Positions 1 through 15,124 of a stretch of DNA of 15,124 nucleotides are shown here, piece after piece (position 1 is the stretch's first letter; the number at the start of each line of letters is the position of its first letter). Origin of the DNA: a virus. Taxonomy: Duplodnaviria; Heunggongvirae; Uroviricota; Caudoviricetes. The notes below the pieces were generated by a model. The model was not told where the DNA came from and did no database searches. It saw nothing but the letters and a program-made list of their open reading frames with translations. The translations under genes were made by a program, and so were the position numbers. The DNA is taken from IMG/VR virus record IMGVR_UViG_2728369181_000009. One strand, written 5' to 3'.

Positions 1-1230
1 ATGTCTAATATTTGGTCAAAAGAAGAAACTCTGTGGAGTTTCGCGCTCTACGGCACAGCCGTTGGTGCAGGCACGCTCTTCCTTCCTATTCAGTTAGGTT
101 CGGCGGGGGCTGTGGTCCTGTTTATTACTGCTCTGGTCGCCTGGCCTTTAACATATTGGCCACATAAAGCCTTATGCCAGTTCATCCTCTCATCGAAAAC
201 ATCAGCAGGTGAAGGGATAACGGGCGCGGTAACACACTACTATGGCAAGAAGATTGGTAATCTGATTACCACGCTGTACTTCATCGCCTTTTTTGTCGTC
301 GTGTTGATATATGCAGTGGCAATTACCAACTCACTTACAGAACAGCTGGCAAAGCATATGGTTATTGATCTTCGCATCCGTATGTTGGTGAGTCTGGGGG
401 TTGTATTAATCCTGAATCTCATTTTTCTGATGGGACGCCATGCCACTATTCGGGTAATGGGATTTTTGGTATTCCCATTGATTGCCTATTTCTTATTTCT
501 TTCTATTTACCTGGTCGGTAGTTGGCAACCTGATCTATTAACAACCCAGGTAGAGTTCAATCAGAATACCCTTCACCAGATATGGATATCGATTCCCGTG
601 ATGGTTTTCGCTTTTAGCCATACGCCCATTATTTCTACGTTTGCCATAGACAGACGTGAAAAATATGGCGAACACGCTATGGATAAATGCAAAAAAATTA
701 TGAAAGTCGCTTATCTCATCATCTGCATAAGTGTATTGTTCTTTGTCTTTAGCTGCCTGCTTTCTATTCCACCTTCGTATATTGAAGCGGCTAAAGAAGA
801 AGGGGTTACCATTTTATCGGCGCTTTCTATGCTGCCGAACGCCCCAGCATGGTTGTCAATTTCCGGGATTATTGTCGCAGTAGTTGCGATGTCGAAATCA
901 TTCCTGGGTACGTACTTTGGCGTTATTGAAGGTGCCACAGAGGTCGTCAAAACAACATTACAGCAGGTTGGTGTAAAGAAAAGTCGTGCATTTAACCGCG
1001 CACTATCAATTATGTTGGTATCGCTGATTACCTTCATTGTTTGTTGCATTAACCCGAACGCGATTTCGATGATTTACGCGATCAGCGGCCCGCTCATTGC
1101 CATGATACTTTTCATCATGCCTACGCTGTCAACGTATCTCATCCCGGCGCTTAAACCCTGGCGTTCCATCGGAAATCTGATTACCCTGATCGTGGGTATC
1201 CTGTGCGTATCGGTAATGTTCTTTAGCTAA
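1..1230 (+). CDS. yqeG: HAAAP-family (serine/threonine-type) amino-acid transporter, 409 aa, polytopic membrane protein
   Basis: ORF fills 1..1230 with ATG at window position 1. Highly hydrophobic with multiple predicted TM helices. The N-terminal LYGTAVGAGTLFLPIQ motif resembles SdaC/TdcC-type transporters. Size and position next to the glyU/ygeR locus match my recollection of E. coli yqeG; the symbol is from memory, not a search. Confidence 0.8.
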   Translation: MSNIWSKEETLWSFALYGTAVGAGTLFLPIQLGSAGAVVLFITALVAWPLTYWPHKALCQFILSSKTSAGEGITGAVTHYYGKKIGNLITTLYFIAFFVVVLIYAVAITNSLTEQLAKHMVIDLRIRMLVSLGVVLILNLIFLMGRHATIRVMGFLVFPLIAYFLFLSIYLVGSWQPDLLTTQVEFNQNTLHQIWISIPVMVFAFSHTPIISTFAIDRREKYGEHAMDKCKKIMKVAYLIICISVLFFVFSCLLSIPPSYIEAAKEEGVTILSALSMLPNAPAWLSISGIIVAVVAMSKSFLGTYFGVIEGATEVVKTTLQQVGVKKSRAFNRALSIMLVSLITFIVCCINPNAISMIYAISGPLIAMILFIMPTLSTYLIPALKPWRSIGNLITLIVGILCVSVMFFS

Positions 1231-1240
1231 TATCCGTTGT

Positions 1241-1285
1241 GGATGGTTCAAAATTGCTTCAATTTTGAACCATCCCAGTTTTCAT
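1241..1285 (+). terminator. Rho-independent terminator of the transporter gene
   Basis: Perfect 15 bp inverted repeat GGATGGTTCAAAATT / AATTTTGAACCATCC (1241-1255, 1261-1275) with a 5 nt loop, followed by CAGTTTTCAT, 11 bp after the stop codon. Confidence 0.6.
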
Positions 1286-1544
1286 AATGTTCATTTGTTA
1301 TTATTCCGCCCTATCACTTCTCTCGTAATATTATATAATTATCAGCTAGTTAAACACACAAAGAGTTCTGAACATCTTAAATAAGACTATTTAAGATACA
1401 TGACGATTGCATTGCGTAAACGCTTTTTATTTACAAAAAATGGGGAAGTATTACGGCGATTGCGAAAAGTCTGAAGCGCTTGAATTAAGATAATATAGAA
1501 AATCAGATACAACAAAAATGGCAGGTAGATGATGTGAAGATAAA

Positions 1545-1563
1545 TTGGAGCGGCGAAGGGAAT
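1545..1563. repeat. Island-distal attachment-site direct repeat (partial copy of tRNA-Gly 3' end)
   Basis: TTGGAGCGGCGAAGGGAAT matches TTGGAGCGGGCGAAGGGAAT at 14216..14235 (3' end of glyU) with a single-base deletion in the G run. Confidence 0.75.
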
Positions 1564-1620
1564 AACACAACAAGCCACAAGACCAGTAATAAAGGCACAT
1601 TCGCGAGTTCTAAAATAGAT

Positions 1621-1644
1621 TCTATACACATTTCTATACACATT
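1621..1644. repeat. Tandem 12 bp direct repeat TCTATACACATT x2; motif recurs near the integrase end
   Basis: Two exact adjacent copies at 1621-1632 and 1633-1644. CTATACACAT recurs inverted at 14051-14060 (overlapping the int start codon) and CTATACAC direct at 14094-14101. Confidence 0.6.
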
Positions 1645-1674
1645 TATCACTCGCTTGGGAATTACACATCCCCT

Positions 1675-1735
1675 GTTATCCGTGATCAAGCTGGTGGATG
1701 ATCACGGATAACCGATATGGGAATCCCCATATCGG
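1675..1735. promoter_or_regulatory. Two adjacent perfect palindromes (14 bp arms with 10 bp spacer; 10 bp arms with 4 bp spacer); probable protein-binding or recombination-accessory sites
   Basis: GTTATCCGTGATCA (1675-1688) pairs with TGATCACGGATAAC (1699-1712). CCGATATGGG (1712-1721) pairs with CCCATATCGG (1726-1735). Confidence 0.45.
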
Positions 1736-1808
1736 CATCGCGTAGTTAATCGTAGTGGCTACCGTAGTAGTTGAGTAGCAGGATGTAACCTGCCAGGAAG
1801 GAAATGAT

Positions 1809-1844
1809 CGTGACTCGCCGTGACATGGCGTGATTAATCGTGAC
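1809..1844. repeat. Phased array of four CGTGA(C/T) direct repeats at exact 10 bp spacing
   Basis: CGTGAC at 1809, CGTGAC at 1819, CGTGAT at 1829, CGTGAC at 1839. The same hexamer forms the inner part of the palindrome arms at 1675-1712. Helical phasing suggests cooperative binding of a protein (Int arm sites, Xis/AlpA sites or a packaging-site array). Confidence 0.5.
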
Positions 1845-1885
1845 ACCAAACAAAAAGCCTTACCCGTAGACTTAATGTAAGGCTT
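1845..1885 (-). terminator. Rho-independent terminator for minus-strand transcription
   Basis: On the minus strand, a 9 bp stem AAGCCTTAC / GTAAGGCTT (1855-1863, 1877-1885) with a 13 nt loop is followed by TTTTTGTTTG. An alternative pairing GTAAGGC (1877-1883) with GCCTTAC (1893-1899) is also possible. Confidence 0.45.
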
Positions 1886-2640
1886 GGCTGTAGCCTTACC
1901 GAACGCTCCGCTCACCGTCGCAGCCTGTCCGGTTTCCGCCACTGATACGGCCTCACATCATCATGCTGGTGGCGTTCCTGTTGCAGCACAACGGAAACAG
2001 GCGCTGAACATCCGTTAAGTTTGCTTGCTGGTTACCGGGTTGAAATGGGTTAGTAGGGGGAGCGGTACGCATTCCACGTATCGGTTTCGTATCCGGTGGA
2101 TGTTCTGCGTACTTTTTTGCACAAGACCAGTAATGGCGGGCTTTCCGCTGGTATGCACTTTTCTTTTTGCGTACCACTTTTGCGCACTTTTTCAAGGTCG
2201 GCTCACAGATTCCCACCATTATGGGATCAGTTAAAGGGGCCGAACAAATCAATAGCTGTGGTGGTATCGTTTTGCATGTCAGGTTTTGACAGGTTTTTAT
2301 GGACTCCGAAAACTCACTGCACCAGATGTGCAATACATCGCGCTCATTTCGTTAACGTCGCGCGCGCGTACTTGTCGCAAAATGTCGCAAAATTTCGTCA
2401 TCGGACCAGAAATAAACCTTACTTCCCCGATGGGGTAATCTGTTACCGACGGTTTAACCGTCTGTGCCAGCAAAACGAAAGAATTTGCGGTTGACTTTAA
2501 GTCAGTCACAACACCCCATCTCACAGGCCGTGCCTTTCTAACTTTTTGCAATGCAATAAGTCAGGTAACGCTATGCGTTCCACCGTGTACACCGCGCCAG
2601 TAAAACCCCCAGATTCGTGGTTTTCCTGAATATCAGGAAT

Positions 2641-2931
2641 CTACCGCCGTAACCGTTCCGGCTTCTTCCACCGGTAAGTATTTTTCGCGCTCTCCCTCCG
2701 TTGTTGAGAACGGCGACGGCATGACAGCAATTCAAGAACCCTGATTCGTATGTCGCACATATCAGTGTCATTAAGCTGGATACCATCACGGCGCATCACC
2801 TCAGCCACCACACGCGCGTAATTTTCGGCGGTGACGGTATCCGGCTGCGTGGCCTCCTGTGTGCCTGTAGCCTGGCTGATTCCGGTAATACTGCGAATTA
2901 TCCCGAGTACTTCGGCTTCGGTCATTATCAT
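2641..2931 (-). CDS. Hypothetical protein, 96 aa, basic C-terminus; last gene of the metallopeptidase operon
   Basis: ORF with ATG at 2931, 35 bp downstream of the peptidase stop, with a weak RBS. The N-terminal two-thirds look protein-like; the Arg-rich tail is less certain. No recognisable motif. Confidence 0.35.
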   Translation of the reverse strand: MIMTEAEVLGIIRSITGISQATGTQEATQPDTVTAENYARVVAEVMRRDGIQLNDTDMCDIRIRVLELLSCRRRSQQRRESAKNTYRWKKPERLRR

Positions 2932-2966
2932 GGCCTAATAAATCGTCGAATGAGTTTGGCCGGGAG

Positions 2967-3638
2967 TTATTCCACCAGCAAAAATGGCGTAGCCCGGTCA
3001 ATGACGTTGATGCCGATTAGCGAGCTAACATTGCGACCATTAATAATGCTATCCCGTTCAAGCAAATGCGCTATTTTTTTCACTTCATACCAATATTGAG
3101 CCATGAGGGCTTTAGTCTTTTCAACAAGTTTAGAAAGCATTAACTCCCTGTTAGTTCGCTTATCTGTGGCGCAGATTAAATCGAGCATGTCATTTACGTT
3201 AGCCATGTCATAGCGATGAGGTAGTGAATACTTTTTGTTGAAAATATCGTTGTTTTCGTAAAGGGCTTCGCTTACTGGTCCGGCGAGGGATACAAAAGCG
3301 GCCTTTATTGCATCGCGCTTTATACCATCCGCGTAGTAACGTATGAAAGGGATAACTTTACCATCCCGCCCAACTACACCAGATTTACTATCCCGCAAAC
3401 GCCCGAGATCGTGGCTGTGAATTATGCTGTGTTTAACAACGCCCAAACACTTGGCCTCATGTACATGTTCGCCAGCAACGTAACCGTATTCATCCATAAC
3501 GGCGATAACCTGTACATCTAAGCGAATAAGCCATGCAGCTACTGCATGGCCCGCTTCGTGGAATGCTACACATCGTTTACCATCGCCTATCCAGTTATAG
3601 AACATTTCCTGCTCATATATCTGGTGAATGGCGCCCAT
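2967..3638 (-). CDS. Standalone zinc metallopeptidase, 223 aa, HEAGH motif (FtsH/M41-like or ImmA/IrrE-like), no ATPase domain
   Basis: Sequence FHEAGHAVAAWLIRLDVQVIAVMDEYG at residues 26-52 contains the HExxH zinc-binding motif in the HEAGHA form typical of FtsH-type protease domains. GAGGG RBS 8 nt upstream. Start ATG overlaps the upstream stop (TAATG). Family assignment is by motif recognition only. Confidence 0.55.
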   Translation of the reverse strand: MGAIHQIYEQEMFYNWIGDGKRCVAFHEAGHAVAAWLIRLDVQVIAVMDEYGYVAGEHVHEAKCLGVVKHSIIHSHDLGRLRDSKSGVVGRDGKVIPFIRYYADGIKRDAIKAAFVSLAGPVSEALYENNDIFNKKYSLPHRYDMANVNDMLDLICATDKRTNRELMLSKLVEKTKALMAQYWYEVKKIAHLLERDSIINGRNVSSLIGINVIDRATPFLLVE

Positions 3639-3814
3639 TACGCGCCCTCGCTTGCCAGTGAGGCCAGAGCCTTAGCCATGAGGCCGCGGGCAATCTGGTG
3701 AACGGTGGGAGCGACGCCGAGATTGGAGCGCTGGCGTTCACGTTCCTGAATGTTGCGTATGGCCTGCATCTGCTCGGCGGACAGCAGGACCGGCTTAACG
3801 TTTGGCTTTCTCAT
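3638..3814 (-). CDS. Small hypothetical protein, about 58 aa, possibly DNA-binding
   Basis: The six-frame ORF 3638..3907 overlaps the upstream gene by 113 bp. An internal ATG at 3814 (MRKPNVKPVLL...) has a GGAG RBS and lies 16 nt after the upstream TAA, so it is the likely start. Its stop overlaps the peptidase start. Confidence 0.4.
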   Translation of the reverse strand: MRKPNVKPVLLSAEQMQAIRNIQERERQRSNLGVAPTVHQIARGLMAKALASLASEGA

Positions 3815-3989
3815 TCTGTTCACTCCAGAACCGTGCATTTGATTCGTTGAGTTGCTGCAGGTTGCGACTCTGGCGATCGAAGTTATTGCGTGCCTTTGCC
3901 GCTTCAAGATCCTGACGGGTCAGCATCGGGCGGTGGGCGCGCTGTGGGTTGCCTGCGGCTAATTTCGGATCATAGATAGGCATGCTCAT
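3795..3989 (-). CDS. Small hypothetical protein, 64 aa
   Basis: ORF begins 6 nt after the stop of the 183 aa gene; hydrophilic, basic/Gln-rich. No recognisable motif. Confidence 0.4.
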   Translation of the reverse strand: MSMPIYDPKLAAGNPQRAHRPMLTRQDLEAAKARNNFDRQSRNLQQLNESNARFWSEQNEKAKR

Positions 3990-3995
3990 ATCTCT

Positions 3996-4547
3996 TTAGT
4001 GTTTTTTGCCCCAGAAGGTGGCGTTGTCAGCATTGATGCTGCGGATTGCGTCTCCTGTAGAAATTATTTTCGGAGCGATATTGTTTGCTTTCATGTAGTC
4101 GCCAACCTGCTCGAGTATATCGATAGCCTGATCCAGATGGATTTCTGACATTGGGTTAGGGTGTACGGCGCTGAACGCCTCAGCAGGGGCGTAGCGCAGC
4201 ACATCGAGCGCAACGATGCGCGGGTCGGCGTCGGGCAGTGCTGAATCGTATTTCGGCGCTACGGCACGTACCAGACGCATGAACTCAGCATTCATTGCTG
4301 TCGGTGCCGTGGAAGTAGCAGACGTGCCATTCAAACCGCGGGAAATCATATCGCTGTCGCGGGTGTACATGCGACGCAGGCGGTCGCCGGTGGCGATGCG
4401 CATTTTGCGTTCTTTCTCGAGTGTCGTTGCAAGACTTGCAATGATGGTCGCAACGGTTCCGCTGCACTGGAACTCCTCTTTACTGCCGTCGGCATACGTC
4501 ACCACGCCATCTTCGCCAGTCACTGCGATGTTTGTAATATCTTTCAT
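3996..4547 (-). CDS. Hypothetical protein, 183 aa; first gene of the five-gene operon
   Basis: ATG at 4547 with GAGG about 10 nt upstream. Preceded by an AT-rich promoter region and followed by four tightly linked genes. No family recognised; not obviously similar to P4 Sid, Delta or Psu as I recall them. Confidence 0.5.
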   Translation of the reverse strand: MKDITNIAVTGEDGVVTYADGSKEEFQCSGTVATIIASLATTLEKERKMRIATGDRLRRMYTRDSDMISRGLNGTSATSTAPTAMNAEFMRLVRAVAPKYDSALPDADPRIVALDVLRYAPAEAFSAVHPNPMSEIHLDQAIDILEQVGDYMKANNIAPKIISTGDAIRSINADNATFWGKKH

Positions 4548-4660
4548 CGGTCAGACCTCAGTATGTTCTATCGGATATTTATGTTTCATTAAACGCAATA
4601 ATGATATTTATTGTTGCAATTATTGCAATGTGTTTTTCTTGTGATAACATGCAAATTGAG
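4548..4660 (-). promoter_or_regulatory. AT-rich promoter/operator region of the five-gene operon, with perfect palindrome TTGCAAT-T-ATTGCAA
   Basis: 15 bp palindrome at 4614-4628 inside an AT-rich stretch, located between the tandem terminators (4705-4768) and the first operon gene. Flanked by inverted GACCTCA / TGAGGTC at 4554-4560 and 4658-4664. Confidence 0.45.
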
Positions 4661-4704
4661 GTCAGAACTCAATGAGTTGGTTCCAAACATGGTTACCGGT
4701 ACAC

Positions 4705-4736
4705 AAAAGCCCGTGCGTCTCCAGCGCGGGCTTTTT
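4705..4736. terminator. Bidirectional intrinsic terminator
   Basis: Stem AGCCCG / CGGGCT (4708-4713, 4727-4732) with extra inner pairs, flanked by AAAA on the left and TTTTT on the right. Confidence 0.45.
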
Positions 4737-4744
4737 ACTGGCAC

Positions 4745-4768
4745 AAAAAAGCCGGGAAAAATCCCGGC
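4745..4768 (-). terminator. Rho-independent terminator ending the replication-module transcript
   Basis: On the minus strand: GCCGGG, a 6 nt loop ATTTTT, CCCGGC, then TTTTTT. Lies 6 bp after the stop of the 95 aa gene. Confidence 0.6.
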
Positions 4769-4773
4769 CTCCG

Positions 4774-5061
4774 TCACTGACTGCAATTTTTCGATCCAGG
4801 GTATTTCCTGAATGCCTTACCATTGGGCTGATGTAATCCCATCCCGGCATGTGCCCGGCTGATGGTTTTGCGCATCTCCCCGAAATTATCCTGCCTTGCT
4901 GGTGGGCGTGCTGCCTTGTGGATACATTCCGCGCGACGTTTTGCCGCCTGCTCCCGTGCCTTGTCATCATTCGCCAGCATGATGACCTCAGCCCACCGCG
5001 CCGCCGCTCTCCGGTACAGACCACGCGCTTCCAGAGCTTCCGCTTTGCTGTCGTGAATCAT
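4774..5061 (-). CDS. Small helical protein, 95 aa, ANR-like (AraC-negative-regulator family) signature
   Basis: Start ATG overlaps the FinO-like stop (ATGA). N-terminal KAEALEARGLYRRAAARWAEV matches my recollection of the ANR family motif (Y..AA..W). Assignment is tentative. Confidence 0.45.
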   Translation of the reverse strand: MIHDSKAEALEARGLYRRAAARWAEVIMLANDDKAREQAAKRRAECIHKAARPPARQDNFGEMRKTISRAHAGMGLHQPNGKAFRKYPGSKNCSQ

Positions 5062-5600
5062 GCGCCTGTTTTCTCCTTTGCTGCCCGACGCTGACGTTTG
5101 CGTTTCTCATTCAGCGCAACCAGCCGCGTTTCTGCGTCCTGTTGTTCCTGTGGTGTCACCTCGCCGCACGGCTGGCATTTCAGGTCGTAGCGTACCCCAC
5201 CAGCCATTAAGGCGCGGTAATAGCGCGGACACTGCGCATAAGATGCCAGCGTCGCACGCAATGCCCCTGGCCCGAATGCCAGCCCCCTGACGGCGAGATC
5301 CTGCATCAGGTCGTCGAATATCCCCACCTTAAGCGGCTTCGGTGCTTCCCGGCTGAATAATTCAGGCCACAACTCAGTGAGGCGGTTAACGCGTCTGCGG
5401 TTTTTTCGCTGCCGTTTGGTCATATGCCGCCACGGTGTTGCCCCTGTGGGCTTCTGCTGCGCTTTCTGGTTACCGGGCATCACTTTATGCGCCGATGTGG
5501 TTTTATCCTGCTGCTGCGCCGCCTGCGTCGTTTTCTGCGGCGTGCCGTAAATACCTTTTGGTTTTCTGTTAATGGTCAGCTTAGTCATGCTTTGCCCCAT
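5058..5600 (-). CDS. FinO/ProQ-domain RNA-binding protein, about 176-180 aa
   Basis: Basic disordered N-terminus (KRQRKNRRRVNRL) followed by LTELWPELFS...PKPLKVGIFDDLMQDLAVRG...LRATLASYAQCPRYYRALMAGGVRYDLKCQPCGEV, which closely parallels the FinO core and the ProQ N-terminal domain (PLKIGIFQDL...RYDLDGNPCGE). An internal ATG at 5588 with a GGGG SD is the likelier start. Confidence 0.7.
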   Translation of the reverse strand: MGQSMTKLTINRKPKGIYGTPQKTTQAAQQQDKTTSAHKVMPGNQKAQQKPTGATPWRHMTKRQRKNRRRVNRLTELWPELFSREAPKPLKVGIFDDLMQDLAVRGLAFGPGALRATLASYAQCPRYYRALMAGGVRYDLKCQPCGEVTPQEQQDAETRLVALNEKRKRQRRAAKEKTGA

Positions 5601-5606
5601 CGTTAC

Positions 5607-5944
5607 AACTGTCTACCAACTGTCTACCGATATAATTGATTGATTTATTTAATGTTATTAACACATAACAAAAAAACAATCTGCAAACTGTCTACCAACG
5701 GTCTACCGCATTAATACATTGATAATTAATGATTTTTACTAAATGGTAGACAGTGTAGACAGTTAAAAGAGAAATTTAAAAAATGCCCCCTTAACTATCT
5801 GTTTTTTATATACCCCCCGTGGTGTAGGAATATAGAAATAACTGTCTACCTCTCTACCACATTGAAAATATCTTTATAATTCAAAATATTAATTGGTAGA
5901 TGGTTGGTAGAGGGTTAAGTGAATCTGTCTACCAACCGTCTACC
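5607..5944. repeat. Replication origin with iterons: at least 10 copies of (A/C)(A/C)C(T/G)GTCTACC in both orientations, separated by AT-rich spacers
   Basis: AACTGTCTACC at 5607, 5618, 5686 and 5840; AACGGTCTACC at 5697; AACCGTCTACC at 5934; CTGTCTACC at 5925; inverted GGTAGACAG / TGTAGACAG at 5745-5762; GGTAGATGG / GGTAGAGGG at 5895-5912. Directly 3' of the primase gene. Confidence 0.7.
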
Positions 5945-5971
5945 TTTACGTTTCAGCTTATAAATTTCGTA

Positions 5972-7777
5972 TTATGTTCTGTCGTTAATCCCTGTAGCTG
6001 CTGGCAACCAGCCATCAGCATCATCATCTAACAGAACATTTGTTATCACTCGCCCTTTATCCGGGCCTTTAGTGCATTTAGCCCGCTTATACTCCTTTCC
6101 GTATTCCGCCATAGCTCCTGGCATATCAGTACCAAAGCGTGTCAGTGATACTGGTTTTCCCAGGCCATGCGCTGACATATAGGCTAAATAAGCATGATAC
6201 AGGTATCGCCTCGGGCTAAATGGCACTATTTCCGCATTGCCCACCATCATTCCTTCACATTTAACCAACGACATCAGATAGCCGCAAAAGTCCACCAGTG
6301 AATCACCTTCGCGCTTTATCAACAGCGCTTCTTCTGATTTTTGCTGCTCATAAAGTAGTCTTTTAGCTTCGTCCTGGTCGGTAAATCGTGTTAGCAAATG
6401 GCGAATCACTACCGCCAGTTCGCCTTCTATCTTTTCCGCCAGCATGGGATCGCGTTCGTTCTCCGGTACGACCTCAGAGAAATTAAATATCACCCTACGA
6501 CGCGAGATCCCCCCGCTTCGGTCACTGAATGACATGGCGTTATTGTTTACCGCAAGCACTACTGCCGGAATACGTGTGGAGTAGGGGGCTTTATGTTTCG
6601 GATCAATTGCCACCTTGTCGCCGCCAGTAATTGCCTTAATTCCTGCACCATCGCCAGCGTAGCGAGTCATATCCGGCATGATAATCAGCGAAAAGCCAAC
6701 TACTAACGCGCGTTCCCTTGCGTCTTCCAGAGCCTTCATGCTTGCCGATACTGTGTTGGCCTTACCCGCCAGCATGGTACAAATCTCAGCCATCACACTT
6801 TTACCGCTTCCGCCTGGGCCTGTTACCTCAAGGAATAACTGCCAGTCGTACCGGTTCGCCAGTACCATGAATAATGCCGCCAGTACGCGATCAGCTTTAC
6901 GCTCATTATCTGCCACCGAACGACGCAGCCACTTCCAGAAATTCGGCGCATGTGTTGCCAGCGTTTCCCCCTCTGCTGGTGGGCTGAACGGTAATTCACT
7001 GGCATTTAACAACCAGTCATTTTTGTTATGCTCCCGAAAATTTCCCGTCCGGGTATCAAATACCCCGTTACTGAATCCAATAAGATTCCTGTCTGCCCCG
7101 CCCATAACAGGCAGGCTCAATTTCATTGTGTCTACGGCAAATTTAATGGCGTTTTGCGAATAACTGATTCCAGCATCAATAAAAATCTTCGCCATAGACC
7201 GCTGGAGTTCCTTATCAGATACAGGCACCCAGACAATTCCGTTGTAATGGTGAACTACATCAGAATCATCATTTATAGCCAGTGCTCTTCCATAATATTC
7301 AAGTAACACTTCCCCTCTCTGGCTGGCTCCCATCTGATTTAGTGCTGGCCTGGATAGGTCAATATTTTTTGTGGCTAATTTCATCGCTGAAACTTCCCCA
7401 CTCTCTGCCTGTTCGCGGATCCGTTGCAGGTAGTCGCGCCAGTTTTCCGGCTCCCGGTCGGTGATACCTTTGTATAATTTCGCGTCCTGTACACCAGCCA
7501 GCGCCAGCTTTTCAGCAATAGCATTGATCTGGATTGGCTCTATCTCCCCCGCGAGATAGACACGCGCAAAGCGACGTTCATCGTCGACAATGCGGATATT
7601 CGCCAGGTCTGCCAGTTGCTTTGGCCCCAGGTAAACAGGAGGCACGTTATCGCCGTGTTTTCGTCCTTCGCTTTCAATCCAGTGTTGAGCATGGGCGTAA
7701 GCATCCGTCCCGGCAAAAATGATTACCTCGGTGAATTTATCCTTCGGCTGATATTTTAAATTCGGTGCGTTTTTCAC
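5972..7777 (-). CDS. Replication primase/helicase, 601 aa (P4 alpha-like; P4-family primase C-terminal NTPase domain)
   Basis: Walker A motif VTGPGGSGKS in the C-terminal half, an N-terminal primase-like region, size and position upstream of the iterons. Start overlaps the upstream gene stop (ATGA). Confidence 0.8.
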   Translation of the reverse strand: MKNAPNLKYQPKDKFTEVIIFAGTDAYAHAQHWIESEGRKHGDNVPPVYLGPKQLADLANIRIVDDERRFARVYLAGEIEPIQINAIAEKLALAGVQDAKLYKGITDREPENWRDYLQRIREQAESGEVSAMKLATKNIDLSRPALNQMGASQRGEVLLEYYGRALAINDDSDVVHHYNGIVWVPVSDKELQRSMAKIFIDAGISYSQNAIKFAVDTMKLSLPVMGGADRNLIGFSNGVFDTRTGNFREHNKNDWLLNASELPFSPPAEGETLATHAPNFWKWLRRSVADNERKADRVLAALFMVLANRYDWQLFLEVTGPGGSGKSVMAEICTMLAGKANTVSASMKALEDARERALVVGFSLIIMPDMTRYAGDGAGIKAITGGDKVAIDPKHKAPYSTRIPAVVLAVNNNAMSFSDRSGGISRRRVIFNFSEVVPENERDPMLAEKIEGELAVVIRHLLTRFTDQDEAKRLLYEQQKSEEALLIKREGDSLVDFCGYLMSLVKCEGMMVGNAEIVPFSPRRYLYHAYLAYMSAHGLGKPVSLTRFGTDMPGAMAEYGKEYKRAKCTKGPDKGRVITNVLLDDDADGWLPAATGINDRT

Positions 7778-8064
7778 TTCTTACCTCCCGCAACCAACAT
7801 TGCCCGGATTTTTTTAATATTCGTGGCTGCACGTCTCGCCACTGCCTGTTGTTTGTTTTCCACCAGAATAAAATCACGCTCAAACTGACGGCGCGGCATT
7901 ACGCAGTCATATTCGTAAGCCTCACGGCGGTAGGTGATATTGCCTGGCGTAACGTGACGAATAACCACCCGTCCCCCGCGTCTGGTGTCCCGGAAAATAT
8001 CACCGGGGCGGATTTCAGGCCGAGAGAGGCCGCTGGCAGTAAAGCCAGAATTTTTCTTTTTCAT
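7774..8064 (-). CDS. Hypothetical small protein, 96 aa
   Basis: ORF translationally coupled to the primase gene; basic and protein-like. No family recognised. Confidence 0.45.
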   Translation of the reverse strand: MKKKNSGFTASGLSRPEIRPGDIFRDTRRGGRVVIRHVTPGNITYRREAYEYDCVMPRRQFERDFILVENKQQAVARRAATNIKKIRAMLVAGGKK

Positions 8065-8068
8065 GGTT

Positions 8069-8269
8069 TTATTTTCCTGTCAGCAGTTCCGGTTTTATTT
8101 CCGCACGAATACAAAGTTCAGAAAAAAATTCAGGAGAACCAACAATCTCATTACTTTTCAGTCGGCATTGTGATTTCACTTTCCCTTTATCCAGGTAAAC
8201 CAGCACGCGTCCGGTGAAATCATCTGGCACATTAAGCACTACGGGTACATGCGCTTCATGATTATGCAT
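8069..8269 (-). CDS. Hypothetical small protein, 66 aa
   Basis: ATG with GGAGG RBS; start overlaps the upstream stop (ATGCATAA). Confidence 0.45.
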   Translation of the reverse strand: MHNHEAHVPVVLNVPDDFTGRVLVYLDKGKVKSQCRLKSNEIVGSPEFFSELCIRAEIKPELLTGK

Positions 8270-8495
8270 GGCTTACATCCTCCAGAGATTTTCTTCTGTA
8301 ACGCGTCTCTGCCACATATTCAGCATAGTCCGACGCAATACTAAGAATCATTTCACCCTCTGACTTGTAGCCACTGGTATTGATAAGAAAATATGCAGCT
8401 TTCATCATGTCAGCAATGCTCAACAATGCGCCCGATGTATCTTCCGGTGCGCCATCAAACTCCTGTTTCAGGGAATTAAAACGATCATCACGCAT
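8262..8495 (-). CDS. Hypothetical small protein, 77 aa
   Basis: 8 bp start/stop overlaps with both neighbours; protein-like composition. Confidence 0.45.
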   Translation of the reverse strand: MRDDRFNSLKQEFDGAPEDTSGALLSIADMMKAAYFLINTSGYKSEGEMILSIASDYAEYVAETRYRRKSLEDVSHA

Positions 8496-8871
8496 GTTTA
8501 CCCCCCTGAATGACCTGATAACCGCAACTGGTCAGCAATTCGATAAATTCCGGCAGTGTGCCGAAACAGCAATCATCACGCAGACGTTCGCAGGATACTT
8601 CAACGCCGTTTTCGTAGTGACTCACCATACACCCGGTAAAATGCAGATCATCATCGTGATGGCACGTTGACGGCTTAATCAGTCGCGCACGTTCCGCCAG
8701 CTCCAGCAATGCTTCAACGCTTCCGGCAATTGCACCATCCGGCAGGTGATAATTACTTACCACGCGTCCATTCTCCACGTTGACCAGTAGCTGCCCGGAA
8801 AATATCTCGTCAAACTGAATGCTGTTAAGGTCAGAAATTGACAGGTTATGCATGGTGCACCTCCTGTACAT
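8488..8871 (-). CDS. Hypothetical protein, 121-127 aa
   Basis: ORF in the coupled operon; alternative start at 8853 (MHNLSISD...). No family recognised. Confidence 0.45.
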   Translation of the reverse strand: MYRRCTMHNLSISDLNSIQFDEIFSGQLLVNVENGRVVSNYHLPDGAIAGSVEALLELAERARLIKPSTCHHDDDLHFTGCMVSHYENGVEVSCERLRDDCCFGTLPEFIELLTSCGYQVIQGGKHA

Positions 8872-9070
8872 CAGCCATGATAATTTTTCCGGCCTTATCC
8901 AGTGCCTGATCGGCTTTCAGCTGCACAAATGCTAAATAATGGGAGATGCATTCTGATTCTCTGGCTGCGTGTTTATGCGCCACACCAGCGATAGCAGAAA
9001 TCTCAATAAGTGAATCCATCAGCGTTTTGATAGCGTCTACCGCTGCATCAGGCCATGTTGCATTACACAT
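8846..9070 (-). CDS. Hypothetical small protein, 74 aa
   Basis: ORF in the coupled operon, overlapping its upstream neighbour by 8 bp. Confidence 0.4.
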   Translation of the reverse strand: MCNATWPDAAVDAIKTLMDSLIEISAIAGVAHKHAARESECISHYLAFVQLKADQALDKAGKIIMADVQEVHHA

Positions 9071-9428
9071 GCTCCACCTCCTGGCGAATACGGGCAGCGA
9101 ATACCATCACGCAGCCATCAGGAGATTGCTGGCGTGCTTCCTGTTCGCTGGTGGCCTCGATGTGAATCACGCGCGGTTGTGCCGTACTCAGGGCGATAAA
9201 ACGCCAGATAAAATTGTTTTCGCATTTCTGAATAAACAGCGTGTTTTCTTCGCGCCCTTTCCATGTTGCCGAGATATAGCCCATGTCATTGAGCATCTCG
9301 CAGGCATCAACCAGCGTATCGGCGGCTACGTGTACAGTGTTTTTACCGTCAGCAATGCAATCACGGTGCACCGCCAGGAAGGTGTATATAAATTTAGGGT
9401 GAGTTTGGGTATGCTGTGTTCCAGCCAT
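9063..9428 (-). CDS. Hypothetical protein, 121 aa; first gene of the leftward early operon
   Basis: Internal ATG at 9428 (MAGTQHTQTHPKF...) with GAGG RBS 7 nt upstream. This is the protein-like C-terminal segment of the artefactual 528 aa ORF and sits directly downstream of the palindromic operator. Confidence 0.5.
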   Translation of the reverse strand: MAGTQHTQTHPKFIYTFLAVHRDCIADGKNTVHVAADTLVDACEMLNDMGYISATWKGREENTLFIQKCENNFIWRFIALSTAQPRVIHIEATSEQEARQQSPDGCVMVFAARIRQEVEHV

Positions 9429-9494
9429 AATCGTTACCTCGTTTAACGGTTTGGTTAGACGCCCTGCATGTGTGCCACCACTGCGGGGCGTTGC

Positions 9495-9527
9495 TGTATA
9501 TACACCACAACAATTGGTGTATATACA
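9495..9527. promoter_or_regulatory. Perfect 13 bp inverted repeat operator (TGTATATACACCA, 7 bp spacer, TGGTGTATATACA) in the divergent control region
   Basis: Read directly from the sequence. Related half-sites ACACC-TTTT-GGTGT (9570-9583) and palindrome GTGTACAC (9587-9594) follow. Lies between the divergent starts at 9428 (-) and 9619 (+). Confidence 0.6.
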
Positions 9528-9618
9528 AATTAAATTTAAGTGTGCTACAGTGTCAAGTGTTTTATCAACACACCTTTTGGTGTAATGTGTACACACCTCA
9601 AAATAACCGGACATTCTG

Positions 9619-9924
9619 ATGGCAACAGGAAACATCAACAGCAGATCGCAAATGAAAAATATCCGCTTCCCCCATGATGTAATCGAGGAAATGGAAAATT
9701 CGAAAACGGAAGGGGAAACAATAGCCGCTTTCGTGATTACAGCCGTTCGCGGTGAAATCGCCCGCCGCCAGGCAGAAGGAAGCGGAGAAAATCCCCTGGT
9801 TTCTTCGCTCGATGCCCTAGCGCAGGTGGAAAAAATCGGAGTCAAAGCTGCCGAGGAAATCGGGCAACTCGTCACCGTCGCGCGTGAAGAACTCCAGCGG
9901 CGCAAAGCTAAAGAGCAGGAATAA
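9619..9924 (+). CDS. Ribbon-helix-helix (Arc/Mnt/CopG-like) DNA-binding protein, 90-101 aa; candidate island repressor
   Basis: From the second ATG (9652): MKNIRFPHDVIEEMENSKTEGETIAAFVITAVRGEI fits the RHH pattern (beta strand, helix A, G-x-T turn, helix B), followed by a charged helical tail. One of only two plus-strand genes in the island, divergent from the early operon. No strong SD at either start. Confidence 0.55.
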   Translation: MATGNINSRSQMKNIRFPHDVIEEMENSKTEGETIAAFVITAVRGEIARRQAEGSGENPLVSSLDALAQVEKIGVKAAEEIGQLVTVAREELQRRKAKEQE

Positions 9925-9933
9925 CCACTATAG

Positions 9934-10182
9934 GTGCCGTGGTGTGAGGAACTACGGTGCATTATTTTACAGGGCAGCGCCATGACCAACAAAGAATCAA
10001 CCAATACACCATCACCGGCACGGAAAAAACAGCGCAGAAAGATAGCGTACGAGCATGAGTCAGACAGATTCGCGCCCTGTGCGTTTGTCCTTGAGAAATT
10101 CCTTAAAGAGTACAGGTGCACAAAAATGGGGTCGCATACCTGGAAAACATCGCGGCATGGCAATGTTAAAGAGCAGGAATAG
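9934..10182 (+). CDS. Small basic protein, 66-82 aa, co-oriented with the RHH gene
   Basis: ORF with GTG at 9934 or ATG at 9982; ends in KEQE-stop on the same 15 bp sequence as the RHH gene. Coding status is moderate. Confidence 0.35.
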   Translation: MPWCEELRCIILQGSAMTNKESTNTPSPARKKQRRKIAYEHESDRFAPCAFVLEKFLKEYRCTKMGSHTWKTSRHGNVKEQE

Positions 10183-10649
10183 CCCACCAGCAAGCCAGCA
10201 TATTCACCATAATGACCCTCAGTTAAACATAGAGTCATTGGTGCAAAGCTGACACATTGCCCACCAGCCGCAAATCTGGCATTGTTGGCGATGCGTTCAA
10301 GTATGTAGCTTTCCCACTGGCGGCCCTCTGCGGTCGCCTTTGTTTTATCCAGAACGAAATCAGACATCAGATTGATCAGCACCTGGCGACCTGACAAAAT
10401 CGCATCAGTCGCGCCACCAGCAAAATTTTTTGCTTTCCGGACAGTGTGACCAACGACATTTTGCAGCAAAATATTCTGCATTTCTGGCGTGCTGTAGTAA
10501 CGGTGATCAGCGCCTTCACTCTGTGCGACCACAACGCTATAATCTGCCTCGTAGACAGTAAGCAATATGGCGCAGTAGGCTATTCGTTCACAAAGGCGCT
10601 CCGGCAACGGGGCGCTTTCTCTTTTTGTAACGGTCAGAGCGTTACACAT
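10183..10649 (-). CDS. Hypothetical protein (about 150 aa protein-like segment) with no in-frame stop before running antisense into the RHH module
   Basis: ATG at 10649 overlaps the AntA-like stop by 8 bp and the first ~150 codons look protein-like. The frame then stays open through the antisense of 9619..10182 (Cys/Ser/Arg-rich junk) to 9063. The 3' end is undefined; a disrupted gene or artefact is possible. Confidence 0.3.
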
Positions 10650-11442
10650 GGCTGTTTTCCTCCATGCGACGGGCTAACCAACGTTGCGAAAGACGAATTA
10701 ATTCAGCTTTCCGCTGGTGGTAGTCCTGGCCTAACTCAATCAGCGTGATATTGCTCTGCTCAAGGTAAGAAAGGTGCTCAAGCTGCAACGTGCTCATGTG
10801 GTCGCGTGGTTCGCCTGTGATGCCGTTCGCCTGCGCCCACTGTTTTGCAGTCATGCCACCCAGCACGATACGCGCCAGCATATTGGCTTCCGTGGTGTAG
10901 TGGTGCTGTAGAGTGTTTTTACCCAGTTCAGCCCGGTACGCCTCCAGCGCGGCGCACATCGGCTTAAAGTAGCTGGCAACGGTGATACGGGCTTTCAGTT
11001 CCCGGCGTAACGCTGCGGAACGCACTGGCGCTACCTTGTGTAGCTCCTCCTCGCATTTGATGAAGTACTGGCGAACGGCGCGGCCCTGTTCGGTGCGTTC
11101 GACCATCGCCAGTTCTTTCGCCATGTTCACGGTAATGATGTACTCAAGAGCTGTTTGCTGGCGAGATTTTGCGCTCACCGGATCGGGTCGGCTCAAATAT
11201 TCAACAACCTCATAATCCACGCTTTCCGTGAAGCCGTATTCTTCAATGCGCCCCTTGATCCACGAACGGAAAACGCGCCCTACACCTAACGCCTTATGCA
11301 ACGCTCTGGCGCTAACAATATTGGTTTCACGCCTGCCAATAACGCCAGAAATAACCGGGATAATTTCGCCGAAATTTTGTTGGCTCTGGTTTTCAGGCCG
11401 AACGAAGCCCTGCCCCTGTACGGGCGTTTTTCGCAGTTTCAT
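10642..11442 (-). CDS. AntA-domain phage antirepressor-like protein, 266 aa
   Basis: Segment ISARALHKALGVGRVFRSWIKGRIEEYGFTESVDYEVV matches the AntA/AntB N-terminal domain signature. AGGAG RBS 6 nt upstream of the ATG. Confidence 0.6.
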   Translation of the reverse strand: MKLRKTPVQGQGFVRPENQSQQNFGEIIPVISGVIGRRETNIVSARALHKALGVGRVFRSWIKGRIEEYGFTESVDYEVVEYLSRPDPVSAKSRQQTALEYIITVNMAKELAMVERTEQGRAVRQYFIKCEEELHKVAPVRSAALRRELKARITVASYFKPMCAALEAYRAELGKNTLQHHYTTEANMLARIVLGGMTAKQWAQANGITGEPRDHMSTLQLEHLSYLEQSNITLIELGQDYHQRKAELIRLSQRWLARRMEENSHV

Positions 11443-11519
11443 AAAAACTCCTGCTATCGAATTAAGTTACTTTTATTTGCTGGTGGATAGCTGGTGGCAA
11501 TAGCCCCGTAGCCATTTAA

Positions 11520-11717
11520 TCAGGTAGCTGTTCCGCGTGATTCCGCAATACGCTGATTAATCCACTCGTCAATTTCACTCTCAACGAAAGCAATAGCTCG
11601 CGAGCCAATTTTAACTGATGCAGGAAATTTACCTTGCCCCATAAGGCGATAAATCCATGCCTTGCTATATCCAGTTCTACGCTGAACTTCTGTTAAACGA
11701 ATAAGCGTATTTGACAT
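11520..11717 (-). CDS. alpA: AlpA-family transcriptional regulator / excisionase-like, 65 aa
   Basis: IRLTEVQRRTGYSKAWIYRLMGQGKFPASVKIGSRAIAFVESEIDEWINQR has the AlpA/MerR-type HTH pattern of CP4-57 AlpA. GAGGT RBS. Placed downstream of a P4-type int gene. Confidence 0.85.
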   Translation of the reverse strand: MSNTLIRLTEVQRRTGYSKAWIYRLMGQGKFPASVKIGSRAIAFVESEIDEWINQRIAESRGTAT

Positions 11718-11786
11718 ATATTTACCTCATAACGTCTACTCAATTTGACGAGGTAATCCTGGCACAGAAATAACGAATATTTTCAT

Positions 11787-11896
11787 ACCCTCAGGCCTAA
11801 TGGTTACCGGAAGGAAATTAACCCTAAGGGTGATGGTAAAATTGACGGGGAAGATAAAAAAATACCCTCAGGGTAACAGTAAATCACCCTCAGGGT
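11787..11896. promoter_or_regulatory. Four copies of near-palindromic ACCCT(C/A)AGG(G/C)(T/C) in the alpA upstream region
   Basis: ACCCTCAGGCC at 11787-11797, ACCCTAAGGGT at 11821-11831, ACCCTCAGGGT at 11864-11874 and 11886-11896, each followed by a GGTA-containing tail. All lie between the stop of the 265 aa gene and alpA. Confidence 0.55.
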
Positions 11897-11911
11897 ATGC
11901 GGTATGGTGCG

Positions 11912-12709
11912 TTAATCCGGCTTTGCGTTCTTTTGGCTGTTGTCTCGGTTAATAGGGCAGGCAGTCCTCTCTATGAGCGTTGCAAGTGCATTACTTGCCC
12001 CCCACTGCTTAAGCTCCCTGGTTATCGCTTCTTGATTTCCCCTGGTGGCAAAATCATTTTCTGGATCGTAATTGGCCCACTCTCTGTTTCTAATCTCAAT
12101 AGCCTTAGCTAATGGGTCTTTATCCCAGTATTTATATAAGTGTATCGGGCGCTCTTGCTCTAACTGCTCTATCCTTGCCCTTAACTCTGCGTTTTCTTTT
12201 TCCAGCATTGCGATTTGGGATAATAAATCATCCTCTGTACGCAACTCTTTCTTTTCAATATCGCGTCCTTGTGCCTCGTCATTTTCAGAAGAGTTAGCGC
12301 CTTCCAGCTTCGTTAACGCGTCAAGGACATCGGGAAAAATTGCGAAAATTTCACCCCTTATAAATCCAATGTTCTCAAATTCGGGATCTTCCCAATAACC
12401 GGACACCAGAAAACCATTTTCATCCCTCTCACCAGGTAAACAACCACGTTTCCGAACCGCATTCAGATTTCTATAAAGAACATCATAATCAAATTCATCC
12501 CGATACGGGTTACAAAAAGATTCCAACAGCTTAAATTCATTTACTGTGTACAGGCGGATATGTTCTCCGCTTATTCTCCTGAGTATCCAAGTTATGACAT
12601 CTGAAACATCATAATCATCACCAGCGACCTTAAGCACGACCTCAAGAAATTCACGTAAAGAAATAAAATCTTTTTTGTATTCGTTTAATTCGGCATGAAT
12701 ATCAATCAT
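11912..12709 (-). CDS. Hypothetical acidic protein with central coiled coil, about 265 aa; accessory gene between int and alpA
   Basis: ATG at 12709 with GAGGTG RBS 6 nt upstream (the track ORF starts two codons earlier at GTG 12715). Asp/Glu-rich, with a heptad-like segment LLSQIAMLEKENAELRARIEQLEQER. No catalytic motif seen. Confidence 0.55.
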   Translation of the reverse strand: MIDIHAELNEYKKDFISLREFLEVVLKVAGDDYDVSDVITWILRRISGEHIRLYTVNEFKLLESFCNPYRDEFDYDVLYRNLNAVRKRGCLPGERDENGFLVSGYWEDPEFENIGFIRGEIFAIFPDVLDALTKLEGANSSENDEAQGRDIEKKELRTEDDLLSQIAMLEKENAELRARIEQLEQERPIHLYKYWDKDPLAKAIEIRNREWANYDPENDFATRGNQEAITRELKQWGASNALATLIERTACPINRDNSQKNAKPD

Positions 12710-12837
12710 ACGCACACCTCAGCGTCCTCTACTGTAGTGGCTGTACCAGTCCGTCGAGGTGTACGGATTTTCGGGAGCGACCCTAGACACAGACTTTTCT
12801 TTCGTCGCTCAAAGTCTACTACTGTATACGCAACCAG

Positions 12838-14052
12838 TCATCCACATTTTCCGAACTTGCCATGCACCACGTTACCGCCATGTTCGAGCGAATCCATATA
12901 GTCGGCGTACCACTGTAGCATCTCGCGCCGCCCGTCCAGATATTGCGCATGGTTGTACGTGCCACGAATTGAGTTTTTATCGACGTGCGCGAGCTGCGTT
13001 TCTATCCACGCAGTGTTATAGCCCTGCTCATGCAAAATGGTGCTCATGGTGTGCCGGAATCCATGACCAGTAACGCGCCCGGCATAGCCGATACGACGAA
13101 TGAGCACATTCATCGCCATTTCACTCATTGGCTTACTGTGGCGAATACGACCGGGGAAAATAAACTGATACTGGCCTGTCATGTTTTTTAACTGCTCCAG
13201 TATTTTTATTGCCTGTTCTGGTAATGGCACGCAATGCGGACGGCGCATCTTCATTCGTTCTTTAGGCACTTCCCACAAACGATTATCAAAATCGATCTCC
13301 CGCCATTCTGCCTGCCGTAATTCCCCGGGTCTGACACCTGTCAGAATTAATAACCGCATTGCCAGTTTGACGATCTGGCTTCCGGTGTACGTATTAAAAA
13401 CGCGAAAAAATTCCGGCAGTTCGTCGGCCTTCAAATAGGCGTAATGCTCTTTTTTATGTGGAGCAAATGCGCTCACCAGGTCAGGGGCTGGATTATATTC
13501 AGCGCGTCCGGTGATGATTGCGTACCGGAACACCTCGCCGCATCGCTGGCGAACCTTACGCAATTTTTCAGTCGCACCACGGTCGTTAAGACGGGAAAGA
13601 ACCGCCAGCAATTCCATCGGCTTAATTTCTGCGATCGGCCTTGCGCCAATGTACGGAAAAACGTCTTTTTCAAACGTCTCGATCATTTCCTCGGCGTATG
13701 ACGATGACCACCTGTCGATCCGCTTTTCGTACCATTCGCGAGCGATACCCTCAAAAGTATTGCCAAATTTGCTCGCCTGTTCTCGCTTTTGGGCTTTTCT
13801 GGCCTCACTTGGATTTATACCACCAATAAGAAGCCTTTTAGCCTCATCCCTTGCAGCCCTGGCATCAGACAGAGACACATCAGGGTACACGCCCAACGAC
13901 AACATTTTGGGCTTTCCTGCAAACCTGTAGCGCAGTCGCCACCCTTTCGAACCGTTCGGCTCAATGAGCAACGAAAGCCCGTTACCGTCATTGAGCGTAT
14001 AAGCCTTTTCTTTCGGCTTCGCACGCCTGATAGCAAGGTCTGAAAGCAGCAT
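12838..14052 (-). CDS. int: P4-family tyrosine integrase, about 404 aa
   Basis: N-terminal LNDGNGLSLLIEPNGSKGWRLRYRF arm-binding-type domain; C-terminal catalytic residues (R in VRPGELRQ, HGFRHT, Y in GTYNHAQY). Adjacent to the tRNA 3' end. The ATG at 14052 (MLLSDLA...) is preferred over the upstream in-frame ATG at 14091. Confidence 0.9.
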   Translation of the reverse strand: MLLSDLAIRRAKPKEKAYTLNDGNGLSLLIEPNGSKGWRLRYRFAGKPKMLSLGVYPDVSLSDARAARDEAKRLLIGGINPSEARKAQKREQASKFGNTFEGIAREWYEKRIDRWSSSYAEEMIETFEKDVFPYIGARPIAEIKPMELLAVLSRLNDRGATEKLRKVRQRCGEVFRYAIITGRAEYNPAPDLVSAFAPHKKEHYAYLKADELPEFFRVFNTYTGSQIVKLAMRLLILTGVRPGELRQAEWREIDFDNRLWEVPKERMKMRRPHCVPLPEQAIKILEQLKNMTGQYQFIFPGRIRHSKPMSEMAMNVLIRRIGYAGRVTGHGFRHTMSTILHEQGYNTAWIETQLAHVDKNSIRGTYNHAQYLDGRREMLQWYADYMDSLEHGGNVVHGKFGKCG

Positions 14053-14127
14053 GTGTATAGCTCCAAAAAATAAATTTTGTCCTATACGCATTACTATACA
14101 CTTCTGTGTGTAGATTCTGGTAGTTGT

Positions 14128-14202
14128 GAGTAGACGTTAATAAACTATGAAAATGGCTGGAAGGCTTGATATTCGTGGGTTTGATGGACTTTAGTAGACG
14201 TT
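14128..14202. promoter_or_regulatory. int promoter / attachment-arm region with two direct copies of AGTAGACGTT
   Basis: GAGTAGACGTT at 14128-14138 and TAGTAGACGTT at 14192-14202. A third copy of AGTAGACGTT lies in inverted orientation at 11731-11740, in the alpA leader. Confidence 0.45.
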
Positions 14203-14216
14203 GAGAAATGTTTGTT

Positions 14217-14290
14217 TGGAGCGGGCGAAGGGAATCGAACCCTCGTATAGAGCTTGGGAAGCTCTCGTTCTACCATTGAACTACGCCCGC
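14217..14290 (-). tRNA. glyU: tRNA-Gly (anticodon CCC)
   Basis: Reverse complement reads GCGGGCGTAGTTCAATGGTAGAACGAGAGCTTCCCAAGCTCTATACGAGGGTTCGATTCCCTTCGCCCGCTCCA, 74 nt, with cloverleaf, CCC anticodon in loop CTTCCCAAG, and encoded CCA. Confidence 0.95.
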
Positions 14291-14307
14291 TTCGAGATGC
14301 GTAAGGC

Positions 14308-14337
14308 ATTATAAACCTTACGCTCTCCTTAGCAAGT
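14308..14337 (-). promoter_or_regulatory. Candidate sigma70 promoter of glyU
   Basis: On the minus strand: TTGCTA, about 17 bp spacer, TATAAT ending roughly 17 nt upstream of the mature tRNA 5' end. Confidence 0.4.
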
Positions 14338-14368
14338 ACCACGCTGCTGACTGCTGATTAATTCGCCA

Positions 14369-15124
14369 TCAGCATTTTGGCTTGCTGCCCTGAGGCGGCA
14401 AGTAACGTAGCGGATCAATTGCCGTTGCACGGTAACGAATCTGGAAATGCAGGCGAACAGATGCCGCATCAGTGCTCCCCATAGTGGCGATTTTTTGCCC
14501 AGCTTTCACGCTTTGCCCATTATTTACCAGCATCGTGTCATTATGAGCGTAAGCCGTAATGTAATCTTCACTGTGTTTAATCATGATGAGATTACCGTAG
14601 CCACGCAGCTGGTTGCCCACATACACCACCTTTCCTGCACCCGCGGCGTAAATAGGTGTACCCCGTGGAGCTGAGATATCAATCCCTTTATTGCCGCCAT
14701 CTGCTGTCGAATACGGCATGATAACTTTCCCTGTCGTTGGCCATAACCAACAACGTTGCCCTACTGGCGGCCAGGAAGATTTCGGTACCGCTGATGACGG
14801 TGTAACCGATGCGGTTTTGGTCGTTGATTTGGCGGTTGATTTACGTGTACTACTGCTACTTTTCGCCCCACCCAGTTTTAGTTTCTGACCTACTTCAATG
14901 GTGTAAGGGGGGGAAATGCCGTTCAGTCGCGCCAGTTCTTTTACGCTGGTTCCCGTGGTGCGCGAAATACGATATAGCGTATCCCCCCGTTTCACGGTGT
15001 AAACGGAGCCGGAATACGTTCCTGTATCGGATGATTTGCTACCCGAACAGCCCGCCAAAAGCAGCCCAACCGATAACAACATCACGATACCCAGAGATTT
15101 TTTATTCAGGCGTCCCGCACTCAA
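14369..15124 (-). CDS. ygeR: LysM-domain / M23 (LytM) peptidase-domain outer-membrane lipoprotein, 251 aa
   Basis: Lipobox LLLAGCSG, LysM segment YTVKRGDTLYRISRTTGTSVKELARLNGI, Ser/Thr-rich linker, C-terminal M23-like domain. First codon TTG lies at the window edge. Symbol from my recollection of E. coli YgeR. Confidence 0.8.
   Translation of the reverse strand: MSAGRLNKKSLGIVMLLSVGLLLAGCSGSKSSDTGTYSGSVYTVKRGDTLYRISRTTGTSVKELARLNGISPPYTIEVGQKLKLGGAKSSSSTRKSTAKSTTKTASVTPSSAVPKSSWPPVGQRCWLWPTTGKVIMPYSTADGGNKGIDISAPRGTPIYAAGAGKVVYVGNQLRGYGNLIMIKHSEDYITAYAHNDTMLVNNGQSVKAGQKIATMGSTDAASVRLHFQIRYRATAIDPLRYLPPQGSKPKC

Follow-up and report, generated by a model that had tools for sequence, protein, structure and literature searches.

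The window, the whole stretch of 15,124 nucleotides analysed here, holds an element of 12,672 bp that lies between two directly repeated copies of the 3' end of glyU, matching at 19/20 nt (1545-1563 and 14216-14235), in agreement with the original prediction of an element of about 12.7 kb between two such copies. The only tRNA that ARAGORN detected in the window is tRNA-Gly(CCC), encoded by minus-strand positions 14217-14290 (Rfam tRNA, 71.6 bits). The proximal att core, TTGGAGCGGGCGAAGGGAAT (14216-14235, plus strand), is the attB sequence inside the intact glyU gene and consists of the final 19 nt of tRNA-Gly and one further base. The distal att core, TTGGAGCGGCGAAGGGAAT (1545-1563, plus strand), is the displaced duplicate of the 3' end of glyU, differing from TTGGAGCGGGCGAAGGGAAT by one deleted G and by no substitution. 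Fuzzy matching with as many as 3 errors tolerated turned up no third copy in the window.

We joined window positions 945-1544 to 14216-14815 to obtain a synthetic empty site of 1200 nt. Many E. coli chromosomes contain it unbroken, with 100% identity along the full 1200 nt, and in 1205 genomes a single location covers 80% or more of it; the unoccupied site reconstituted by joining the flanks reads yqeG/glyU-actS. The original prediction proposed looking for an empty yqeG-glyU-ygeR site and staked the insertion on the repeat at 1545-1563 being the homology breakpoint. Because the synthetic site matches whole in E. coli, the homology breakpoints do coincide with the repeat, and the distal core marks the empty-site breakpoint. 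The duplicated core was detected in independent glyU-occupied genomes (CP148427, 20/20; EC02, 19/20; 2014C-3338, 18/20), with the common flanks gaagataaa before and aaYacaacaagc after the core. The K-12 glyU locus carries ETT2, as the original prediction stated, in the form of a remnant (yqeH to ygeQ) between yqeG and glyU (PMC2808357); its absence here was likewise borne out, yqeG directly abutting the element.

Integration, regulatory and replication modules

The int, alpA, P4-type primase and iteron origin named beforehand were all recovered by Pfam and NCBIfam profiles and by repeat counts. The tyrosine integrase gene (12838-14052, minus strand; Arm-DNA-bind_3, Phage_int_M and Phage_integrase domains) is intact and reads into the element; its open frame runs up to 14091, and the start was set from 1215-nt RefSeq homologues. 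The alpA and primase genes are also intact, while int is frameshifted in the nearest relative. CTATACAC occurs four times in the window (expected 0.26), always within about 160 nt of the att cores: at 1622-1629 and 1634-1641 in the integrase-specific attP arm (1564-1848), and at 14053-14060 (minus strand) and 14094-14101 in the integrase-proximal attP arm (14053-14215). The two repeats in the integrase-specific arm are candidate Int arm-type sites, and segment 1564-1848 is missing from relatives with other integrases.

Between int and alpA lie the int-alpA RNA motif (Rfam RF02996, 12726-12793, minus strand; 40.3 bits against a gathering threshold of 35.8, E-value 1.7e-5) and, in the accessory slot, a gene for a 267-aa coiled-coil protein (11912-12715, minus strand). 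The latter had no match in Pfam, PHROG, PADLOC or NCBIfam and belongs to a narrow, unannotated family with members in E. coli, Salmonella and Citrobacter; EC02 has a different gene in its place. AlpA (11520-11717, minus strand; Pfam Phage_AlpA, E-value 2.4e-19) is the master activator and excision factor of Gram-negative phage-inducible chromosomal islands (PICIs). Upstream of alpA, four ACCCTGAGGGT-type palindromes at 11787-11896 (8 strand-wise matches, 1.76 expected) are candidate operator sites.

The following Bro zone encodes an AntA/AntB (Bro-network) anti-repressor-like protein (10642-11442, minus strand; Pfam AntA, E-value 7.8e-23, and PHROG anti-repressor families), a reversed, plus-strand gene pair (9619-10182) for a YlcI/YnfO-like protein of 101 aa (9619-9924) and a phrog_21027 protein of 66 aa (9982-10182), and an Icd-like host cell-division inhibitor (9063-9428, minus strand; NF033153, E-value 9.7e-23 over the C-terminal 48 aa), whose limits were taken from the E189 annotation. 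A 528-aa open reading frame at 9063-10649 was rejected as an artefact. Four small minus-strand ORFs of 66, 77, 127 and 74 aa follow at 8069-9070 (phrog_340, phrog_2512, phrog_24341, phrog_5146). PADLOC reported no defence system in the element, the lone match being the PDC-S22 candidate-system model on the C-terminal part of the AntA protein.

The replication module begins with a DUF4222 protein (7774-8064, minus strand; Pfam E-value 1.3e-19) and continues with a P4 alpha-family primase-helicase (5972-7777, minus strand; Pfam D5_N, DUF5906, Pox_D5), in which Pfam found no zinc-ribbon or Toprim primase domain of the kind present at the alpha N-terminus. Against TIGR01613 ("primase, P4 family") it scored 95.8 bits, under the 108.7 cut-off. 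Directly 3' of the primase gene, the region 5607-5960 is a predicted iteron origin, where some 12 CTGTCTACC-type iterons, facing either way, surround AT-rich DNA, with repeat families D1, D3, I3, I8, I9 and I19, and a GC fraction of 0.36; 10 of the 13 CTGTCTACC matches of the window fall inside 5609-5944 (1.64 expected for the whole window). Genes for a ProQ/FinO-family RNA-binding protein (5058-5600; Pfam ProQ, E-value 2.9e-22) and a PerC-family transcriptional activator (4774-5061; Pfam PerC, E-value 1.4e-32) follow on the minus strand.

Cargo slot and packaging functions

Between PerC and a conserved 185-nt segment at the element's end, positions 2034-4742 form a slot for exchangeable cargo and are not core machinery. 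Its first gene encodes a 183-aa protein (3996-4547, minus strand) with 40 homologues, all in Enterobacterales; in four Klebsiella loci the homologue comes directly after the primase and ori, as the first gene past the replication module. No Pfam, PHROG, PADLOC or PDB match was obtained for it, and its AF2 model (pLDDT 65.7) gave no fold match. Two small overlapping minus-strand ORFs (58/89 aa and 64 aa, 3638-3989) are annotated genes in CP148427 and EC02. A 223-aa stand-alone HExxH (FtsH/M41-like) protein (2967-3638, minus strand), which we treat as cargo, had a below-cut-off Pfam Peptidase_M41 match limited to the HEAGH region and no PADLOC match; for its AF2 model (mean pLDDT 64.6) the top 15 Foldseek PDB matches were FtsH protease domains without exception, at weak E-values (0.1-1). 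The last gene encodes a 96-aa phrog_1561 protein (2641-2931, minus strand; PHROG E-value 8e-47). The end segment itself (1849-2033, minus strand) has a hairpin followed by a T-run on the gene strand (about 1856-1890). Fifteen IMG/VR relatives retain both anchors, the end segment at 90-96% identity, on either side of 1.4-4.6 kb of cargo. Short fragments, an ash-gene scrap among them, make up the patchwork of the distal 1.1 kb.

The cargo slot also holds, at 2022-2190 (minus strand), a frameshifted small-terminase relic of about 170 nt, which covers TerS residues ~52-113 only and is split over three different frames in tblastn. It is 84% identical in nucleotides to terS in a lambdoid prophage of E. 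coli, where terS adjoins a PBSX-family TerL gene, and 77-81% identical to the Klebsiella phages GZ7 and Mulock; RefSeq labels the CP148427 equivalent a frameshifted partial pseudogene. Prophages matching the relic carry PBSX TerL, a DUF1073 portal and DUF2213, and the lambdoid set of TerS, PBSX-type TerL, DUF1073 portal, DUF2213 and DUF2184 capsid is presumably of the headful (pac) type. EC02, which has a closely related glyU element, also carries a prophage with full terS (H230). The 15-kb window itself shows no helper phage. The relic and the DUF2213 head-gene cargo of sister elements are the best pointer to the helper, suggesting lambdoid phages.

As had been predicted, no intact terminase, capsid, sid, delta or psu gene appeared among the Pfam, PHROG and NCBIfam matches. 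No Rpp was found in the element, and no lambda-type cosN at up to 2 mismatches, a search that recovers both known cos sites of EcCICFT073. The usual phage-packaging hijack genes were lost or never present. Since capsid gene, Rpp, TerS and cosN are all missing, packaging would need a cis site for an unmodified helper terminase, or may be inefficient or lost.

Relatives and distribution

The same body occurs at thrW in E189, with proteins 95-100% identical (12 of 15 fully identical) and an integrase 66% identical; a nearly identical body at a second att site implies recent movement. In this and the IMG/VR sister elements the body from PerC to the int 3' end is 94-100% identical and the 185-nt end segment is shared, whereas the integrase/att modules differ. 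Their cargo, too, is exchanged: it includes DUF2213 homologues, a TerS-like HTH protein of 175-181 aa at the end of the late zone and a 380-aa lipoprotein, and lacks the 183-aa protein, the HExxH protein and the terS relic. The TerS-like HTH protein is absent from the window, and the element may therefore be packaging-defective.

The integrase family was found in 79 of 5426 complete E. coli genomes, and all four inspected loci were at glyU; in CP148427 the same element lies between ETT2 and glyU. Isolates from chickens, pigs and humans in several countries have the same late-zone type. The exact mosaic was found in none of the 5426 genomes, megablast of the element gave no match to deposited phage records, and the attP junction was absent from the IMG/VR and JGI metagenome contigs searched.

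Relation to phage satellites

EcCICFT073 is a Gram-negative PICI, reportedly mobilised experimentally in the work of Fillol-Salom et al. from 2018 and 2019. Eleven of its proteins match the element at 35-74% identity, including the primase (43% over full length), Icd (74%), PerC (52%), DUF4222 (51%), the last ORF (67%; L008 18374-18652, 93-96 aa in the two elements) and two of the four small ORFs (35-53%). Both share the order int, alpA, reversed YlcI/YnfO pair, Icd-like gene, small ORFs, DUF4222 upstream of the primase, iteron origin, PerC and last ORF, as well as size class, an inward-facing int and a unidirectional operon. EcCICFT073 differs by its site between roxA and phoQ, an int only 26% identical, an SSB in place of ProQ/FinO, and capsid (c1499) and decoration (c1500) homologues, RppA and two lambda-type cosN; counterparts of the 267-aa, 183-aa and HExxH proteins are missing from it.

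EcCIMP1 (E. coli MP1, helper Kapi1) shares int, AlpA (81%), the AntA anti-repressor (59%), Icd-like and PerC genes and, like the element, has no recognised terminase or capsid gene; no packaging gene has been recognised in it at all, yet it is mobilised (PMC11773190). It differs by its length of 20 kb, its site at thrW, a TOPRIM/DUF927-type primase, P22-like ejection-protein genes and a second alpA. The int and regulator module and the primase (73% identical over full length) are shared with vB_KppS-Ant (LR881103), a 16.5-kb capsid-forming-PICI-like element deposited as an induced prophage, which has its own capsid, portal, connectors, TerS and TerL, whereas the element has none. The four-zone layout of Gram-negative PICIs, Integration/Bro/Replication/Late (PMC10111431), is seen here. 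PICI criteria are a length of 12-15 kb, unidirectional genes, iterons forming an origin on the 3' side of pri, and the absence of both structural and lysis genes (PMC6092414); the element shows all of these features.

We therefore consider it probable that the element is a 12.67-kb Gram-negative PICI of the EcCI type, inserted in the glyU 3' end by its own tyrosine integrase. The original prediction had left the choice between PICI-like and P4-like; the former part stood, given the EcCICFT073 gene order, the 11 proteins and the four zones, and the latter fell for want of the P4-defining parts. A P4-like satellite using P2-type helpers is already effectively refuted on content and we give it almost no credence: the helicase-primase with its origin-binding region is 49% identical to P4 alpha (residues 141-592), and the int/alpA arrangement, the Icd-like gene and insertion in a tRNA gene 3' end are P4-type, but the gene order is that of EcCICFT073 and not P4's, the alpha N-terminal primase domain is missing, no sid, delta, psu or epsilon homologue occurs in any scanned ORF, no P2/P4 19-nt cos within 3 mismatches, and no C4/CI or isrK RNA in Rfam at E-value 0.1 or better. 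It is very improbable that the element is a defective cryptic prophage, lambdoid or P4-type, or that conjugation moves it as an integrative mobilisable or defence island. Pfam and PHROG scans found no structural, lysis, repressor/Cro, relaxase or coupling-protein genes in the element, PADLOC gave only the PDC-S22 match, and an inward int paired with alpA separates PICIs from prophages (PMC10111431). In favour of this rival are a prophage-like RefSeq-style annotation (anti-repressor, Icd, terS scrap) and the ProQ/FinO protein, of a kind typical of conjugative plasmids.

More weight, although it is still unlikely, belongs to a PICI-derived island that has lost the ability to be packaged and, as a remnant left stranded or domesticated, is kept by its cargo (PerC, ProQ/FinO, HExxH, 267-aa) and spread mainly vertically or by generalised/lateral transduction and recombination. 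The missing cos, Rpp, capsid gene and TerS, the terS relic, the lack of the sister elements' HTH protein, the patchwork end with its ash scrap, the frameshifted int of the nearest relative and the attP junction absent from viromes and metagenomes agree with it. Against it stand the intact int, alpA, primase, iteron origin and att cores, the spread of the late-zone type over hosts and countries, the recent movement implied by the nearly identical body at a second att site, and the mobilisation of EcCIMP1 without a recognised packaging gene of its own (PMC11773190). In SatelliteFinder terms the element would score 3/5 core components ("Type C"), because the packaging parts of known PICIs are missing, a class excluded as uncertain by the SatelliteFinder authors (PMC10085698).

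By its synteny and homology with EcCICFT073, the element probably belongs to a known family, the PICIs, which are phage parasites, and its helper dependence and life cycle are probably those that its homology to EcCICFT073 and EcCIMP1 suggests. The island would stay silent until lytic growth begins in a helper, either a prophage or an infecting phage, and a helper factor turns on alpA; AlpA would then activate the long operon on the minus strand as well as its own promoter, the latter via the candidate operators at 11787-11896. Int and AlpA would excise the 12,672-bp circle, the P4-alpha-family helicase-primase would fire the origin at 5607-5960, and the resulting multimers would enter helper capsids.

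Insertion of the element at glyU

The only tRNA gene in the window is tRNA-Gly(CCC) (14217-14290, minus strand; Rfam 71.6 bits), and the 20-mer TTGGAGCGGGCGAAGGGAAT at 14216-14235 consists of the final 19 nt of this gene and one base. A second copy with one G deleted was detected at 1545-1563, and a fuzzy search with up to 3 errors found no further copies in the window. This is the direct repeat of the tRNA-Gly 3' end that the original prediction placed around the element. The site is flanked by yqeG (1-1230, plus strand) on one side and actS/ygeR (14369-15124, minus strand) on the other. Just past the yqeG stop codon there is a 16-nt perfect inverted repeat (1241-1275), probably the terminator of yqeG and outside the element.

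We joined positions 945-1544 and 14216-14815 into a synthetic empty site and searched it in 5426 complete E. coli genomes. It matched at 100% over all 1200 nt, as a single piece, in many E. coli chromosomes, and at least 80% of it was covered in one place in 1205 genomes. Therefore, the unoccupied allele exists and the homology breakpoints are located exactly on the repeat, the two points on which the predicted insertion depended. In independent glyU-occupied genomes the duplicated core was found as 20/20, 19/20 and 18/20 matches with the same chromosomal and element flanks. The computed size of the excised circle is 12,672 bp, with the predicted attP junction pattern ...GAAATGTTTG-TTGGAGCGGGCGAAGGGAAT-AACACAACAAGCC..., for which there were no exact matches in the IMG/VR and JGI metagenome contigs. 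CTATACAC occurs 4 times in the window (expected 0.26), always adjoining the two att cores (1622-1641 and 14053-14101), and these copies are plausible candidates for integrase arm-type sites.

In K-12, yqeH...ygeQ separates yqeG from glyU (PMC2808357), in agreement with the original prediction's statement that the K-12 locus carries the ETT2 island, which is absent here. At ~1397-1404 in the window is the ETT2-less junction, a short overlap between the yqeG-downstream DNA and the ygeQ-glyU spacer; many E. coli genomes with the empty site have this junction at 100% identity. Strain Z1323CEC0013 has ETT2, with ygeQ and type III secretion genes, and there the same element occupies the position between that island and glyU. 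The glyU-type integrase segment was detected in 79 of the 5426 genomes, and the four loci inspected all have satellite-like elements at glyU. The two PICI catalogues searched do not mention glyU as a PICI site, and the literature search for glyU with satellite or PICI returned ETT2 papers only. With this element, glyU joins the tRNA genes in which E. coli PICIs integrate.

Gene content and relationship to PICI and P4 satellites

Eighteen of the 20 genes are on the minus strand, reading away from glyU; int, alpA and pri are all present and co-oriented, with int reading into the element. The intact tyrosine integrase (12838-14052, minus strand; Arm-DNA-bind_3, Phage_int_M, Phage_integrase) is followed by the int-alpA RNA motif (RF02996; 12726-12793, minus strand; Rfam 40.3 bits, gathering score 35.8), which sits between the int stop codon and the minus-strand gene of a coiled-coil protein (267 aa) whose family is narrow and unannotated. 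Just upstream of alpA there are four ACCCTGAGGGT-type palindromes (11787-11896), of which two precede T-runs; the four are candidate binding sites for AlpA or a helper activator. AlpA and an AntA/AntB protein (both minus strand, profile matches) precede a reversed, plus-strand gene pair, YlcI/YnfO-like (9619-9924) and phrog_21027 (9982-10182), assigned by PHROG and annotation. Since the same pair is present in EcCICFT073, the experimentally mobilised Gram-negative PICI, it is a conserved module of PICIs and may serve in regulation or as a toxin-antitoxin pair.

The next gene on the minus strand is Icd-like (profile match), and the divergent intergenic region between it and the plus-strand pair has a 13-bp perfect palindrome, TGTATATACACCA...TGGTGTATATACA (9495-9527), a candidate operator. 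The longest mid-element ORF (528 aa; 9063-10649, minus strand) was rejected as an artefact: it is Icd-like only in the last ~48 aa, and two plus-strand genes lie inside it. Four small ORFs with PHROG matches only, the DUF4222 protein (Pfam) and a 601-aa helicase-primase (D5_N/DUF5906/Pox_D5) follow, all on the minus strand. The iteron origin (5607-5960) is directly 3' of pri, with ~12 copies of CTGTCTACC flanking AT-rich DNA (GC 0.36); 10 of the 13 window matches of this motif fall in 5609-5944, compared with 1.64 expected window-wide. After the origin, the minus strand encodes ProQ/FinO and PerC (both Pfam), followed in order by a protein of 183 aa, a pair of small ORFs, an HExxH protein (223 aa) and a protein of 96 aa. 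The distal ~1.1 kb of the element is ORF-poor mosaic DNA. A scrap in this region (2294-2364) has 86-90% identity to ash-family genes from other elements, which indicates past gene decay or recombination there.

The profile matches and the iteron count bear out the original prediction of int, alpA, a P4-type primase and an iteron origin within the island. All plausible ORFs were scanned with Pfam, PHROG and NCBIfam, and here too the result agreed with the prediction: no recognisable terminase, capsid or sid/delta/psu genes were detected, terS being present as a frameshifted fragment only; no phage structural or lysis genes were detected by the same scans.

The prediction named a PICI-like or P4-like satellite, and the PICI-like part was retained on the gene order and homology shared with EcCICFT073. 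The order in that PICI is the same: int, alpA, the reversed YlcI/YnfO pair, Icd-like, small ORFs, DUF4222, primase and origin; after the origin it has SSB, PerC, late genes and a last small ORF. Eleven window proteins match EcCICFT073 in conserved order, including the primase (43% identity, full length), DUF4222 (51%), the Icd-like protein (74%), PerC (52%), the 82-aa ORF (69%), the 77-aa ORF (53%), AlpA (37%) and the last ORF (67%). PICIs are described as 12-15 kb elements with int, a regulator and a replication module, unidirectional genes and an iteron origin 3' of pri, with structural and lysis genes absent (PMC6092414); the element, with 12,672 bp, co-oriented core genes and an iteron origin 3' of pri, fits this description. 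Gram-negative PICIs are organised in Integration, Bro, Replication and Late zones, and the inward-facing int sets PICIs apart from prophages (PMC10111431). All four zones are present in order: int/alpA, AntA/Icd, DUF4222/primase/origin, and PerC with cargo.

The P4-like part was not retained. P4 alpha is 49% identical to the element's replicase over residues 141-592, so "P4-type" is a fair term for the helicase and origin-binding part, but the zinc-ribbon/Toprim N-terminal primase domain of P4 alpha is absent and the replicase scores below the TIGR01613 model cut-off. Neither the psu-delta-sid operon nor epsilon was found in the element by Pfam, PHROG and NCBIfam scans, and the P2/P4 19-nt cos had no match in the window with up to 3 mismatches. 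The Rfam search at E-value ≤0.1 gave the tRNA and the int-alpA motif only, and thus no P4-type CI/C4 immunity RNA; a P4-like identity was rejected on the absence of these features. The primase is 73% identical over its full length to that of vB_KppS-Ant (16.5 kb, capsid-forming-PICI-like, deposited as an induced "phage"). The capsid-forming-PICI set (capsid, protease, portal, head-tail connectors, TerS, TerL) was not detected in the element by Pfam and PHROG scans. The element is most likely a PICI-lineage satellite. Megablast of the whole element against deposited phages gave no match. Known defence systems were considered and rejected: PADLOC, run on ten proteins, produced weak matches only, PDC-S22 with the AntA C-terminal part and Cas5f with the YlcI-like protein, the latter likely noise.

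Exchangeable parts and the cargo slot

E. coli E189 has the same body at thrW, beside proA, with an integrase of 66% identity. In the stretch that runs from the 267-aa protein through PerC, the element shares 15 proteins with E189; 12 of them match at 100% identity, and the other three, AntA, PerC and the 82-aa ORF, reach 95-99%. DNA homology to relatives with other integrases extends from 13095, inside the int 3' end, to 1916-1919 (E189 type) or 1849 (several IMG/VR relatives); therefore, the N-terminal two-thirds of the integrase and both attP arms make up a single exchangeable module. The 185-nt end segment (1849-2033), which has a terminator-like hairpin, is conserved, with 90-96% identity in relatives differing in integrase and cargo. 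PerC and this segment are kept in 15 of the 80 IMG/VR loci with this primase family, with 1.4-4.6 kb of differing DNA between them. Varying DNA between two retained anchors defines 2034-4742 as a cargo slot, with the PerC side starting from 4743. The cargo version of the window is at least 80% covered in only three complete genomes. By sequence comparison, the element is composed of three exchangeable parts: the integrase/attP module (glyU or thrW), the regulation/replication body, and the cargo slot from PerC to the 185-nt segment.

The 183-aa cargo protein has 40 homologues, all enterobacterial. In Klebsiella these are encoded directly after primase and origin, and some of their host elements are embedded in prophage late regions. 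In Klebsiella CP084818 (locus L011, 9001-10456), homologues of the 183-aa (46%) and HExxH (47%) proteins lie side by side in a satellite-like element that is inserted among the head and tail genes of a prophage, suggesting that the two proteins may work together. The AF2 model of the 183-aa protein is mediocre (pLDDT 65.7), and Foldseek against PDB found no match below E-value 0.25. The AF2 model of the HExxH protein is also mediocre; its 15 best matches in PDB are without exception protease domains of FtsH, with weak E-values.

Packaging and potential helper phages

EcCICFT073 is packaged via two lambda-type cosN sites and RppA, and the element has neither. The lambda/phi80 cosN GGGCGGCGACCT had no match in the window with up to 2 mismatches, and the same search recovers both experimentally defined cos sites in EcCICFT073; a lambda-type cos mechanism was therefore rejected. 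RppA had no tblastn match in the window, and the 183-aa protein had no sequence match in PDB, which includes RppC. No homologue of the EcCICFT073 capsid/decoration protein was found among the window proteins, and no intact TerS, only the terS fragment, in the window.

This frameshifted fragment of a small-terminase gene (2022-2190, minus strand) is ~170 nt long and corresponds to no more of TerS than residues ~52-113. Its identity is 84% to terS of an E. coli lambdoid prophage (with a PBSX TerL, DUF1073 portal, DUF2213, DUF2184 module) and 77-81% to the Klebsiella phages GZ7 and Mulock. The part of the gene from which it derives is rich in GTACGCAAA repeats; 3 of the 10 window matches of GTACGCAAA fall within 84 nt in the fragment, which is suggestive only. 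In the same slot, sister elements (E189 and IMG/VR relatives) encode a 175-181-aa HTH protein, with small terminase as its best PHROG match, and DUF2213 homologues of the same head module, both absent from the window. Because the fragment and these sister-element proteins match such phages, they point to lambdoid phages with the TerS/PBSX-TerL/DUF1073/DUF2213/DUF2184 module as probable helpers of the lineage. We take the TerS, PBSX-type TerL and DUF1073-portal set of related phages to be a headful (pac) packaging module. E. coli strain EC02 has both a closely related glyU element and such a lambdoid prophage. Two copies, the terS fragment and a full-terS prophage, were found in at most 5 genomes, compared with ~1 expected, too few to conclude.

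The terS fragment may be what is left of a captured terS gene, or it may act as a pac-site mimic; a precedent exists in Gram-positive PICIs that carry pac or cos sequences of phages (PMC6092414). A more specific and rather unlikely reading is that this late-zone type represents PICIs hijacking headful (pac) lambdoid phages purely in cis. Such elements would encode no packaging or capsid protein, the ~170-nt non-coding terS slice beside the 185-nt segment would serve as a pac mimic for the unmodified helper terminase, and the 183-aa and HExxH proteins, which also occur as a pair in the Klebsiella helper-embedded element, would be a new interference or helper-manipulation module.

By homology with EcCICFT073 and EcCIMP1 (the E. 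coli MP1 PICI, mobilised without a recognised terminase or capsid gene), we infer that a helper factor would activate alpA, Int and AlpA would excise the element, alpha-type replication would begin at the iteron origin, and the element DNA would be packaged into helper capsids; induction, excision, replication and packaging all follow from this comparison. The packaging competence of the element itself is doubtful.

The SatelliteFinder PICI model requires four or more of five core components (int, alpA/stl, pri-rep, capsid morphogenesis, terS), and its authors set "Type C" aside as uncertain (PMC10085698). With 3 of the 5, the element is "Type C" by the published definition, from the component count. 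It is below the current satellite-finder threshold because the capsid and terS markers are missing, and elements of this kind are, for this reason, probably under-counted.

The glyU site, the three-module architecture and the late zone without a recognisable hijacking gene are points of modest interest. The element is a clean example of satellite assembly from exchangeable parts and does not change the current picture of satellites; its value is in annotation and as a possible test case for cis-only packaging. A PerC-family regulator of EcCIMP1 was shown to influence host virulence-gene regulation, and PerC and ProQ/FinO of this element could affect the regulation of host virulence genes.

Follow-up and report, generated by a model that had tools for sequence, protein, structure and literature searches.

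The window, that is, the whole stretch of 15,124 nucleotides that was analysed, is a piece of an E. coli chromosome. It reads from yqeG (1-1230) through an insert of 12.65 kb to the tRNA-Gly(CCC) gene glyU (14217-14290, minus strand) and on to actS, a name taken from the related record L001. An attachment repeat, written TGGAGCGG(G)CGAAGGGAAT, borders the insert on both sides. The integrase-proximal copy, TGGAGCGGGCGAAGGGAAT at 14218-14237, lies inside the tRNA gene and corresponds to the 3' end of the tRNA, and the integrase-distal copy at 1546-1564 is one G shorter than this 3' end. In insert-free genomes, yqeG adjoins the tRNA-Gly gene, and their unbroken match to window positions 1200-1563 stops at 1563. 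Because genomes free of the island match only up to this point, and because the attachment repeat is found at both ends, the island can be placed at about 1565-14216.

The insert is a phage satellite of the phage-inducible chromosomal island (PICI) type, integrated in glyU, and region 1565-1900 is its integrase-distal end. The integrase (12838-14053, minus strand) is a P4-family tyrosine integrase with an arm-binding N-domain (Pfam Arm-DNA-bind_3, Phage_int_M and Phage_integrase). The island also encodes AlpA, an AntA-like protein, an Icd-like fusion, a ProQ/FinO protein and a small conserved protein of 96 aa (2641-2931). A D5-type primase (5972-7777) is followed by AACTGTCTACC iterons, which, together with IHF sites at 5607-5960, represent the island's own origin; matches to the IHF consensus were confined to this origin. 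This gene content, including int, alpA and pri with ori, conforms to the plan of Gram-negative phage-inducible chromosomal islands (PMC6092414). Rfam searches at gathering and permissive thresholds returned just the tRNA and the int-alpA RNA motif, both elsewhere in the window, and a chance-level GadY match outside 1565-1900.

The approximately 1 kb between 1565 and 2640 contains no convincing gene. The open reading frame at 1953-2333 on the minus strand has a non-coding look, except for a fragment resembling terS. No Rpp, TerS or known DNA-binding protein was found among the distal open reading frames with Pfam, PHROGs, NCBIfam, PADLOC and PDB.

Repeats and probable integrase arm sites

Region 1565-1900 had drawn attention because of its repeats, and all features listed in the original prediction are present in the sequence. 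The 12-bp unit TTCTATACACAT occurs twice in tandem at 1620-1643. It is followed by a perfect 14-bp inverted repeat (1675-1688 and 1699-1712, spacer of 10) and a perfect 10-bp inverted repeat (1712-1721 and 1726-1735, spacer of 4). The hexamer CGTAGT is found at 1741, 1751 and 1763, and CGTGAC/T at 1809, 1819, 1829 and 1839, with a spacing of exactly 10 bp. CGTGAT also lies within both arms of the 14-bp palindrome, at 1681 on the plus strand and at 1701 on the minus strand. A 9-bp inverted repeat (1855-1863 and 1877-1885) completes the series.

Several of these features exceed what chance would supply. When the whole 15-kb window was simulated as a first-order Markov sequence, an exact 12-bp tandem and a perfect 14-bp inverted repeat with a loop of at most 20 were each obtained in 0 of 500 simulations, and a series of four copies of any 5-mer, phased at 10 or 11 bp, in 0 of 2000. 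The double hairpin formed by the two longer inverted repeats has a folding z of -5.3 relative to shuffled sequences. Taken individually, the 10-bp inverted repeat (approximately 0.2 expected per window) and the 9-bp stem (approximately one expected per window) are within chance. CGTAGT is not over-represented across the window (8 observed, 4.4 expected), and only its clustering is unusual.

The tandem contains two CTATACACAT decamers on the plus strand (1622 and 1634), which are candidate distal-arm integrase sites. Predicted integrase-proximal arm-type sites lie at 14051-14103 and consist of an inverted CTATACACAT at 14051-14060, which overlies the likely int start codon, CTATACGCAT at 14082 and CTATACACTT at 14094. 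When searched as CTATACRCAT with one mismatch allowed, the motif has five copies in the 15 kb (1622, 1634, 14051 on the minus strand, 14082 and 14094), all of them at the island ends. The N-domain of the integrase matches PF13356 (Arm-DNA-bind_3) with E = 2.5e-25. The glyU islands L034 and L035 have retained both the tandem pair and the proximal copies, arranged as in the window, although the flanks have drifted; the integrase-proximal DNA of these islands is about 84% identical to that of the window and their Int 62-65% identical. Satellites with other integrases carry a tandem motif of their own at both ends, TAACTACAC at smrA and AGGATACC at tRNA-Ile.

The tandem is thus a predicted arm-type site because the motif occurs only at the island ends, is kept in diverged relatives and is swapped with the integrase type. 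This distribution supports the view that the 12-bp tandem behaves as an integrase arm-type site whose motif tracks the type of integrase and not the cargo. The CTATACACAT pair in the distal arm (1565-1660) and the three copies beside int would be the docking sites of the arm-binding N-domain of Int, so that Int would connect arm and core when the island integrates or excises. Autoregulation would also be possible, through the copy over the int start. The arrangement resembles the lambda P and P' arms and those of P4/CP4-57-type integrases with an Arm-DNA-bind_3 domain, with tandem copies of a non-core motif on either side of the core, at distances of 58-115 bp. The copy over the int start and the change of motif with the integrase type are likewise as in tyrosine-integrase arm sites. 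In contrast to lambda-type arms, an IHF consensus is found in neither arm of the island. The original suggestion of integrase arm sites therefore holds for the 12-bp tandem; it did not hold for the palindrome/hairpin block or for the CGTAGT and CGTGAY arrays, which are considered below.

The palindrome block and its Chi octamer

The two longer inverted repeats form a satellite end block at 1671-1739 (plus strand), made up of the 14-bp palindrome and the 10-bp hairpin. In the loop of the palindrome, at 1690-1697, lies the Chi octamer GCTGGTGG. A BLAST search with 1540-1910 gave matches in 338 of 5426 complete E. coli genomes, and among the matches listed, most span just the block of about 65 bp (approximately 1671-1742). 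In the satellites examined at smrA, tRNA-Ile, bioD and narP, only the block is matched, at 84-96%. At these four loci it lies 135-500 bp inside the island, where its neighbours are cf-PICI or terminase genes (capsid, terminase or PerC). A pattern scan revealed it in 25 more satellite-sized IMG/VR contigs; since the pattern used to retrieve the IMG/VR loci covers GGTSGATGATCACRGATAA, the invariance of GATGATCACGGATAA among them is partly built in. Among species-representative genomes, a 22-nt pattern of the block had no match, and a relaxed 15-mer had only chance matches in unrelated phyla.

Across these satellites, only the end block and the gene for the 96-aa protein align with the window. 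The presence of the block at other attachment sites with unrelated integrases indicates that it is not specific to the integrase of the window. The types of left flank follow the attachment site, the types of right flank comprise cos variants and cargo, and the two combine freely across the block. In some islands the homology itself breaks within the palindrome: L034 and L035 keep the left arm and Chi and then diverge, and L009 and L014 keep only Chi and the right arm. In most relatives a second Chi, in inverted orientation, follows at a distance of 52 bp. A lambda-like cosN (GGCKGGCRGTCC) is likewise present in most of them; it is located 95-313 bp to the right, or 555 bp in one case. Recombination would have joined the end block, on the left, to a wide variety of integration modules and, on the right, to modules for packaging or cargo.

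The stability of the double hairpin raises the question of whether the block acts through its fold, in RNA or in single-stranded DNA, for example as a terminator, an insulator, a stability element or a small RNA, with Chi as a non-functional part. Both strands fold very stably (z of about -5), and at three pairs both partners have changed, a number that most shuffles do not reach. The double changes, however, all come from one lineage, and pairing is often lost: pair 24/44 forms in only 5 of 19 variants and pair 57/74 in 7 of 19. Neither hairpin is followed by a U-run, a scan of 1565-1900 found no promoter-like site, and the same region has no Rfam match at E values up to 5. Moreover, only half of the palindrome is retained in L009, L014, L034 and L035. 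A folded element is therefore quite unlikely. The hairpins were also considered as a conserved feature of the block and were rejected, as several pairs are broken in most variants and covariation is weak (three helices tested). Small open reading frames in the block are not conserved either, and a 1-nt indel shifts the frame between aligned variants. The constant feature of the end block would be Chi, and the perfect hairpins would be a feature of the window's own lineage.

Chi octamers are abundant in these elements. The island contains 13 exact copies of GCTGGTGG, compared with 0.43 expected; a second top-strand copy, at 1965-1972, lies 275 bp from the first. Twenty-five sister satellites average about 1.06 Chi per kb. 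The frequency in E. coli K-12 is one per 4.6 kb (PMC12315714), so that the satellites are approximately five-fold richer in Chi than their host. In the relatives that bear cos, 100-320 bp separate the block Chi from the terminase-free (cosQ-side) DNA end, and the octamer reads on the strand with its 3' end there. Following the reasoning and citations of PMC12315714, this is the active orientation for RecBCD entering from the terminase-free end.

A putative role of the block Chi in taming RecBCD and promoting exchange is the explanation favoured here. The block Chi and the twelve other Chi sites of the island would blunt degradation by RecBCD and promote RecA-mediated exchange, and such exchange at Chi would account for the shuffling of the flanks there. 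Two observations count against this role: Chi is broken in 3 of the 19 distinct variants of the block, and the satellite Chi sites have no strand bias (92 on the top strand and 114 on the bottom strand). A strand polarity of Chi in the satellites was accordingly rejected.

The nearest parallel is found among Chi-rich lambdoid phages that lack recombination modules, such as phage LLS (PMC12315714). The satellites resemble them in a Chi density far above that of the host, and the cos-bearing relatives resemble the LLS group in having Chi close to the terminase-free end and in the active orientation. They differ in that the satellites have neither a strand bias nor an overall terminal clustering of Chi, which often occurs in inverted pairs. 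Satellites go unmentioned in the paper on the Chi-rich lambdoid phages (PMC12315714).

A probable exchangeable slot and packaging

To the right of the end block lie the two short arrays. The first (1741-1778, plus strand) consists of the three CGTAGT copies and a GAGTAG, and relatives have four copies. The second (1809-1844) is best read on the minus strand, where a T-run is followed by GTCACG, ATCACG, GTCACG and GTCACG at exact 10-bp phasing, which gives it the look of an orphan cosB-like or iteron-like array.

Comparison with relatives shows that this position is variable. Island L001 occupies the same attachment site, with the same AlpA sequence and an Int that is 94% identical over the 227 aligned residues; a lambda-like cos site takes the place of the arrays in the interval from the block to the terminator. 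The slot is occupied by sieB in L039 and by 1.8 kb of AT-rich cargo in L026. The slot at 1741-1850 would thus be exchangeable, filled by a lambda-like cos or cargo in relatives and here by the CGTAGT repeats and an inverted T-run/GTCACG array. In related islands, where the original prediction had proposed a search for the CGTGAY array, the arrays are present in L011 and L037 at glyU and in L038 and L280 at smrA, and absent from L001, L026, L034, L035 and L039.

In L280, the arrays accompany an unrelated integrase, an AlpA of 37% identity and another type of primase, which argues that they are not sites for the window's Int, AlpA or primase. Their absence from glyU islands with the same integrase family points in the same direction, namely that they are neither Int nor AlpA sites here. 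The proposal that the repeats are sites for a directionality factor accordingly finds no support in the CGTAGT and CGTGAY arrays, as they occur together with the 37%-identical AlpA and the unrelated Int of L280.

The window array is kept, inverted in the same way, in four islands of two haplotypes at two attachment sites. Between the haplotypes, the CGTAGT stretch is free of substitutions, in contrast to the adjoining 22 bp with six changes and to the first two CGTGAY units, which also differ by substitutions. Retention of the array at two attachment sites fits a retained function as well as a recent spread.

The slot is bounded by a weak terminator-like hairpin with a T-run (1846-1885, minus strand), downstream of the last leftward frame, which has its stop at 1953. 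The intrinsic terminator of the original description is present as far as stem and T-run are concerned; it is weak, and the T-run is on the minus strand only. The stem of 6-9 bp has a long loop and folds no better than shuffled sequences (z = -1.2), and a terminator scanner made no call at 1846-1885. A weak terminator at this position would end the leftward operon.

A scan of viral contigs revealed phased GTCACG arrays in prophage contigs as well, where they lie inside O-like initiator genes (with a DnaT domain) beside lambda-P-like or DnaB genes. The array could accordingly be an iteron-type site for the replication initiator of a helper phage, serving as a borrowed origin or as a decoy. As in the iteron origins of lambdoid O-like genes, its direct GTCACG repeats are spaced by one helical turn (10 bp), and a 17-mer, ATGTCACGGCGAGTCAC, is common to the window and to one array in an O-like gene. 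In contrast to the lambdoid O-gene origins, the array is adjoined by no initiator gene, AT-rich unwinding region or IHF consensus, and no extended homology to phage DNA was found. Furthermore, the island already has a primase, AACTGTCTACC iterons and IHF sites of its own at 5607-5960. A function as helper-initiator iterons is therefore considered very unlikely.

A second set of comparisons concerns packaging. In many sister satellites, a T-run followed by four to five GTCAC units begins 88 bp after cosN, which is the position of cosB; both cases in which this distance is fixed at 88 bp fall within one homologous block and are not independent. The cosN side of this region in the sister satellites matches the ends of lambdoid phages, and its array side has no phage match. 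One array-bearing relative encodes RppC, its protein having the same length and sequence as PDB 6HLK (E = 1.7e-101), and other array-bearing islands encode Nu1-like proteins, although the co-occurrence of GTCAC arrays with Nu1-like or Rpp genes is imperfect. The complex of Rpp and TerS reads a PICI-specific cosB, the elements of which are undefined (PMC6739421). The phased GTCAC units appear to be candidates for the PICI R elements or cosB elements of Rpp-TerS. They offer a concrete candidate, testable by mutagenesis, for the undefined R elements in islands of the EcCICFT073 type.

The window departs from this arrangement in several respects. Matches to cosN (GGGCGGCGACCT or the PICI form GGCKGGCRGTCC) at three mismatches are at chance level in the window, and none lies near the array; P2/P4 cos patterns and the lambda cosN have chance-level matches or none. 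Searches of the island with Pfam, PHROGs, PDB and tblastn found no Nu1, Rpp or TerS gene, and BLAST of 1730-1856 returned nothing relevant in phages or plasmids. Because cosN, Rpp and TerS are lacking, the array is best regarded as a putative orphan or relic of a cosB-type site, and as an orphan it could act only via a protein supplied in trans.

Since GTCAC arrays come after cosN in relatives, the packaging role that had been among the original proposals is conceivable for the CGTGAY array, and it may be regarded as possible in weakened form. In its stronger version, the array, perhaps with the CGTAGT repeats, would be a working packaging site, pac-like or cos-independent, used by a helper TerS or by Rpp-TerS in trans. 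The non-random array has the same design of a T-run and four GTCAC units as the cosB position of the relatives, including the PICI that encodes RppC; it fills the slot that holds cos in L001, and it has been retained at two attachment sites. The island moreover resembles E. coli PICIs with cos, such as EcCICFT073 (PMC6092414, PMC6739421), in having int, alpA, pri with ori and a distal packaging region. It is unlike EcCICFT073-type cos regions in the lack of cosN, Rpp and TerS and in the inverted orientation of its array relative to the cos-bearing relatives. Given these differences, the want of a Nu1-like or any other TerS gene, the absence of a phage or plasmid counterpart by BLAST and the substitution of two of the four units in the other haplotype, a working packaging site at the array is unlikely, and the reading as an orphan or relic is preferred.

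A better candidate for a packaging signal may lie nearby. At 2023-2192 on the minus strand there is an in-frame fragment of a lambdoid terS with TGCGTAC repeats, 77-81% identical to the interior of Klebsiella phage terS. The match to phrog_370 is weak, and the TGCGTAC repeats are common to this fragment and Klebsiella lambdoid terS. It may represent a pac-type signal or a relic.

A probable mosaic satellite end

The original prediction saw in the density and helical phasing of the repeats one nucleoprotein assembly site. For region 1565-1900 as a whole, this interpretation could not be upheld, because its blocks recur with unrelated integrases and at other attachment sites. In its most specific form, the region would be a single phased site at which the island's own Int and AlpA build an intasome or excisive complex. 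Several repeat families are indeed crowded within 300 bp of the core, the word GTAGTTG..AGTAG is shared with the integrase-proximal arm, and this arm is rich in GTAGAC repeats in relatives. Nevertheless, other islands combine the block at 1671-1739 and the arrays at 1741-1844 with unrelated integrases and an AlpA of 37% identity. All these elements, moreover, are more distant from the core than the arm-type sites. The arrays are also missing from the glyU islands L001, L026, L034, L035 and L039, where the integrase family is the same in those that were checked. A single Int/AlpA site is therefore very unlikely.

What accounts for the region somewhat better, and is judged slightly more probable than its negation, is a mosaic of four blocks with different histories and roles. 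The CGTAGT repeats are left without an explanation in this mosaic reading. Seen as a mosaic, the striking cluster of repeats reduces to the usual attachment arm of a satellite with exchangeable end modules beside it, and the result is mostly a clarifying one.

A wider role of the Chi block can be suggested tentatively, and it is more doubtful than the mosaic itself. The block might be a dedicated "end cap" of satellites, a joint just inside an exposed cos end that would tame RecBCD and promote recombination. It would protect satellite DNA that lacks a Gam-like inhibitor, and it would also drive the exchanges by which E. coli PICIs and cf-PICIs pair their integration modules with other packaging or cargo modules. 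The dense Chi sites in inverted pairs would then belong to the same strategy, and the orphan GTCACG array could exploit or titrate the Rpp-TerS of another element. For the study of phage satellites, the finding would mean that a short conserved Chi block marks the joint at which integration and packaging modules recombine.

A cargo hotspot beside the conserved block

The stretch between the conserved hairpin block (window 1671-1739) and the weak terminator is a cargo hotspot, the contents of which differ among related glyU islands. In L001, it holds a lambda-like cos site (14178-14513), and in L039, the sieB superinfection-exclusion gene (3256-3801). The corresponding slot of L026 carries about 1.8 kb of AT-rich cargo adjoining the conserved block.

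Shared elements and Chi density

Only the hairpin block and a 96-aa protein (window 2641-2931, minus strand) are common to nearly all these satellites. The protein belongs to phrog_1561 and has a basic C-terminal tail; Pfam, NCBIfam, PADLOC and PDB assigned it no function. The satellites are also rich in Chi (GCTGGTGG), of which the 12.65-kb island (window 1565-14216) contains 13 copies versus 0.43 expected. Across 25 sister satellites (L009-L033), 206 Chi sites in 195 kb correspond to approximately 1.06 per kb, about five times the density of K-12. These 206 sites show no strand bias, and inverted Chi pairs spaced 26-55 bp apart are frequent in the same satellites. The paper on Chi-rich phages (PMC12315714) does not mention satellites.

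Likely replication origin and other features of the window

Just downstream of the gene for a D5-type primase, AACTGTCTACC iterons occur in direct and inverted orientation (window 5607-5960). The only two IHF consensus matches in the window (5633 and 5712) both lie inside this region, which is likely the replication origin of the island. An int-alpA RNA motif (Rfam RF02996, 40.3 bits; window 12726-12793, minus strand) sits between int and a 267-aa gene without known function, and alpA does not directly adjoin it.

A piece of the small-terminase gene of a lambdoid phage lies in frame at window 2023-2192 (minus strand); it shows 77-81% identity to Klebsiella phages and contains the TGCGTAC repeats of the phage gene. 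It may be a pac-site mimic or a pseudogene relic. Window 2294-2364 matches pieces that many E. coli genomes annotate as 'ash family protein' and is followed by two copies of the direct repeat TGTCGCAAAA at about 2373-2392. Outside the island, a perfect stem of 16 bp and its T-run (window 1241-1275) immediately follow the host gene yqeG and form its terminator.

Phased GTCAC arrays in prophages and satellites

Units of GTCACG, a minus-strand form of the window's CGTGAY hexamers, recur with 10-bp phasing within O-like (DnaT-domain) genes of two prophage contigs (L084, 7863-7960; L048, 1968-2002). These genes adjoin lambda-P-like or DnaB helicase genes, and their arrays appear to be lambdoid-prophage iteron origins. 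Phased arrays of this kind are carried by over 120 viral contigs of varied origin. One protein of the IMG/VR satellite L012 (1840-2337, minus strand) is identical to RppC (PDB 6HLK). At 1196-1345, this satellite carries a cosN and, about 90 bp after it, an array of four GTCAC units. This array is a candidate for the R elements of the PICI cosB.

Follow-up and report, generated by a model that had tools for sequence, protein, structure and literature searches.

Five small genes lie tightly packed at the variable end of a phage satellite, and one of them encodes a zinc protease. Do they constitute one dedicated system, or have they been brought together from separately moving parts, and what might such a protease do for the satellite? 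The window analysed here is the whole 15,124-nucleotide stretch of IMG/VR record IMGVR_UViG_2728369181_000009, in which an initial annotation had described a self-contained five-gene system. Comparison with related satellites points, with a probability of roughly 60%, to a mosaic late-zone operon of a PICI, put together from insulation and a promoter, a leader, a swappable protease cargo and an end gene; a phage-directed effector is the most likely role of the protease.

The host element

By its gene content, the window carries a Gram-negative PICI (phage satellite) of about 12.7 kb (approximately 1547-14235), integrated in E. coli at tRNA-Gly(CCC). The co-oriented genes include int, an int-alpA RNA, AlpA, AntA/B, an Icd-like gene, DUF4222, P4-type primase, ProQ/FinO and PerC; no phage structural or lysis genes were found in the island. 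The landmarks outside the five genes are the following.

14217-14290, tRNA-Gly(CCC); its 3′ end, 14217-14235, is copied at attR
5972-7777, minus strand, P4-type primase, upstream context
5058-5600, minus strand, ProQ/FinO-like protein, upstream context
4774-5061, minus strand, PerC-family protein, upstream context
1547-1563, probable attR, TGGAGCGGCGAAGGGAAT, an 18-nt degenerate copy of the tRNA-Gly 3′ end

The exact core of the att repeat is 12 nt; no longer exact repeat was found, and a longer match requires one indel. The order int–alpA–(Bro/AntA)–primase, the co-orientation, a size in the range of about 10-15 kb and the lack of structural and lysis genes are all those of a PICI, as is a specific site flanked by direct repeats, represented here by the tRNA-Gly copy. 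The gene set, the co-orientation and the att copy fit the plan of four zones that Tommasini, Mageeney & Williams (2023; PMC10111431) describe for PICIs. The satellite nature proposed earlier is supported and narrowed to a Gram-negative PICI with int, AlpA, primase and a tRNA-Gly att site, and the five genes do lie at its variable end: they form the ‘late zone’ that follows the replication genes, beyond terminators and under a promoter of their own.

As in the late zone described in PMC10111431, the genes come after the replication zone, are co-oriented and vary in content, and sister elements have captured late genes of helpers. Homologues of the first of the five genes reside in the Klebsiella and Enterobacter helper-embedded PICIs of the same paper; its gene-content section, however, describes neither the three-gene leader nor the dyad operator nor the protease and lipoprotein cargo considered below. 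The region adjacent to pri and the 5′ end of PICIs are known to carry immune genes (He et al. 2024; PMC11364771), and the late zone occupies this published pri-adjacent hotspot slot. The 1.1 kb between the last gene and attR lacks conservation in other PICIs. Packaging by the Rpp/cos route was considered for the window and rejected, given that it contains no Rpp-like protein and no lambda cosN site with up to two mismatches.

Operon layout and control region

The genes are named here by the length of their products. The late zone comprises the following features, in the order of transcription.

4705-4735 (inner) and 4751-4768, minus strand, tandem intrinsic terminators: inverted repeats (hairpins) with T-runs, downstream of the PerC-like gene
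4601-4628, minus strand, sigma-70-like late-zone promoter: −35 TTGCAA, 16 nt, −10 TATCAT
4614-4628, perfect palindrome TTGCAAT-T-ATTGCAA overlapping the promoter, putative operator
3996-4547, minus strand, g183, first late-zone gene
4427-4441, second TTGCA-N5-TGCAA site, TTGCAAGACTTGCAA, within the coding sequence of g183, +113 from the ATG
3795-3989, minus strand, g64, small leader gene accompanying g183
3638-3814, minus strand, g58, small leader gene, translationally coupled to whichever cargo comes next
2967-3638, minus strand, g223, FtsH-type (M41-like) zinc metallopeptidase domain in the late-zone cargo slot
2936-2937, deletion junction: precise absence of 1,178 bp relative to the closest relative (L001 12438-13615), corresponding to the lipoprotein gene
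2641-2931, minus strand, g96, phrog_1561 (E = 8e-47), basic C-terminus, PICI end gene

The five reading frames (183, 64, 58, 223 and 96 aa) are real and closely spaced: g183 and g64 are separated by 6 nt, g64 and g58 overlap by 20 nt, g58 and the protease gene share one base (TAATG), and a gap of 35 nt precedes g96. The tight coupling noted in the initial annotation is thereby upheld. The location of all five genes on the minus strand is a correction to the earlier finding. A mechanical list of reading frames gives g58 as an 89-aa version with a TTG start; the 58-aa start was adopted because it is supported by the RefSeq annotation of near-identical loci and by the family alignment. Compared with their homologues, all five genes are under purifying selection (dN/dS 0.04-0.46); g58 is the most constrained (0.04-0.14), and the value for g64 is 0.13-0.26.

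The terminators, the promoter and the perfect palindrome reported previously were all located. The two terminators close the PerC-like and ProQ/FinO genes that follow the primase; the inner one, with the sequence AAAAGCCCG...CGGGCTTTT, is conserved on the 5′ border of the g183 unit in every relative, as an alignment of g183 upstream regions indicates. The palindrome goes beyond chance: 495 kb of related loci contain 14 occurrences of the TTGCA-N5-TGCAA pattern, compared with 0.47 expected, and in seven loci with protein identity of only 62-76% it lies at a constant −44 relative to the start codon of g183. Homologues of g183 have the motif in their upstream regions, the ATCC 25922 PICI has it at its late operon, and it is present even in a PICI that has no g183, g58 or protease (L018). 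Presumably, a dimeric regulator common to these satellites uses the dyad as its operator. The second site, within g183, is kept in L001, L002 and L019, a conservation that coding constraint could explain.

Leader genes and modular assortment of the late zone

Protein g183 has a conserved C-terminal helical domain (approximately aa 85-160), and its homologues, with 41-76% identity, are found directly 3′ of the primase in PICIs of Klebsiella, Enterobacter, Rahnella, Hafnia and E. coli. As far as gene neighbourhoods indicate, g183-g64-g58 is a conserved leader module common to related satellites. What follows this leader varies. In several elements (L007, L009-11, L019, L027/28), g183, with or without g64 and g58, precedes Dit, baseplate and spike genes; g58 alone precedes P22-type ejection proteins (L029/30) or a tape-measure protein (L031/32); and neck-like genes are also among the cargo in the same slot of sister PICIs. 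The protease, in turn, can be found with g58 only (L014/15), after an SSB gene (L016 and L005, the latter from Dickeya) or alone after the primase (Yersinia, L033). Gene by gene, the identities between the window and L021 are likewise mosaic: 98% for g58, 84% for the protease, 62% for g64 and 72% for g183.

The last gene apparently belongs to none of these units. Of 5,426 E. coli genomes, 898 carry g96. In many Gram-negative PICIs it is normally the final gene, and in L017 and L018 it comes after TerS-like genes; on this distribution, it is classed as a generic terminal PICI gene outside the mobile cassette.

The initial annotation had envisaged one dedicated, self-contained five-gene system for defence, interference or derepression, the protease acting jointly with the small proteins encoded next to it. 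The tight coupling, the single promoter behind the terminators and the location in a PICI hotspot agree with such a system, as does the movement of four of the five genes together: g183-g64-g58-protease, with the promoter, is also found beside int in another island (E2348/69 and O55:H7 DEC5B), and in Rahnella, homologues of g183 and the protease co-occur even at identities down to 41% and 24%, respectively. Both observations would also fit a dedicated multi-gene system. However, g96 lies outside the mobile block, the leader precedes unrelated cargo, the protease occurs without g183 and g64, and there is no match in PADLOC. No evolutionary five-gene block emerges from the co-occurrence data, the parts assorting independently among related satellites, and a self-contained five-gene system made of a protease with three small partners is not supported. 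A further point against it is that the gene that tracks the protease best encodes a lipoprotein that is absent from the window. A single five-gene system is thus quite improbable.

The g223 protease

The description of g223 as a stand-alone FtsH/M41-like HEAGH protease without an AAA+ module holds up well. A profile of 50 family sequences matches 15 FtsH, YME1 and AFG3L2 structures (E = 3e-18 to 1e-10), and in a phmmer search, residues 20-209 align to the AFG3L2 protease domain. The protein comprises a complete FtsH-type protease domain (residues approximately 20-210), with HEAGHA at residues 27-32 (HEXXH = H27-E28-A-G-H31), LAGPVSE at aa 118-124 and D144. In the profile-to-PDB alignment, D144 and L118-AGPVSE-124 are in register with the Asp of the FtsH ‘NDIE’ motif and with ‘LGGRAAE’. 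Alignment with FtsH/M41 takes in the zinc site (HEAGH), the LAGPxAE stretch, the Asp that serves as third ligand and the helical portion at the C-terminus. HEXXH is invariant across the family save for one N-terminally recombined variant.

On g223 as a single sequence, Pfam PF01434 scores 20.3 bits (cut-off 29.9), a sub-threshold match restricted to the motif at residues 21-41, and remote family members reach 28-30 bits; TIGR01241 scores 15 bits (cut-off 600). The AlphaFold2 model of g223 has a pLDDT of 58.8, falling below 50 over the first 74 residues, and Foldseek returned no significant match for it; the second protein modelled was also of low confidence (65.2), and the fold searches were uninformative.

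Unlike FtsH, the 223-aa protein shows no AAA+ ATPase module, transmembrane segment or anchor, periplasmic domain or signal peptide, and it is encoded by a satellite. Its relatives form a separate clade of 150-280-aa stand-alone proteins; an exhaustive search yielded 131 representative clusters at 50% identity, nearly all of them short stand-alone proteins. Four close loci were found in viral contigs; with the distant relatives A1 and A4 as queries, no locus was confirmed in genome contigs. A literature search for stand-alone M41 proteases in satellites or defence found no paper.

The homology spans the FtsH protease domain from end to end, C-terminal helices included, which raises the question of an effect on the host enzyme. 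FtsH controls lambda CII. If g223 co-assembled or competed with the FtsH hexamer, the turnover of FtsH substrates such as CII and CIII would be altered and infection by lambdoid phages biased. The identity of g223 to FtsH is very low, however, and the idea is purely inferential; such modulation is extremely unlikely.

The HEXXH motif also calls to mind ImmA/IrrE (M78), the anti-repressor proteases carried by phages and ICEs, which are similarly small, cytosolic metalloproteases of mobile elements with small putative regulators adjoining. By analogy, g223 would cleave either the satellite’s repressor or that of the helper prophage and so lead to induction, with g183 or g58 bound to the palindrome. 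The small neighbouring proteins, the dyad operator and the NCBI label of g183, ‘XRE family transcriptional regulator’, would agree with this scheme. The label was rejected, as it has no support in Pfam, NCBIfam or PDB, and a ribbon-helix-helix assignment of g58, made by eye from a beta-alpha-alpha pattern, was dropped after a search of the family profile against PDB and Pfam scans of each member gave nothing. Against derepression, the protease domain is of M41 type, from another peptidase family, and has no match to M78/ImmA (PF06114); no HTH partner was found, profile searches for HTH in g183, g64 and g58 and for RHH in g183 and g58 giving no match; the dyad occurs in L018 in the absence of g183, g58 and the protease; and the cargo is interchangeable, with tail genes replacing the protease in the slot. 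Derepression accordingly merits very little credence.

Comparison with known systems

Profile searches bear out the earlier judgement that none of the five products resembles Sid, Delta, Psu, terminase or capsid proteins: no match to these or to Rpp/TerS was found in Pfam, PHROG, NCBIfam or PDB, and none to characterised PHROG families or to solved structures other than FtsH. Neither the five proteins nor distant homologues of the protease matched any PADLOC-DB v2 model at E ≤ 0.1. A tblastn search of 50,697 phage records with g183, the protease, g96 and the lipoprotein found no match; the AntA control in the same search matched 805 records.

The RppA/RppC proteins of E. coli PICIs are 144-153-aa winged-HTH packaging-redirection proteins (PMC6739421). 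The five genes share the late-region location of these proteins, but none matches the solved RppC structure or any TerS profile; TerS/Rpp-like genes of 169-171 aa are present in relatives and absent from the window. The Tai (tail assembly inhibition) systems of phi80 orf63 type have homologues that are mostly phage-borne (PMC11364771). The present locus occupies the same slot downstream of pri, and its block occurs a second time in the 5′ int-proximal accessory slot (DEC5B, E2348/69), to which that study also refers. The lack of phage matches for g183, the protease and g96 sets the locus apart from them by distribution, not by direct sequence comparison.

A role in morphogenesis or packaging was also weighed, in which satellite particles would form after the protease had processed or remodelled a virion component of the helper, be it a capsid, tail or ejection protein. 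The company kept by the slot, with Dit, baseplate, spike, ejection, tape-measure and neck-like genes elsewhere and TerS-like genes following in relatives, would suit this role. However, none of the 50,697 phage genomes has a homologue of the protease, which is also carried in the 5′ accessory slot beside int (DEC5B, E2348/69). To our knowledge, known prohead proteases belong to other families. Morphogenesis is an improbable account of g223.

A probable lipoprotein partner and its deletion

The best tracker of the protease is a gene for a lipoprotein of about 352 aa, normally located 3′ of it. All 16 E. coli genomes with the lipoprotein carry the protease in the same element, and the two co-occur in five further places (Dickeya, Yersinia, Klebsiella and the contigs L003 and L022/23); the Klebsiella PICIs L007 and L009, which share g183, have neither. 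L003 and L022/23 are metagenome or viral contigs. From this co-occurrence, the lipoprotein appears to be the real partner of the protease. An intact copy is found in O55:H7 DEC5B (L035 7866-8924). In the glyU-PICI lineage, it is frameshifted in L001, the closest relative of the window, and cleanly deleted in the window itself. The protease that remains could be a non-functional remnant; the dN/dS of 0.15 in protease-only lineages is contrary to this.

The distribution is asymmetric: the lipoprotein is never seen without the protease, and the protease alone is common. A dependent partner, possibly a toxic one, would typically show such a pattern. The pair might accordingly be a toxin/antidote-like or abortive-infection/exclusion module, in which the lipoprotein is the effector, acting at the envelope, and the cytosolic protease restrains or matures it, the window keeping a harmless orphan half. 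The frameshift and the clean deletion in the glyU-PICI lineage, as well as the DEC5B operon, which ends at a terminator directly after the lipoprotein, are consistent with this. On the other side, an accessory enhancer would give an identical asymmetry, the two genes are not adjacent in helper-embedded PICIs, and a cytosolic protease has no evident route of action on an exported lipoprotein. No recognisable domain was found in the lipoprotein, and its only PADLOC match (14.9 bits) is at chance level. A module of this kind is unlikely, though it deserves serious consideration.

Proposed function and significance

In the preferred reading, that of a mosaic late-zone operon, the terminators would insulate the late genes from the AlpA/primase operon, and transcription would start from the sigma-70-type promoter, whose −35 hexamer is embedded in the TTGCA-N5-TGCAA dyad and which may be regulated through it. 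The cargo slot is coupled translationally to g58 and is filled here by a cytosolic, AAA-less FtsH-type zinc protease; its usual lipoprotein companion has been lost from the window’s strain by the clean deletion, and g96 closes the operon. Once expressed, the protease may cut a phage protein, or a host protein relevant to phages, within a flexible or unfolded stretch, and this cleavage would serve the satellite through interference with its helper or defence against competing phages. That the protease is a phage-directed effector is proposed only tentatively.

Enterobacterial pathogens are rich in PICIs, whose variable slots are emerging as reservoirs of anti-phage genes. A bolder and rather doubtful proposal is that the protease and the lipoprotein represent a new satellite-borne two-component anti-phage system of the abortive-infection or exclusion type, in which the cytosolic protease would control the envelope lipoprotein or be triggered together with it, and that the leader with the TTGCA-N5-TGCAA dyad is a common Enterobacterales PICI chassis for interchangeable anti-phage or helper-manipulating cargo. 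The locus offers several testable handles. One is the stand-alone FtsH-type family; another is the strict co-occurrence of protease and lipoprotein, which defines a candidate two-gene module for which natural ‘knock-outs’ exist: the window without the lipoprotein, L001 with a frameshifted copy and DEC5B with an intact one. If no phage phenotype were seen, the locus would be another uncharacterised satellite cargo gene. The leader and operator, for their part, seem to drive any PICI cargo and could explain how the genes of the late zone or of the hotspot are regulated.

The host island

The window is part of an E. coli chromosome and carries a 12.7-kb island between tRNA-Gly(CCC) and a degenerate copy of the tRNA 3′ end. 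The island genes are all co-oriented and encode integrase, AlpA, AntA/B, Icd-like, DUF4222, P4-type primase, ProQ/FinO-like and PerC-family proteins; structural and lysis genes were not found in it. An int-alpA RNA (Rfam RF02996; 40.3 bits against a gathering score of 35.8) sits between the integrase gene and a gene for a 267-aa protein, as expected of such islands. The island follows the Integration/Bro/Replication/Late plan of Gram-negative PICIs (Tommasini et al., PMC10111431), and five genes, named here by the length of their products, are its Late zone.

Features of the island and its late operon
14217–14290, tRNA-Gly(CCC)
12726–12793, minus, int-alpA RNA
4751–4768, terminator (hairpin and T-run)
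4705–4735, terminator (hairpin and T-run)
4614–4628, perfect palindrome TTGCAAT-T-ATTGCAA, overlapping the promoter
3996–4547, minus, ORF g183
3795–3989, minus, ORF g64
3638–3814, minus, ORF g58 (58-aa start)
2967–3638, minus, ORF g223, the protease (HEAGHA at residues 27–32)
2641–2931, minus, ORF g96
1547–1563, degenerate copy of the tRNA-Gly 3′ end, bounding the island

PICIs carry immune genes in the pri-adjacent region and at their 5′ and 3′ ends (He et al., PMC11364771). The gene of the 267-aa protein (11912–12715, minus strand; no Pfam match) fills the int-alpA 5′ accessory slot, a published PICI immune-gene hotspot; among related islands (given here by L numbers) the gene in this slot varies (316 aa in L015, 281 aa in L016, 239 aa in L014). 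About 1.16 kb of the Bro/regulatory part (9210–10372) is missing from the closest relative, L001, which is 97–99% identical, and may be a small inserted module; it contains plus-strand ORFs at 9619–9924 (weak Rv0623-like/PSK_trans_fac match) and 9934–10182, and a minus-strand 528-aa ORF at 9063–10649, without a Pfam match, appears spurious. The 1.1 kb or so from g96 to attR (1564–2640) is apparently non-coding; it is kept only in L001, where the equivalent region has one RefSeq pseudogene fragment; other PICIs with g96 do not share it. It might contain a pac or cos site. In some relatives, a gene for a 169–171-aa protein with a TerS/Nu1-like N-terminal HTH (phrog_57, E = 1e-10) separates the protease from the g96-like end gene (L004 4019–4534, L012 11390–11899, L008 11957–12472); the window has neither such a gene nor a lambda-type cosN.

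The late operon and its promoter

The initial annotation's five closely packed genes are real: g183 and g64 are separated by 6 nt, g64 and g58 overlap by 20 nt, g58 and g223 share one base in TAATG, and 35 nt separate g223 from g96. For g58, RefSeq annotation of near-identical loci and the family alignment favour the 58-aa start over an 89-aa TTG ORF. Purifying selection acts on all five genes (dN/dS 0.04–0.46 against homologues). The palindrome and the tandem terminators that had been described were likewise recovered, the latter from inverted repeats and sequence.

The palindrome overlaps a sigma-70-like promoter, TTGCAA-16 nt-TATCAT. The dyad TTGCA-N5-TGCAA, whose left arm is the −35 hexamer, is accompanied by weaker half-matching copies about 28 nt away, and a further copy lies at 4427–4441. 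The collected loci (495 kb) have 14 copies of it, where 0.47 would be expected. Relative to the g183 start codon it lies at −44 in L019–21 and L025–28 and at −74 in the window and L001; E2348/69 has it with one mismatch. In the ATCC 25922 PICI (L018 10390–10404), which is without g183, g58 and the protease, it opens the late operon; more distant g183 loci (L003, L007, L010, L012) have a different conserved promoter. The dyad looks like a promoter-operator common to PICI late zones.

Modular assortment of the five genes

The five genes are a mosaic and not the single system that had been proposed. Gene g183, whether or not g64 and g58 accompany it, directly follows the primase in Klebsiella, Enterobacter, Rahnella, Hafnia and E. 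coli, both in PICIs and in helper-embedded PICIs (41–76% identity), and this leader precedes varied cargo: Dit, baseplate and spike genes (L007, L009–11, L019, L027/28), a neck-like gene (L020) or, elsewhere, the protease. A morphogenesis role for the protease is improbable. Gene g58 is translationally coupled to the next gene, whatever its kind, and precedes P22-type ejection proteins (L029/30) or a tape-measure protein (L031/32) in PICIs without g183 and g64. The protease, for its part, also occurs without g183/g64: g58 is its sole leader gene in L014/15, it follows SSB in L016 and Dickeya L005, and it stands alone after the primase in Yersinia L033 (25% identity). Identities differ from gene to gene: 98% for g58, 84% for the protease, 62% for g64 and 72% for g183 against L021; 96% for the protease and 67% for g58 against L014.

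Gene g96 (phrog_1561, E = 8e-47) is a generic end gene. Relatives occur in 898 of 5,426 complete E. coli genomes, where it is the last PICI gene, directly after TerS-like genes in the capsid-encoding L017 and L018; shorter, 62-aa versions close the late zones of distant relatives. It lies outside the block that moves between islands. That block, g183-g64-g58-protease with promoter and upstream terminator, recurs in 21/5,426 genomes at ≥96% DNA identity, and in E2348/69 and O55:H7 DEC5B its place is next to int in another island, at yicC/dinD; therefore it can behave as a cassette.

Residues 163–182 of g183 and 44–58 of g64 share a short N-x-x-N-A-x-F-W-like motif (cf. L003 6756–6923). W179 of g183 is invariant. 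The likeness is weak (BLAST E ~0.3) and could reflect a shared docking motif or coincidence.

The FtsH-type protease

Pfam M41 gives g223 alone 20.3 bits, against a cut-off of 29.9, and covers the motif region only. In an exhaustive profile search its family came to 131 representative clusters, nearly all stand-alone proteins of 150–280 aa with the pattern 'xAYHEAGHAVAA...LAGPxAE...D'; no full-length FtsH was among them. A 50-sequence family profile, with g223 as its first row, matched 15 solved FtsH/YME1/AFG3L2 chains (E = 3e-18 to 1e-10), upholding the proposed M41-like zinc site. The catalytic residues are intact: H27/E28/H31 correspond to HEXXH, L118–E124 to the 'LGGRAAE' segment and D144 to the Asp zinc ligand. 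With phmmer, residues 20–209 align to the AFG3L2 protease domain. Hence g223 is a complete FtsH-type domain and apparently competent for catalysis. It shares homology with M41/FtsH, but not the canonical architecture or a curated score: AAA+ module, membrane anchor and signal peptide are all lacking. The AlphaFold2 model is of too low confidence for use (pLDDT 58.8). Modulation of host FtsH by this homologue is very unlikely.

An E. coli variant, P0022 (27 member sequences, 66 contigs; e.g. NZ_JALDNN010000001.1 3030859–3031401), has an AntA/B N-terminus in place of the first ~45 residues, HEAGH included; it seems to have arisen by an internal deletion in decayed PICIs.

A probable lipoprotein partner

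Normally, a gene for a predicted lipoprotein of about 352 aa follows the protease. In L001 (99% identical to the window) protease and g96 are 1,178 bp further apart, and the extra segment (12438–13615) is a frameshifted copy of this gene; the window deletion is precise (junction 2936/2937), and its protease is an orphan. In DEC5B the gene is intact (L035 7866–8924; lipobox LTGC) and the five-gene operon closes with a terminator. The lipoprotein occurs in 16/5,426 E. coli genomes, always with the protease on the same element (16/16) and immediately downstream of it in 13; the other three are helper-embedded PICIs, in which the late zone holds the protease and the 5′ part the lipoprotein. The two are also adjacent in Yersinia (25% and 36% identity) and in Dickeya, and present apart in Klebsiella L008, L003 and L022/23; Klebsiella L007 and L009, with the same g183, have neither. 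Elements that carry the protease but not the lipoprotein are common. The functional pairing with the best support is that of protease and lipoprotein, because the lipoprotein was seen only with the protease, in the 5,426 genomes and the collected loci alike. That the protease keeps or matures the lipoprotein in a two-gene module is possible, if tentative, and overlaps with a phage-directed role.

Likely role

Searches with tblastn of g183, the protease, g96 and the lipoprotein against 50,697 GenBank phage records gave no match (AntA, the control, matched 805). They are satellite genes rather than captured phage genes. The lipoprotein also had no match in Pfam, PHROG, PADLOC or PDB. The five genes share a known kind of setting, the PICI late zone and hotspot, and the protease already bears the RefSeq name 'peptidase M41 family protein'. 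They belong to no PADLOC system, nor to Rpp/TerS or Sid/Delta/Psu by profile, in agreement with the initial annotation, which had seen no likeness to Sid, Delta, Psu, terminase or capsid proteins and no match to a named system. Against membership in the Tai systems, the lack of phage matches speaks only indirectly. Nor do they belong to ImmA/M78, and ImmA-like derepression is quite unlikely. The literature yielded no published function for the protease, leader trio, dyad or lipoprotein.

We favour the protease as a phage-directed effector, in defence or helper interference, with a probability of about 0.4. Unless it recruits an unfoldase, an FtsH domain lacking the AAA+ module would be expected to cleave unfolded or flexible stretches only. 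It is doubtful that protease and lipoprotein together make up an anti-phage module deployed from an expression chassis that PICIs share. The five genes would constitute a regulated PICI late/accessory operon, in which the protease may be cargo that targets a phage protein or a host protein relevant to phages.

Follow-up and report, generated by a model that had tools for sequence, protein, structure and literature searches.

Locus and host island

Two small genes on the minus strand, a finO-like gene encoding 180 aa (5058..5600) and a perC-family gene of the PchE type encoding 95 aa (4774..5061), lie next to each other in the window, i.e., the whole stretch of 15,124 nt that was analysed. The former was assigned from its open reading frame, a PF04352 match, profile matches to PDB structures and the RefSeq names of its homologues, and the latter from a PF06069 match. 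On one side of the pair is a replication origin (5607..5950), in which a repeat search found CTGTCTACC iterons in both orientations and an AT-rich core, followed by a gene for a P4-type primase/helicase (5972..7777, minus strand) with D5_N, DUF5906 and Pox_D5 domains and a TIGR01613 match. Transcription of finO must either begin within the origin or run through it, and a promoter-like site occurs on the minus strand at 5856..5829, recognised by its consensus match alone (9/12).

On the other side are two terminators on the minus strand. T1 (4745..4772) is a hairpin of GGCCGGGA and UCCCGGCU followed by a U-run (-18.3 kcal/mol, z -3.4). T2 (4705..4736; inverted repeat I12) is a bidirectional hairpin, preceded by an A-run and followed by a U-run (-18.8 kcal/mol), which was also detected on the plus strand. 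A preliminary description of this DNA had placed the pair between iterons and a double terminator, and these features agree with it. T1 accompanies the same perC allele in the related loci L038 and L110; T1 together with part of T2 does so in some loci, and unrelated hairpins are present in others. Since homology to many other islands stops just beyond T1, between T1 and T2, the T1/T2 interval appears to mark a module boundary. A recombination breakpoint sits in the T2 loop.

A possible small RNA (4655-4740; -32.7 kcal/mol, z -4.2) was noted on the plus strand, in the interval separating the cassette from the operon that follows. Its features are a weak promoter recognised by eye (TTGCAA, 16 nt, TGaTAACAT), T2 as terminator and a 5' hairpin (ATTGAG-N7-CTCAAT), a palindrome that could instead be a protein operator. 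This candidate is part of the downstream variable module and outside the FinO cassette.

Judged by its sequence, the window holds an Escherichia phage satellite of the PICI type, about 12.7 kb long and inserted at tRNA-Gly(CCC) (14217-14290). The length follows from an imperfect copy of the tRNA 3' end at ~1545-1563, which forms the att repeat opposite that at 14217-14235. All island genes are on the minus strand. Beside the tRNA gene are the integrase, the int-alpA RNA motif (RF02996), alpA, an antA-type antirepressor gene, DUF4222, the primase gene and the origin. A tRNA att site with integrase, alpA, a primase with an iteron origin and a size of about 10-15 kb characterise PICIs and are all found here, as is the absence of phage structural or lysis genes from the island. 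The same architecture was described for Gram-negative PICIs (PMC6092414). In the complete genome that comes closest (97% identity across the region), this island lies between actS and the ETT2 cluster, with the two genes annotated as 'ProQ/FINO family protein' and 'PerC family transcriptional regulator'.

Several other features of the island were observed. The int-alpA RNA motif is at 12726-12793 (minus strand; 40.3 bits against a gathering score of 35.8), between the integrase stop codon and a 267-aa ORF, and is present too in the related loci L007 and L022. Just upstream of alpA, three copies of the palindrome ACCCT(S)AGGGT (11821-11896; 0.1 expected by chance) resemble operator sites for a regulator of the alpA promoter. 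In the early region a minus-strand ORF of 528 aa (9063-10649) is probably an artefactual fusion; it overlaps a plus-strand ORF (9619-9924), whose place is taken by a YlcI/YnfO family gene in the closest relative, as well as a 25-nt direct repeat (9902, 10160) and a perfect palindrome with a 13-bp stem (9495-9527). Compared with that relative, this region has ~900 bp more, and the C4 RNA of related PICIs is missing from it. The operon downstream of the cassette (2641-4547, minus strand) encodes proteins of 183 aa, 64 aa, 59-89 aa, 223 aa and 96 aa (phrog_1561), of which the 223-aa protein has an FtsH-like HEAGH zinc-protease motif with weak Peptidase_M41 and M50 matches. No PADLOC match and no PHROG function was obtained for this operon, a variable accessory module which might serve in helper interference or defence. 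In the att-distal ~1 kb (1570-2640) no gene is convincing. On one side the island borders on a gene for a 409-aa transporter (1-1563), and on the other on the tRNA-Gly gene and an actS/ygeR-like LysM/M23 gene (14217-15124). As the transporter sits where the closest E. coli genome has the ETT2 type III secretion remnant, the host here appears to be without ETT2 at this locus.

The FinO-domain protein

The 180-aa ORF matched PF04352 (ProQ/FinO) over residues 68-172 with an E-value of 2.9e-22 and 79.1 bits (cut-off 27), covering profile positions 5-108 of 109. The Pfam search proposed in the preliminary description hence bears out the domain that had been aligned by eye. When a profile of 26 homologues was compared with solved structures, the N-terminal domain of ProQ (5nb9; 4.6e-20) and FinO (1dvo; 8.8e-17) were matched, and RocC and NMB1681 likewise; the homologues are labelled 'ProQ/FINO family protein' in RefSeq. 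Since most of the homologues begin with MTKLT, translation may start at the ATG at 5588, which would give a protein of 176 aa.

The structure was modelled with AlphaFold2 run on an alignment of the homologues. The domain (codons 60-178; 5067..5423, minus strand) was predicted with a pLDDT of about 90 and consists of helices at residues 62-77, 94-105, 111-122 and 125-133, a beta hairpin at 136-147 and a last helix at 150-178, within a few residues of which the protein ends. In a Foldseek search of the PDB, all 26 matches at E<=0.001 were FinO-family structures, including 1dvo, 7rgt, 7rgu and 3mw6; the rmsd to FinO (1dvo) was 2.0 A over 102 columns, and the TM-score to RocC was up to 0.84. The ProQ residues Y70, R80, R58 and K35 correspond to Y127, R137, R115 and K91 of the island protein, each of them either invariant or conserved to at least 90% among the 26 homologues. 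Codons 1-58 (5427..5600, minus strand) encode a disordered, Q/T/K-rich basic tail (pLDDT below 50) that is less conserved in amino acid sequence than the domain. Its net charge is +9, and that of residues 59-75 is +8, giving +17 for residues 1-75, which accords with the basic tail described earlier.

The product is therefore read as a genuine FinO/ProQ-domain protein with a disordered basic N-terminal tail and an intact predicted RNA-binding pocket. From the retention of the pocket residues and the behaviour of the family, it is most likely a binder of RNA 3' hairpins. In codons 129-150 amino-acid identity (0.84-0.96) exceeds synonymous codon identity (0.57-0.66), so that the domain is under purifying selection.

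The PerC-family partner

The 95-aa protein matched PF06069 (PerC) over positions 1-89 of 90, with an E-value of 1.4e-32 and 112.3 bits (cut-off 22.6), and phrog_994 with 1.6e-35. The profile matches of both products are far beyond chance level. The protein shares 89% identity with a truncated protein of 54 aa that its source calls PchE, and 62% with a protein named as a member of the PchABC family. Its model has three N-terminal helices with a pLDDT of about 90, and no significant sequence or fold match was found in the PDB. The N-terminal helices superposed on the model of a phage protein annotated as ANR with a TM-score of 0.77 and an rmsd of 0.5 A over 47 columns, with a Foldseek E-value of 2. 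The NCBIfam ANR model (NF033650) gave 14.9 bits (cut-off 32) and an E-value of 0.018. Membership of the ANR family was rejected, as this score is under the cut-off and the PerC assignment is full-length. The term 'ANR-like' used in the preliminary description may thus be retained for the fold, for which the models are suggestive, and not for the family.

The coupling of the two genes by ATGA, claimed before, was confirmed in the sequence: the finO stop codon TGA and the perC start codon ATG overlap at 5058..5061, and AAGGAG precedes the perC ATG by 13 nt. In other alleles the overlap is 0, 4, 11 or 23 nt, or the genes are separated by a 2-nt gap. The pair is accordingly predicted to be translationally coupled.

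Distribution of the cassette

At the megablast level, FinO-PerC DNA was found in 321 of 5426 complete E. coli genomes. At the blastn level, finO-like DNA was found in 1176 of them, with up to 9 copies per genome, and all of the 1660 places were chromosomal and none on plasmids. Relatives of the protein (54-97% identity) come almost entirely from Escherichia and Shigella, the few others being from Salmonella and Citrobacter; a scan of species-representative genomes gave E. ruysiae and E. albertii alone. FinO-domain proteins of plasmids and phages are ~30-40% identical to the island protein, within the domain only. The only plasmid record with a close match, L184 (CP088625.1, recorded as a circular 'plasmid' of 17,858 bp), contains an unannotated match of 62.6% identity in three pieces. 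This circle is small and non-mobilizable, has seven annotated features and may be an excised or episomal satellite and not a plasmid.

Neighbouring genes were classified by tblastn in about 180 loci from genomes, IMG/VR and metagenomes, a redundant and phylogenetically non-independent sample. The usual order is a primase gene (D5_N or DUF927 type), the origin, optionally genes for an 85-aa protein and SSB, then finO, optionally a 138-aa ORF, and perC. The adjacency of SSB and FinO is the commonest arrangement; the window is without SSB, and for this reason the origin abuts finO in it. PerC is within 1.5 kb of FinO in ~124 of the ~180 loci, mostly directly downstream with overlapping or abutting codons, and in five loci PerC comes before FinO. 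FinO stands by itself in about 30 loci; the two inspected (L018 and L155) lie in CP4-like islands, and some others are short contigs. FinO is missing from EcCICFT073 and EcCIMP1, which do have PerC, and SSB occupies the slot in EcCICFT073. The gene called pchE is a truncated perC which overlaps the stop of a 176-aa FinO gene by 4 nt, and the islands bearing it replicate with an AAA_25 helicase.

A separate observation concerns L007-L012, where an ORF of 138 aa, whose PHROG matches are Ant- and terminase-like, lies between finO and a frameshifted perC remnant (8479-9120). This is the context of the commonest finO allele (P0046, more than 4000 blocks of the contig collection). Since perC is a frameshifted remnant there, PerC appears to have decayed in this lineage, in which finO is intact.

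FinO proteins at least 95% identical to that of the window were found behind four unrelated types of iteron, CTGTCTACC, GGGTAGA, CGGGATAT and GTGAACAGT, and the primases upstream of them were only 42-55% identical. The AAA_25 helicase represents a third type of replication protein upstream of FinO.

Search for a partner RNA

An Rfam scan of the whole window at E<=1 returned the tRNA, the int-alpA RNA and a plastid match put down to chance, and nothing else; no match fell in 4500-5860. No 5' or 3' flank of the cassette was conserved across the contexts of the related loci. The pairwise synonymous codon identity of 104 finO alleles was 0.56-0.88 without a plateau; the profile of 54 perC alleles had an exception in the first ~9 codons at the overlap. 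As the synonymous profiles of both genes are otherwise flat, an embedded antisense element was rejected. Two terminator-like sites on the plus strand within finO (5380-5396 and 5536-5549) were taken as chance, because synonymous conservation was not raised there. Some related PICIs carry C4 antisense RNA and isrK. As obligate partners they were rejected, being absent from the window and found in 12 of the 123 loci with enough upstream sequence, by a single-sequence nhmmer screen of limited sensitivity. Through Rfam, flanks, synonymous sites and terminators, no RNA ligand for the FinO protein was identified.

The preliminary description started from the usual partnership of FinO-domain proteins with cis-encoded antisense RNAs and suggested control at the RNA level, either of island replication or of a target in the host or helper. 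Control of replication through such an antisense RNA is not supported by the comparison of sequences, because nearly identical cassettes cross iteron types and primases, and because conserved flanking RNA, an Rfam match and synonymous constraint were not found. An RNA of the host or helper phage may yet be the target.

Discussion

FinO-domain proteins are specialised RNA chaperones of plasmids and global regulators of chromosomes. The protein of the island shares features with both groups and differs from each. It resembles FinO of F-like plasmids (1dvo) in the domain, the fold (28% identity), the basic disordered N-terminal extension and the origin from a mobile element. However, the model of FinO proper (NF010317) gave 61 bits, below its subfamily cut-off of 136, the gene is chromosomal, no equivalent of FinP/traJ and no tra genes are in the window, and the modelled protein lacks the long N-terminal helix. 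ProQ of E. coli (5nb9) is the best match among the solved structures, and the equivalents of its Tyr70 and Arg80 are kept, but the ProQ equivalog model (NF003434) gave 53 bits against a cut-off of 127; the island protein has neither the linker nor the C-terminal Tudor-like domain, and its gene is accessory and not core. FopA of IncI-alpha and PcnR of IncI2 plasmids, compared by their descriptions, are also small, with an N-terminal basic extension that has two positive stretches, without a C-terminal domain, and of mobile-element origin (PMC7491321; PMC9977716). They differ in that their ligands, Inc RNA and the repR stem-loop, belong to the replication module, whereas the island cassette is tied to no single module. 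In a tblastn search IncI plasmids of the FopA type did not stand out; 35 Escherichia plasmid records matched at less than 60% identity.

The partner resembles PerC of EPEC, PchABC and PchE of EHEC and EcCIMP1_025 in its full-length PF06069 match, and its location in a PICI agrees with EcCICFT073, EcCIEDL933 and EcCIMP1 (PMC6092414; PMC11773190). PerC homologues borne by PICIs were already known from these studies (PMC6092414; PMC11773190). PerC/Pch homologues were reported to activate LEE1, to leave it unaffected or to repress it (PMC11773190). With the ANR family, e.g., Aar, the protein shares a small helical build, and its N-terminal ~50 residues align weakly (E 0.018), but it carries an extra 40 residues at the C-terminus. 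An ANR-like nature was likewise proposed for the PerC homologue of EcCIMP1 by its authors (PMC11773190). ProQ/FinO-like genes were listed without functional tests in PICIs of Enterobacter cloacae (PMC13612085) and in episomal satellites of Vibrio (PMC13230959), and a literature search found no study on the function of a satellite FinO protein.

Since PerC coupling is tight and recurrent and the pair has its own terminators, finO-perC is read here, with a probability of roughly 0.45, as a portable regulatory cassette in a post-origin slot that tunes gene expression, its RNA ligand being either encoded in trans or its own mRNA. If the regulator needed an RNA encoded in the replication module, one would expect the two to move together, which is not the case for the FinO cassette. 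As the cassette recombines among unrelated origins and primases, the ligand most likely originates outside the replication module. According to this proposal, the two genes would be transcribed from or through the origin, either as part of the rightward operon of the island or from a promoter embedded in the origin. FinO would clamp one RNA, or a few, by the hairpin and U-tail at their 3' ends and shield them from 3' exonucleases, with the basic tail aiding the pairing with targets, and PerC would work at the transcriptional level. The ligand might come from the host chromosome, other parts of the island, the helper phage or the 3' end of the finO-perC mRNA, and what is tuned would be gene expression and not the copy number of the island. 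FinO-family proteins were shown to bind terminator hairpins with 3' tails (PMC9977716), and exonuclease protection and tail-assisted RNA pairing were described for the family (PMC9977716; PMC7491321). In favour of the portable cassette, a PICI PerC homologue alters LEE1 expression of the host when expressed (PMC11773190). On the other hand, the characterised FinO-domain proteins of mobile elements (FinO, FopA and PcnR) all control transfer or replication of their own element (PMC9977716). The fixed place after the origin, usually beside the SSB gene, could equally mean a role linked to replication.

Two such roles were considered. A copy control like that of FopA on Inc/repZ or PcnR on repR, in which FinO binds an antisense RNA of the island or a stem-loop in the leader of the primase operon and limits replication, would agree with finO abutting the iterons here and in PICIs always following just after the origin, and with the repression of their own plasmid's replication by FopA and PcnR (PMC9977716). 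It is nevertheless regarded as unlikely: one cassette occurs behind at least four iteron types and three types of replication protein, no conserved flanking non-coding element, Rfam match or synonymous-site constraint was found around or within it, and FinO homologues also occur in CP4-like islands, where neither a primase nor an origin is near. An accessory of replication, binding nucleic-acid hairpins or primers at the origin together with SSB or in its place, appears very improbable. SSB and FinO are most commonly adjacent, FinO takes the place of SSB beside the origin in the window, and the slot in EcCICFT073 holds SSB and PerC without FinO, all of which this role could explain; yet the conserved pocket residues are those for recognition of RNA 3' ends (PMC9977716), FinO is also found away from any origin, and the fold has no established role in DNA binding.

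The independence of the cassette from the replication module would also fit a target in trans in the helper phage, where FinO could bind a structured RNA, such as a lambdoid antisense RNA or terminator, and favour lytic growth or interfere with the helper. The post-origin region of PICIs often holds genes for helper interference, e.g., rppA in EcCICFT073 (PMC6739421), and FinO-domain proteins are found in phages too. However, the cassette has no PADLOC match, homologues are present outside PICIs, nothing in the sequence indicates a phage RNA, and no helper phage is known for this island, so that a helper-directed factor is considered improbable. A role of the cassette in defence was rejected, as PADLOC gave no match. 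It is rather doubtful, though conceivable, that SSB-FinO-PerC forms a two-layer regulator, both transcriptional and post-transcriptional, in which FinO captures RNAs of the helper or host by their terminator hairpins.

The finO-perC cassette is common; both of its genes are already annotated by RefSeq, and papers of 2025-2026 list both in satellites. About one complete E. coli genome in five has it, EHEC-type islands with a partner called pchE being among the carriers, and for this reason the definition of its RNA ligand would bring post-transcriptional control into the biology of satellite, helper and host and into the puzzling behaviour of PerC/Pch homologues. Because the portable cassette moves independently of the replication module, the search for the ligand should turn to RNAs encoded in trans and not to the origin. 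If the two-layer regulator were true, it would be the first manipulation of helper or host by a phage satellite that is based on an RNA chaperone, and it would explain the divergent LEE phenotypes of the PICI PerC homologues.

Follow-up and report, generated by a model that had tools for sequence, protein, structure and literature searches.

We found that the region between two divergent genes of a phage satellite, an Icd-like gene on the minus strand and a ylcI-type gene on the plus strand, carries five copies of a short repeat at regular spacing, and that the sequence of this repeat co-varies between related loci with the N-terminal domain of the YlcI/YnfO protein encoded beside it. On the strength of sequence comparison and a structure model, this stretch (positions 9493-9597 of the 15,124-nt sequence analyzed, hereafter the window) is probably an operator array bound by the YlcI/YnfO repressor.

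The window is an Escherichia coli phage-inducible chromosomal island (PICI) of the Gram-negative type. The definition that we used calls for int, alpA and primase genes that are codirectional and lie by a tRNA/att site, an origin downstream of pri, an accessory gene of the PerC type and no structural or lysis genes; in the window we found int, AlpA, primase, PerC and ProQ/FinO genes, a tRNA-Gly(ccc) that the island adjoins, and iterons after the primase gene (positions 1-5000 were examined less closely). On the minus strand, the integrase gene (12838-14091) is followed by a 267-aa gene, by alpA (11520-11717; PF05930, E = 2.4e-19) and by antA, which encodes an AntA/AntB (Bro-network) protein (10642-11442; PF08346, E = 7.8e-23). 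Further along this strand, the Icd-like, Kil-like gene (9063-9428; 121 aa; NF033153 at 80.6 bits) opens a leftward replication operon that continues with five small genes, a DUF4222 gene, a 601-aa primase gene, and the ProQ/FinO and PerC genes. Just downstream of the primase gene, where the origins of PICIs have been mapped (PMC10111431), there is an origin-like region without strand assignment (5600-5970; 30% GC) that holds at least 12 copies of AACTGTCTACC. Two genes are encoded on the plus strand between antA and this operon, namely ylcI (9619-9924; 101 aa) and a second, hypothetical gene (9982-10182) for a basic 66-aa product that matches phrog_21027, a PHROG of no assigned function. The leftward ATG at 9428 and the rightward 101-aa open reading frame thus flank the region just as the original prediction had it.

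This arrangement is widespread. A 1.9-kb module was matched in 1346 of 5426 complete E. coli genomes, and the prototype island EcCICFT073, whose coordinates we took from the supplement of PMC6092414, presents the same gene order, with the same ylcI/icd module between alpA and the primase operon; its YlcI/YnfO gene lies on the opposite strand, 199 bp from the Icd-like gene. We found no mention of the ylcI module, in EcCICFT073 or in other PICIs, in the PICI papers that we consulted, and its presence in the prototype was not found described before. Gram-negative PICIs have been published as unidirectionally transcribed elements in which AlpA is an activator induced by the helper phage and the global repressor is unclear (PMC6092414).

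Within the region, the original prediction had singled out a perfect palindrome with 13-bp arms, and it is indeed there: its arms, at 9495-9507 (TGTATATACACCA) and 9515-9527 (TGGTGTATATACA), are 13 nt each, 100% complementary and separated by a 7-nt spacer. The whole 15-kb window has just five long inverted repeats of such short range, this 33-bp element (9495-9527, no strand) among them. Folded as single-stranded DNA, it reaches -10.5 kcal/mol (z = -4.2), which none of 200 shuffled sequences equaled. The two shorter elements that were said to share ACACC/GGTGT with it are likewise present to its right, as ACACC-TTTT-GGTGT at 9570-9583 and GTGTACACACC at 9587-9597. With a GC content of 34%, the region is of a kind in which short repeats often occur, so that the palindrome and the motifs could be imagined to be chance features of AT-rich intergenic sequence. 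However, by our own arithmetic, only about 0.005 perfect repeats with 13-nt arms and a short spacer are expected per 15 kb. In addition, the positions of the elements are kept in ~45 distinct upstream sequences from many genera, and the repeat counts observed in these are rarely reached by shuffled sequences. In the sequence comparison, positional conservation and repeat counts across lineages effectively refute a chance origin already, and we give it next to no credence.

The comparison set, drawn from species genomes, IMG/VR and other assemblies, comprised ~100 related loci with the 45 distinct upstream sequences. All of the loci share one plan, which reads, in plus-strand order, Icd-like start codon, Shine-Dalgarno hairpin, GC-rich hairpin, array, conserved TATAAT-like hexamer and ylcI start. 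The array consists of five copies of a repeat that is specific to the locus. Their positions are fixed with respect to a conserved GTCAAG, in which the leftward -35 hexamer TTGAC(A/G) is read on the other strand. In every lineage examined, the same five positions relative to this hexamer carry the locus-specific repeat. Unbiased counting of 9-mers placed the copies at intervals of 22-24 bp, e.g., at -120/-98/-76/-54/-31 in one locus (L016) and at -124/-101/-79/-56/-33 in another (L011). The observed repeat count was unmatched by any of 200 shuffles in 6 out of 17 representative loci, and the matching fraction was at most 0.03 in 9.

The sites of the window can be described by a palindromic 14-mer consensus, GGTGTRTAYACACC, whose top four matches there all fall within 9381-9597. 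Three of the five sites are good matches: O1 (9493-9506, GCTGTATATACACC, centered at 9499.5), which agrees with the consensus at 13 of 14 positions, O2 (9516-9529, GGTGTATATACAAA, centered at 9522.5) and O5 (9584-9597, AATGTGTACACACC, centered at 9590.5), each of which agrees at 12. The remaining two are half-sites only in this window. O4 (9561-9574, TTTATCAACACACC, centered at 9567.5) matches at 9 of 14 positions, with a good right half, while O3 (~9538-9551, centered at ~9545) has a good left half (AAGTGTG) and a low consensus score, and was assigned by positional homology with O3 of other lineages. The centers are 22.5-23 bp apart, or approximately two helical turns, and successive sites would therefore lie close to the same face of the helix. 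What had been described as a single 33-bp operator thus consists of two palindromic subsites, O1 and O2, that stand side by side in an array of five with a period of 22.5-23 bp, and the long palindrome owes its perfect symmetry to the palindromic nature of the individual sites in this lineage (TGTATATACA). The alignments revise a second part of the original prediction as well, in which the TATATA runs served as -10 boxes: at these places, other lineages hold GGTGTGTTTCA, GGTGTAAG, GGTATTCAC, GTGAGATACA or GGTGTGGCCCAC, so that, as judged from the alignments, the runs are site sequence and not -10 boxes.

The conserved promoter hexamers lie between the repeats, in both directions, and the claim of a divergent control region was thereby borne out across genera (Escherichia, Enterobacter, Klebsiella, Xenorhabdus, Photorhabdus, Pantoea, Yersinia and others). 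For the leftward promoter, a -35 hexamer (TTGACA, 9551-9556, minus strand) is located between O3 and O4 and reads TTGAC(A/G) in nearly all related loci. Its predicted -10 partner, read from the alignments, is TTTAAT (9529-9534, minus strand), between O2 and O3 and with a 16-nt spacer; an alternative is TTAATT at 9528-9533, with a 17-nt spacer, and other lineages present TAACAT, TAATCT or TAAAGT, 17 nt from the -35. For the rightward promoter, the predicted -10 is TGTAAT (9581-9586, plus strand), between O4 and O5, which aligns with the TATAAT, TATACT, TATATT or TATAGT of other lineages; no -35 could be recognized. A simple promoter scan omits both promoters because their -10 hexamers lack the A at position 2 that it requires. 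Of note, the ribosome-binding site of ylcI in the window is weak.

With the promoters placed in this way, O2 directly adjoins the leftward -10 and overlaps the start site predicted for that direction near 9521, O3 falls in the spacer between the leftward -35 and -10, and O1 lies in the early leftward leader, at approximately +16 to +29 of the predicted transcript. On the other side, O4 is upstream of the leftward -35 and within the spacer of the rightward promoter, and O5 covers the rightward start site, predicted near 9593. We found no earlier description of such a five-site array with two-turn spacing and promoter hexamers in its gaps.

Downstream of O1, the leftward leader holds two hairpins, both on the minus strand. 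The first (9459-9491) is GC-rich, is followed by UCUAACCA, and is conserved across genera with a few compensatory changes; in the compared loci the GC-rich hairpin is followed, on the minus strand, by TCTAACCA. The second (9432-9448) has the form CGUUA...UAACG and presents the Shine-Dalgarno sequence GAGG in its loop, and its arms co-vary between loci (UGUAA/UUACA, CGAUA/UAUCG; read from the alignment). The same stretch holds leads for a possible plus-strand countertranscript over the icd ribosome-binding site, namely a conserved -10-like TATGMT and a weak R1162-like match (E = 0.69); the tail of the hairpin is not a canonical terminator.

The palindrome formed by O1 and O2 could act mainly as RNA, i.e., as a hairpin at the 5' end that guards the leftward mRNA from 5'-end-dependent decay, rather than as a protein operator. 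A transcript starting near 9522 would indeed have as its first 23 nt an 8-bp hairpin without a 5' overhang, followed by the two leader hairpins. Most other lineages also keep an inverted repeat there, of differing sequence and with loops of 4-15 nt (e.g., ACCTTGA-N4-TCAAGGT), a variety that fits RNA pairing better than an operator of fixed geometry. Yet the symmetry is perfect over all 13 arm positions, of which the transcript would contain only 8, and each arm is in itself a 10-bp palindrome with a further copy at O5, beyond the transcribed part. Furthermore, loci of the L016 type have direct rather than inverted copies at O1 and O2, and no 5' hairpin, and an RNA function leaves both O3-O5 and the co-variation with YlcI unexplained. 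We therefore regard a mainly RNA-based function of the palindrome as unlikely; as a function added to that of an operator it is plausible, and the two could coexist.

The candidate ligand named by the original prediction was the adjacent ribbon-helix-helix (RHH) protein. The gene encoding it, ylcI, accumulated 667, 118 and 48 substitutions at codon positions 3, 1 and 2, respectively, over 50 loci, which indicates a real gene under purifying selection. Its product belongs to the YlcI/YnfO family (NF041551, 64.2 bits against a cutoff of 30, residues 9-50), and identical copies are annotated as YlcI/YnfO in RefSeq. AlphaFold2 modeled the full-length protein, as a single chain, with an extended segment at residues 11-18, helices at 19-28 and 35-53, and a long helix at 59-100 (mean pLDDT 80), and gave the same result for the N-terminal 56 residues alone. 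The model thus presents an RHH-like N-terminal domain (~residues 9-55), with the strand-helix-helix fold of ~45 residues that characterizes the RHH superfamily, followed by a long C-terminal helix (59-100). This helix is not essential for every member of the family, since the EcCICFT073 version is 59 aa long and lacks it.

Searches against known RHH proteins fell below significance. Pfam gave PF07704 as its only match (E = 0.0033, 18.8 bits, below the cutoff of 28.3); a profile search of the PDB gave the RHH domain of HicB at E = 1.4; phmmer and PDB searches returned no significant RHH match for YlcI; hhalign assigned probabilities of 23% to Arc and 3% to Mnt; and Foldseek found nothing for the full-length model. 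What YlcI, Arc and Mnt have in common is a strand motif, N-[IL]-R-[FW]-P-x-[ED]-V, in which KNIRFPHDV of YlcI aligns with FNLRWPREV of Arc. In this register, YlcI would contact the DNA through residues 12, 14 and 16. Differences between the YlcI classes fall at positions 12-15 and 17, with R16 invariant. The RHH assignment therefore stood as far as the predicted fold goes and fell short as a match to a curated RHH family: the model places YlcI in the RHH superfamily by fold, and it is not demonstrably homologous to Mnt or Arc. RHH dimers insert an antiparallel beta-ribbon into the major groove at repeated or palindromic sites, and the window offers palindromic sites of 10-14 bp. No functional study of YlcI/YnfO was found in the full-text literature, and nothing functional on PICIs together with RHH proteins.

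Among the neighboring proteins, YlcI is the only one whose sequence co-varies with the repeats, in line with the role of ligand originally proposed for it. The E. coli lineages are mosaic: identity between them is only 30-67% over the operators and ylcI codons 1-40 but 85-100% over the 3' half of ylcI, and it can reach 97-100% over the leader and the start of icd. We compared the clusters of each component over 41 distinct combinations, and calculated their adjusted mutual information (AMI) with the operator cluster. The AMI was 0.72 for the N-terminal 55 residues of YlcI, 0.34 for its C-terminus, 0.31 for the Icd-like N-terminus, 0.06 for the leader and -0.04 for the replicase. The pairing holds across genera: the strand QLTTVRV goes with GGTGTGTTTCA in E. 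coli, Xenorhabdus and Photorhabdus, and the strand QSLTARI with GGTGTAAG in E. coli, Klebsiella and Enterobacter. Some of this co-variation could be linkage, because the operators and the 5' end of ylcI are physically adjacent; the leader is equally adjacent and does not co-vary, but with only two clusters it carries little information. Joint travel of a DNA-binding domain and its sites, as these comparisons suggest, is the pattern of an immunity cassette.

The same comparison bears on whether the repeats are bound by some other factor, such as AlpA, the primase/replicase (the repeats being iterons), or a protein of the helper phage or the host, with YlcI having a different role. A period of 22-23 bp is typical of plasmid iterons too, and the α protein of P4 binds short repeats. 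However, replicase type is independent of repeat class, as reflected by the AMI above, and one pair of loci (L025 and L026) has identical repeats and an identical YlcI with different replicases; more generally, each YlcI class occurs with 3-9 replicase clusters and 3-13 AlpA types. The island also possesses separate iterons of an unrelated motif in the low-GC, origin-like region at 5600-5970, just after the primase gene, a position at which PICI origins are reported (PMC10111431). On these grounds we rejected the switch repeats as origin iterons. We likewise rejected AlpA as the binding partner, its types being shuffled among the operator classes. A host or helper factor would leave unexplained why lineage-specific motifs track the N-terminus of YlcI. 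Binding by any of these other factors is accordingly very unlikely in our judgment.

Taken together, these observations suggest a mechanism in which dimers of YlcI/YnfO would bind the five ~14-bp pseudo-palindromic subsites, which in this lineage follow the consensus GGTGTRTAYACACC. As the subsites interleave with the core elements of the back-to-back promoters, cooperative assembly on them, probably bridged by the C-terminal helix, would shut the leftward operon, from the Icd-like gene to the primase gene, and would autoregulate ylcI. The N-terminal domain and the operators would form an exchangeable specificity cassette, much like a phage immunity region.

An alternative is that ylcI and the 66-aa gene constitute a self-contained autoregulated cassette, e.g., one resembling a toxin-antitoxin pair with an RHH antitoxin, whose array controls the rightward unit only, leaving AlpA alone to drive the leftward operon. 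The 66-aa product has no Pfam or NCBIfam match and falls only in phrog_21027, thus giving no indication of a type II toxin-antitoxin system, and its gene is not called in several loci. Moreover, the leftward TTGACA -35, with a -10 spaced 16-17 nt from it, is kept across genera and has O1-O3 placed around it, and the conserved position of the module beside the replication operon argues for control of that operon. We thus consider a cassette that controls only itself quite unlikely, and favor YlcI as a repressor of the replication operon.

Repression by YlcI would nevertheless be only part of the circuit. The region, which had been taken as simply intergenic, is crossed by an open frame on the minus strand, and in the prototype EcCICFT073 the master regulator shown experimentally is the activator AlpA (PMC6092414); the description of the region as a master switch was therefore an overstatement. 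The frame of the Icd-like gene contains no stop for 415 codons upstream of that gene. In all, the stop-free frame spans 9063-10649 (minus strand, 528 codons) in register with the Icd-like gene, covering, in antisense orientation, the 66-aa gene, ylcI and all five subsites. The ATG of this frame, at 10649, shares bases with the antA stop codon (ATGTGTAA) and follows a GGAGGA. The long ORF was treated in earlier annotations as part of a unidirectional operon; the antisense embedding of ylcI in it was not found described before.

Most relatives, in all classes and genera, have 200-450 open codons in the same frame. In the operator regions of 15 representatives, the icd frame presented no stops, compared to 2-9 in each of the other minus-strand frames, and in a shuffling test of 13 representatives, 12 were free of operator-region stops in this frame (P ~0.01-0.03 per locus). 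Given the protein sequences encoded opposite, the antisense frame would be open by chance in 18% of cases across ylcI and in 25% across the 66-aa gene. Because this part is often open by chance, the evidence for selection on the frame comes from the operator region and the downstream non-coding stretch. The upstream part of the frame has no family match, and between 10190 and 10646 the minus frame presented no codon periodicity in 26 mismatches, few loci being suitable for this comparison. Translation of the 528-codon frame is putative, and the frame may either encode a functional polypeptide or only have to be translated.

Several features point to transcription entering this frame from upstream. 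Terminator-like hairpins between ylcI and antA all face the plus strand, and a reporter in the gene that follows alpA in EcCICFT073 is switched on by AlpA (PMC6092414). By analogy, alpA is the probable source of read-through transcription into the switch: transcription driven by AlpA would cross alpA, antA and the stop-free frame and so reach the replication operon. On its way it would meet ylcI head-on. The circuit therefore probably comprises two promoters, with the YlcI switch as one arm and not as sole master, and induction would probably not occur solely by relief of the repressor, as AlpA-driven transcription would enter from upstream via a translationally coupled, stop-free frame.

This layout resembles that of satellite P4, which likewise has an alpA/vis homolog, a long ORF overlapping its stop, a nested in-frame Kil/Icd-like gene and a primase operon. 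The eta ORF of P4 (8168-8812) overlaps the vis stop and ends with an in-frame kil, and the N-termini of P4 Kil and the Icd-like protein align over 20 aa (E = 4e-5). In P4, a constitutive early promoter (PLE) lies inside eta, and translation of eta from the upstream late promoter prevents termination (PMC10111431), which offers a ready explanation for the conserved stop-free frame found here. The frame in the window similarly overlaps an upstream stop, contains a predicted early promoter and ends in-frame with an Icd-like gene. It would thus be the counterpart of eta with its nested kil, leading across the operators, antisense to ylcI, as far as the replication operon, and since it crosses the region as eta does, an upstream promoter probably bypasses the switch. 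P4 immunity relies on the CI RNA (of the Rfam C4/isrK type) and premature termination, whereas here an opposite-strand protein gene and a repeat array occupy the place where P4 keeps its CI RNA. No C4 or isrK match was found at E up to 1 over the window or at E up to 10 over 9380-9640, and we rejected a P4-type CI/C4 RNA immunity on this basis; conversely, tblastn at E 1e-3 found no YlcI homolog in P4.

Other known systems resemble single aspects of the proposed switch. Mnt of P22 consists of an N-terminal RHH domain and a C-terminal helical oligomerization domain, and the predicted architecture of YlcI is Mnt-like. In the immI region of P22 (Mnt/Arc, Pant/Pmnt), as proposed here, back-to-back promoters are overlapped by the operators of small RHH repressors. 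Ant/Bro-type and Icd-type genes neighbor the region in the window, as they do in immI of P22 and P1. However, homology is not detectable beyond the strand motif (see the hhalign values above), the window has five subsites at two-turn spacing where P22 has one operator per repressor, the predicted target here is a replication module and not an antirepressor, and here a long open frame on the other strand encloses the repressor gene. Cooperative repression by several RHH dimers that occupy short repeats along one face of the promoter DNA is known from CopG of pMV158, omega of pSM19035, ParG and MetJ. Their repeats are 7-13 bp long and contiguous or one turn apart, unlike the ~14-bp repeats at 22.5-23 bp, with promoter hexamers in the gaps, that we describe. 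Lambdoid imm regions are similar in that the DNA-binding domain and its operators are exchanged together between near-identical elements, giving rise to discrete specificity classes; there the domain is helix-turn-helix rather than RHH, and here the cassette boundary lies inside the repressor gene, between the N-terminal domain and the conserved C-terminal helix, an internal boundary that we did not find described.

Functionally closest is Stl (Rpr) of the SaPIs and Gram-positive PICIs, with its divergent str/xis promoters, in that a divergently encoded repressor silences the replication module of a satellite. Stl proteins are larger, of the helix-turn-helix type, and unrelated to YlcI in sequence and fold. 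They also differ in having helper-phage proteins that are known to bind them as inducers, while in the Gram-negative PICI activation by AlpA exists in parallel (PMC6092414).

Beyond the window, we tentatively put forward a broader hypothesis, which we regard as quite possible though not yet probable: Gram-negative PICIs, including EcCICFT073, may carry an overlooked RHH repressor of the YlcI family, encoded antisense in an eta-like ORF, with exchangeable five-site immunity cassettes that set cross-repression. This repressor may be the global repressor that was left open in 2018, and the switch may be flipped by AlpA-driven, translation-coupled read-through that collides with ylcI transcription and overrides the repressed internal promoter. 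PICIs are widespread, move virulence and defense genes, and are being engineered as delivery vehicles, and the published model of the Gram-negative islands contains the activator AlpA only (PMC6092414). If the hypothesis is true, an RHH repressor with lineage-specific operators would be the missing negative arm of this circuit, and immunity or incompatibility groups among islands would become predictable. The YlcI/YnfO family, represented by two genes in E. coli K-12, would also gain its first assigned function, and protein-based control would be seen to replace the RNA-based immunity of P4 at the same position, in a nested overlapping arrangement.

The leftward replication operon opens with the Icd-like gene (icd, 9063-9428, minus strand), and fold prediction places three hairpins in its predicted leader (window 9429-9522, minus strand). 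The first is at the 5' terminus; the second is GC-rich, spans 9459-9491 and precedes UCUAACCA; the third, at 9432-9448, presents the Shine-Dalgarno sequence within its loop. Conservation, including some compensatory changes, is seen for the second and third, and at 9421-9493 the R1162-like antisense-RNA region (RF00043) gives a sub-threshold match (17.9 bits, E = 0.69). On the plus strand, a -10-like hexamer (TATGCT, TATGAT, TATAAT or TAGACT) is found at 9405-9420 and at the equivalent place in related loci, 4 or 10 nt ahead of the triplet complementary to the icd start codon, and it is kept even though the encoded N-termini differ. Judged from the sequence, this hexamer, combined with the leader hairpin and the T-rich tail that the hairpin has on the plus strand, could give rise to a short countertranscript across the icd ribosome-binding site; against this candidate stand a poor -35 element and a hairpin tail that is non-canonical as a terminator. 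The icd coding region also contains an additional match to the consensus of the proposed YlcI sites (11/14, GGTGTATATAAATT) at 9381-9394, at a distance of 112 bp, or about 5 x 22.4, from O1 (9493-9506) and found in the window's lineage only.

In register with icd, a stop-free frame of 528 codons (9063-10649, minus strand) runs antisense across the operator array (9493-9597), ylcI (9619-9924, plus strand) and the 66-aa gene (9982-10182, plus strand). Its start ATG overlaps the stop codon of antA (10642-11442, minus strand), with GGAGGA just ahead of it. The frame is kept in most relatives, and the operator region contains no stop codon in 12 of 13 representatives (P of about 0.01-0.03 each). 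Its positional analogue in the satellite phage P4 is eta, a long ORF that ends in kil in the same frame. Three terminator-like hairpins lie 3' of ylcI, at 9934-9960, 10319-10338 and 10593-10618, all of them facing the plus direction, the first separating ylcI from the 66-aa gene; in the window, no minus-strand terminator of comparable kind was seen between antA and icd.

The Icd-like protein itself matches PHROG families named 'transcriptional repressor', and the same product name is attached to the P4 ORF at 8168-8584, annotated as 'cI gene product'. Because P4 immunity is exerted by the CI RNA, this label was probably carried over to the Icd-like protein and misleads.

Elsewhere in the window, an origin-like region (5600-5970, 30% GC) directly 3' of the primase gene carries the 11-nt repeat AACTGTCTACC at least 12 times, with copies in both orientations, as well as an inverted repeat with 17-nt arms (5895-5944). 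An Rfam int-alpA RNA match (RF02996; 12726-12793, minus strand; 40.3 bits, above the gathering score of 35.8) has the integrase gene on one side and the 267-aa gene on the other, and two perfect inverted repeats are located at the window's left end, one at 1241-1275 (16-nt arms, 3-nt spacer) and the other at 1675-1712 (14-nt arms, 10-nt spacer).

Turning to YlcI, the 3' half of its gene (9760-9924), which encodes the long helix, retains 85-100% DNA identity between lineages whose 5' halves have diverged; on sequence grounds, this points to a partner or function that the helix has in common among lineages, or else to recent recombination. The 59-aa YlcI variant of the prototype PICI EcCICFT073 (3474-3653 of the E. 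coli CFT073 locus) is without this helix, its RHH domain being fused straight to the last residues (RRKAKEQE). This island also has a stop-free ORF of 428 aa (2767-4053), which begins past alpA, with an AntA-like N-terminal remnant, and continues until the Icd-like gene ends. The sole YlcI match in the phage collection was to Pasteurella 'phage' Pmp7 (OR544138, 4853-5029; 37% identity over 53 aa, E = 1e-4), where it lies antisense within an annotated 224-aa 'transcriptional repressor' ORF, so that here again the annotation went to the ORF on the strand opposite YlcI. The Pmp7 genome, at 10.7 kb, is satellite-like, and the range of the ylcI module may therefore include the islands of Pasteurellaceae.

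What the first reader, a model, noticed from the sequence alone, without database searches (positions are those of the whole stretch)
11718..11911. Array of four ACCCTNAGGGT near-palindromes upstream of alpA
Four 11 bp near-palindromic boxes, three of them near-identical, lie at irregular spacing (34, 43, 22 bp) in the alpA upstream region, each with a related flanking tail. This looks like an operator array controlling the excision/induction regulator; the helper-sensing input of the satellite would be expected to act here.
Basis: seen in the sequence. Interest (0 to 1): 0.5.

Follow-up and report, generated by a model that had tools for sequence, protein, structure and literature searches.

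The report
Regulator-binding box array upstream of alpA
Four conserved, helically phased ACCCTNAGGGT boxes in front of the satellite's master switch gene alpA most likely bind the uncharacterised protein encoded just upstream, which gives a testable candidate for how such islands sense their helper phage.

Summary
Three exact ACCCTNAGGGT boxes and one degenerate copy lie between the stop of a 267-aa ORF and the alpA start (0.01 exact boxes expected by chance). The spacings are not irregular: 22, 34 and 43 bp are multiples of about 10.7 bp, so the boxes share one helix face. In 14 diverged lineages the spacers cannot be aligned, yet the boxes keep their sequence and their distance to the alpA ATG (about -80, -113, -156, -179, -211).

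One identical AlpA protein occurs with three different box types. The RHH protein, AntA and the integrase do not track the boxes either.

The boxes track the gene immediately upstream. All 40 IMG/VR loci with an ORF267-type C-terminal domain have them, and none of the other 40 do. A distantly related C-terminal class carries a different box type, and other classes carry others again.

Best reading: this is a phased binding array for ORF267, a modular regulator (variable N-terminal part, coiled coil, about 65-aa C-terminal three-helix domain) that controls the alpA promoter. Activator or repressor is undecided. Binding is inferred, not shown, and fold searches were inconclusive. Boxes 3 and 4 also form an intrinsic terminator in this lineage.

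The parts
11787..11806 (-). Box 1, promoter-proximal and degenerate (ACCCTCAGGCC on +; GGCCTGAGGGT on the alpA sense strand), with its tail TAATGGTTA, a degenerate third half-site. The box starts 80 bp before the alpA ATG.
   Evidence: The degenerate form (T/G)GCCTGAGGGTATGA is conserved in 10 of 12 diverged class A loci.
11821..11839 (-). Box 2 (ACCCTAAGGGT) with tail GATGGTAA. Starts 114 bp before the ATG. In relatives it is expanded to 2 or 3 copies by a 33-bp tandem unit.
11864..11874 (-). Box 3 (ACCCTCAGGGT; part of the 13-bp palindrome TACCCTCAGGGTA). Starts 157 bp before the ATG.
11886..11896 (-). Box 4 (ACCCTCAGGGT). Starts 179 bp before the ATG and lies 15 bp after the ORF267 stop codon.
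11856..11898 (-). Intrinsic-terminator-like element on the minus-strand transcript. Box 4 pairs with box 3 to form a hairpin (11862-11898), followed by a U-tract (11856-11861).
   Evidence: -24.8 kcal/mol, z -5.2, 0 of 200 shuffles as stable. The U-tract is absent from most diverged class A loci.
11912..12715 (-). ORF267 (RefSeq relatives start at MIDIH, 12709), the proposed reader of the boxes. Variable N-terminal part (1 to about 160), coiled coil (about 161-188), conserved C-terminal three-helix domain (about 189-257).
   Evidence: No hit in Pfam, PHROGs, NCBIfam or PADLOC. Co-occurrence with the boxes.
11520..11717 (-). alpA, the regulated gene. It encodes an AlpA/excisionase-family winged-helix protein, the master activator of Gram-negative PICIs.
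   Evidence: PMC6092414.
11756..11764 (-). Candidate extended -10 element of the alpA promoter (sense TGcCAGGAT; TGnCATCAT in most relatives). It would place the centre of box 1 near -43. Inferred only.
   Evidence: conserved TTTTCATGCCATCAT block. The simple sigma-70 consensus scan found no minus-strand promoter in this region.
11722..11756 (-). Hairpin in the alpA leader (sense TTACCTCGT ... ATGAGGTAA) that would sequester the Shine-Dalgarno sequence.
   Evidence: 10 of 12 diverse leaders fold this way with different arm sequences. A formal pair count was inconclusive.

Best explanation
The boxes are the cognate DNA sites of the protein encoded immediately upstream, ORF267. ORF267 belongs to an uncharacterised modular family found between int and alpA in a subset of Gram-negative phage-inducible chromosomal islands.

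Each site holds two direct half-sites and one inverted ACCCT half-site. The sites lie on one face of the helix at fixed distances from alpA. The proximal site overlaps the -35 region of a weak promoter that has no -35 element.

ORF267 would dimerise through its coiled coil and bind through its conserved C-terminal three-helix domain. This would assemble a phased complex that sets alpA transcription, and so sets induction of the island.

The position of the array (entirely upstream of the core promoter, proximal centre near -43) favours activation, but repression by occluding the -35 region is not excluded. The variable N-terminal part is the natural place for a helper-derived signal to enter.

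In this lineage boxes 3 and 4 plus a U-tract also terminate transcription coming from int and ORF267.

Shown: the existence, conservation, phasing and register of the boxes, and their co-variation with the domain. Inferred: binding, the sign of regulation, and helper sensing.
For: - Boxes are far above chance.
- Twelve diverged class A intergenic regions align only at the boxes and the core promoter/leader.
- Box positions relative to the ATG are fixed within about 2 bp in 14 lineages, and spacings are multiples of about 10.7 bp.
- 40 of 40 IMG/VR loci with an ORF267-type C-terminal domain have at least 2 boxes at 1 mismatch or fewer. This holds even where only the C-terminal part (from residue 101, 171 or 190) still matches ORF267, at 35-53% identity. 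0 of 40 other loci have any. One of the 40 (L177) is a frameshifted copy.
- No exact box occurs elsewhere in about 570 kb.
- A distant homologous C-terminal class (class B; shared W, Y, T, A and P positions) goes with a different box type, GTGGG(C/T)AC. Classes C, D, F and G have further box types.
- AlpA, integrase, AntA and RHH do not co-vary with the boxes.
- The family is modular. The C-terminal domain is joined to many N-terminal parts, and the N-terminal domain to other C-termini.
Against: - No binding data exist.
- The domain-coding segment ends 6-40 bp from the first box, so the co-occurrence could partly reflect linkage within one recombination module.
- No boxes lie upstream of ORF267 itself.
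- EcCIMP1, whose alpA promoter responds to its helper, has no such gene or boxes (PMC11773190). EcCICFT073 also appears to lack an intervening gene (inferred from the gene numbering in PMC6092414). The module is therefore not universally required.
- The promoter and transcription start are not mapped.
Confidence: 0.55

Rival explanations
1. A factor encoded elsewhere reads the boxes directly: a helper-phage regulator or a host protein. ORF267 would then be a linked cargo or co-factor gene whose 3' end travels with the boxes as one recombination module.
For: Helpers induce alpA promoters in related islands that have no intervening gene (PMC6092414, PMC11773190). The C-terminal domain has no recognisable DNA-binding fold. 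The domain-coding segment and the first box are only 6-40 bp apart.
Against: No phage record encodes an ORF267 homolog. In a scan limited to gaps of 9-14 bp, no enterobacterial viral contig outside this island family carries a box pair. Each C-terminal class has its own box type. This is what a cis-encoded reader predicts, and it would otherwise need a matching external factor for every class.
Confidence: 0.15
2. The boxes are AlpA's own autoregulatory sites. AlpA is known to activate its own promoter.
For: AlpA activates PalpA in EcCICFT073 and contributes to it in EcCIMP1. AlpA/Xis-family proteins bind repeated sites (established knowledge).
Against: One identical AlpA protein occurs with class A, B and C arrays. 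An allele that differs from the window's only at residues 2 and 4 has class B boxes and no ACCCTNAGGGT. EcCIMP1 AlpA is 81% identical to the window's, with the same YSKAWIYRL and KIGSRAIAF segments, and has no such boxes.
Confidence: 0.07
3. The boxes act at the RNA level only. They would be hairpins or terminators that insulate alpA from int/ORF267 read-through, with no protein reader.
For: Box 4 and box 3 fold into a -24.8 kcal/mol hairpin followed by a U-tract. The consensus scan flags both boxes.
Against: The U-tract is missing in most diverged class A loci, while the boxes and their register persist. Boxes 1 and 2 have no terminator features. Helical phasing, a third half-site and a fixed distance to the promoter are DNA-level properties. 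A single box has only a 1-3 nt loop.
Confidence: 0.07
4. ORF267 is a centromere-binding or plasmid-maintenance protein, and the array is its partition site, like sopC placed downstream of sopB.
For: The array of phased repeats lies immediately downstream of the gene. P4-type elements can exist as plasmids (established knowledge).
Against: No ParA or ParM partner is annotated in the island. The register of the array is fixed to the alpA ATG, not to the ORF267 stop: the distance from stop to first box varies from 6 to 67 bp.
Confidence: 0.04
5. The boxes are integrase arm-type sites, recombination-directionality sites, or replication iterons.
For: They are repeated sites near int.
Against: They lie about 2.3 kb from the tRNA-Gly attachment end. 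The integrase of a box-positive island is 97% identical to that of box-less EcCIMP1 and 66% identical to the window's. A box-negative locus has a 99% identical integrase. Separate iterons (CTGTCTACC) sit downstream of the primase gene at 5607-5960.
Confidence: 0.03

Closest known systems
SaPI Stl master repressors (Gram-positive PICIs)
   Same: Encoded by the island next to int. Modular, with a DNA-binding module joined to highly variable parts. Has island-specific cognate sites in front of the induction genes. Is the point where the helper signal enters (established knowledge; PMC6092414 discussion).
   Different: stl is transcribed divergently, Stl has an N-terminal HTH and is a proven repressor. 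Here the gene runs in the same direction as alpA, the conserved domain is C-terminal with no family assignment, the sites lie upstream of or at -35, and the sign of regulation and helper binding are unknown.
P2 Cox boxes activating the P4 PLL promoter (the promoter of the vis-led left operon)
   Same: Several phased repeats upstream of the promoter that drives the AlpA/Vis homologue of a satellite, giving transcriptional control of satellite induction (recalled knowledge, not tested here).
   Different: Cox is encoded by the helper and its boxes have a different sequence. Here the co-varying protein is encoded by the island, and no phage homolog was found.
AlpA positive autoregulation in EcCICFT073 and EcCIMP1
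   Same: Same gene, same promoter position, same element family.
   Different: EcCIMP1 lacks both the boxes and the intervening gene. The boxes do not co-vary with AlpA.
Class II activator arrays such as PhoB pho boxes or lambda CII at PRE
   Same: Sites replace or overlap a missing -35 element, and further sites lie upstream at multiples of about 11 bp. The promoter has only a -10 or extended -10 element (inference).
   Different: No homology. The transcription start is unmapped and activation is unproven.
Rfam RF02996 int-alpA RNA motif
   Same: A conserved non-coding element of the int-alpA region in the same islands. It is present in this window at 12726-12793(-).
   Different: It lies about 830 bp upstream of the boxes, between int and ORF267. 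It is a different sequence and is not part of the array.

Membership tests
Transcription-factor binding array (operator/UAS) for a cis-encoded regulator | Repeated sites conserved against unconserved spacers | tested here: met
   conservation islands coincide with the boxes in 12 diverged loci..
Transcription-factor binding array (operator/UAS) for a cis-encoded regulator | Helical phasing and a fixed register to the regulated promoter | tested here: met
   R 0.79 at 10.5-10.7 bp; box starts at about -80, -113, -156, -179 and -211 in 14 lineages.
Transcription-factor binding array (operator/UAS) for a cis-encoded regulator | Site type co-varies with the DNA-binding domain of the regulator | tested here: met
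   40 of 40 class A loci against 0 of 40 others; class B and other classes have other box types. Physical linkage is a caveat.
Transcription-factor binding array (operator/UAS) for a cis-encoded regulator | The regulator has a recognisable DNA-binding fold | tested here: inconclusive
Transcription-factor binding array (operator/UAS) for a cis-encoded regulator | Direct binding, and an effect of site mutations on transcription | not testable with these tools
   Needs gel shift, footprinting and reporter assays.
AlpA autoregulatory sites | Sites present wherever the same AlpA (same recognition residues) occurs | tested here: not met
   an identical AlpA occurs with three box classes. EcCIMP1.
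Stl-like master repressor system | Island-encoded modular regulator next to int, with cognate sites before the induction genes | tested here: met
Stl-like master repressor system | Represses island genes and is inactivated by binding a helper-phage protein | not testable with these tools
   The position of the array (at -35 and upstream) leans towards activation. No data.
Intrinsic terminator | Stable GC-rich hairpin followed by a U-tract, conserved among relatives | tested here: inconclusive
   Met in the window for boxes 4 and 3. The U-tract is not conserved in diverged class A loci.
Integrase arm-type sites | Lie within the att arms and co-vary with the integrase | tested here: not met
Replication-origin iterons | Repeats next to the replication gene | tested here: not met
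   distinct iterons at 5607-5960, beside the primase gene.
Rfam RF02996 int-alpA RNA | Covariance-model match at or above the gathering score that overlaps the boxes | tested here: not met
   the only match is at 12726-12793, not at 11718-11911.

The most novel reading that the evidence does not exclude
ORF267-family proteins are the unidentified helper-phage sensors of a large subset of Gram-negative PICIs. Their shuffled N-terminal domains would each recognise a particular helper protein or state. This would switch the coiled-coil dimer so that its C-terminal domain, a new DNA-binding fold, assembles on the phased ACCCT array and turns on alpA. It would be a functional counterpart of Stl, but built from different parts and probably of opposite sign. 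Each C-terminal class and box type would form an independent immunity or specificity group.
Probability: 0.3. Interest if true: 0.8.

Novelty: new variant of a known kind. Interest (0 to 1): 0.6.

Why it matters
How a helper phage switches on alpA in Gram-negative PICIs has been open since these islands were described. Fillol-Salom et al. 2018 wrote that identifying the inducer was 'under study', and the 2025 EcCIMP1 paper shows helper-dependent induction of the alpA promoter without naming a phage inducer.

This analysis offers a concrete pair to test: a defined cis array, and a neighbouring unannotated gene family whose C-terminal class predicts the box type. If the link holds, three things follow:
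- These islands have a specificity module comparable to phage immunity regions or SaPI Stl.
- A gene now labelled 'hypothetical' between int and alpA gains a function, and a new DNA-binding domain is defined.
- Box types could be used to sort satellites into regulatory groups and to design reporters or engineered 'drone' islands.

Tried and rejected
- Literature search for the box sequence found only irrelevant primers. Searches for AlpA binding sites, satellite repressors, yfjH/DUF6387 and int-alpA found nothing on this array or gene.
- Pfam, PHROGs, NCBIfam and PADLOC gave no hit for ORF267. Pfam gave none for 10 family members beyond coiled-coil noise.
- The PDB sequence-profile search returned coiled-coil matches only.
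- The look-up of encoding contigs for two short C-terminal-domain-only proteins found no record. These short entries may be mis-called fragments.
- Two extra two-box hits in viral contigs that I inspected (L214, L236) are high-GC coding repeats. L215 is a giant-virus MAG. L216 and L231 lack ORF267 and AlpA homologs and were not examined further.
- RNAalifold on alpA leaders gave no consensus structure, and a manual pair count did not beat the shuffles because the alignment was poor.
- Readers considered and rejected: AlpA, the RHH protein, AntA and the integrase. Function considered and rejected: origin iterons. Reasons are given under the rival explanations.

Full report
**Context.** The window holds a Gram-negative phage-inducible chromosomal island inserted at tRNA-Gly(CCC) (14217-14290), next to actS/ygeR. 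On the minus strand the order is:
- integrase, 12838-14091
- a 267-aa ORF with no family assignment, 11912-12715
- the 194-bp region under study
- alpA, 11520-11717 (PF05930)
- an AntA-type gene
- Icd-like and small genes
- a D5-type primase, 5972-7777
- ProQ/FinO

A YlcI/YnfO gene lies on the plus strand.

**Observation.** Three exact ACCCTNAGGGT boxes lie at 11821, 11864 and 11886, and one 2-mismatch copy at 11787, with start-to-start spacings of 34, 43 and 22 bp. Shuffles give 0.01 exact matches.

**Conservation.**
- The region occurs in 148 of 5426 complete E. coli genomes.
- Close relatives carry 4 to 6 boxes, because a 33-bp unit containing box 2 is tandemly expanded.
- In two E. coli relatives (strains JNU and E21845) the spacers have diverged while the boxes are kept.
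- 80 loci with AlpA relatives (77-100% identity) were fetched from IMG/VR. In these, box-positive loci are found down to 77% AlpA identity. Their spacers cannot be aligned.
- The boxes nevertheless stay at about -80, -113, -156, -179 and -211 from the alpA ATG.
- Spacings cluster at 2, 3, 4 and 5 helical turns. Rayleigh R is 0.79 at 10.5-10.7 bp, against 0.46 or less in 2000 random sets.
- Position counts show a third ACCCT half-site 6 bp upstream of each box on the alpA sense strand.
- No exact box exists elsewhere in about 570 kb of these islands.

**Who reads the boxes?**
- AlpA is excluded as the specificity determinant. One identical AlpA protein occurs with three different arrays. An allele that differs from the window's only at residues 2 and 4 has no ACCCTNAGGGT box. 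EcCIMP1 AlpA is 81% identical, with the same helix and wing segments, and has a quite different 427-bp upstream region.
- The integrase does not co-vary. A box-positive island has an integrase 97% identical to that of box-less EcCIMP1, and only 66% identical to the window's.
- AntA does not co-vary either.
- The RHH protein is found in 30 of 39 box-positive and 20 of 40 box-negative loci.
- By contrast, every locus whose upstream gene has an ORF267-type C-terminal domain has the boxes (40 of 40, including one frameshifted copy). No other locus has them (0 of 40).
- In many box-positive loci only residues from about 101, 171 or 190 to 257 still match ORF267, at 35-53% identity.
- A second class of upstream genes has a distantly homologous C-terminal domain. 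The shared pattern is AIxxxWxxYDxxxxxTxxxxxxVxxxLxxxGxxxxxAxAIxLVxxP. This class goes with different boxes of the GTGGG(C/T)AC type.
- Further classes carry ACTTCCAAA repeats, TACCGCAATTGCGGTA or TTGCATGCA palindromes, TTGACATGACA inverted repeats, and GGAGTTATCA...TGATAACTCC.

**The protein.**
- ORF267 has 31 close homologs, all annotated as hypothetical.
- A profile search of 1.84 billion representative proteins found only 93 hits. The C-terminal domain always sits at the C-terminus behind many different N-terminal parts, and the N-terminal domain also occurs with other C-termini.
- AlphaFold models show an N-terminal domain with winged-helix-like topology, a disordered linker, a long helix (161-188) with heptad character, and a C-terminal three-helix unit.
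- The fold evidence is therefore inconclusive. The link between protein and boxes rests on co-variation, with physical linkage as a caveat.

**Promoter geometry (inferred).**
- Diverged class A loci share a block GAGGGTATGA..., then TTTTCATGCCATCAT, then a leader.
- TGnCATCAT is a plausible extended -10 element. In the window it reads TGcCAGGAT, at 11756-11764.
- This would centre box 1 near -43 and the other boxes further upstream. That is the geometry of a class II activator at a promoter without a -35 element.
- A -10-like TATGA(A/T) that overlaps box 1 is an alternative reading.
- The sign of regulation stays open. I lean towards activation.

**Terminator.** On the minus-strand transcript, box 4 pairs with box 3 (-24.8 kcal/mol, z -5.2) and a U-tract follows. 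This would stop read-through from int and ORF267. The U-tract is not conserved in diverged relatives. Termination is therefore a lineage-specific extra role, not the reason the boxes are conserved.

**Literature.**
[quoted passage not shown] The inducer was not identified (PMC6092414).
- An alpA-lux fusion from EcCIMP1 (-449 to +50) is induced by its helper and is partly AlpA-dependent (PMC11773190).
- A survey of Gram-negative PICI organisation describes an integration zone of int and alpA, with no intervening regulator (PMC10111431).
- No paper in the library mentions this box sequence in a relevant context.

**Verdict.** Its proposed readers are not supported. The best-supported reader is the unannotated upstream protein. 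This is a new variant of a known kind, a satellite specificity module, and it makes the open question of helper sensing in Gram-negative PICIs directly testable.

Noticed in passing
window 12726-12793 (-): Rfam RF02996 'int-alpA RNA' matches here (40.3 bits, gathering score 35.8), between the integrase stop and the ORF267 start. The motif sits in the same place, directly after int and before the variable gene, in six other loci of different classes. Its function is unknown.
   Followed up: partly
window 11722-11756 (-): The alpA leader can form a hairpin (TTACCTCGT / ATGAGGTAA) that sequesters the Shine-Dalgarno sequence. Ten of 12 diverse leaders fold this way with different arm sequences. 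If transcription starts inside the 5' arm, only read-through transcripts would be translationally silenced. The formal covariation count was inconclusive.
   Followed up: partly
window 5607-5644, 5686-5723, 5923-5960: Three copies of a doubled iteron (CTGTCTACCAACNGTCTACC) lie just downstream of the D5-type primase gene. This is probably the island's replication origin.
   Followed up: no
window 9063-10649 (-) and 9619-9924 (+): The 528-aa ORF is probably spurious. RefSeq annotations of relatives place an Icd-like gene and small genes on the minus strand, and a YlcI/YnfO (RHH-like) gene on the plus strand. Unlike many relatives, this window has no C4 or isrK immunity RNA at the Rfam gathering score.
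   Followed up: partly
L128, L157-L213 (IMG/VR and E. coli loci): The gene between int and alpA falls into at least seven C-terminal classes, most with their own repeated or palindromic box type upstream of alpA. The N-terminal and C-terminal parts are shuffled between classes.
   Followed up: partly
L001 6422-6487; L124 and L125 3104-3202: The copy number of box 2 varies from 1 to 3 among E. coli strains, through a 33-bp tandem unit (three helical turns). In strain C9 (L127), boxes 3 and 4 are merged into one.
   Followed up: yes
L177 about 2057-2266: One class A locus has a frameshifted ORF267-type gene that has lost its C-terminal domain, yet it still has all its boxes. This may be a recent inactivation.
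   Followed up: no

What the first reader, a model, noticed from the sequence alone, without database searches (positions are those of the whole stretch)
11912..12709. Acidic coiled-coil protein inserted between int and alpA
In the satellite and cryptic-prophage layouts I know, alpA follows int closely. Here a 265 aa Asp/Glu-rich protein with a central heptad coiled coil and its own GAGGTG RBS is inserted between them, with the ACCCTNAGGGT array immediately downstream. Position and composition fit a cargo gene; strongly acidic proteins in mobile elements are sometimes DNA mimics or anti-restriction factors. No catalytic motif is visible.
Basis: partly seen in the sequence, partly recalled or inferred. 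Interest (0 to 1): 0.65.

Follow-up and report, generated by a model that had tools for sequence, protein, structure and literature searches.

The report
Zipper protein with palindromes before alpA
An optional gene between the integrase and the master activator alpA of an E. coli phage satellite encodes a leucine-zipper protein of an undescribed family that always travels with its own array of CCCTNAGGG palindromes in front of alpA, so it looks like a swappable DNA-binding control module and not a DNA mimic.

Summary
A 265-aa acidic protein (pI 4.7) with a four-heptad leucine zipper lies between int and alpA, on the minus strand, in a PICI-type satellite inserted at tRNA-Gly. Three exact ACCCTNAGGGT palindromes and one degenerate site follow it.

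The int-alpA slot is variable. In related E. coli islands it holds this family, unrelated proteins, or nothing. It is also a documented PICI accessory position. The "cargo" reading is therefore partly right.

The DNA-mimic or anti-restriction idea finds no support. There is no Ocr/ArdA-like fold. The conserved part of the family is a near-neutral C-terminal four-helix domain, not the acidic part.

The family has no Pfam, PADLOC or PDB relative and only 112 representatives among 1.84 billion proteins. It has variable N-termini and an invariant C-terminal position for the conserved domain.

In 10 of 13 loci, 2-6 helically phased CCCTNAGGG sites lie within 200 bp after the stop codon. The sites follow this protein family, not the AlpA allele or the integrase.

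Most likely this is a dimeric site-specific DNA-binding module that gates alpA (confidence about 0.5). Binding, the direction of the effect and any sensing by the N-terminus are inferred. An Rfam int-alpA RNA motif forms the gene's leader.

The parts
11912..12709 (-). Gene for the 265-aa slot protein, here called X (identical to WP_000565286.1)
   Evidence: ORF and translation. RefSeq CDS in L001, L014 and L015. 146 of 5426 complete E. coli genomes carry it over at least 80% of the query.
12290..12709 (-). Variable, acidic N-terminal domain (residues 1-140, pI 4.5). Strand-helix-helix-strand-strand start, confidently folded.
12152..12235 (-). Leucine zipper (residues 159-186): d = L162, L169, L176, L183; a = I166, N173, I180
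   Evidence: AlphaFold2 helix 159-186. Heptad register. L169, L176 and L183 are conserved. Only sub-threshold coiled-coil Pfam hits.
11945..12151 (-). Conserved C-terminal four-helix domain (residues 187-255, pI 8.1), ending in the ACPIxR motif. An undescribed domain family.
11786..11896 (.). Array of CCCTNAGGG palindromes between the X stop codon and alpA. Exact ACCCTNAGGGT at 11821-11831, 11864-11874 and 11886-11896. Degenerate promoter-proximal site TACCCTCAGGCCT at 11786-11798, centred 75 bp before the alpA ATG.
   Evidence: Enrichment. Conserved in relatives. Centre spacings of 22, 43 and 34 bp, phased at about 10.5-11 bp across loci.
12726..12793 (-). int-alpA RNA motif (Rfam RF02996). 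It forms the leader directly upstream of the X ribosome-binding site.
   Evidence: 40.3 bits against a gathering score of 35.8. The same motif lies 14-16 nt before the first slot ORF's start codon in L002, L003, L018 and L146 (X family; in L018 the 108-aa ORF) and L011 (DUF6387). It was not found in L010, L012, L013, L145, L147 or L148.
11520..11717 (-). alpA, the presumed target of the module. AlpA is the master activator of Gram-negative PICIs.
   Evidence: PF05930, E 2.4e-19. Role as described in PMC6092414 and PMC11773190.
12838..14091 (-). Tyrosine integrase. RefSeq starts it at 14052, giving 404 aa.
   Evidence: Pfam domains. RefSeq annotation.
14217..14290 (-). tRNA-Gly(CCC), the integration site, next to actS/ygeR
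   Evidence: ARAGORN. Rfam. RefSeq context.

Best explanation
X is an optional, swappable control module placed in front of alpA in a PICI-type phage satellite.

It most likely forms a parallel dimer through a GCN4-like leucine zipper (Asn at a central a position). As a dimer it would bind the phased array of CCCTNAGGG palindromes that lies between its own stop codon and the alpA promoter. In this way it would set whether alpA, the satellite's master activator, can be transcribed. It could act as a gate or insulator against read-through from int and X, or as an upstream co-regulator.

The conserved C-terminal four-helix domain sits directly after the zipper and is the best candidate for the DNA-contacting part. 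The variable acidic N-terminal domain is the candidate input or sensor, possibly for a helper-phage protein.

Shown:
- the anatomy of the protein;
- the variability of the slot;
- the deep and exclusive linkage between the family and the palindromes;
- the helical phasing of the sites, and a conserved distance from the last site to the alpA start codon.

Inferred:
- that X itself binds the sites;
- which domain makes the contact;
- the direction of the effect on alpA;
- any sensing by the N-terminus.
For: 1. Linkage. In 10 of 13 loci with a family member, 2-6 CCCTNAGGG sites (at most 1 mismatch) lie within 200 bp after the stop codon. About 0.04 are expected from the flanks, and no exact site occurs anywhere else in these loci. 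This holds for relatives whose C-domain is only about 25-30% identical. It also holds in L021, a prophage-like element where no alpA was found downstream.

2. Double dissociation from AlpA. AlpA alleles 79-81% identical to the window's, but without X (L011, L013), have 0 sites. AlpA alleles only 28-39% identical (L016, L148, L150), or no alpA at all (L021), with X present, have the sites.

3. Dissociation from the integrase. Integrases 96% (thrW) or 93% (glyU) identical occur with or without X, and the sites occur only with X.

4. Site spacing. Centre spacings cluster at whole helical turns (21-24, 31-34, 41-44, 55, 67 bp). The mean resultant length is 0.55-0.59 at a 10.5-11 bp period, Rayleigh p about 0.001. 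L015 gains a fourth site through a 33-bp insertion.

5. Position relative to alpA. The last site is 60-75 bp before the alpA ATG in 6 loci, including very divergent ones.

6. Dimer geometry. A zipper with Asn at an a position fits a two-fold symmetric dimer on a two-fold symmetric site (the dimer preference is established coiled-coil knowledge, Harbury 1993). L006 keeps the 5+1+5 geometry with different half-sites, ACTATNATAGT.

7. Context. In 11 of the 12 family contexts examined, the gene sits directly upstream of an AlpA-like gene. No homologue was found in 50,697 phage records or 72,556 plasmid records.

8. Cassette boundaries. The alpA promoter region lies inside the cassette that is exchanged with the slot gene.
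Against: - The C-domain is only mildly basic (pI 8.1 here).
- Specificity does not track C-domain similarity in a simple way. P0037 is 48% identical in the C-domain yet has a different palindrome, while P0110 is about 27% identical and has the same one.
- The sites lie upstream of the likely core promoter, so simple repression by occlusion is not obvious.
- No good sigma-70 promoter was found for alpA.
- Islands with an empty slot exist (L012, L013, L147), and EcCICFT073 is induced by helpers apparently without a slot gene (PMC6092414). X is therefore not needed for alpA control in general.
- Unrelated genes (DUF6387, a 260-aa protein) occupy the same slot, as expected for a cargo hotspot.
Confidence: 0.5

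Rival explanations
1. X is accessory cargo, for example an anti-phage or superinfection-exclusion factor, in the known 5' immune hotspot of PICIs. Under this reading the palindromes only autoregulate or insulate the cassette, and the protein's real target is a phage component.
For: The slot is variable and sometimes empty. The literature places accessory and immune genes at this end of PICIs (PMC10085698, PMC11364771). A variable N-terminus with a conserved C-terminus is a pattern seen in sensor-effector defence proteins. In L021 the gene follows a CI-like repressor, a typical moron or exclusion position. X and DUF6387 share the same int-alpA RNA leader.
Against: There is no PADLOC hit, and no catalytic, membrane or nucleotide-binding domain. 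The family was not found in phages or plasmids. In the contexts examined it was seen only next to AlpA-like genes or, in L021, next to a CI-like repressor gene. This reading does not explain phased multi-copy sites at a fixed distance from alpA. It is not exclusive of the main explanation.
Confidence: 0.27
2. The palindromes are binding sites for AlpA (autoactivation) or for the integrase, and X is an unrelated passenger that happens to sit beside them.
For: AlpA activates its own promoter (PMC6092414, PMC11773190). In E. coli the exact AlpA allele WP_000072422.1 was seen only together with the X family.
Against: The sites dissociate from both AlpA similarity and integrase similarity. They are present in L021, where no alpA was found downstream of the X-like gene.
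Confidence: 0.1
3. The palindromes act as RNA or DNA hairpins, such as weak terminators or 3' stabilisers of the X transcript, and not as protein-binding sites.
For: The scan flags two of them as terminator-like, and one is followed by a run of T. Every slot variant carries some inverted repeat before alpA.
Against: The stems are only 5 bp. The sequence, and not just the pairing potential, is conserved across proteins about 27% identical. The copies are helically phased. The T-run is not conserved.
Confidence: 0.08
4. X is an acidic DNA mimic or anti-restriction factor.
For: pI 4.7 and net charge -19. It is carried on a mobile element.
Confidence: 0.03

Closest known systems
SaPI Stl / PICI Rpr master repressors (Gram-positive PICIs)
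   Same: Both are satellite-encoded, sit next to int, and are highly divergent between elements. The proposed logic is also shared: a DNA-bound regulator whose variable part senses a helper-phage protein and couples satellite induction to the helper (PMC6092414).
   Different: There is no sequence or fold relation. Stl has an N-terminal helix-turn-helix and is transcribed divergently from the genes it represses. X is co-oriented with alpA, its sites lie upstream of an activator gene, and it is optional. No function has been tested.
Accessory and immune genes of the PICI 5' hotspot (for example EcCIMP1_002; systems of Fillol-Salom 2022, as cited in PMC11364771)
   Same: Same slot between int and the regulator, with variable occupancy among otherwise similar islands (PMC10085698, PMC11773190).
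   Different: X matches no known defence model. It comes with a conserved multi-copy site array aimed at alpA.
bZIP-type dimeric DNA binders on compact palindromes (GCN4/AP-1, TGAsTCA)
   Same: Both have a four-heptad zipper with Asn at an a position, and short palindromic half-sites separated by a single central base.
   Different: X has no basic region N-terminal to the zipper; residues 141-158 are acidic and disordered. The candidate DNA-binding domain is a folded four-helix domain C-terminal to the zipper. The Pfam bZIP_2 score of 15.0 is below the 22.3 cut-off. The RefSeq name 'bZIP transcription factor' in one genome most likely reflects only the coiled-coil match.
Bro-N/AntA/Rha domain-shuffling regulators of satellites and phages (PMC10111431)
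   Same: Modular proteins with swapped N-terminal and C-terminal parts, found in the early region of Gram-negative PICIs. Mosaic recombination occurs inside the gene.
   Different: X shares none of their Pfam domains. It lies in the integration zone upstream of alpA, not in the Bro zone downstream.

Membership tests
Gram-negative PICI (phage-inducible chromosomal island) | An int, alpA and primase/replicase core, co-oriented, about 10-17 kb, inserted at a specific site, with no phage structural or lysis genes in the core | tested here: met
   int, AlpA and a D5-type primase-helicase, all on the minus strand at tRNA-Gly. The AntA, Icd-like, ProQ/FinO and PerC accessory set matches published PICIs (PMC11773190, PMC13612085).
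Gram-negative PICI (phage-inducible chromosomal island) | Induction, replication and packaging that depend on a helper phage | not testable with these tools
   Needs experiments.
PICI 5' accessory-gene hotspot | Variable gene content between int and the regulator in otherwise related islands | tested here: met
   The slot holds the X family, a 234-aa protein, a 260-aa protein, DUF6387, or nothing, behind integrases 93-98% identical. L011 and L013 carry the same island proteins with and without DUF6387.
Ocr/ArdA-type DNA mimics | A fold and surface charge pattern that imitate B-DNA, with very high acidic density | tested here: not met
Known anti-phage defence systems (PADLOC-DB) | A match to a model of a known or candidate defence protein | tested here: not met
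   0 families at E<=1.
bZIP transcription factors | A basic DNA-contact region directly N-terminal to the leucine zipper, and a Pfam bZIP score above the cut-off | tested here: not met
   Residues 141-158 have 6 D/E against 4 K/R and pLDDT below 50. bZIP_2 scores 15.0 against a cut-off of 22.3.
AlpA / excisionase-type winged helix (HTH_17), considered for the N-terminal domain | Profile similarity to AlpA/HTH_17 | tested here: not met
Stl/Rpr-type satellite master repressor | Helix-turn-helix DNA binding at a divergent promoter region, with repression relieved by a helper-phage protein | tested here: inconclusive
   The layout differs: X is co-oriented and its sites lie upstream of alpA. There is no homology. 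Binding and derepression cannot be tested here.
int-alpA RNA (Rfam RF02996), the leader of the gene | A covariance-model score at or above the gathering threshold | tested here: met
   40.3 bits against 35.8 at 12726-12793, minus strand. Scores of 44-47 bits in five related loci.

The most novel reading that the evidence does not exclude
X is the missing helper-sensing switch of a subset of Gram-negative PICIs. Its fast-evolving N-terminal domain would bind a helper-phage protein. That binding would change occupancy of the CCCTNAGGG operators by the zipper-held C-terminal domains, and so license alpA transcription. This would be a functional analogue of SaPI Stl built from an entirely new DNA-binding domain. 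The int-alpA RNA motif would then be the leader that tunes this switch.
Probability: 0.22. Interest if true: 0.8.

Novelty: new variant of a known kind. Interest (0 to 1): 0.58.

Why it matters
How helper phages switch on alpA in Gram-negative PICIs is an open question. The authors of PMC6092414 state that a global repressor is unclear and that the inducer is unknown.

This locus offers a concrete, testable candidate for at least one island lineage, which includes the thrW island of E. coli 55989 and O104:H4. The candidate is a modular protein with a defined operator array at a fixed distance from alpA.

The work also defines an undescribed protein domain together with its probable DNA motif. 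It suggests a reading of the orphan Rfam int-alpA RNA as the leader of whichever gene occupies the slot.

If X turns out to be only cargo, it is still a new family in a known defence hotspot.

Tried and rejected
- Sequence family searches returned only coiled-coil noise. These were Pfam, PHROGs, NCBIfam and PADLOC, plus PDB searches by sequence and by profile.
- The idea that the N-terminus is an AlpA-like winged helix was rejected by hhalign, probability 0.6%.
- A scan of genome contigs for paired ACCCTNAGGGT was swamped by unrelated repeats in Chloroflexota, Desulfobacterales and Bacteroidota MAGs.
- tblastn of X and of a distant member against phages and plasmids found no match.
- I looked for C-domain residues that separate CCCTNAGGG-associated members from members with other palindromes. 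None were clear.
- One member fused to a LacI-type ligand-binding domain (P0090) looked like a lead for DNA binding. Only half of the C-domain is present, so it is probably a truncation or fusion artefact.
- I considered integrase arm sites or excisionase (recombination-directionality) sites. The array is more than 2 kb from the att core, and it does not track the integrase.
- I considered partition or centromere sites and a small-terminase (TerS) analogy. There is no ParA-like gene, and L024 has its own TerS and TerL.
- Literature searches for the protein accession and for int-alpA found no functional work. Searches for DUF6387 and for an AlpA inducer returned few papers, whose hits I did not open for functional detail.

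Full report
**Setting**

The window is an E. coli chromosomal island inserted at tRNA-Gly(CCC) (14217-14290, minus strand) next to actS/ygeR. All island core genes run on the minus strand:
- integrase, 12838-14091;
- the gene in question, here called X, 11912-12709;
- alpA, 11520-11717;
- an AntA-family gene, 10642-11442;
- an Icd-like region;
- DUF4222;
- a D5-type primase-helicase, 5972-7777.

In a 99.9% identical RefSeq locus, ProQ/FinO and PerC genes lie further on. This is the layout of classical Gram-negative PICI satellites (PMC6092414, PMC11773190, PMC13612085).

**Observation**

- The ORF starts at the ATG at 12709, encodes 265 aa, and has GAGGTG 5 nt upstream.
- D+E is 20.8%, net charge is -19, and pI is 4.70.
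- AlphaFold2 predicts a helix at 159-186. It has a textbook heptad pattern, with d = L162, L169, L176, L183 and a = I166, N173, I180.
- Three exact ACCCTNAGGGT palindromes lie at 11821, 11864 and 11886 and nowhere else in 15 kb. None of 200 shuffles reaches three.
- A degenerate fourth site lies at 11786-11798.

The gene is real and widespread. The identical protein WP_000565286.1 is annotated in many genomes, and 146 of 5426 complete E. coli genomes carry the region.

**What the protein is**

No Pfam, PHROG, NCBIfam, PADLOC or PDB family matches it beyond coiled-coil noise. The word-indexed homologue search found 43 relatives, those with an organism name all enterobacterial. Aligning them shows three parts:
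- a variable N-terminal region, residues 1-140;
- the zipper;
- a strongly conserved C-terminal region, 187-255, ending in ACPIxR.

A profile of the C-terminal domain was searched against 1.84 billion representative proteins. It found only 112 proteins. Almost all carry the domain at the extreme C-terminus, behind 58-442 residues of diverse N-terminal sequence with no recurrent Pfam domain. N-terminal parts are acidic (median pI 5.0) and C-domains are near-neutral to basic (median pI 8.1).

**The slot is variable**

Related E. coli islands were compared.
- At glyU, integrases 93-98% identical are followed by one of three arrangements: an X-family gene (window, L146), an unrelated 234-aa protein with a faint C-terminal resemblance (L010), or no gene and a 549-bp spacer (L012).
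- At thrW, integrases 96-98% identical are followed by X (E. coli 55989, the O104:H4 lineage, EC5), by DUF6387 (L011), or by nothing (L013). L011 and L013 otherwise encode the same proteins.
- Islands at other sites that share the AntA module have a 260-aa unrelated protein (L145) or nothing (L147).

[quoted passage not shown] It also states that PICIs carry immune systems at their 5' or 3' ends (PMC11364771). EcCIMP1 has a small gene in this slot (PMC11773190).

**The palindromes belong to the protein family**

This is the main new result. I fetched the genomic context of family members at increasing distance:
- P0027 (Salmonella);
- P0034 (E. coli);
- P0036 (Salmonella);
- P0033 (Yersinia, split into 108-aa and 153-aa ORFs);
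- P0087, P0110, P0119, P0101, P0147 and P0037 (metagenomic).

In 11 of the 12 family contexts examined, the gene lies directly upstream of an AlpA-like gene. The exception, L021, is a prophage-like element where the gene follows a CI-like repressor gene and no alpA was found downstream.

In 10 of 13 loci, 2-6 CCCTNAGGG sites (at most one mismatch) lie within 200 bp after the stop codon. The flanks predict about 0.04 per 200 bp. Exact sites occur nowhere else in these loci. L021 is among the loci that have the sites.

The three exceptions have other palindromes at the same place. L006 has ACTATNATAGT, the same 5+1+5 geometry. L010 has ATAGTRCCCAC repeats. L024 has ATATCCTG-type repeats.

The sites do not follow AlpA. 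AlpA alleles 79-81% identical to the window's, but lacking X, have none. AlpA alleles only 28-39% identical, or no alpA, with X present, have them.

The sites do not follow the integrase either.

Site centres are spaced at whole helical turns: 21-24, 31-34, 41-44, 55 and 67 bp. The resultant length is 0.55-0.59 at a 10.5-11 bp period, Rayleigh p about 0.001. Some of these loci are related, so this is indicative only. One genome gains a fourth site through a 33-bp insertion. The last site lies 60-75 bp before the alpA start codon in six loci, including very divergent ones.

Comparing cassette boundaries shows that the alpA promoter region is exchanged together with the slot gene. Only about 20 bp before the alpA ATG, and about 40 bp after the int stop, are shared between X-type and L010-type islands.

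**Mechanism proposed**

A zipper with Asn at a central a position favours a parallel dimer (established coiled-coil knowledge). That would place two copies of the C-terminal domain side by side, which suits a compact two-fold symmetric site. Phased multiple sites suggest cooperative binding on one face of the DNA, upstream of a weak alpA promoter; no good sigma-70 match was found.

I therefore read X plus its array as a dimeric site-specific DNA-binding module that gates alpA. The variable N-terminus would be the possible input. I cannot tell whether it represses, insulates against read-through from int and X, or co-activates.

Several points weigh against this reading.
- Fold searches do not identify a DNA-binding fold.
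- Operator type does not track C-domain similarity in a simple way.
- Islands without X exist, so this is an optional layer of control.
- The cargo or defence reading remains viable and is not exclusive.

**An RNA leader**

Rfam's int-alpA RNA motif (RF02996) matches 12726-12793 on the minus strand, at 40.3 bits against a gathering score of 35.8. It ends 16 nt before the X start codon.

The same motif sits 14-16 nt before the first slot ORF's start codon in L002, L003, L018 and L146 (X family; in L018 the 108-aa ORF) and in L011 (DUF6387). It was not detected in loci with empty slots or other slot genes.

In these islands the motif is thus the 5' leader of the gene that occupies the slot, and not of alpA itself. 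I found no functional study of it.

**Verdict**

The "cargo in a variable slot" reading is partly right. The DNA-mimic idea is not supported.

The most interesting reading is a new modular regulator with its own operators placed in front of the master activator of a phage satellite. It would make the unsolved question of Gram-negative PICI induction testable for this lineage. All functional steps remain inferences from comparative genomics.

Noticed in passing
window 12726-12793 (-); L002 5919-5986; L003 5917-5984; L011 10279-10346 (-); L018 5575-5643; L146 6085-6152 (-): The Rfam int-alpA RNA motif (RF02996) ends 14-16 nt before the start codon of the first ORF in the slot. It precedes X-family cassettes (in L018 the 108-aa ORF ahead of X) and also the unrelated DUF6387 gene. 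It was not detected in loci with empty slots or other slot genes. It therefore looks like a cis leader of the slot gene and not an alpA element or a free sRNA.
   Followed up: partly
window 8800-10700, compared with L010, L011, L013, L018, L146, L147, L148: Related islands carry C4 antisense RNA, and most of them also isrK, in the Icd-like region (P4-type immunity RNAs). This window shows neither, even at E<=0.1. The 528-aa ORF at 9063-10649 is almost certainly spurious. RefSeq annotates an Icd-like gene and small ORFs there, and a YlcI/YnfO gene on the plus strand (about 9619-9924).
   Followed up: partly
window 12838-13095; The glyU and thrW integrases are only 65% identical in protein. Yet many thrW islands match the last 237-258 bp of this int gene at about 90-95% DNA identity. 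A recombination breakpoint therefore lies inside the 3' end of int, and the X-alpA-antA module moves between integrase types.
   Followed up: partly
L015 12123-12229 (E. coli EC5 and about 60 other genomes): A 33-bp insertion (three helical turns) in the X-alpA spacer adds a fourth exact CCCTNAGGG palindrome.
   Followed up: partly
L010 9173-10124 (STEC2018-553, glyU): A different 234-aa slot protein (WP_001123241.1) has a faint C-terminal resemblance to the X C-domain (WATYDPDN..., BLASTP E 0.008). It is followed by its own repeat set (AATAGTGGGCACTATT and two copies of ATAGTACCCAC). The DUF6387 cassette in L011 likewise has its own TCCGCT-type repeats before alpA. Cognate pairs of slot protein and repeat may be general.
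   Followed up: partly
L018-L020 5659-6462 (Yersinia): The family member is short (153 aa: zipper plus C-domain) and is preceded by a separate 108-aa ORF. This may be a split version in which the N-terminal part is a separate polypeptide.
   Followed up: no
L025-L104: Pairs of ACCCTNAGGGT 5-35 bp apart are a frequent repeat in MAGs of Chloroflexota, Desulfobacterales and Bacteroidota, some in tandem arrays (for example L057). They are probably unrelated repeat families.
   Followed up: no
L024 1-10468: A distant family member (P0087) sits upstream of AlpA, directly after a portal-to-TerL packaging block and before a D5 primase. This is a capsid-forming-PICI-like or circularly permuted element with no integrase called nearby.
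   Followed up: no
P0006, P0007, P0015 compared with the window protein: E. coli alleles of X are mosaics. P0007 shares the first half of the window's C-domain and then switches to the common ...ERGFSSRQAESIELVACPIKR ending. The window allele has an unusual tail (KQWGASNALATLIERTACPINRDNSQKNAKPD). Recombination therefore occurs inside the gene.
   Followed up: no

Follow-up and report, generated by a model that had tools for sequence, protein, structure and literature searches.

Two short sequences recur in the 15,124-nucleotide window (the whole stretch of viral DNA analysed here), one at both ends of an integrated island and the other upstream of its integrase gene and in the leader of its alpA gene. 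This raises the question as to which proteins such repeats serve. The initial annotation of this DNA proposed arm-type or directionality-factor sites that would link int expression, alpA autoregulation and possibly Rep binding. When the locus is set beside its relatives, the motifs quite probably represent cis sites at which a P4-type module for site-specific recombination acts, and both halves of that proposal are retained as two classes of site: CTATACACAT, which would correspond to Int arm-type sites in view of its P4 layout and its co-variation with the N-terminal domain of Int, and AGTAGACGTT, which would correspond to AlpA/Vis-type boxes given its conserved positions and its co-occurrence with alpA. 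What is observed is the sites, how they are arranged and conserved, and that they co-vary with Int or co-occur with alpA; the proteins that would bind them and the sign of any regulation are deduced.

The island and its attachment site

The window contains a 12.65-kb PICI/P4-like island that sits in tRNA-Gly(CCC); its borders were set by comparison with the empty yqeG/tRNA-Gly site present in most E. coli genomes. Its edges are formed by a 20-bp direct repeat, the att core, of which one copy, TTGGAGCGGGCGAAGGGAAT, lies at the 3' end of tRNA-Gly(CCC) (14216-14235), while the distal copy, TTGGAGCGG-CGAAGGGAAT (1545-1563), has one G missing, as seen both in the empty-site alignment and by direct reading of the sequence. 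The gene set comprises int, alpA and pri-rep with an origin downstream, transcribed in one direction within about 10-15 kb, together with a dedicated att site; by gene order, size and att site, the island would rank as a Gram-negative PICI. The attP form was reconstructed by joining the two island ends, as on circularisation.

The int gene (12838-14052, minus strand) encodes a P4-type tyrosine integrase with an N-terminal arm-binding domain; its Pfam matches are Arm-DNA-bind_3 (PF13356, 2.5e-25), Phage_int_M (4.9e-33) and Phage_integrase (9e-28). The start at 14052 is backed by the alignment of relatives; a longer open reading frame from an ATG at 14091 was discarded because its frame is not conserved among them. 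The alpA gene (11520-11717, minus strand) encodes a 65-residue winged-helix protein of the AlpA/Vis family (Pfam Phage_AlpA, 2.4e-19) that shares 37% identity with P4 Vis by tblastn and matches PDB entry 8c3t, “AlpA family phage regulatory protein”, at 1.3e-4. A scan for sigma-70-like promoters of int and alpA returned nothing on the relevant strand.

Putative arm-type repeats of the integrase

Exact copies of CTATACACAT are located at 1622-1631 and 1634-1643 on the plus strand and at 14051-14060 on the minus strand, along with a copy carrying one mismatch, CTATACACTT, at 14094-14103 and a fifth copy, CTATACGCAT, at 14082-14091; the five matches compare with 0.79 expected in the window, and five were reached in none of 200 shuffles (0/200). 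The first two constitute a tandem pair of putative arm-type sites with a 12-bp period in the distal arm (1622-1643, plus strand), whose distance from the core centre is about 78 bp and which the relative L084 also has. In the int-proximal arm, CTATACGCAT and CTATACACTT form a degenerate pair with the same 12-bp period (14082-14103, plus strand), about 133 bp from the core centre, and the inverted copy, likewise a putative arm-type site (14051-14060, minus strand), stands between GGAG, the ribosome-binding site of int, and its ATG. A -10-like TATAGT is found on the int strand at 14093-14098, within the int-proximal pair, and could be read as part of a promoter. In the reconstructed attP, the 20-bp core thus lies between two co-oriented tandem pairs (ATGTGTATAG on the int strand) whose start-to-start distance is 212 bp, with the fifth copy inverted ahead of int; repeats that are unrelated to the core sequence are present on both attP arms.

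Upstream of int, the pair and the inverted copy recur in about 115 related loci, out of roughly 128 (Int 58-99% identical) whose upstream sequence is long enough. The pair is always spaced by 12 bp and, in most of these loci, is located at about -51 to -53 relative to the int ATG; the inverted copy mostly precedes the ATG by 6-10 nt. A second pair of matching motif class is found in L115, L146, L085, the attP-form contigs L105 and L155, and P4, such that both arms belong to one class in each of them, as they do in the window; the separation of the pairs in these relatives and in P4 is 209-212 bp. L085 is the BL21 selC island, and its distal pair belongs to its own motif class. Across relatives, the motif class tracks the N-terminal 88 residues of Int, not the catalytic part of the protein; the loci L124-L138 encode an AlpA 100% identical to that of the window, yet their arms carry GGGGGTA. 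The arm motif would hence follow Int and not AlpA. With an arm-binding domain in the integrase, repeats on both arms, the layout of a characterised member and co-variation with the domain, the CTATACACAT copies are read as putative Int arm-type sites.

Putative AlpA-type boxes in the window and its relatives

AGTAGACGTT is present as exact copies at 14129-14138 and 14193-14202 on the plus strand and at 11731-11740 on the minus strand, and as a fourth copy with one mismatch at 12811-12820 on the minus strand; four matches compare with 0.59 expected in the window and were reached in 2/200 shuffles. A box matrix built from relatives gives these four 15.9-17.3 bits, the next best match in the window reaching 10.2 bits, and in the distal arm no match exceeds 8.6 bits. 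All copies listed in the initial annotation exist where it had placed them; its inventory had overlooked one member of the int-proximal arm pair (14082-14091) and the fourth box (12810-12821), and the arm copy that it described as overlapping the int start codon, correctly positioned at 14051-14060, covers just the A and T of that ATG (14052-14050).

Two of the candidate AlpA sites belong to attP. Box I (14183-14202, minus strand), made of AACGTCTACT AAAGTCCATC, is the best match of the window at 17.3 bits and begins 13 nt from the core; Box II (14109-14138, minus strand, 15.9 bits) is made of the 10-bp-phased int-strand repeats AACGTCTACT CACAACTACC AGAATCTACA. Box I therefore has two repeats and Box II three, all with a 10-bp period, and these att boxes are confined to the int-proximal arm, in the interval from the core to the arm pair. 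Box II adjoins or overlaps the presumed int promoter region, an overlap that is a guess given the empty sigma-70 scan for both genes. Between Boxes I and II lies a weak IHF-like element, ATATCAAGCCTTC (14160-14172, minus strand), whose position corresponds to AAAATCAATGCTTG of P4 and which has two mismatches to WATCAANNNNTTR; the int-proximal arm contains no IHF site with at most one mismatch to WATCAANNNNTTR, and the element is kept as tentative solely by its position relative to P4.

The other two boxes are located farther inside the island. Box III (12800-12830, plus strand) has CAAAGTCTACTA at 12810-12821 (16.1 bits) flanked by weaker repeats; it starts 17 nt past the int stop, runs against the direction of transcription and closely precedes the Rfam int-alpA RNA. 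Box IV (11730-11741, plus strand), with the sequence TAACGTCTACTC, is opposite to alpA and lies in its leader, 13-24 nt upstream of the ATG, within a hairpin that pairs the ribosome-binding site.

In relatives, the columns of Box II are conserved at 0.6-0.9 (23 representatives with less than 80% identity to each other), and of the 256 box-matrix matches scored across 147 loci (1.78 Mb), 236 occupy one of the four conserved positions. The matrix was trained on att boxes, so that independent evidence comes solely from the matches counted past int and ahead of alpA: in 39 loci a box match follows the int stop at +17 to +44, and in 36 one lies at -22, -24 or -63 from alpA. Arrays of three to four phased TAGAC repeats follow int in relatives, and the box positions are conserved across relatives that differ in arm motif and tRNA target.

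The alpA leader

The copy in the alpA leader could be mainly an RNA hairpin that hides the ribosome-binding site and controls translation or stability, its likeness to the att boxes being secondary. A helix of 7-11 bp joins the ribosome-binding site to an upstream segment in most leader types, even as its sequence varies (CTCGTAA/TTACGAG, CTCCTGTAG/CTACAGGAG and CCCCCTGT/ACAGGGGG), and the mean z of folding is -2.33 for alpA leaders, better than the -0.54 of random SD+ATG contexts. These helix and z-score tests were applied per sequence in place of RNAalifold, which gave no consensus pairs on the MAFFT alignment because the 3' arms of the leader types are out of register in it. However, no formal covariation test was passed, the window's own leader has a z of -0.09, and many loci keep the box at -22 or -24, a constancy for which a hairpin by itself gives no reason. 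A mainly structural role of this copy is thus rather unlikely; the roles of Box IV as operator and as part of a hairpin need not be mutually exclusive.

Box IV sits a short way ahead of the ribosome-binding site, and its orientation varies with leader type, which is unusual for an activator site. The four AACGTCTAC boxes might conceivably constitute an AlpA regulon in which AlpA acts after transcription start, by antitermination like the Pseudomonas AlpA or by RNA binding, a reading to which only a low probability is given; if true, AlpA would thereby open the alpA leader as well as the operon downstream, and excision would be coupled to a self-reinforcing switch. RNA binding by P4 Vis has reportedly been described, in work attributed to Piazzolla et al. 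in 2006. As for surroundings, the box array after int is directly upstream of the orphan Rfam int-alpA RNA, and Box IV is within the hairpin that hides the ribosome-binding site.

Which protein binds the boxes

Alternatively, the true binder of the boxes could be a nucleoid protein of the host, a different part of Int or some further factor, with AlpA merely travelling along. The hosts of box-bearing loci are all Enterobacterales, so that conservation is also explicable by a host factor; seven loci have strong boxes with no alpA within 5 kb, and the co-occurrence of boxes with alpA (73/4/7/23, Fisher p = 1.8e-13, with shared ancestry and physical linkage left in) could stem from physical linkage. 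Against such a binder, the boxes fade in 23 of the 30 loci without alpA despite the same host families, they do not match the IHF consensus, and the motif also occupies fixed spots in the alpA leader and past the end of int, two places in which a host factor for recombination would not obviously be needed; as for Int, it is the arm motif and not the box motif that follows its N-terminal domain. Binding by another factor is accordingly improbable. Sites of recombination directionality factors (RDFs) are described as typically direct repeats spaced by one helical turn (PMC7498355); here, a gene for a winged-helix AlpA/Vis protein is present, the att repeats recur at helical-turn spacing on one arm and the sites travel with the RDF gene. 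The AGTAGACGTT boxes are thus most likely sites for AlpA as a Vis-type excisionase/regulator, and AlpA is the presumed binder of Boxes I-IV.

The initial annotation had also tied AGTAGACGTT to the iterons of the replication origin, and its copies could in that case be sites for the Rep primase-helicase, coupling replication to excision. The iteron AAC(T/G)GTCTACC and the box AACGTCTACT do have AAC and GTCTAC in common, shifted relative to each other by one inserted base, but the iterons score at most 10.0 bits on the box matrix, compared with at least 15.9 bits for the four boxes, and they vary among relatives: L084 has the same four boxes with ACTGTTCAC iterons, while other relatives with the same boxes carry GTGTTCAT, TGAACCAAC, TAACCGAC or TATCTACC iterons. 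The boxes are not at the origin and neither cluster there nor co-vary with the replication module. Binding by Rep is therefore very unlikely, and the resemblance to iterons would be coincidental since relatives with identical boxes carry unrelated iterons.

Finally, the argument that three exact copies of a 10-mer are unlikely by chance does not hold as such, since 28 different 10-mers have at least three copies in the window and about four are expected from Markov-1 simulations, so that three copies alone prove little. A chance origin of the repeats in AT-rich intergenic DNA, for which about four such 10-mers expected in a window of this size might speak, can nevertheless be practically dismissed, as position, spacing and orientation are kept in more than 100 loci with integrases 58-82% identical and several tRNA genes. 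The non-randomness of the motifs is shown by their placement and their conservation in relatives.

A model for excision and regulation

In the proposed module, in which CTATACACAT would serve Int and AGTAGACGTT AlpA, circularisation of the island would join its ends into an attP that carries the core between two arm pairs. Int would contact the five CTATACACAT sites through its N-terminal arm-binding domain and the core through its catalytic domain, and the integrative and excisive complexes assembled in this manner would move the island into and out of the glycine tRNA gene. The int-proximal pair and the inverted copy would overlie the likely int promoter and the stretch from the ribosome-binding site to the ATG; arm sites in such a place could therefore allow Int to repress its own gene, as has been reported for P4. 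AlpA, bound to Boxes I and II through their head motif AACGTCTACT, would bend the arm and steer the reaction towards excision, and at Box II it may also modulate the int promoter. Boxes III and IV, in turn, would tie AlpA to expression of the downstream operon and to its own.

Comparison with known systems

Satellite phage P4 is one of the closest models. Its attP, the binding of Vis and the control of Pint by Int and Vis are said to have been described by Pierson and Kahn in 1987, Cali et al. in 2004 and Piazzolla et al. in 2006; in the 2004 work, Vis reportedly binds two boxes between int and the core. Binding of P4 Vis to the attP region rests on EMSA and footprinting (PMC2603039), the P4 int promoter is repressed by Int and by Vis, and a high-affinity IHF site is reported in the int regulatory region (PMC7286903). 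The GenBank record of P4 annotates each “attP arm sequence repeat” in the order inverted copy at the int start, 12-bp pair, core and 12-bp pair (3915-3926 overlapping the int start and a pair at 3942-3965). The window shares with P4 the number, orientation and spacing of the arm repeats, with pairs about 210 bp apart in both, an AlpA-family RDF (37% identity), GTC-containing repeats and an ATCAA element between core and arm pair, and a CGTCT motif upstream of the RDF gene. It differs in arm motif (TGTGTATAG versus GGGGGCAT in P4), box motif (AACGTCTAC versus GCGTCT/GTCC) and target (tRNA-Gly(CCC) versus leuX), and its PICI-type island is without the cI, sid, psu and delta genes of P4; in P4, CGTCT lies near the presumed -35 of PLL, upstream of vis, whereas the box of the window lies by the alpA ribosome-binding site and is inverted. 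The layout is of the ordinary P4 type and reveals no new mechanism.

In phage lambda, attP comprises the arm sites P1, P2 and P'1-3, the Xis sites X1, X1.5 and X2 and the IHF sites H1, H2 and H'. Both systems have five arm-type sites over two arms, RDF direct repeats on a single arm between an arm site and the core, and a heterobivalent integrase. By comparison, the window has another arm-domain family (Arm-DNA-bind_3), another distribution of sites (3+2 versus 2+3) and RDF boxes in two separate clusters, and its int adjoins attP and reads away from it.

EcCICFT073 and other Gram-negative PICIs (Fillol-Salom et al. 2018, PMC6092414) have, like the window, int, alpA and primase-helicase genes with a downstream iteron origin, all read in the same direction, and likewise form a small island with a chromosomal site of its own. 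AlpA of EcCICFT073 has no effect on a Pint reporter (PMC6092414), which makes a transcriptional role of Box II doubtful and leaves the RDF role unaffected. No binding sites of AlpA or Int were found described in the PICI literature searched, EcCIMP1 and PICMI included for AlpA. The five candidate Int sites and four candidate AlpA clusters provide a map of putative cis sites through which a PICI-type satellite of E. coli would integrate, excise and be induced, and the family-wide putative AlpA box consensus, of which no report was found for PICIs in the literature searched, could aid the annotation of att sites and AlpA-controlled promoters in satellites.

The Pseudomonas aeruginosa AlpA antiterminator, from the same Pfam family, is loaded onto RNA polymerase by an element, GGGACG-N5-GGTA, located between -35 and -10 of its target promoters (PMC7969949). 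The alpA leader of the window reads TAGACG-N6-GGTA, but GGTA is part of the ribosome-binding site there and the att boxes are devoid of it; the resemblance may be taken as a lead only.

A parallel for the arm pairs is found in the HE-PICIs, where the motif TGTATTGC is doubled and lies 81 and 132 bp away from the centre of attP (Mageeney et al. 2023, PMC10111431). As in the window, a tandem motif with a TGTAT core and a 12-bp period occurs twice and co-oriented, whereas the sequence (TGTATAG in the window versus TGTATTGC), the integrase clade and the target all differ. That study left undecided whether Int or AlpA binds the doubled motif (PMC10111431); the comparison of relatives presented here favours the arm domain of Int as its probable binder.

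Organization of the island and its borders

Across the window, yqeG (1-1230) is followed by the island, a minus-strand tRNA-Gly(CCC) gene (14217-14290) and actS/ygeR. Alignment of the empty site with the window delimits a 12.65-kb element bounded by the direct repeat TTGGAGCGG(G)CGAAGGGAAT; its distal copy (1545-1563) is one G short in the GGG run. In contrast to prophages, PICIs frequently leave damaged fragments of the tRNA here (PMC10111431). Among 5,426 complete E. coli genomes, the majority have an empty site and a single one has a near-identical island; the int-att module alone (at least 80% coverage) occurs in 83 E. coli genomes. All island genes are read on the minus strand and include a P4-type integrase with an arm-binding domain (int, 12838-14052), an ORF without assignment (11912-12715), alpA (11520-11717), an AntA-like gene, a D5-type primase-helicase (5972-7777), followed by iterons AAC(T/G)GTCTACC (5607-5960), and a ProQ/FinO gene; this organization is that of Gram-negative PICIs (PMC6092414, PMC10111431). 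Among the origin iterons are two exact WATCAANNNNTTR matches (5633-5645, 5712-5724). Thirteen exact Chi sites GCTGGTGG (eight plus, five minus; 0.43 in shuffles) lie at 1690-11497, all within the island, two neighboring copies (11479, 11490) being just 3' of the alpA stop; they may shield linear DNA, replicating or packaged, from RecBCD.

Probable arm-type sites of the integrase

The initial annotation proposed arm-type or directionality-factor sites at 14051-14216, possibly linked to Rep. Every motif copy it named is present, and two had been overlooked: a motif 1 copy, CTATACGCAT, at 14082-14091, pairing with 14094-14103 at 12-bp spacing, and a motif 2 copy, AGTAGACTTT, at 12811-12820; the site observation is confirmed and extended. 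Its argument that three copies of a 10-mer are unlikely by chance is insufficient, as 28 different 10-mers have at least three copies in the window versus about 4 expected; the case for non-randomness comes from placement and conservation, not from copy number.

Joining both island ends and reading on the int strand reconstructs an attP that begins with the motif 1 pair ATGTGTATAG-AA-ATGTGTATAG, 58 nt from the core, continues from the core through Box I, an ATCAA element and Box II to a second pair, AAGTGTATAG-TA-ATGCGTATAG, and ends, after 21 nt containing GGAG, with an inverted copy, CTATACACAT, that runs into the int ATG. An IHF-consensus-like site with one mismatch (1645-1657) abuts the distal pair on the side facing away from the core. 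Just inside that pair, two back-to-back perfect inverted repeats (1678-1737; TTATCCGTGATCA...TGATCACGGATAA, with a Chi site in its loop, and CCGATATGGG...CCCATATCGG) probably terminate the leftward operon.

Loci encoding integrase relatives (58-99% identity), 160 in all, were gathered from genomes and viral contigs and searched blindly for two 9-mers 11-13 bp apart with an inverted copy downstream. Of the roughly 128 loci whose upstream sequence was long enough, about 115 show this layout; the spacing is 12 bp in all of these except one, and in most the pair lies at -51 to -53, with the inverted copy 6-10 nt 5' of the int ATG. Where enough sequence was available, another pair belonging to the same class was found at the far end (+12.4 kb in the window; +11.1, +8.9 and +20.5 kb in L115, L146 and L085), and in two excised-form contigs (L105, L155) it lies 211-212 bp upstream of the first.

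The motif itself falls into classes (TGTGTATAG, TTGTATAG, GGGGGTA(T/C), GGGGGCAT and others) that track Int residues 1-88, not the remainder of the protein. Over these residues, identity to the query is 60-100% for TGTATA-class integrases, with the remainder anywhere between 60 and 100%, and only 42-61% for GGGGG-class integrases, even where the remainder reaches 75-76% (L018, L021, L023). Moreover, loci L124-L138 have GGGGGTA arms although their AlpA is 100% identical to that of the window. Both observations favor Int rather than AlpA as the protein bound at the arm motif, and the motif 1 copies as a set of Int arm-type sites. L124-L138 share with the window an almost identical stretch of int 3' end, next ORF and alpA; their integrase is only 66% identical and their target tRNA-Thr, a clear signature of module exchange with a breakpoint within int.

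Putative AlpA-type boxes

Four blocks, with variable spacers in between, are conserved in an alignment of the core-to-int region from 23 representatives (<80% identity there, at several different tRNA genes). The first, AACGTCTACTAAAGTC, lies 13 nt from the core; the second, ACGTCTACT..ACGTCTAC..GAAATCTA, directly adjoins the arm pair, which is itself the third; and the fourth consists of GGAG with the inverted arm copy. In the window, Box I reads AACGTCTACT-AAAGTCCATC (14202 to 14183) and Box II AACGTCTACT-CACAACTACC-AGAATCTACA (14138 to 14109), both direct repeats with a periodicity of 10 bp, the usual arrangement for sites of recombination directionality factors (PMC7498355).

A weight matrix built from these boxes in relatives has four strong matches in the window, at 14192-14203 (minus, 17.3 bits), 12810-12821 (plus, 16.1 bits), 14128-14139 (minus, 15.9 bits) and 11730-11741 (plus, 15.9 bits), the fifth scoring only 10.2 bits. 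In 1.78 Mb from 147 non-identical loci, 256 matches reach 12.5 bits: 161 in the att-int region (circular, this being the training region), 39 at 17-44 nt 3' of the int stop, 36 at 22-63 nt 5' of alpA and 20 elsewhere. Strong att-arm boxes tend to be found together with an alpA gene no more than 5 kb away (both, 73; alpA only, 4; boxes only, 7; neither, 23; Fisher p = 1.8e-13, shared ancestry and linkage ignored), and likewise among integrases of at most 67% identity (45, 1, 5 and 18, with the same disregard of ancestry and linkage). P4 Vis reportedly bound two boxes between int and core (Cali et al. 2004). The window's AlpA is a Vis homologue (37% identity), and Vis binds the attP region and is required for excision (PMC2603039), which supports the reading of motif 2 as marking AlpA-type boxes.

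The proposed tie of motif 2 to Rep falls away. Iterons and boxes do share AAC and GTCTAC, with a one-base offset; the iterons, however, score at most 10.0 bits on the box matrix, and relatives with the same boxes carry unrelated iterons: L084, 98.7% identical over int-att with the same four boxes, has ACTGTTCAC, and others have GTGTTCAT, TGAACCAAC, TAACCGAC or TATCTACC. Comparison thus upholds the main part of the initial interpretation, arm-type and directionality sites, without the Rep link.

Proposed regulation of int and alpA

A -10-like TATAGT lies within the arm pair on the int strand, where P4 has CATAAT and the family consensus is TATAAA, and the conserved GAAATCTA of Box II (TTGAAATC in several relatives) occupies the expected -35 place. 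As a promoter scan detected no consensus promoter for int or alpA, this int promoter stays a proposal. The P4 int promoter, whose region contains an IHF site, is repressed by Int and Vis alike (PMC7286903); if Int occupied the pair together with the copy between ribosome-binding site and ATG, it would shut off int, as reported for P4, and AlpA at Box II could have an effect of either sign. An upstream in-frame ATG (14089-14091) would extend int to 417 aa; it is probably unused, since it falls inside an arm site and relatives do not have it in frame. Two possible starts have been reported for P4 int.

The box of the alpA leader is enclosed in a minus-strand hairpin (11722-11756), in which 11722-11730 pairs with 11748-11756, the ribosome-binding site AUGAGGUAA with UUACCUCGU, around a 17-nt loop. 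In other leader types a helix is retained at the same place with different sequences, and structure is stronger in alpA leaders than in random SD+ATG contexts (mean z -2.33 versus -0.54); the leaders did not pass a formal covariation test, the alignment being the weak point. The leader's TAGACG-N6-GGTA (11731-11727 region; also in leaders of the related loci) resembles the Pseudomonas AlpA binding element GGGACG-N5-GGTA (PMC7969949), a likeness that may be coincidental because GGTA belongs to the ribosome-binding site. Upstream of alpA, three palindromes ACCCTNAGGGT (11821-11896; 0.17 expected) are replaced in relatives by other elements, such as repeats of CACTTCCA and palindromes of GTAATATTAC or TTGCATGCAA; this pattern suggests interchangeable operators, possibly serving a helper-phage inducer or the variable ORF that separates alpA from int.

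An Rfam int-alpA RNA (RF02996; 12726-12793, minus; 40.3 bits, gathering score 35.8) lies downstream of the int stop and ahead of the next ORF. An AlpA-type box array immediately 5' of it, in the window and many relatives (in the latter, 3-4 phased TAGAC repeats), suggests an orphan RNA under AlpA control or a leader of the downstream ORF.

Comparison with known systems

In HE-PICIs, a tgTGTATTGCa motif is doubled at distances of 81 and 132 bp from the attP centre, and the study reporting it does not decide between Int and AlpA as its binder (PMC10111431); for the pairs of the window, the distances to the centre of the core block are about 78 and 133 bp. The GenBank record of P4 annotates an "attP arm sequence repeat" of motif GGGGGCAT in exactly the layout of the window's attP, where an inverted repeat covers the int start (3915-3926), 12-bp pairs occupy 3942-3965 and 4151-4174, and the core, at 4078-4097, lies between them; the pairs are 209 bp apart in P4 and 212 bp in the window. 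With the assignment of Int and AlpA to their putative sites resting on such comparison, the sites of the island represent a new instance of the P4-type attP/Int/Vis system in a PICI setting.
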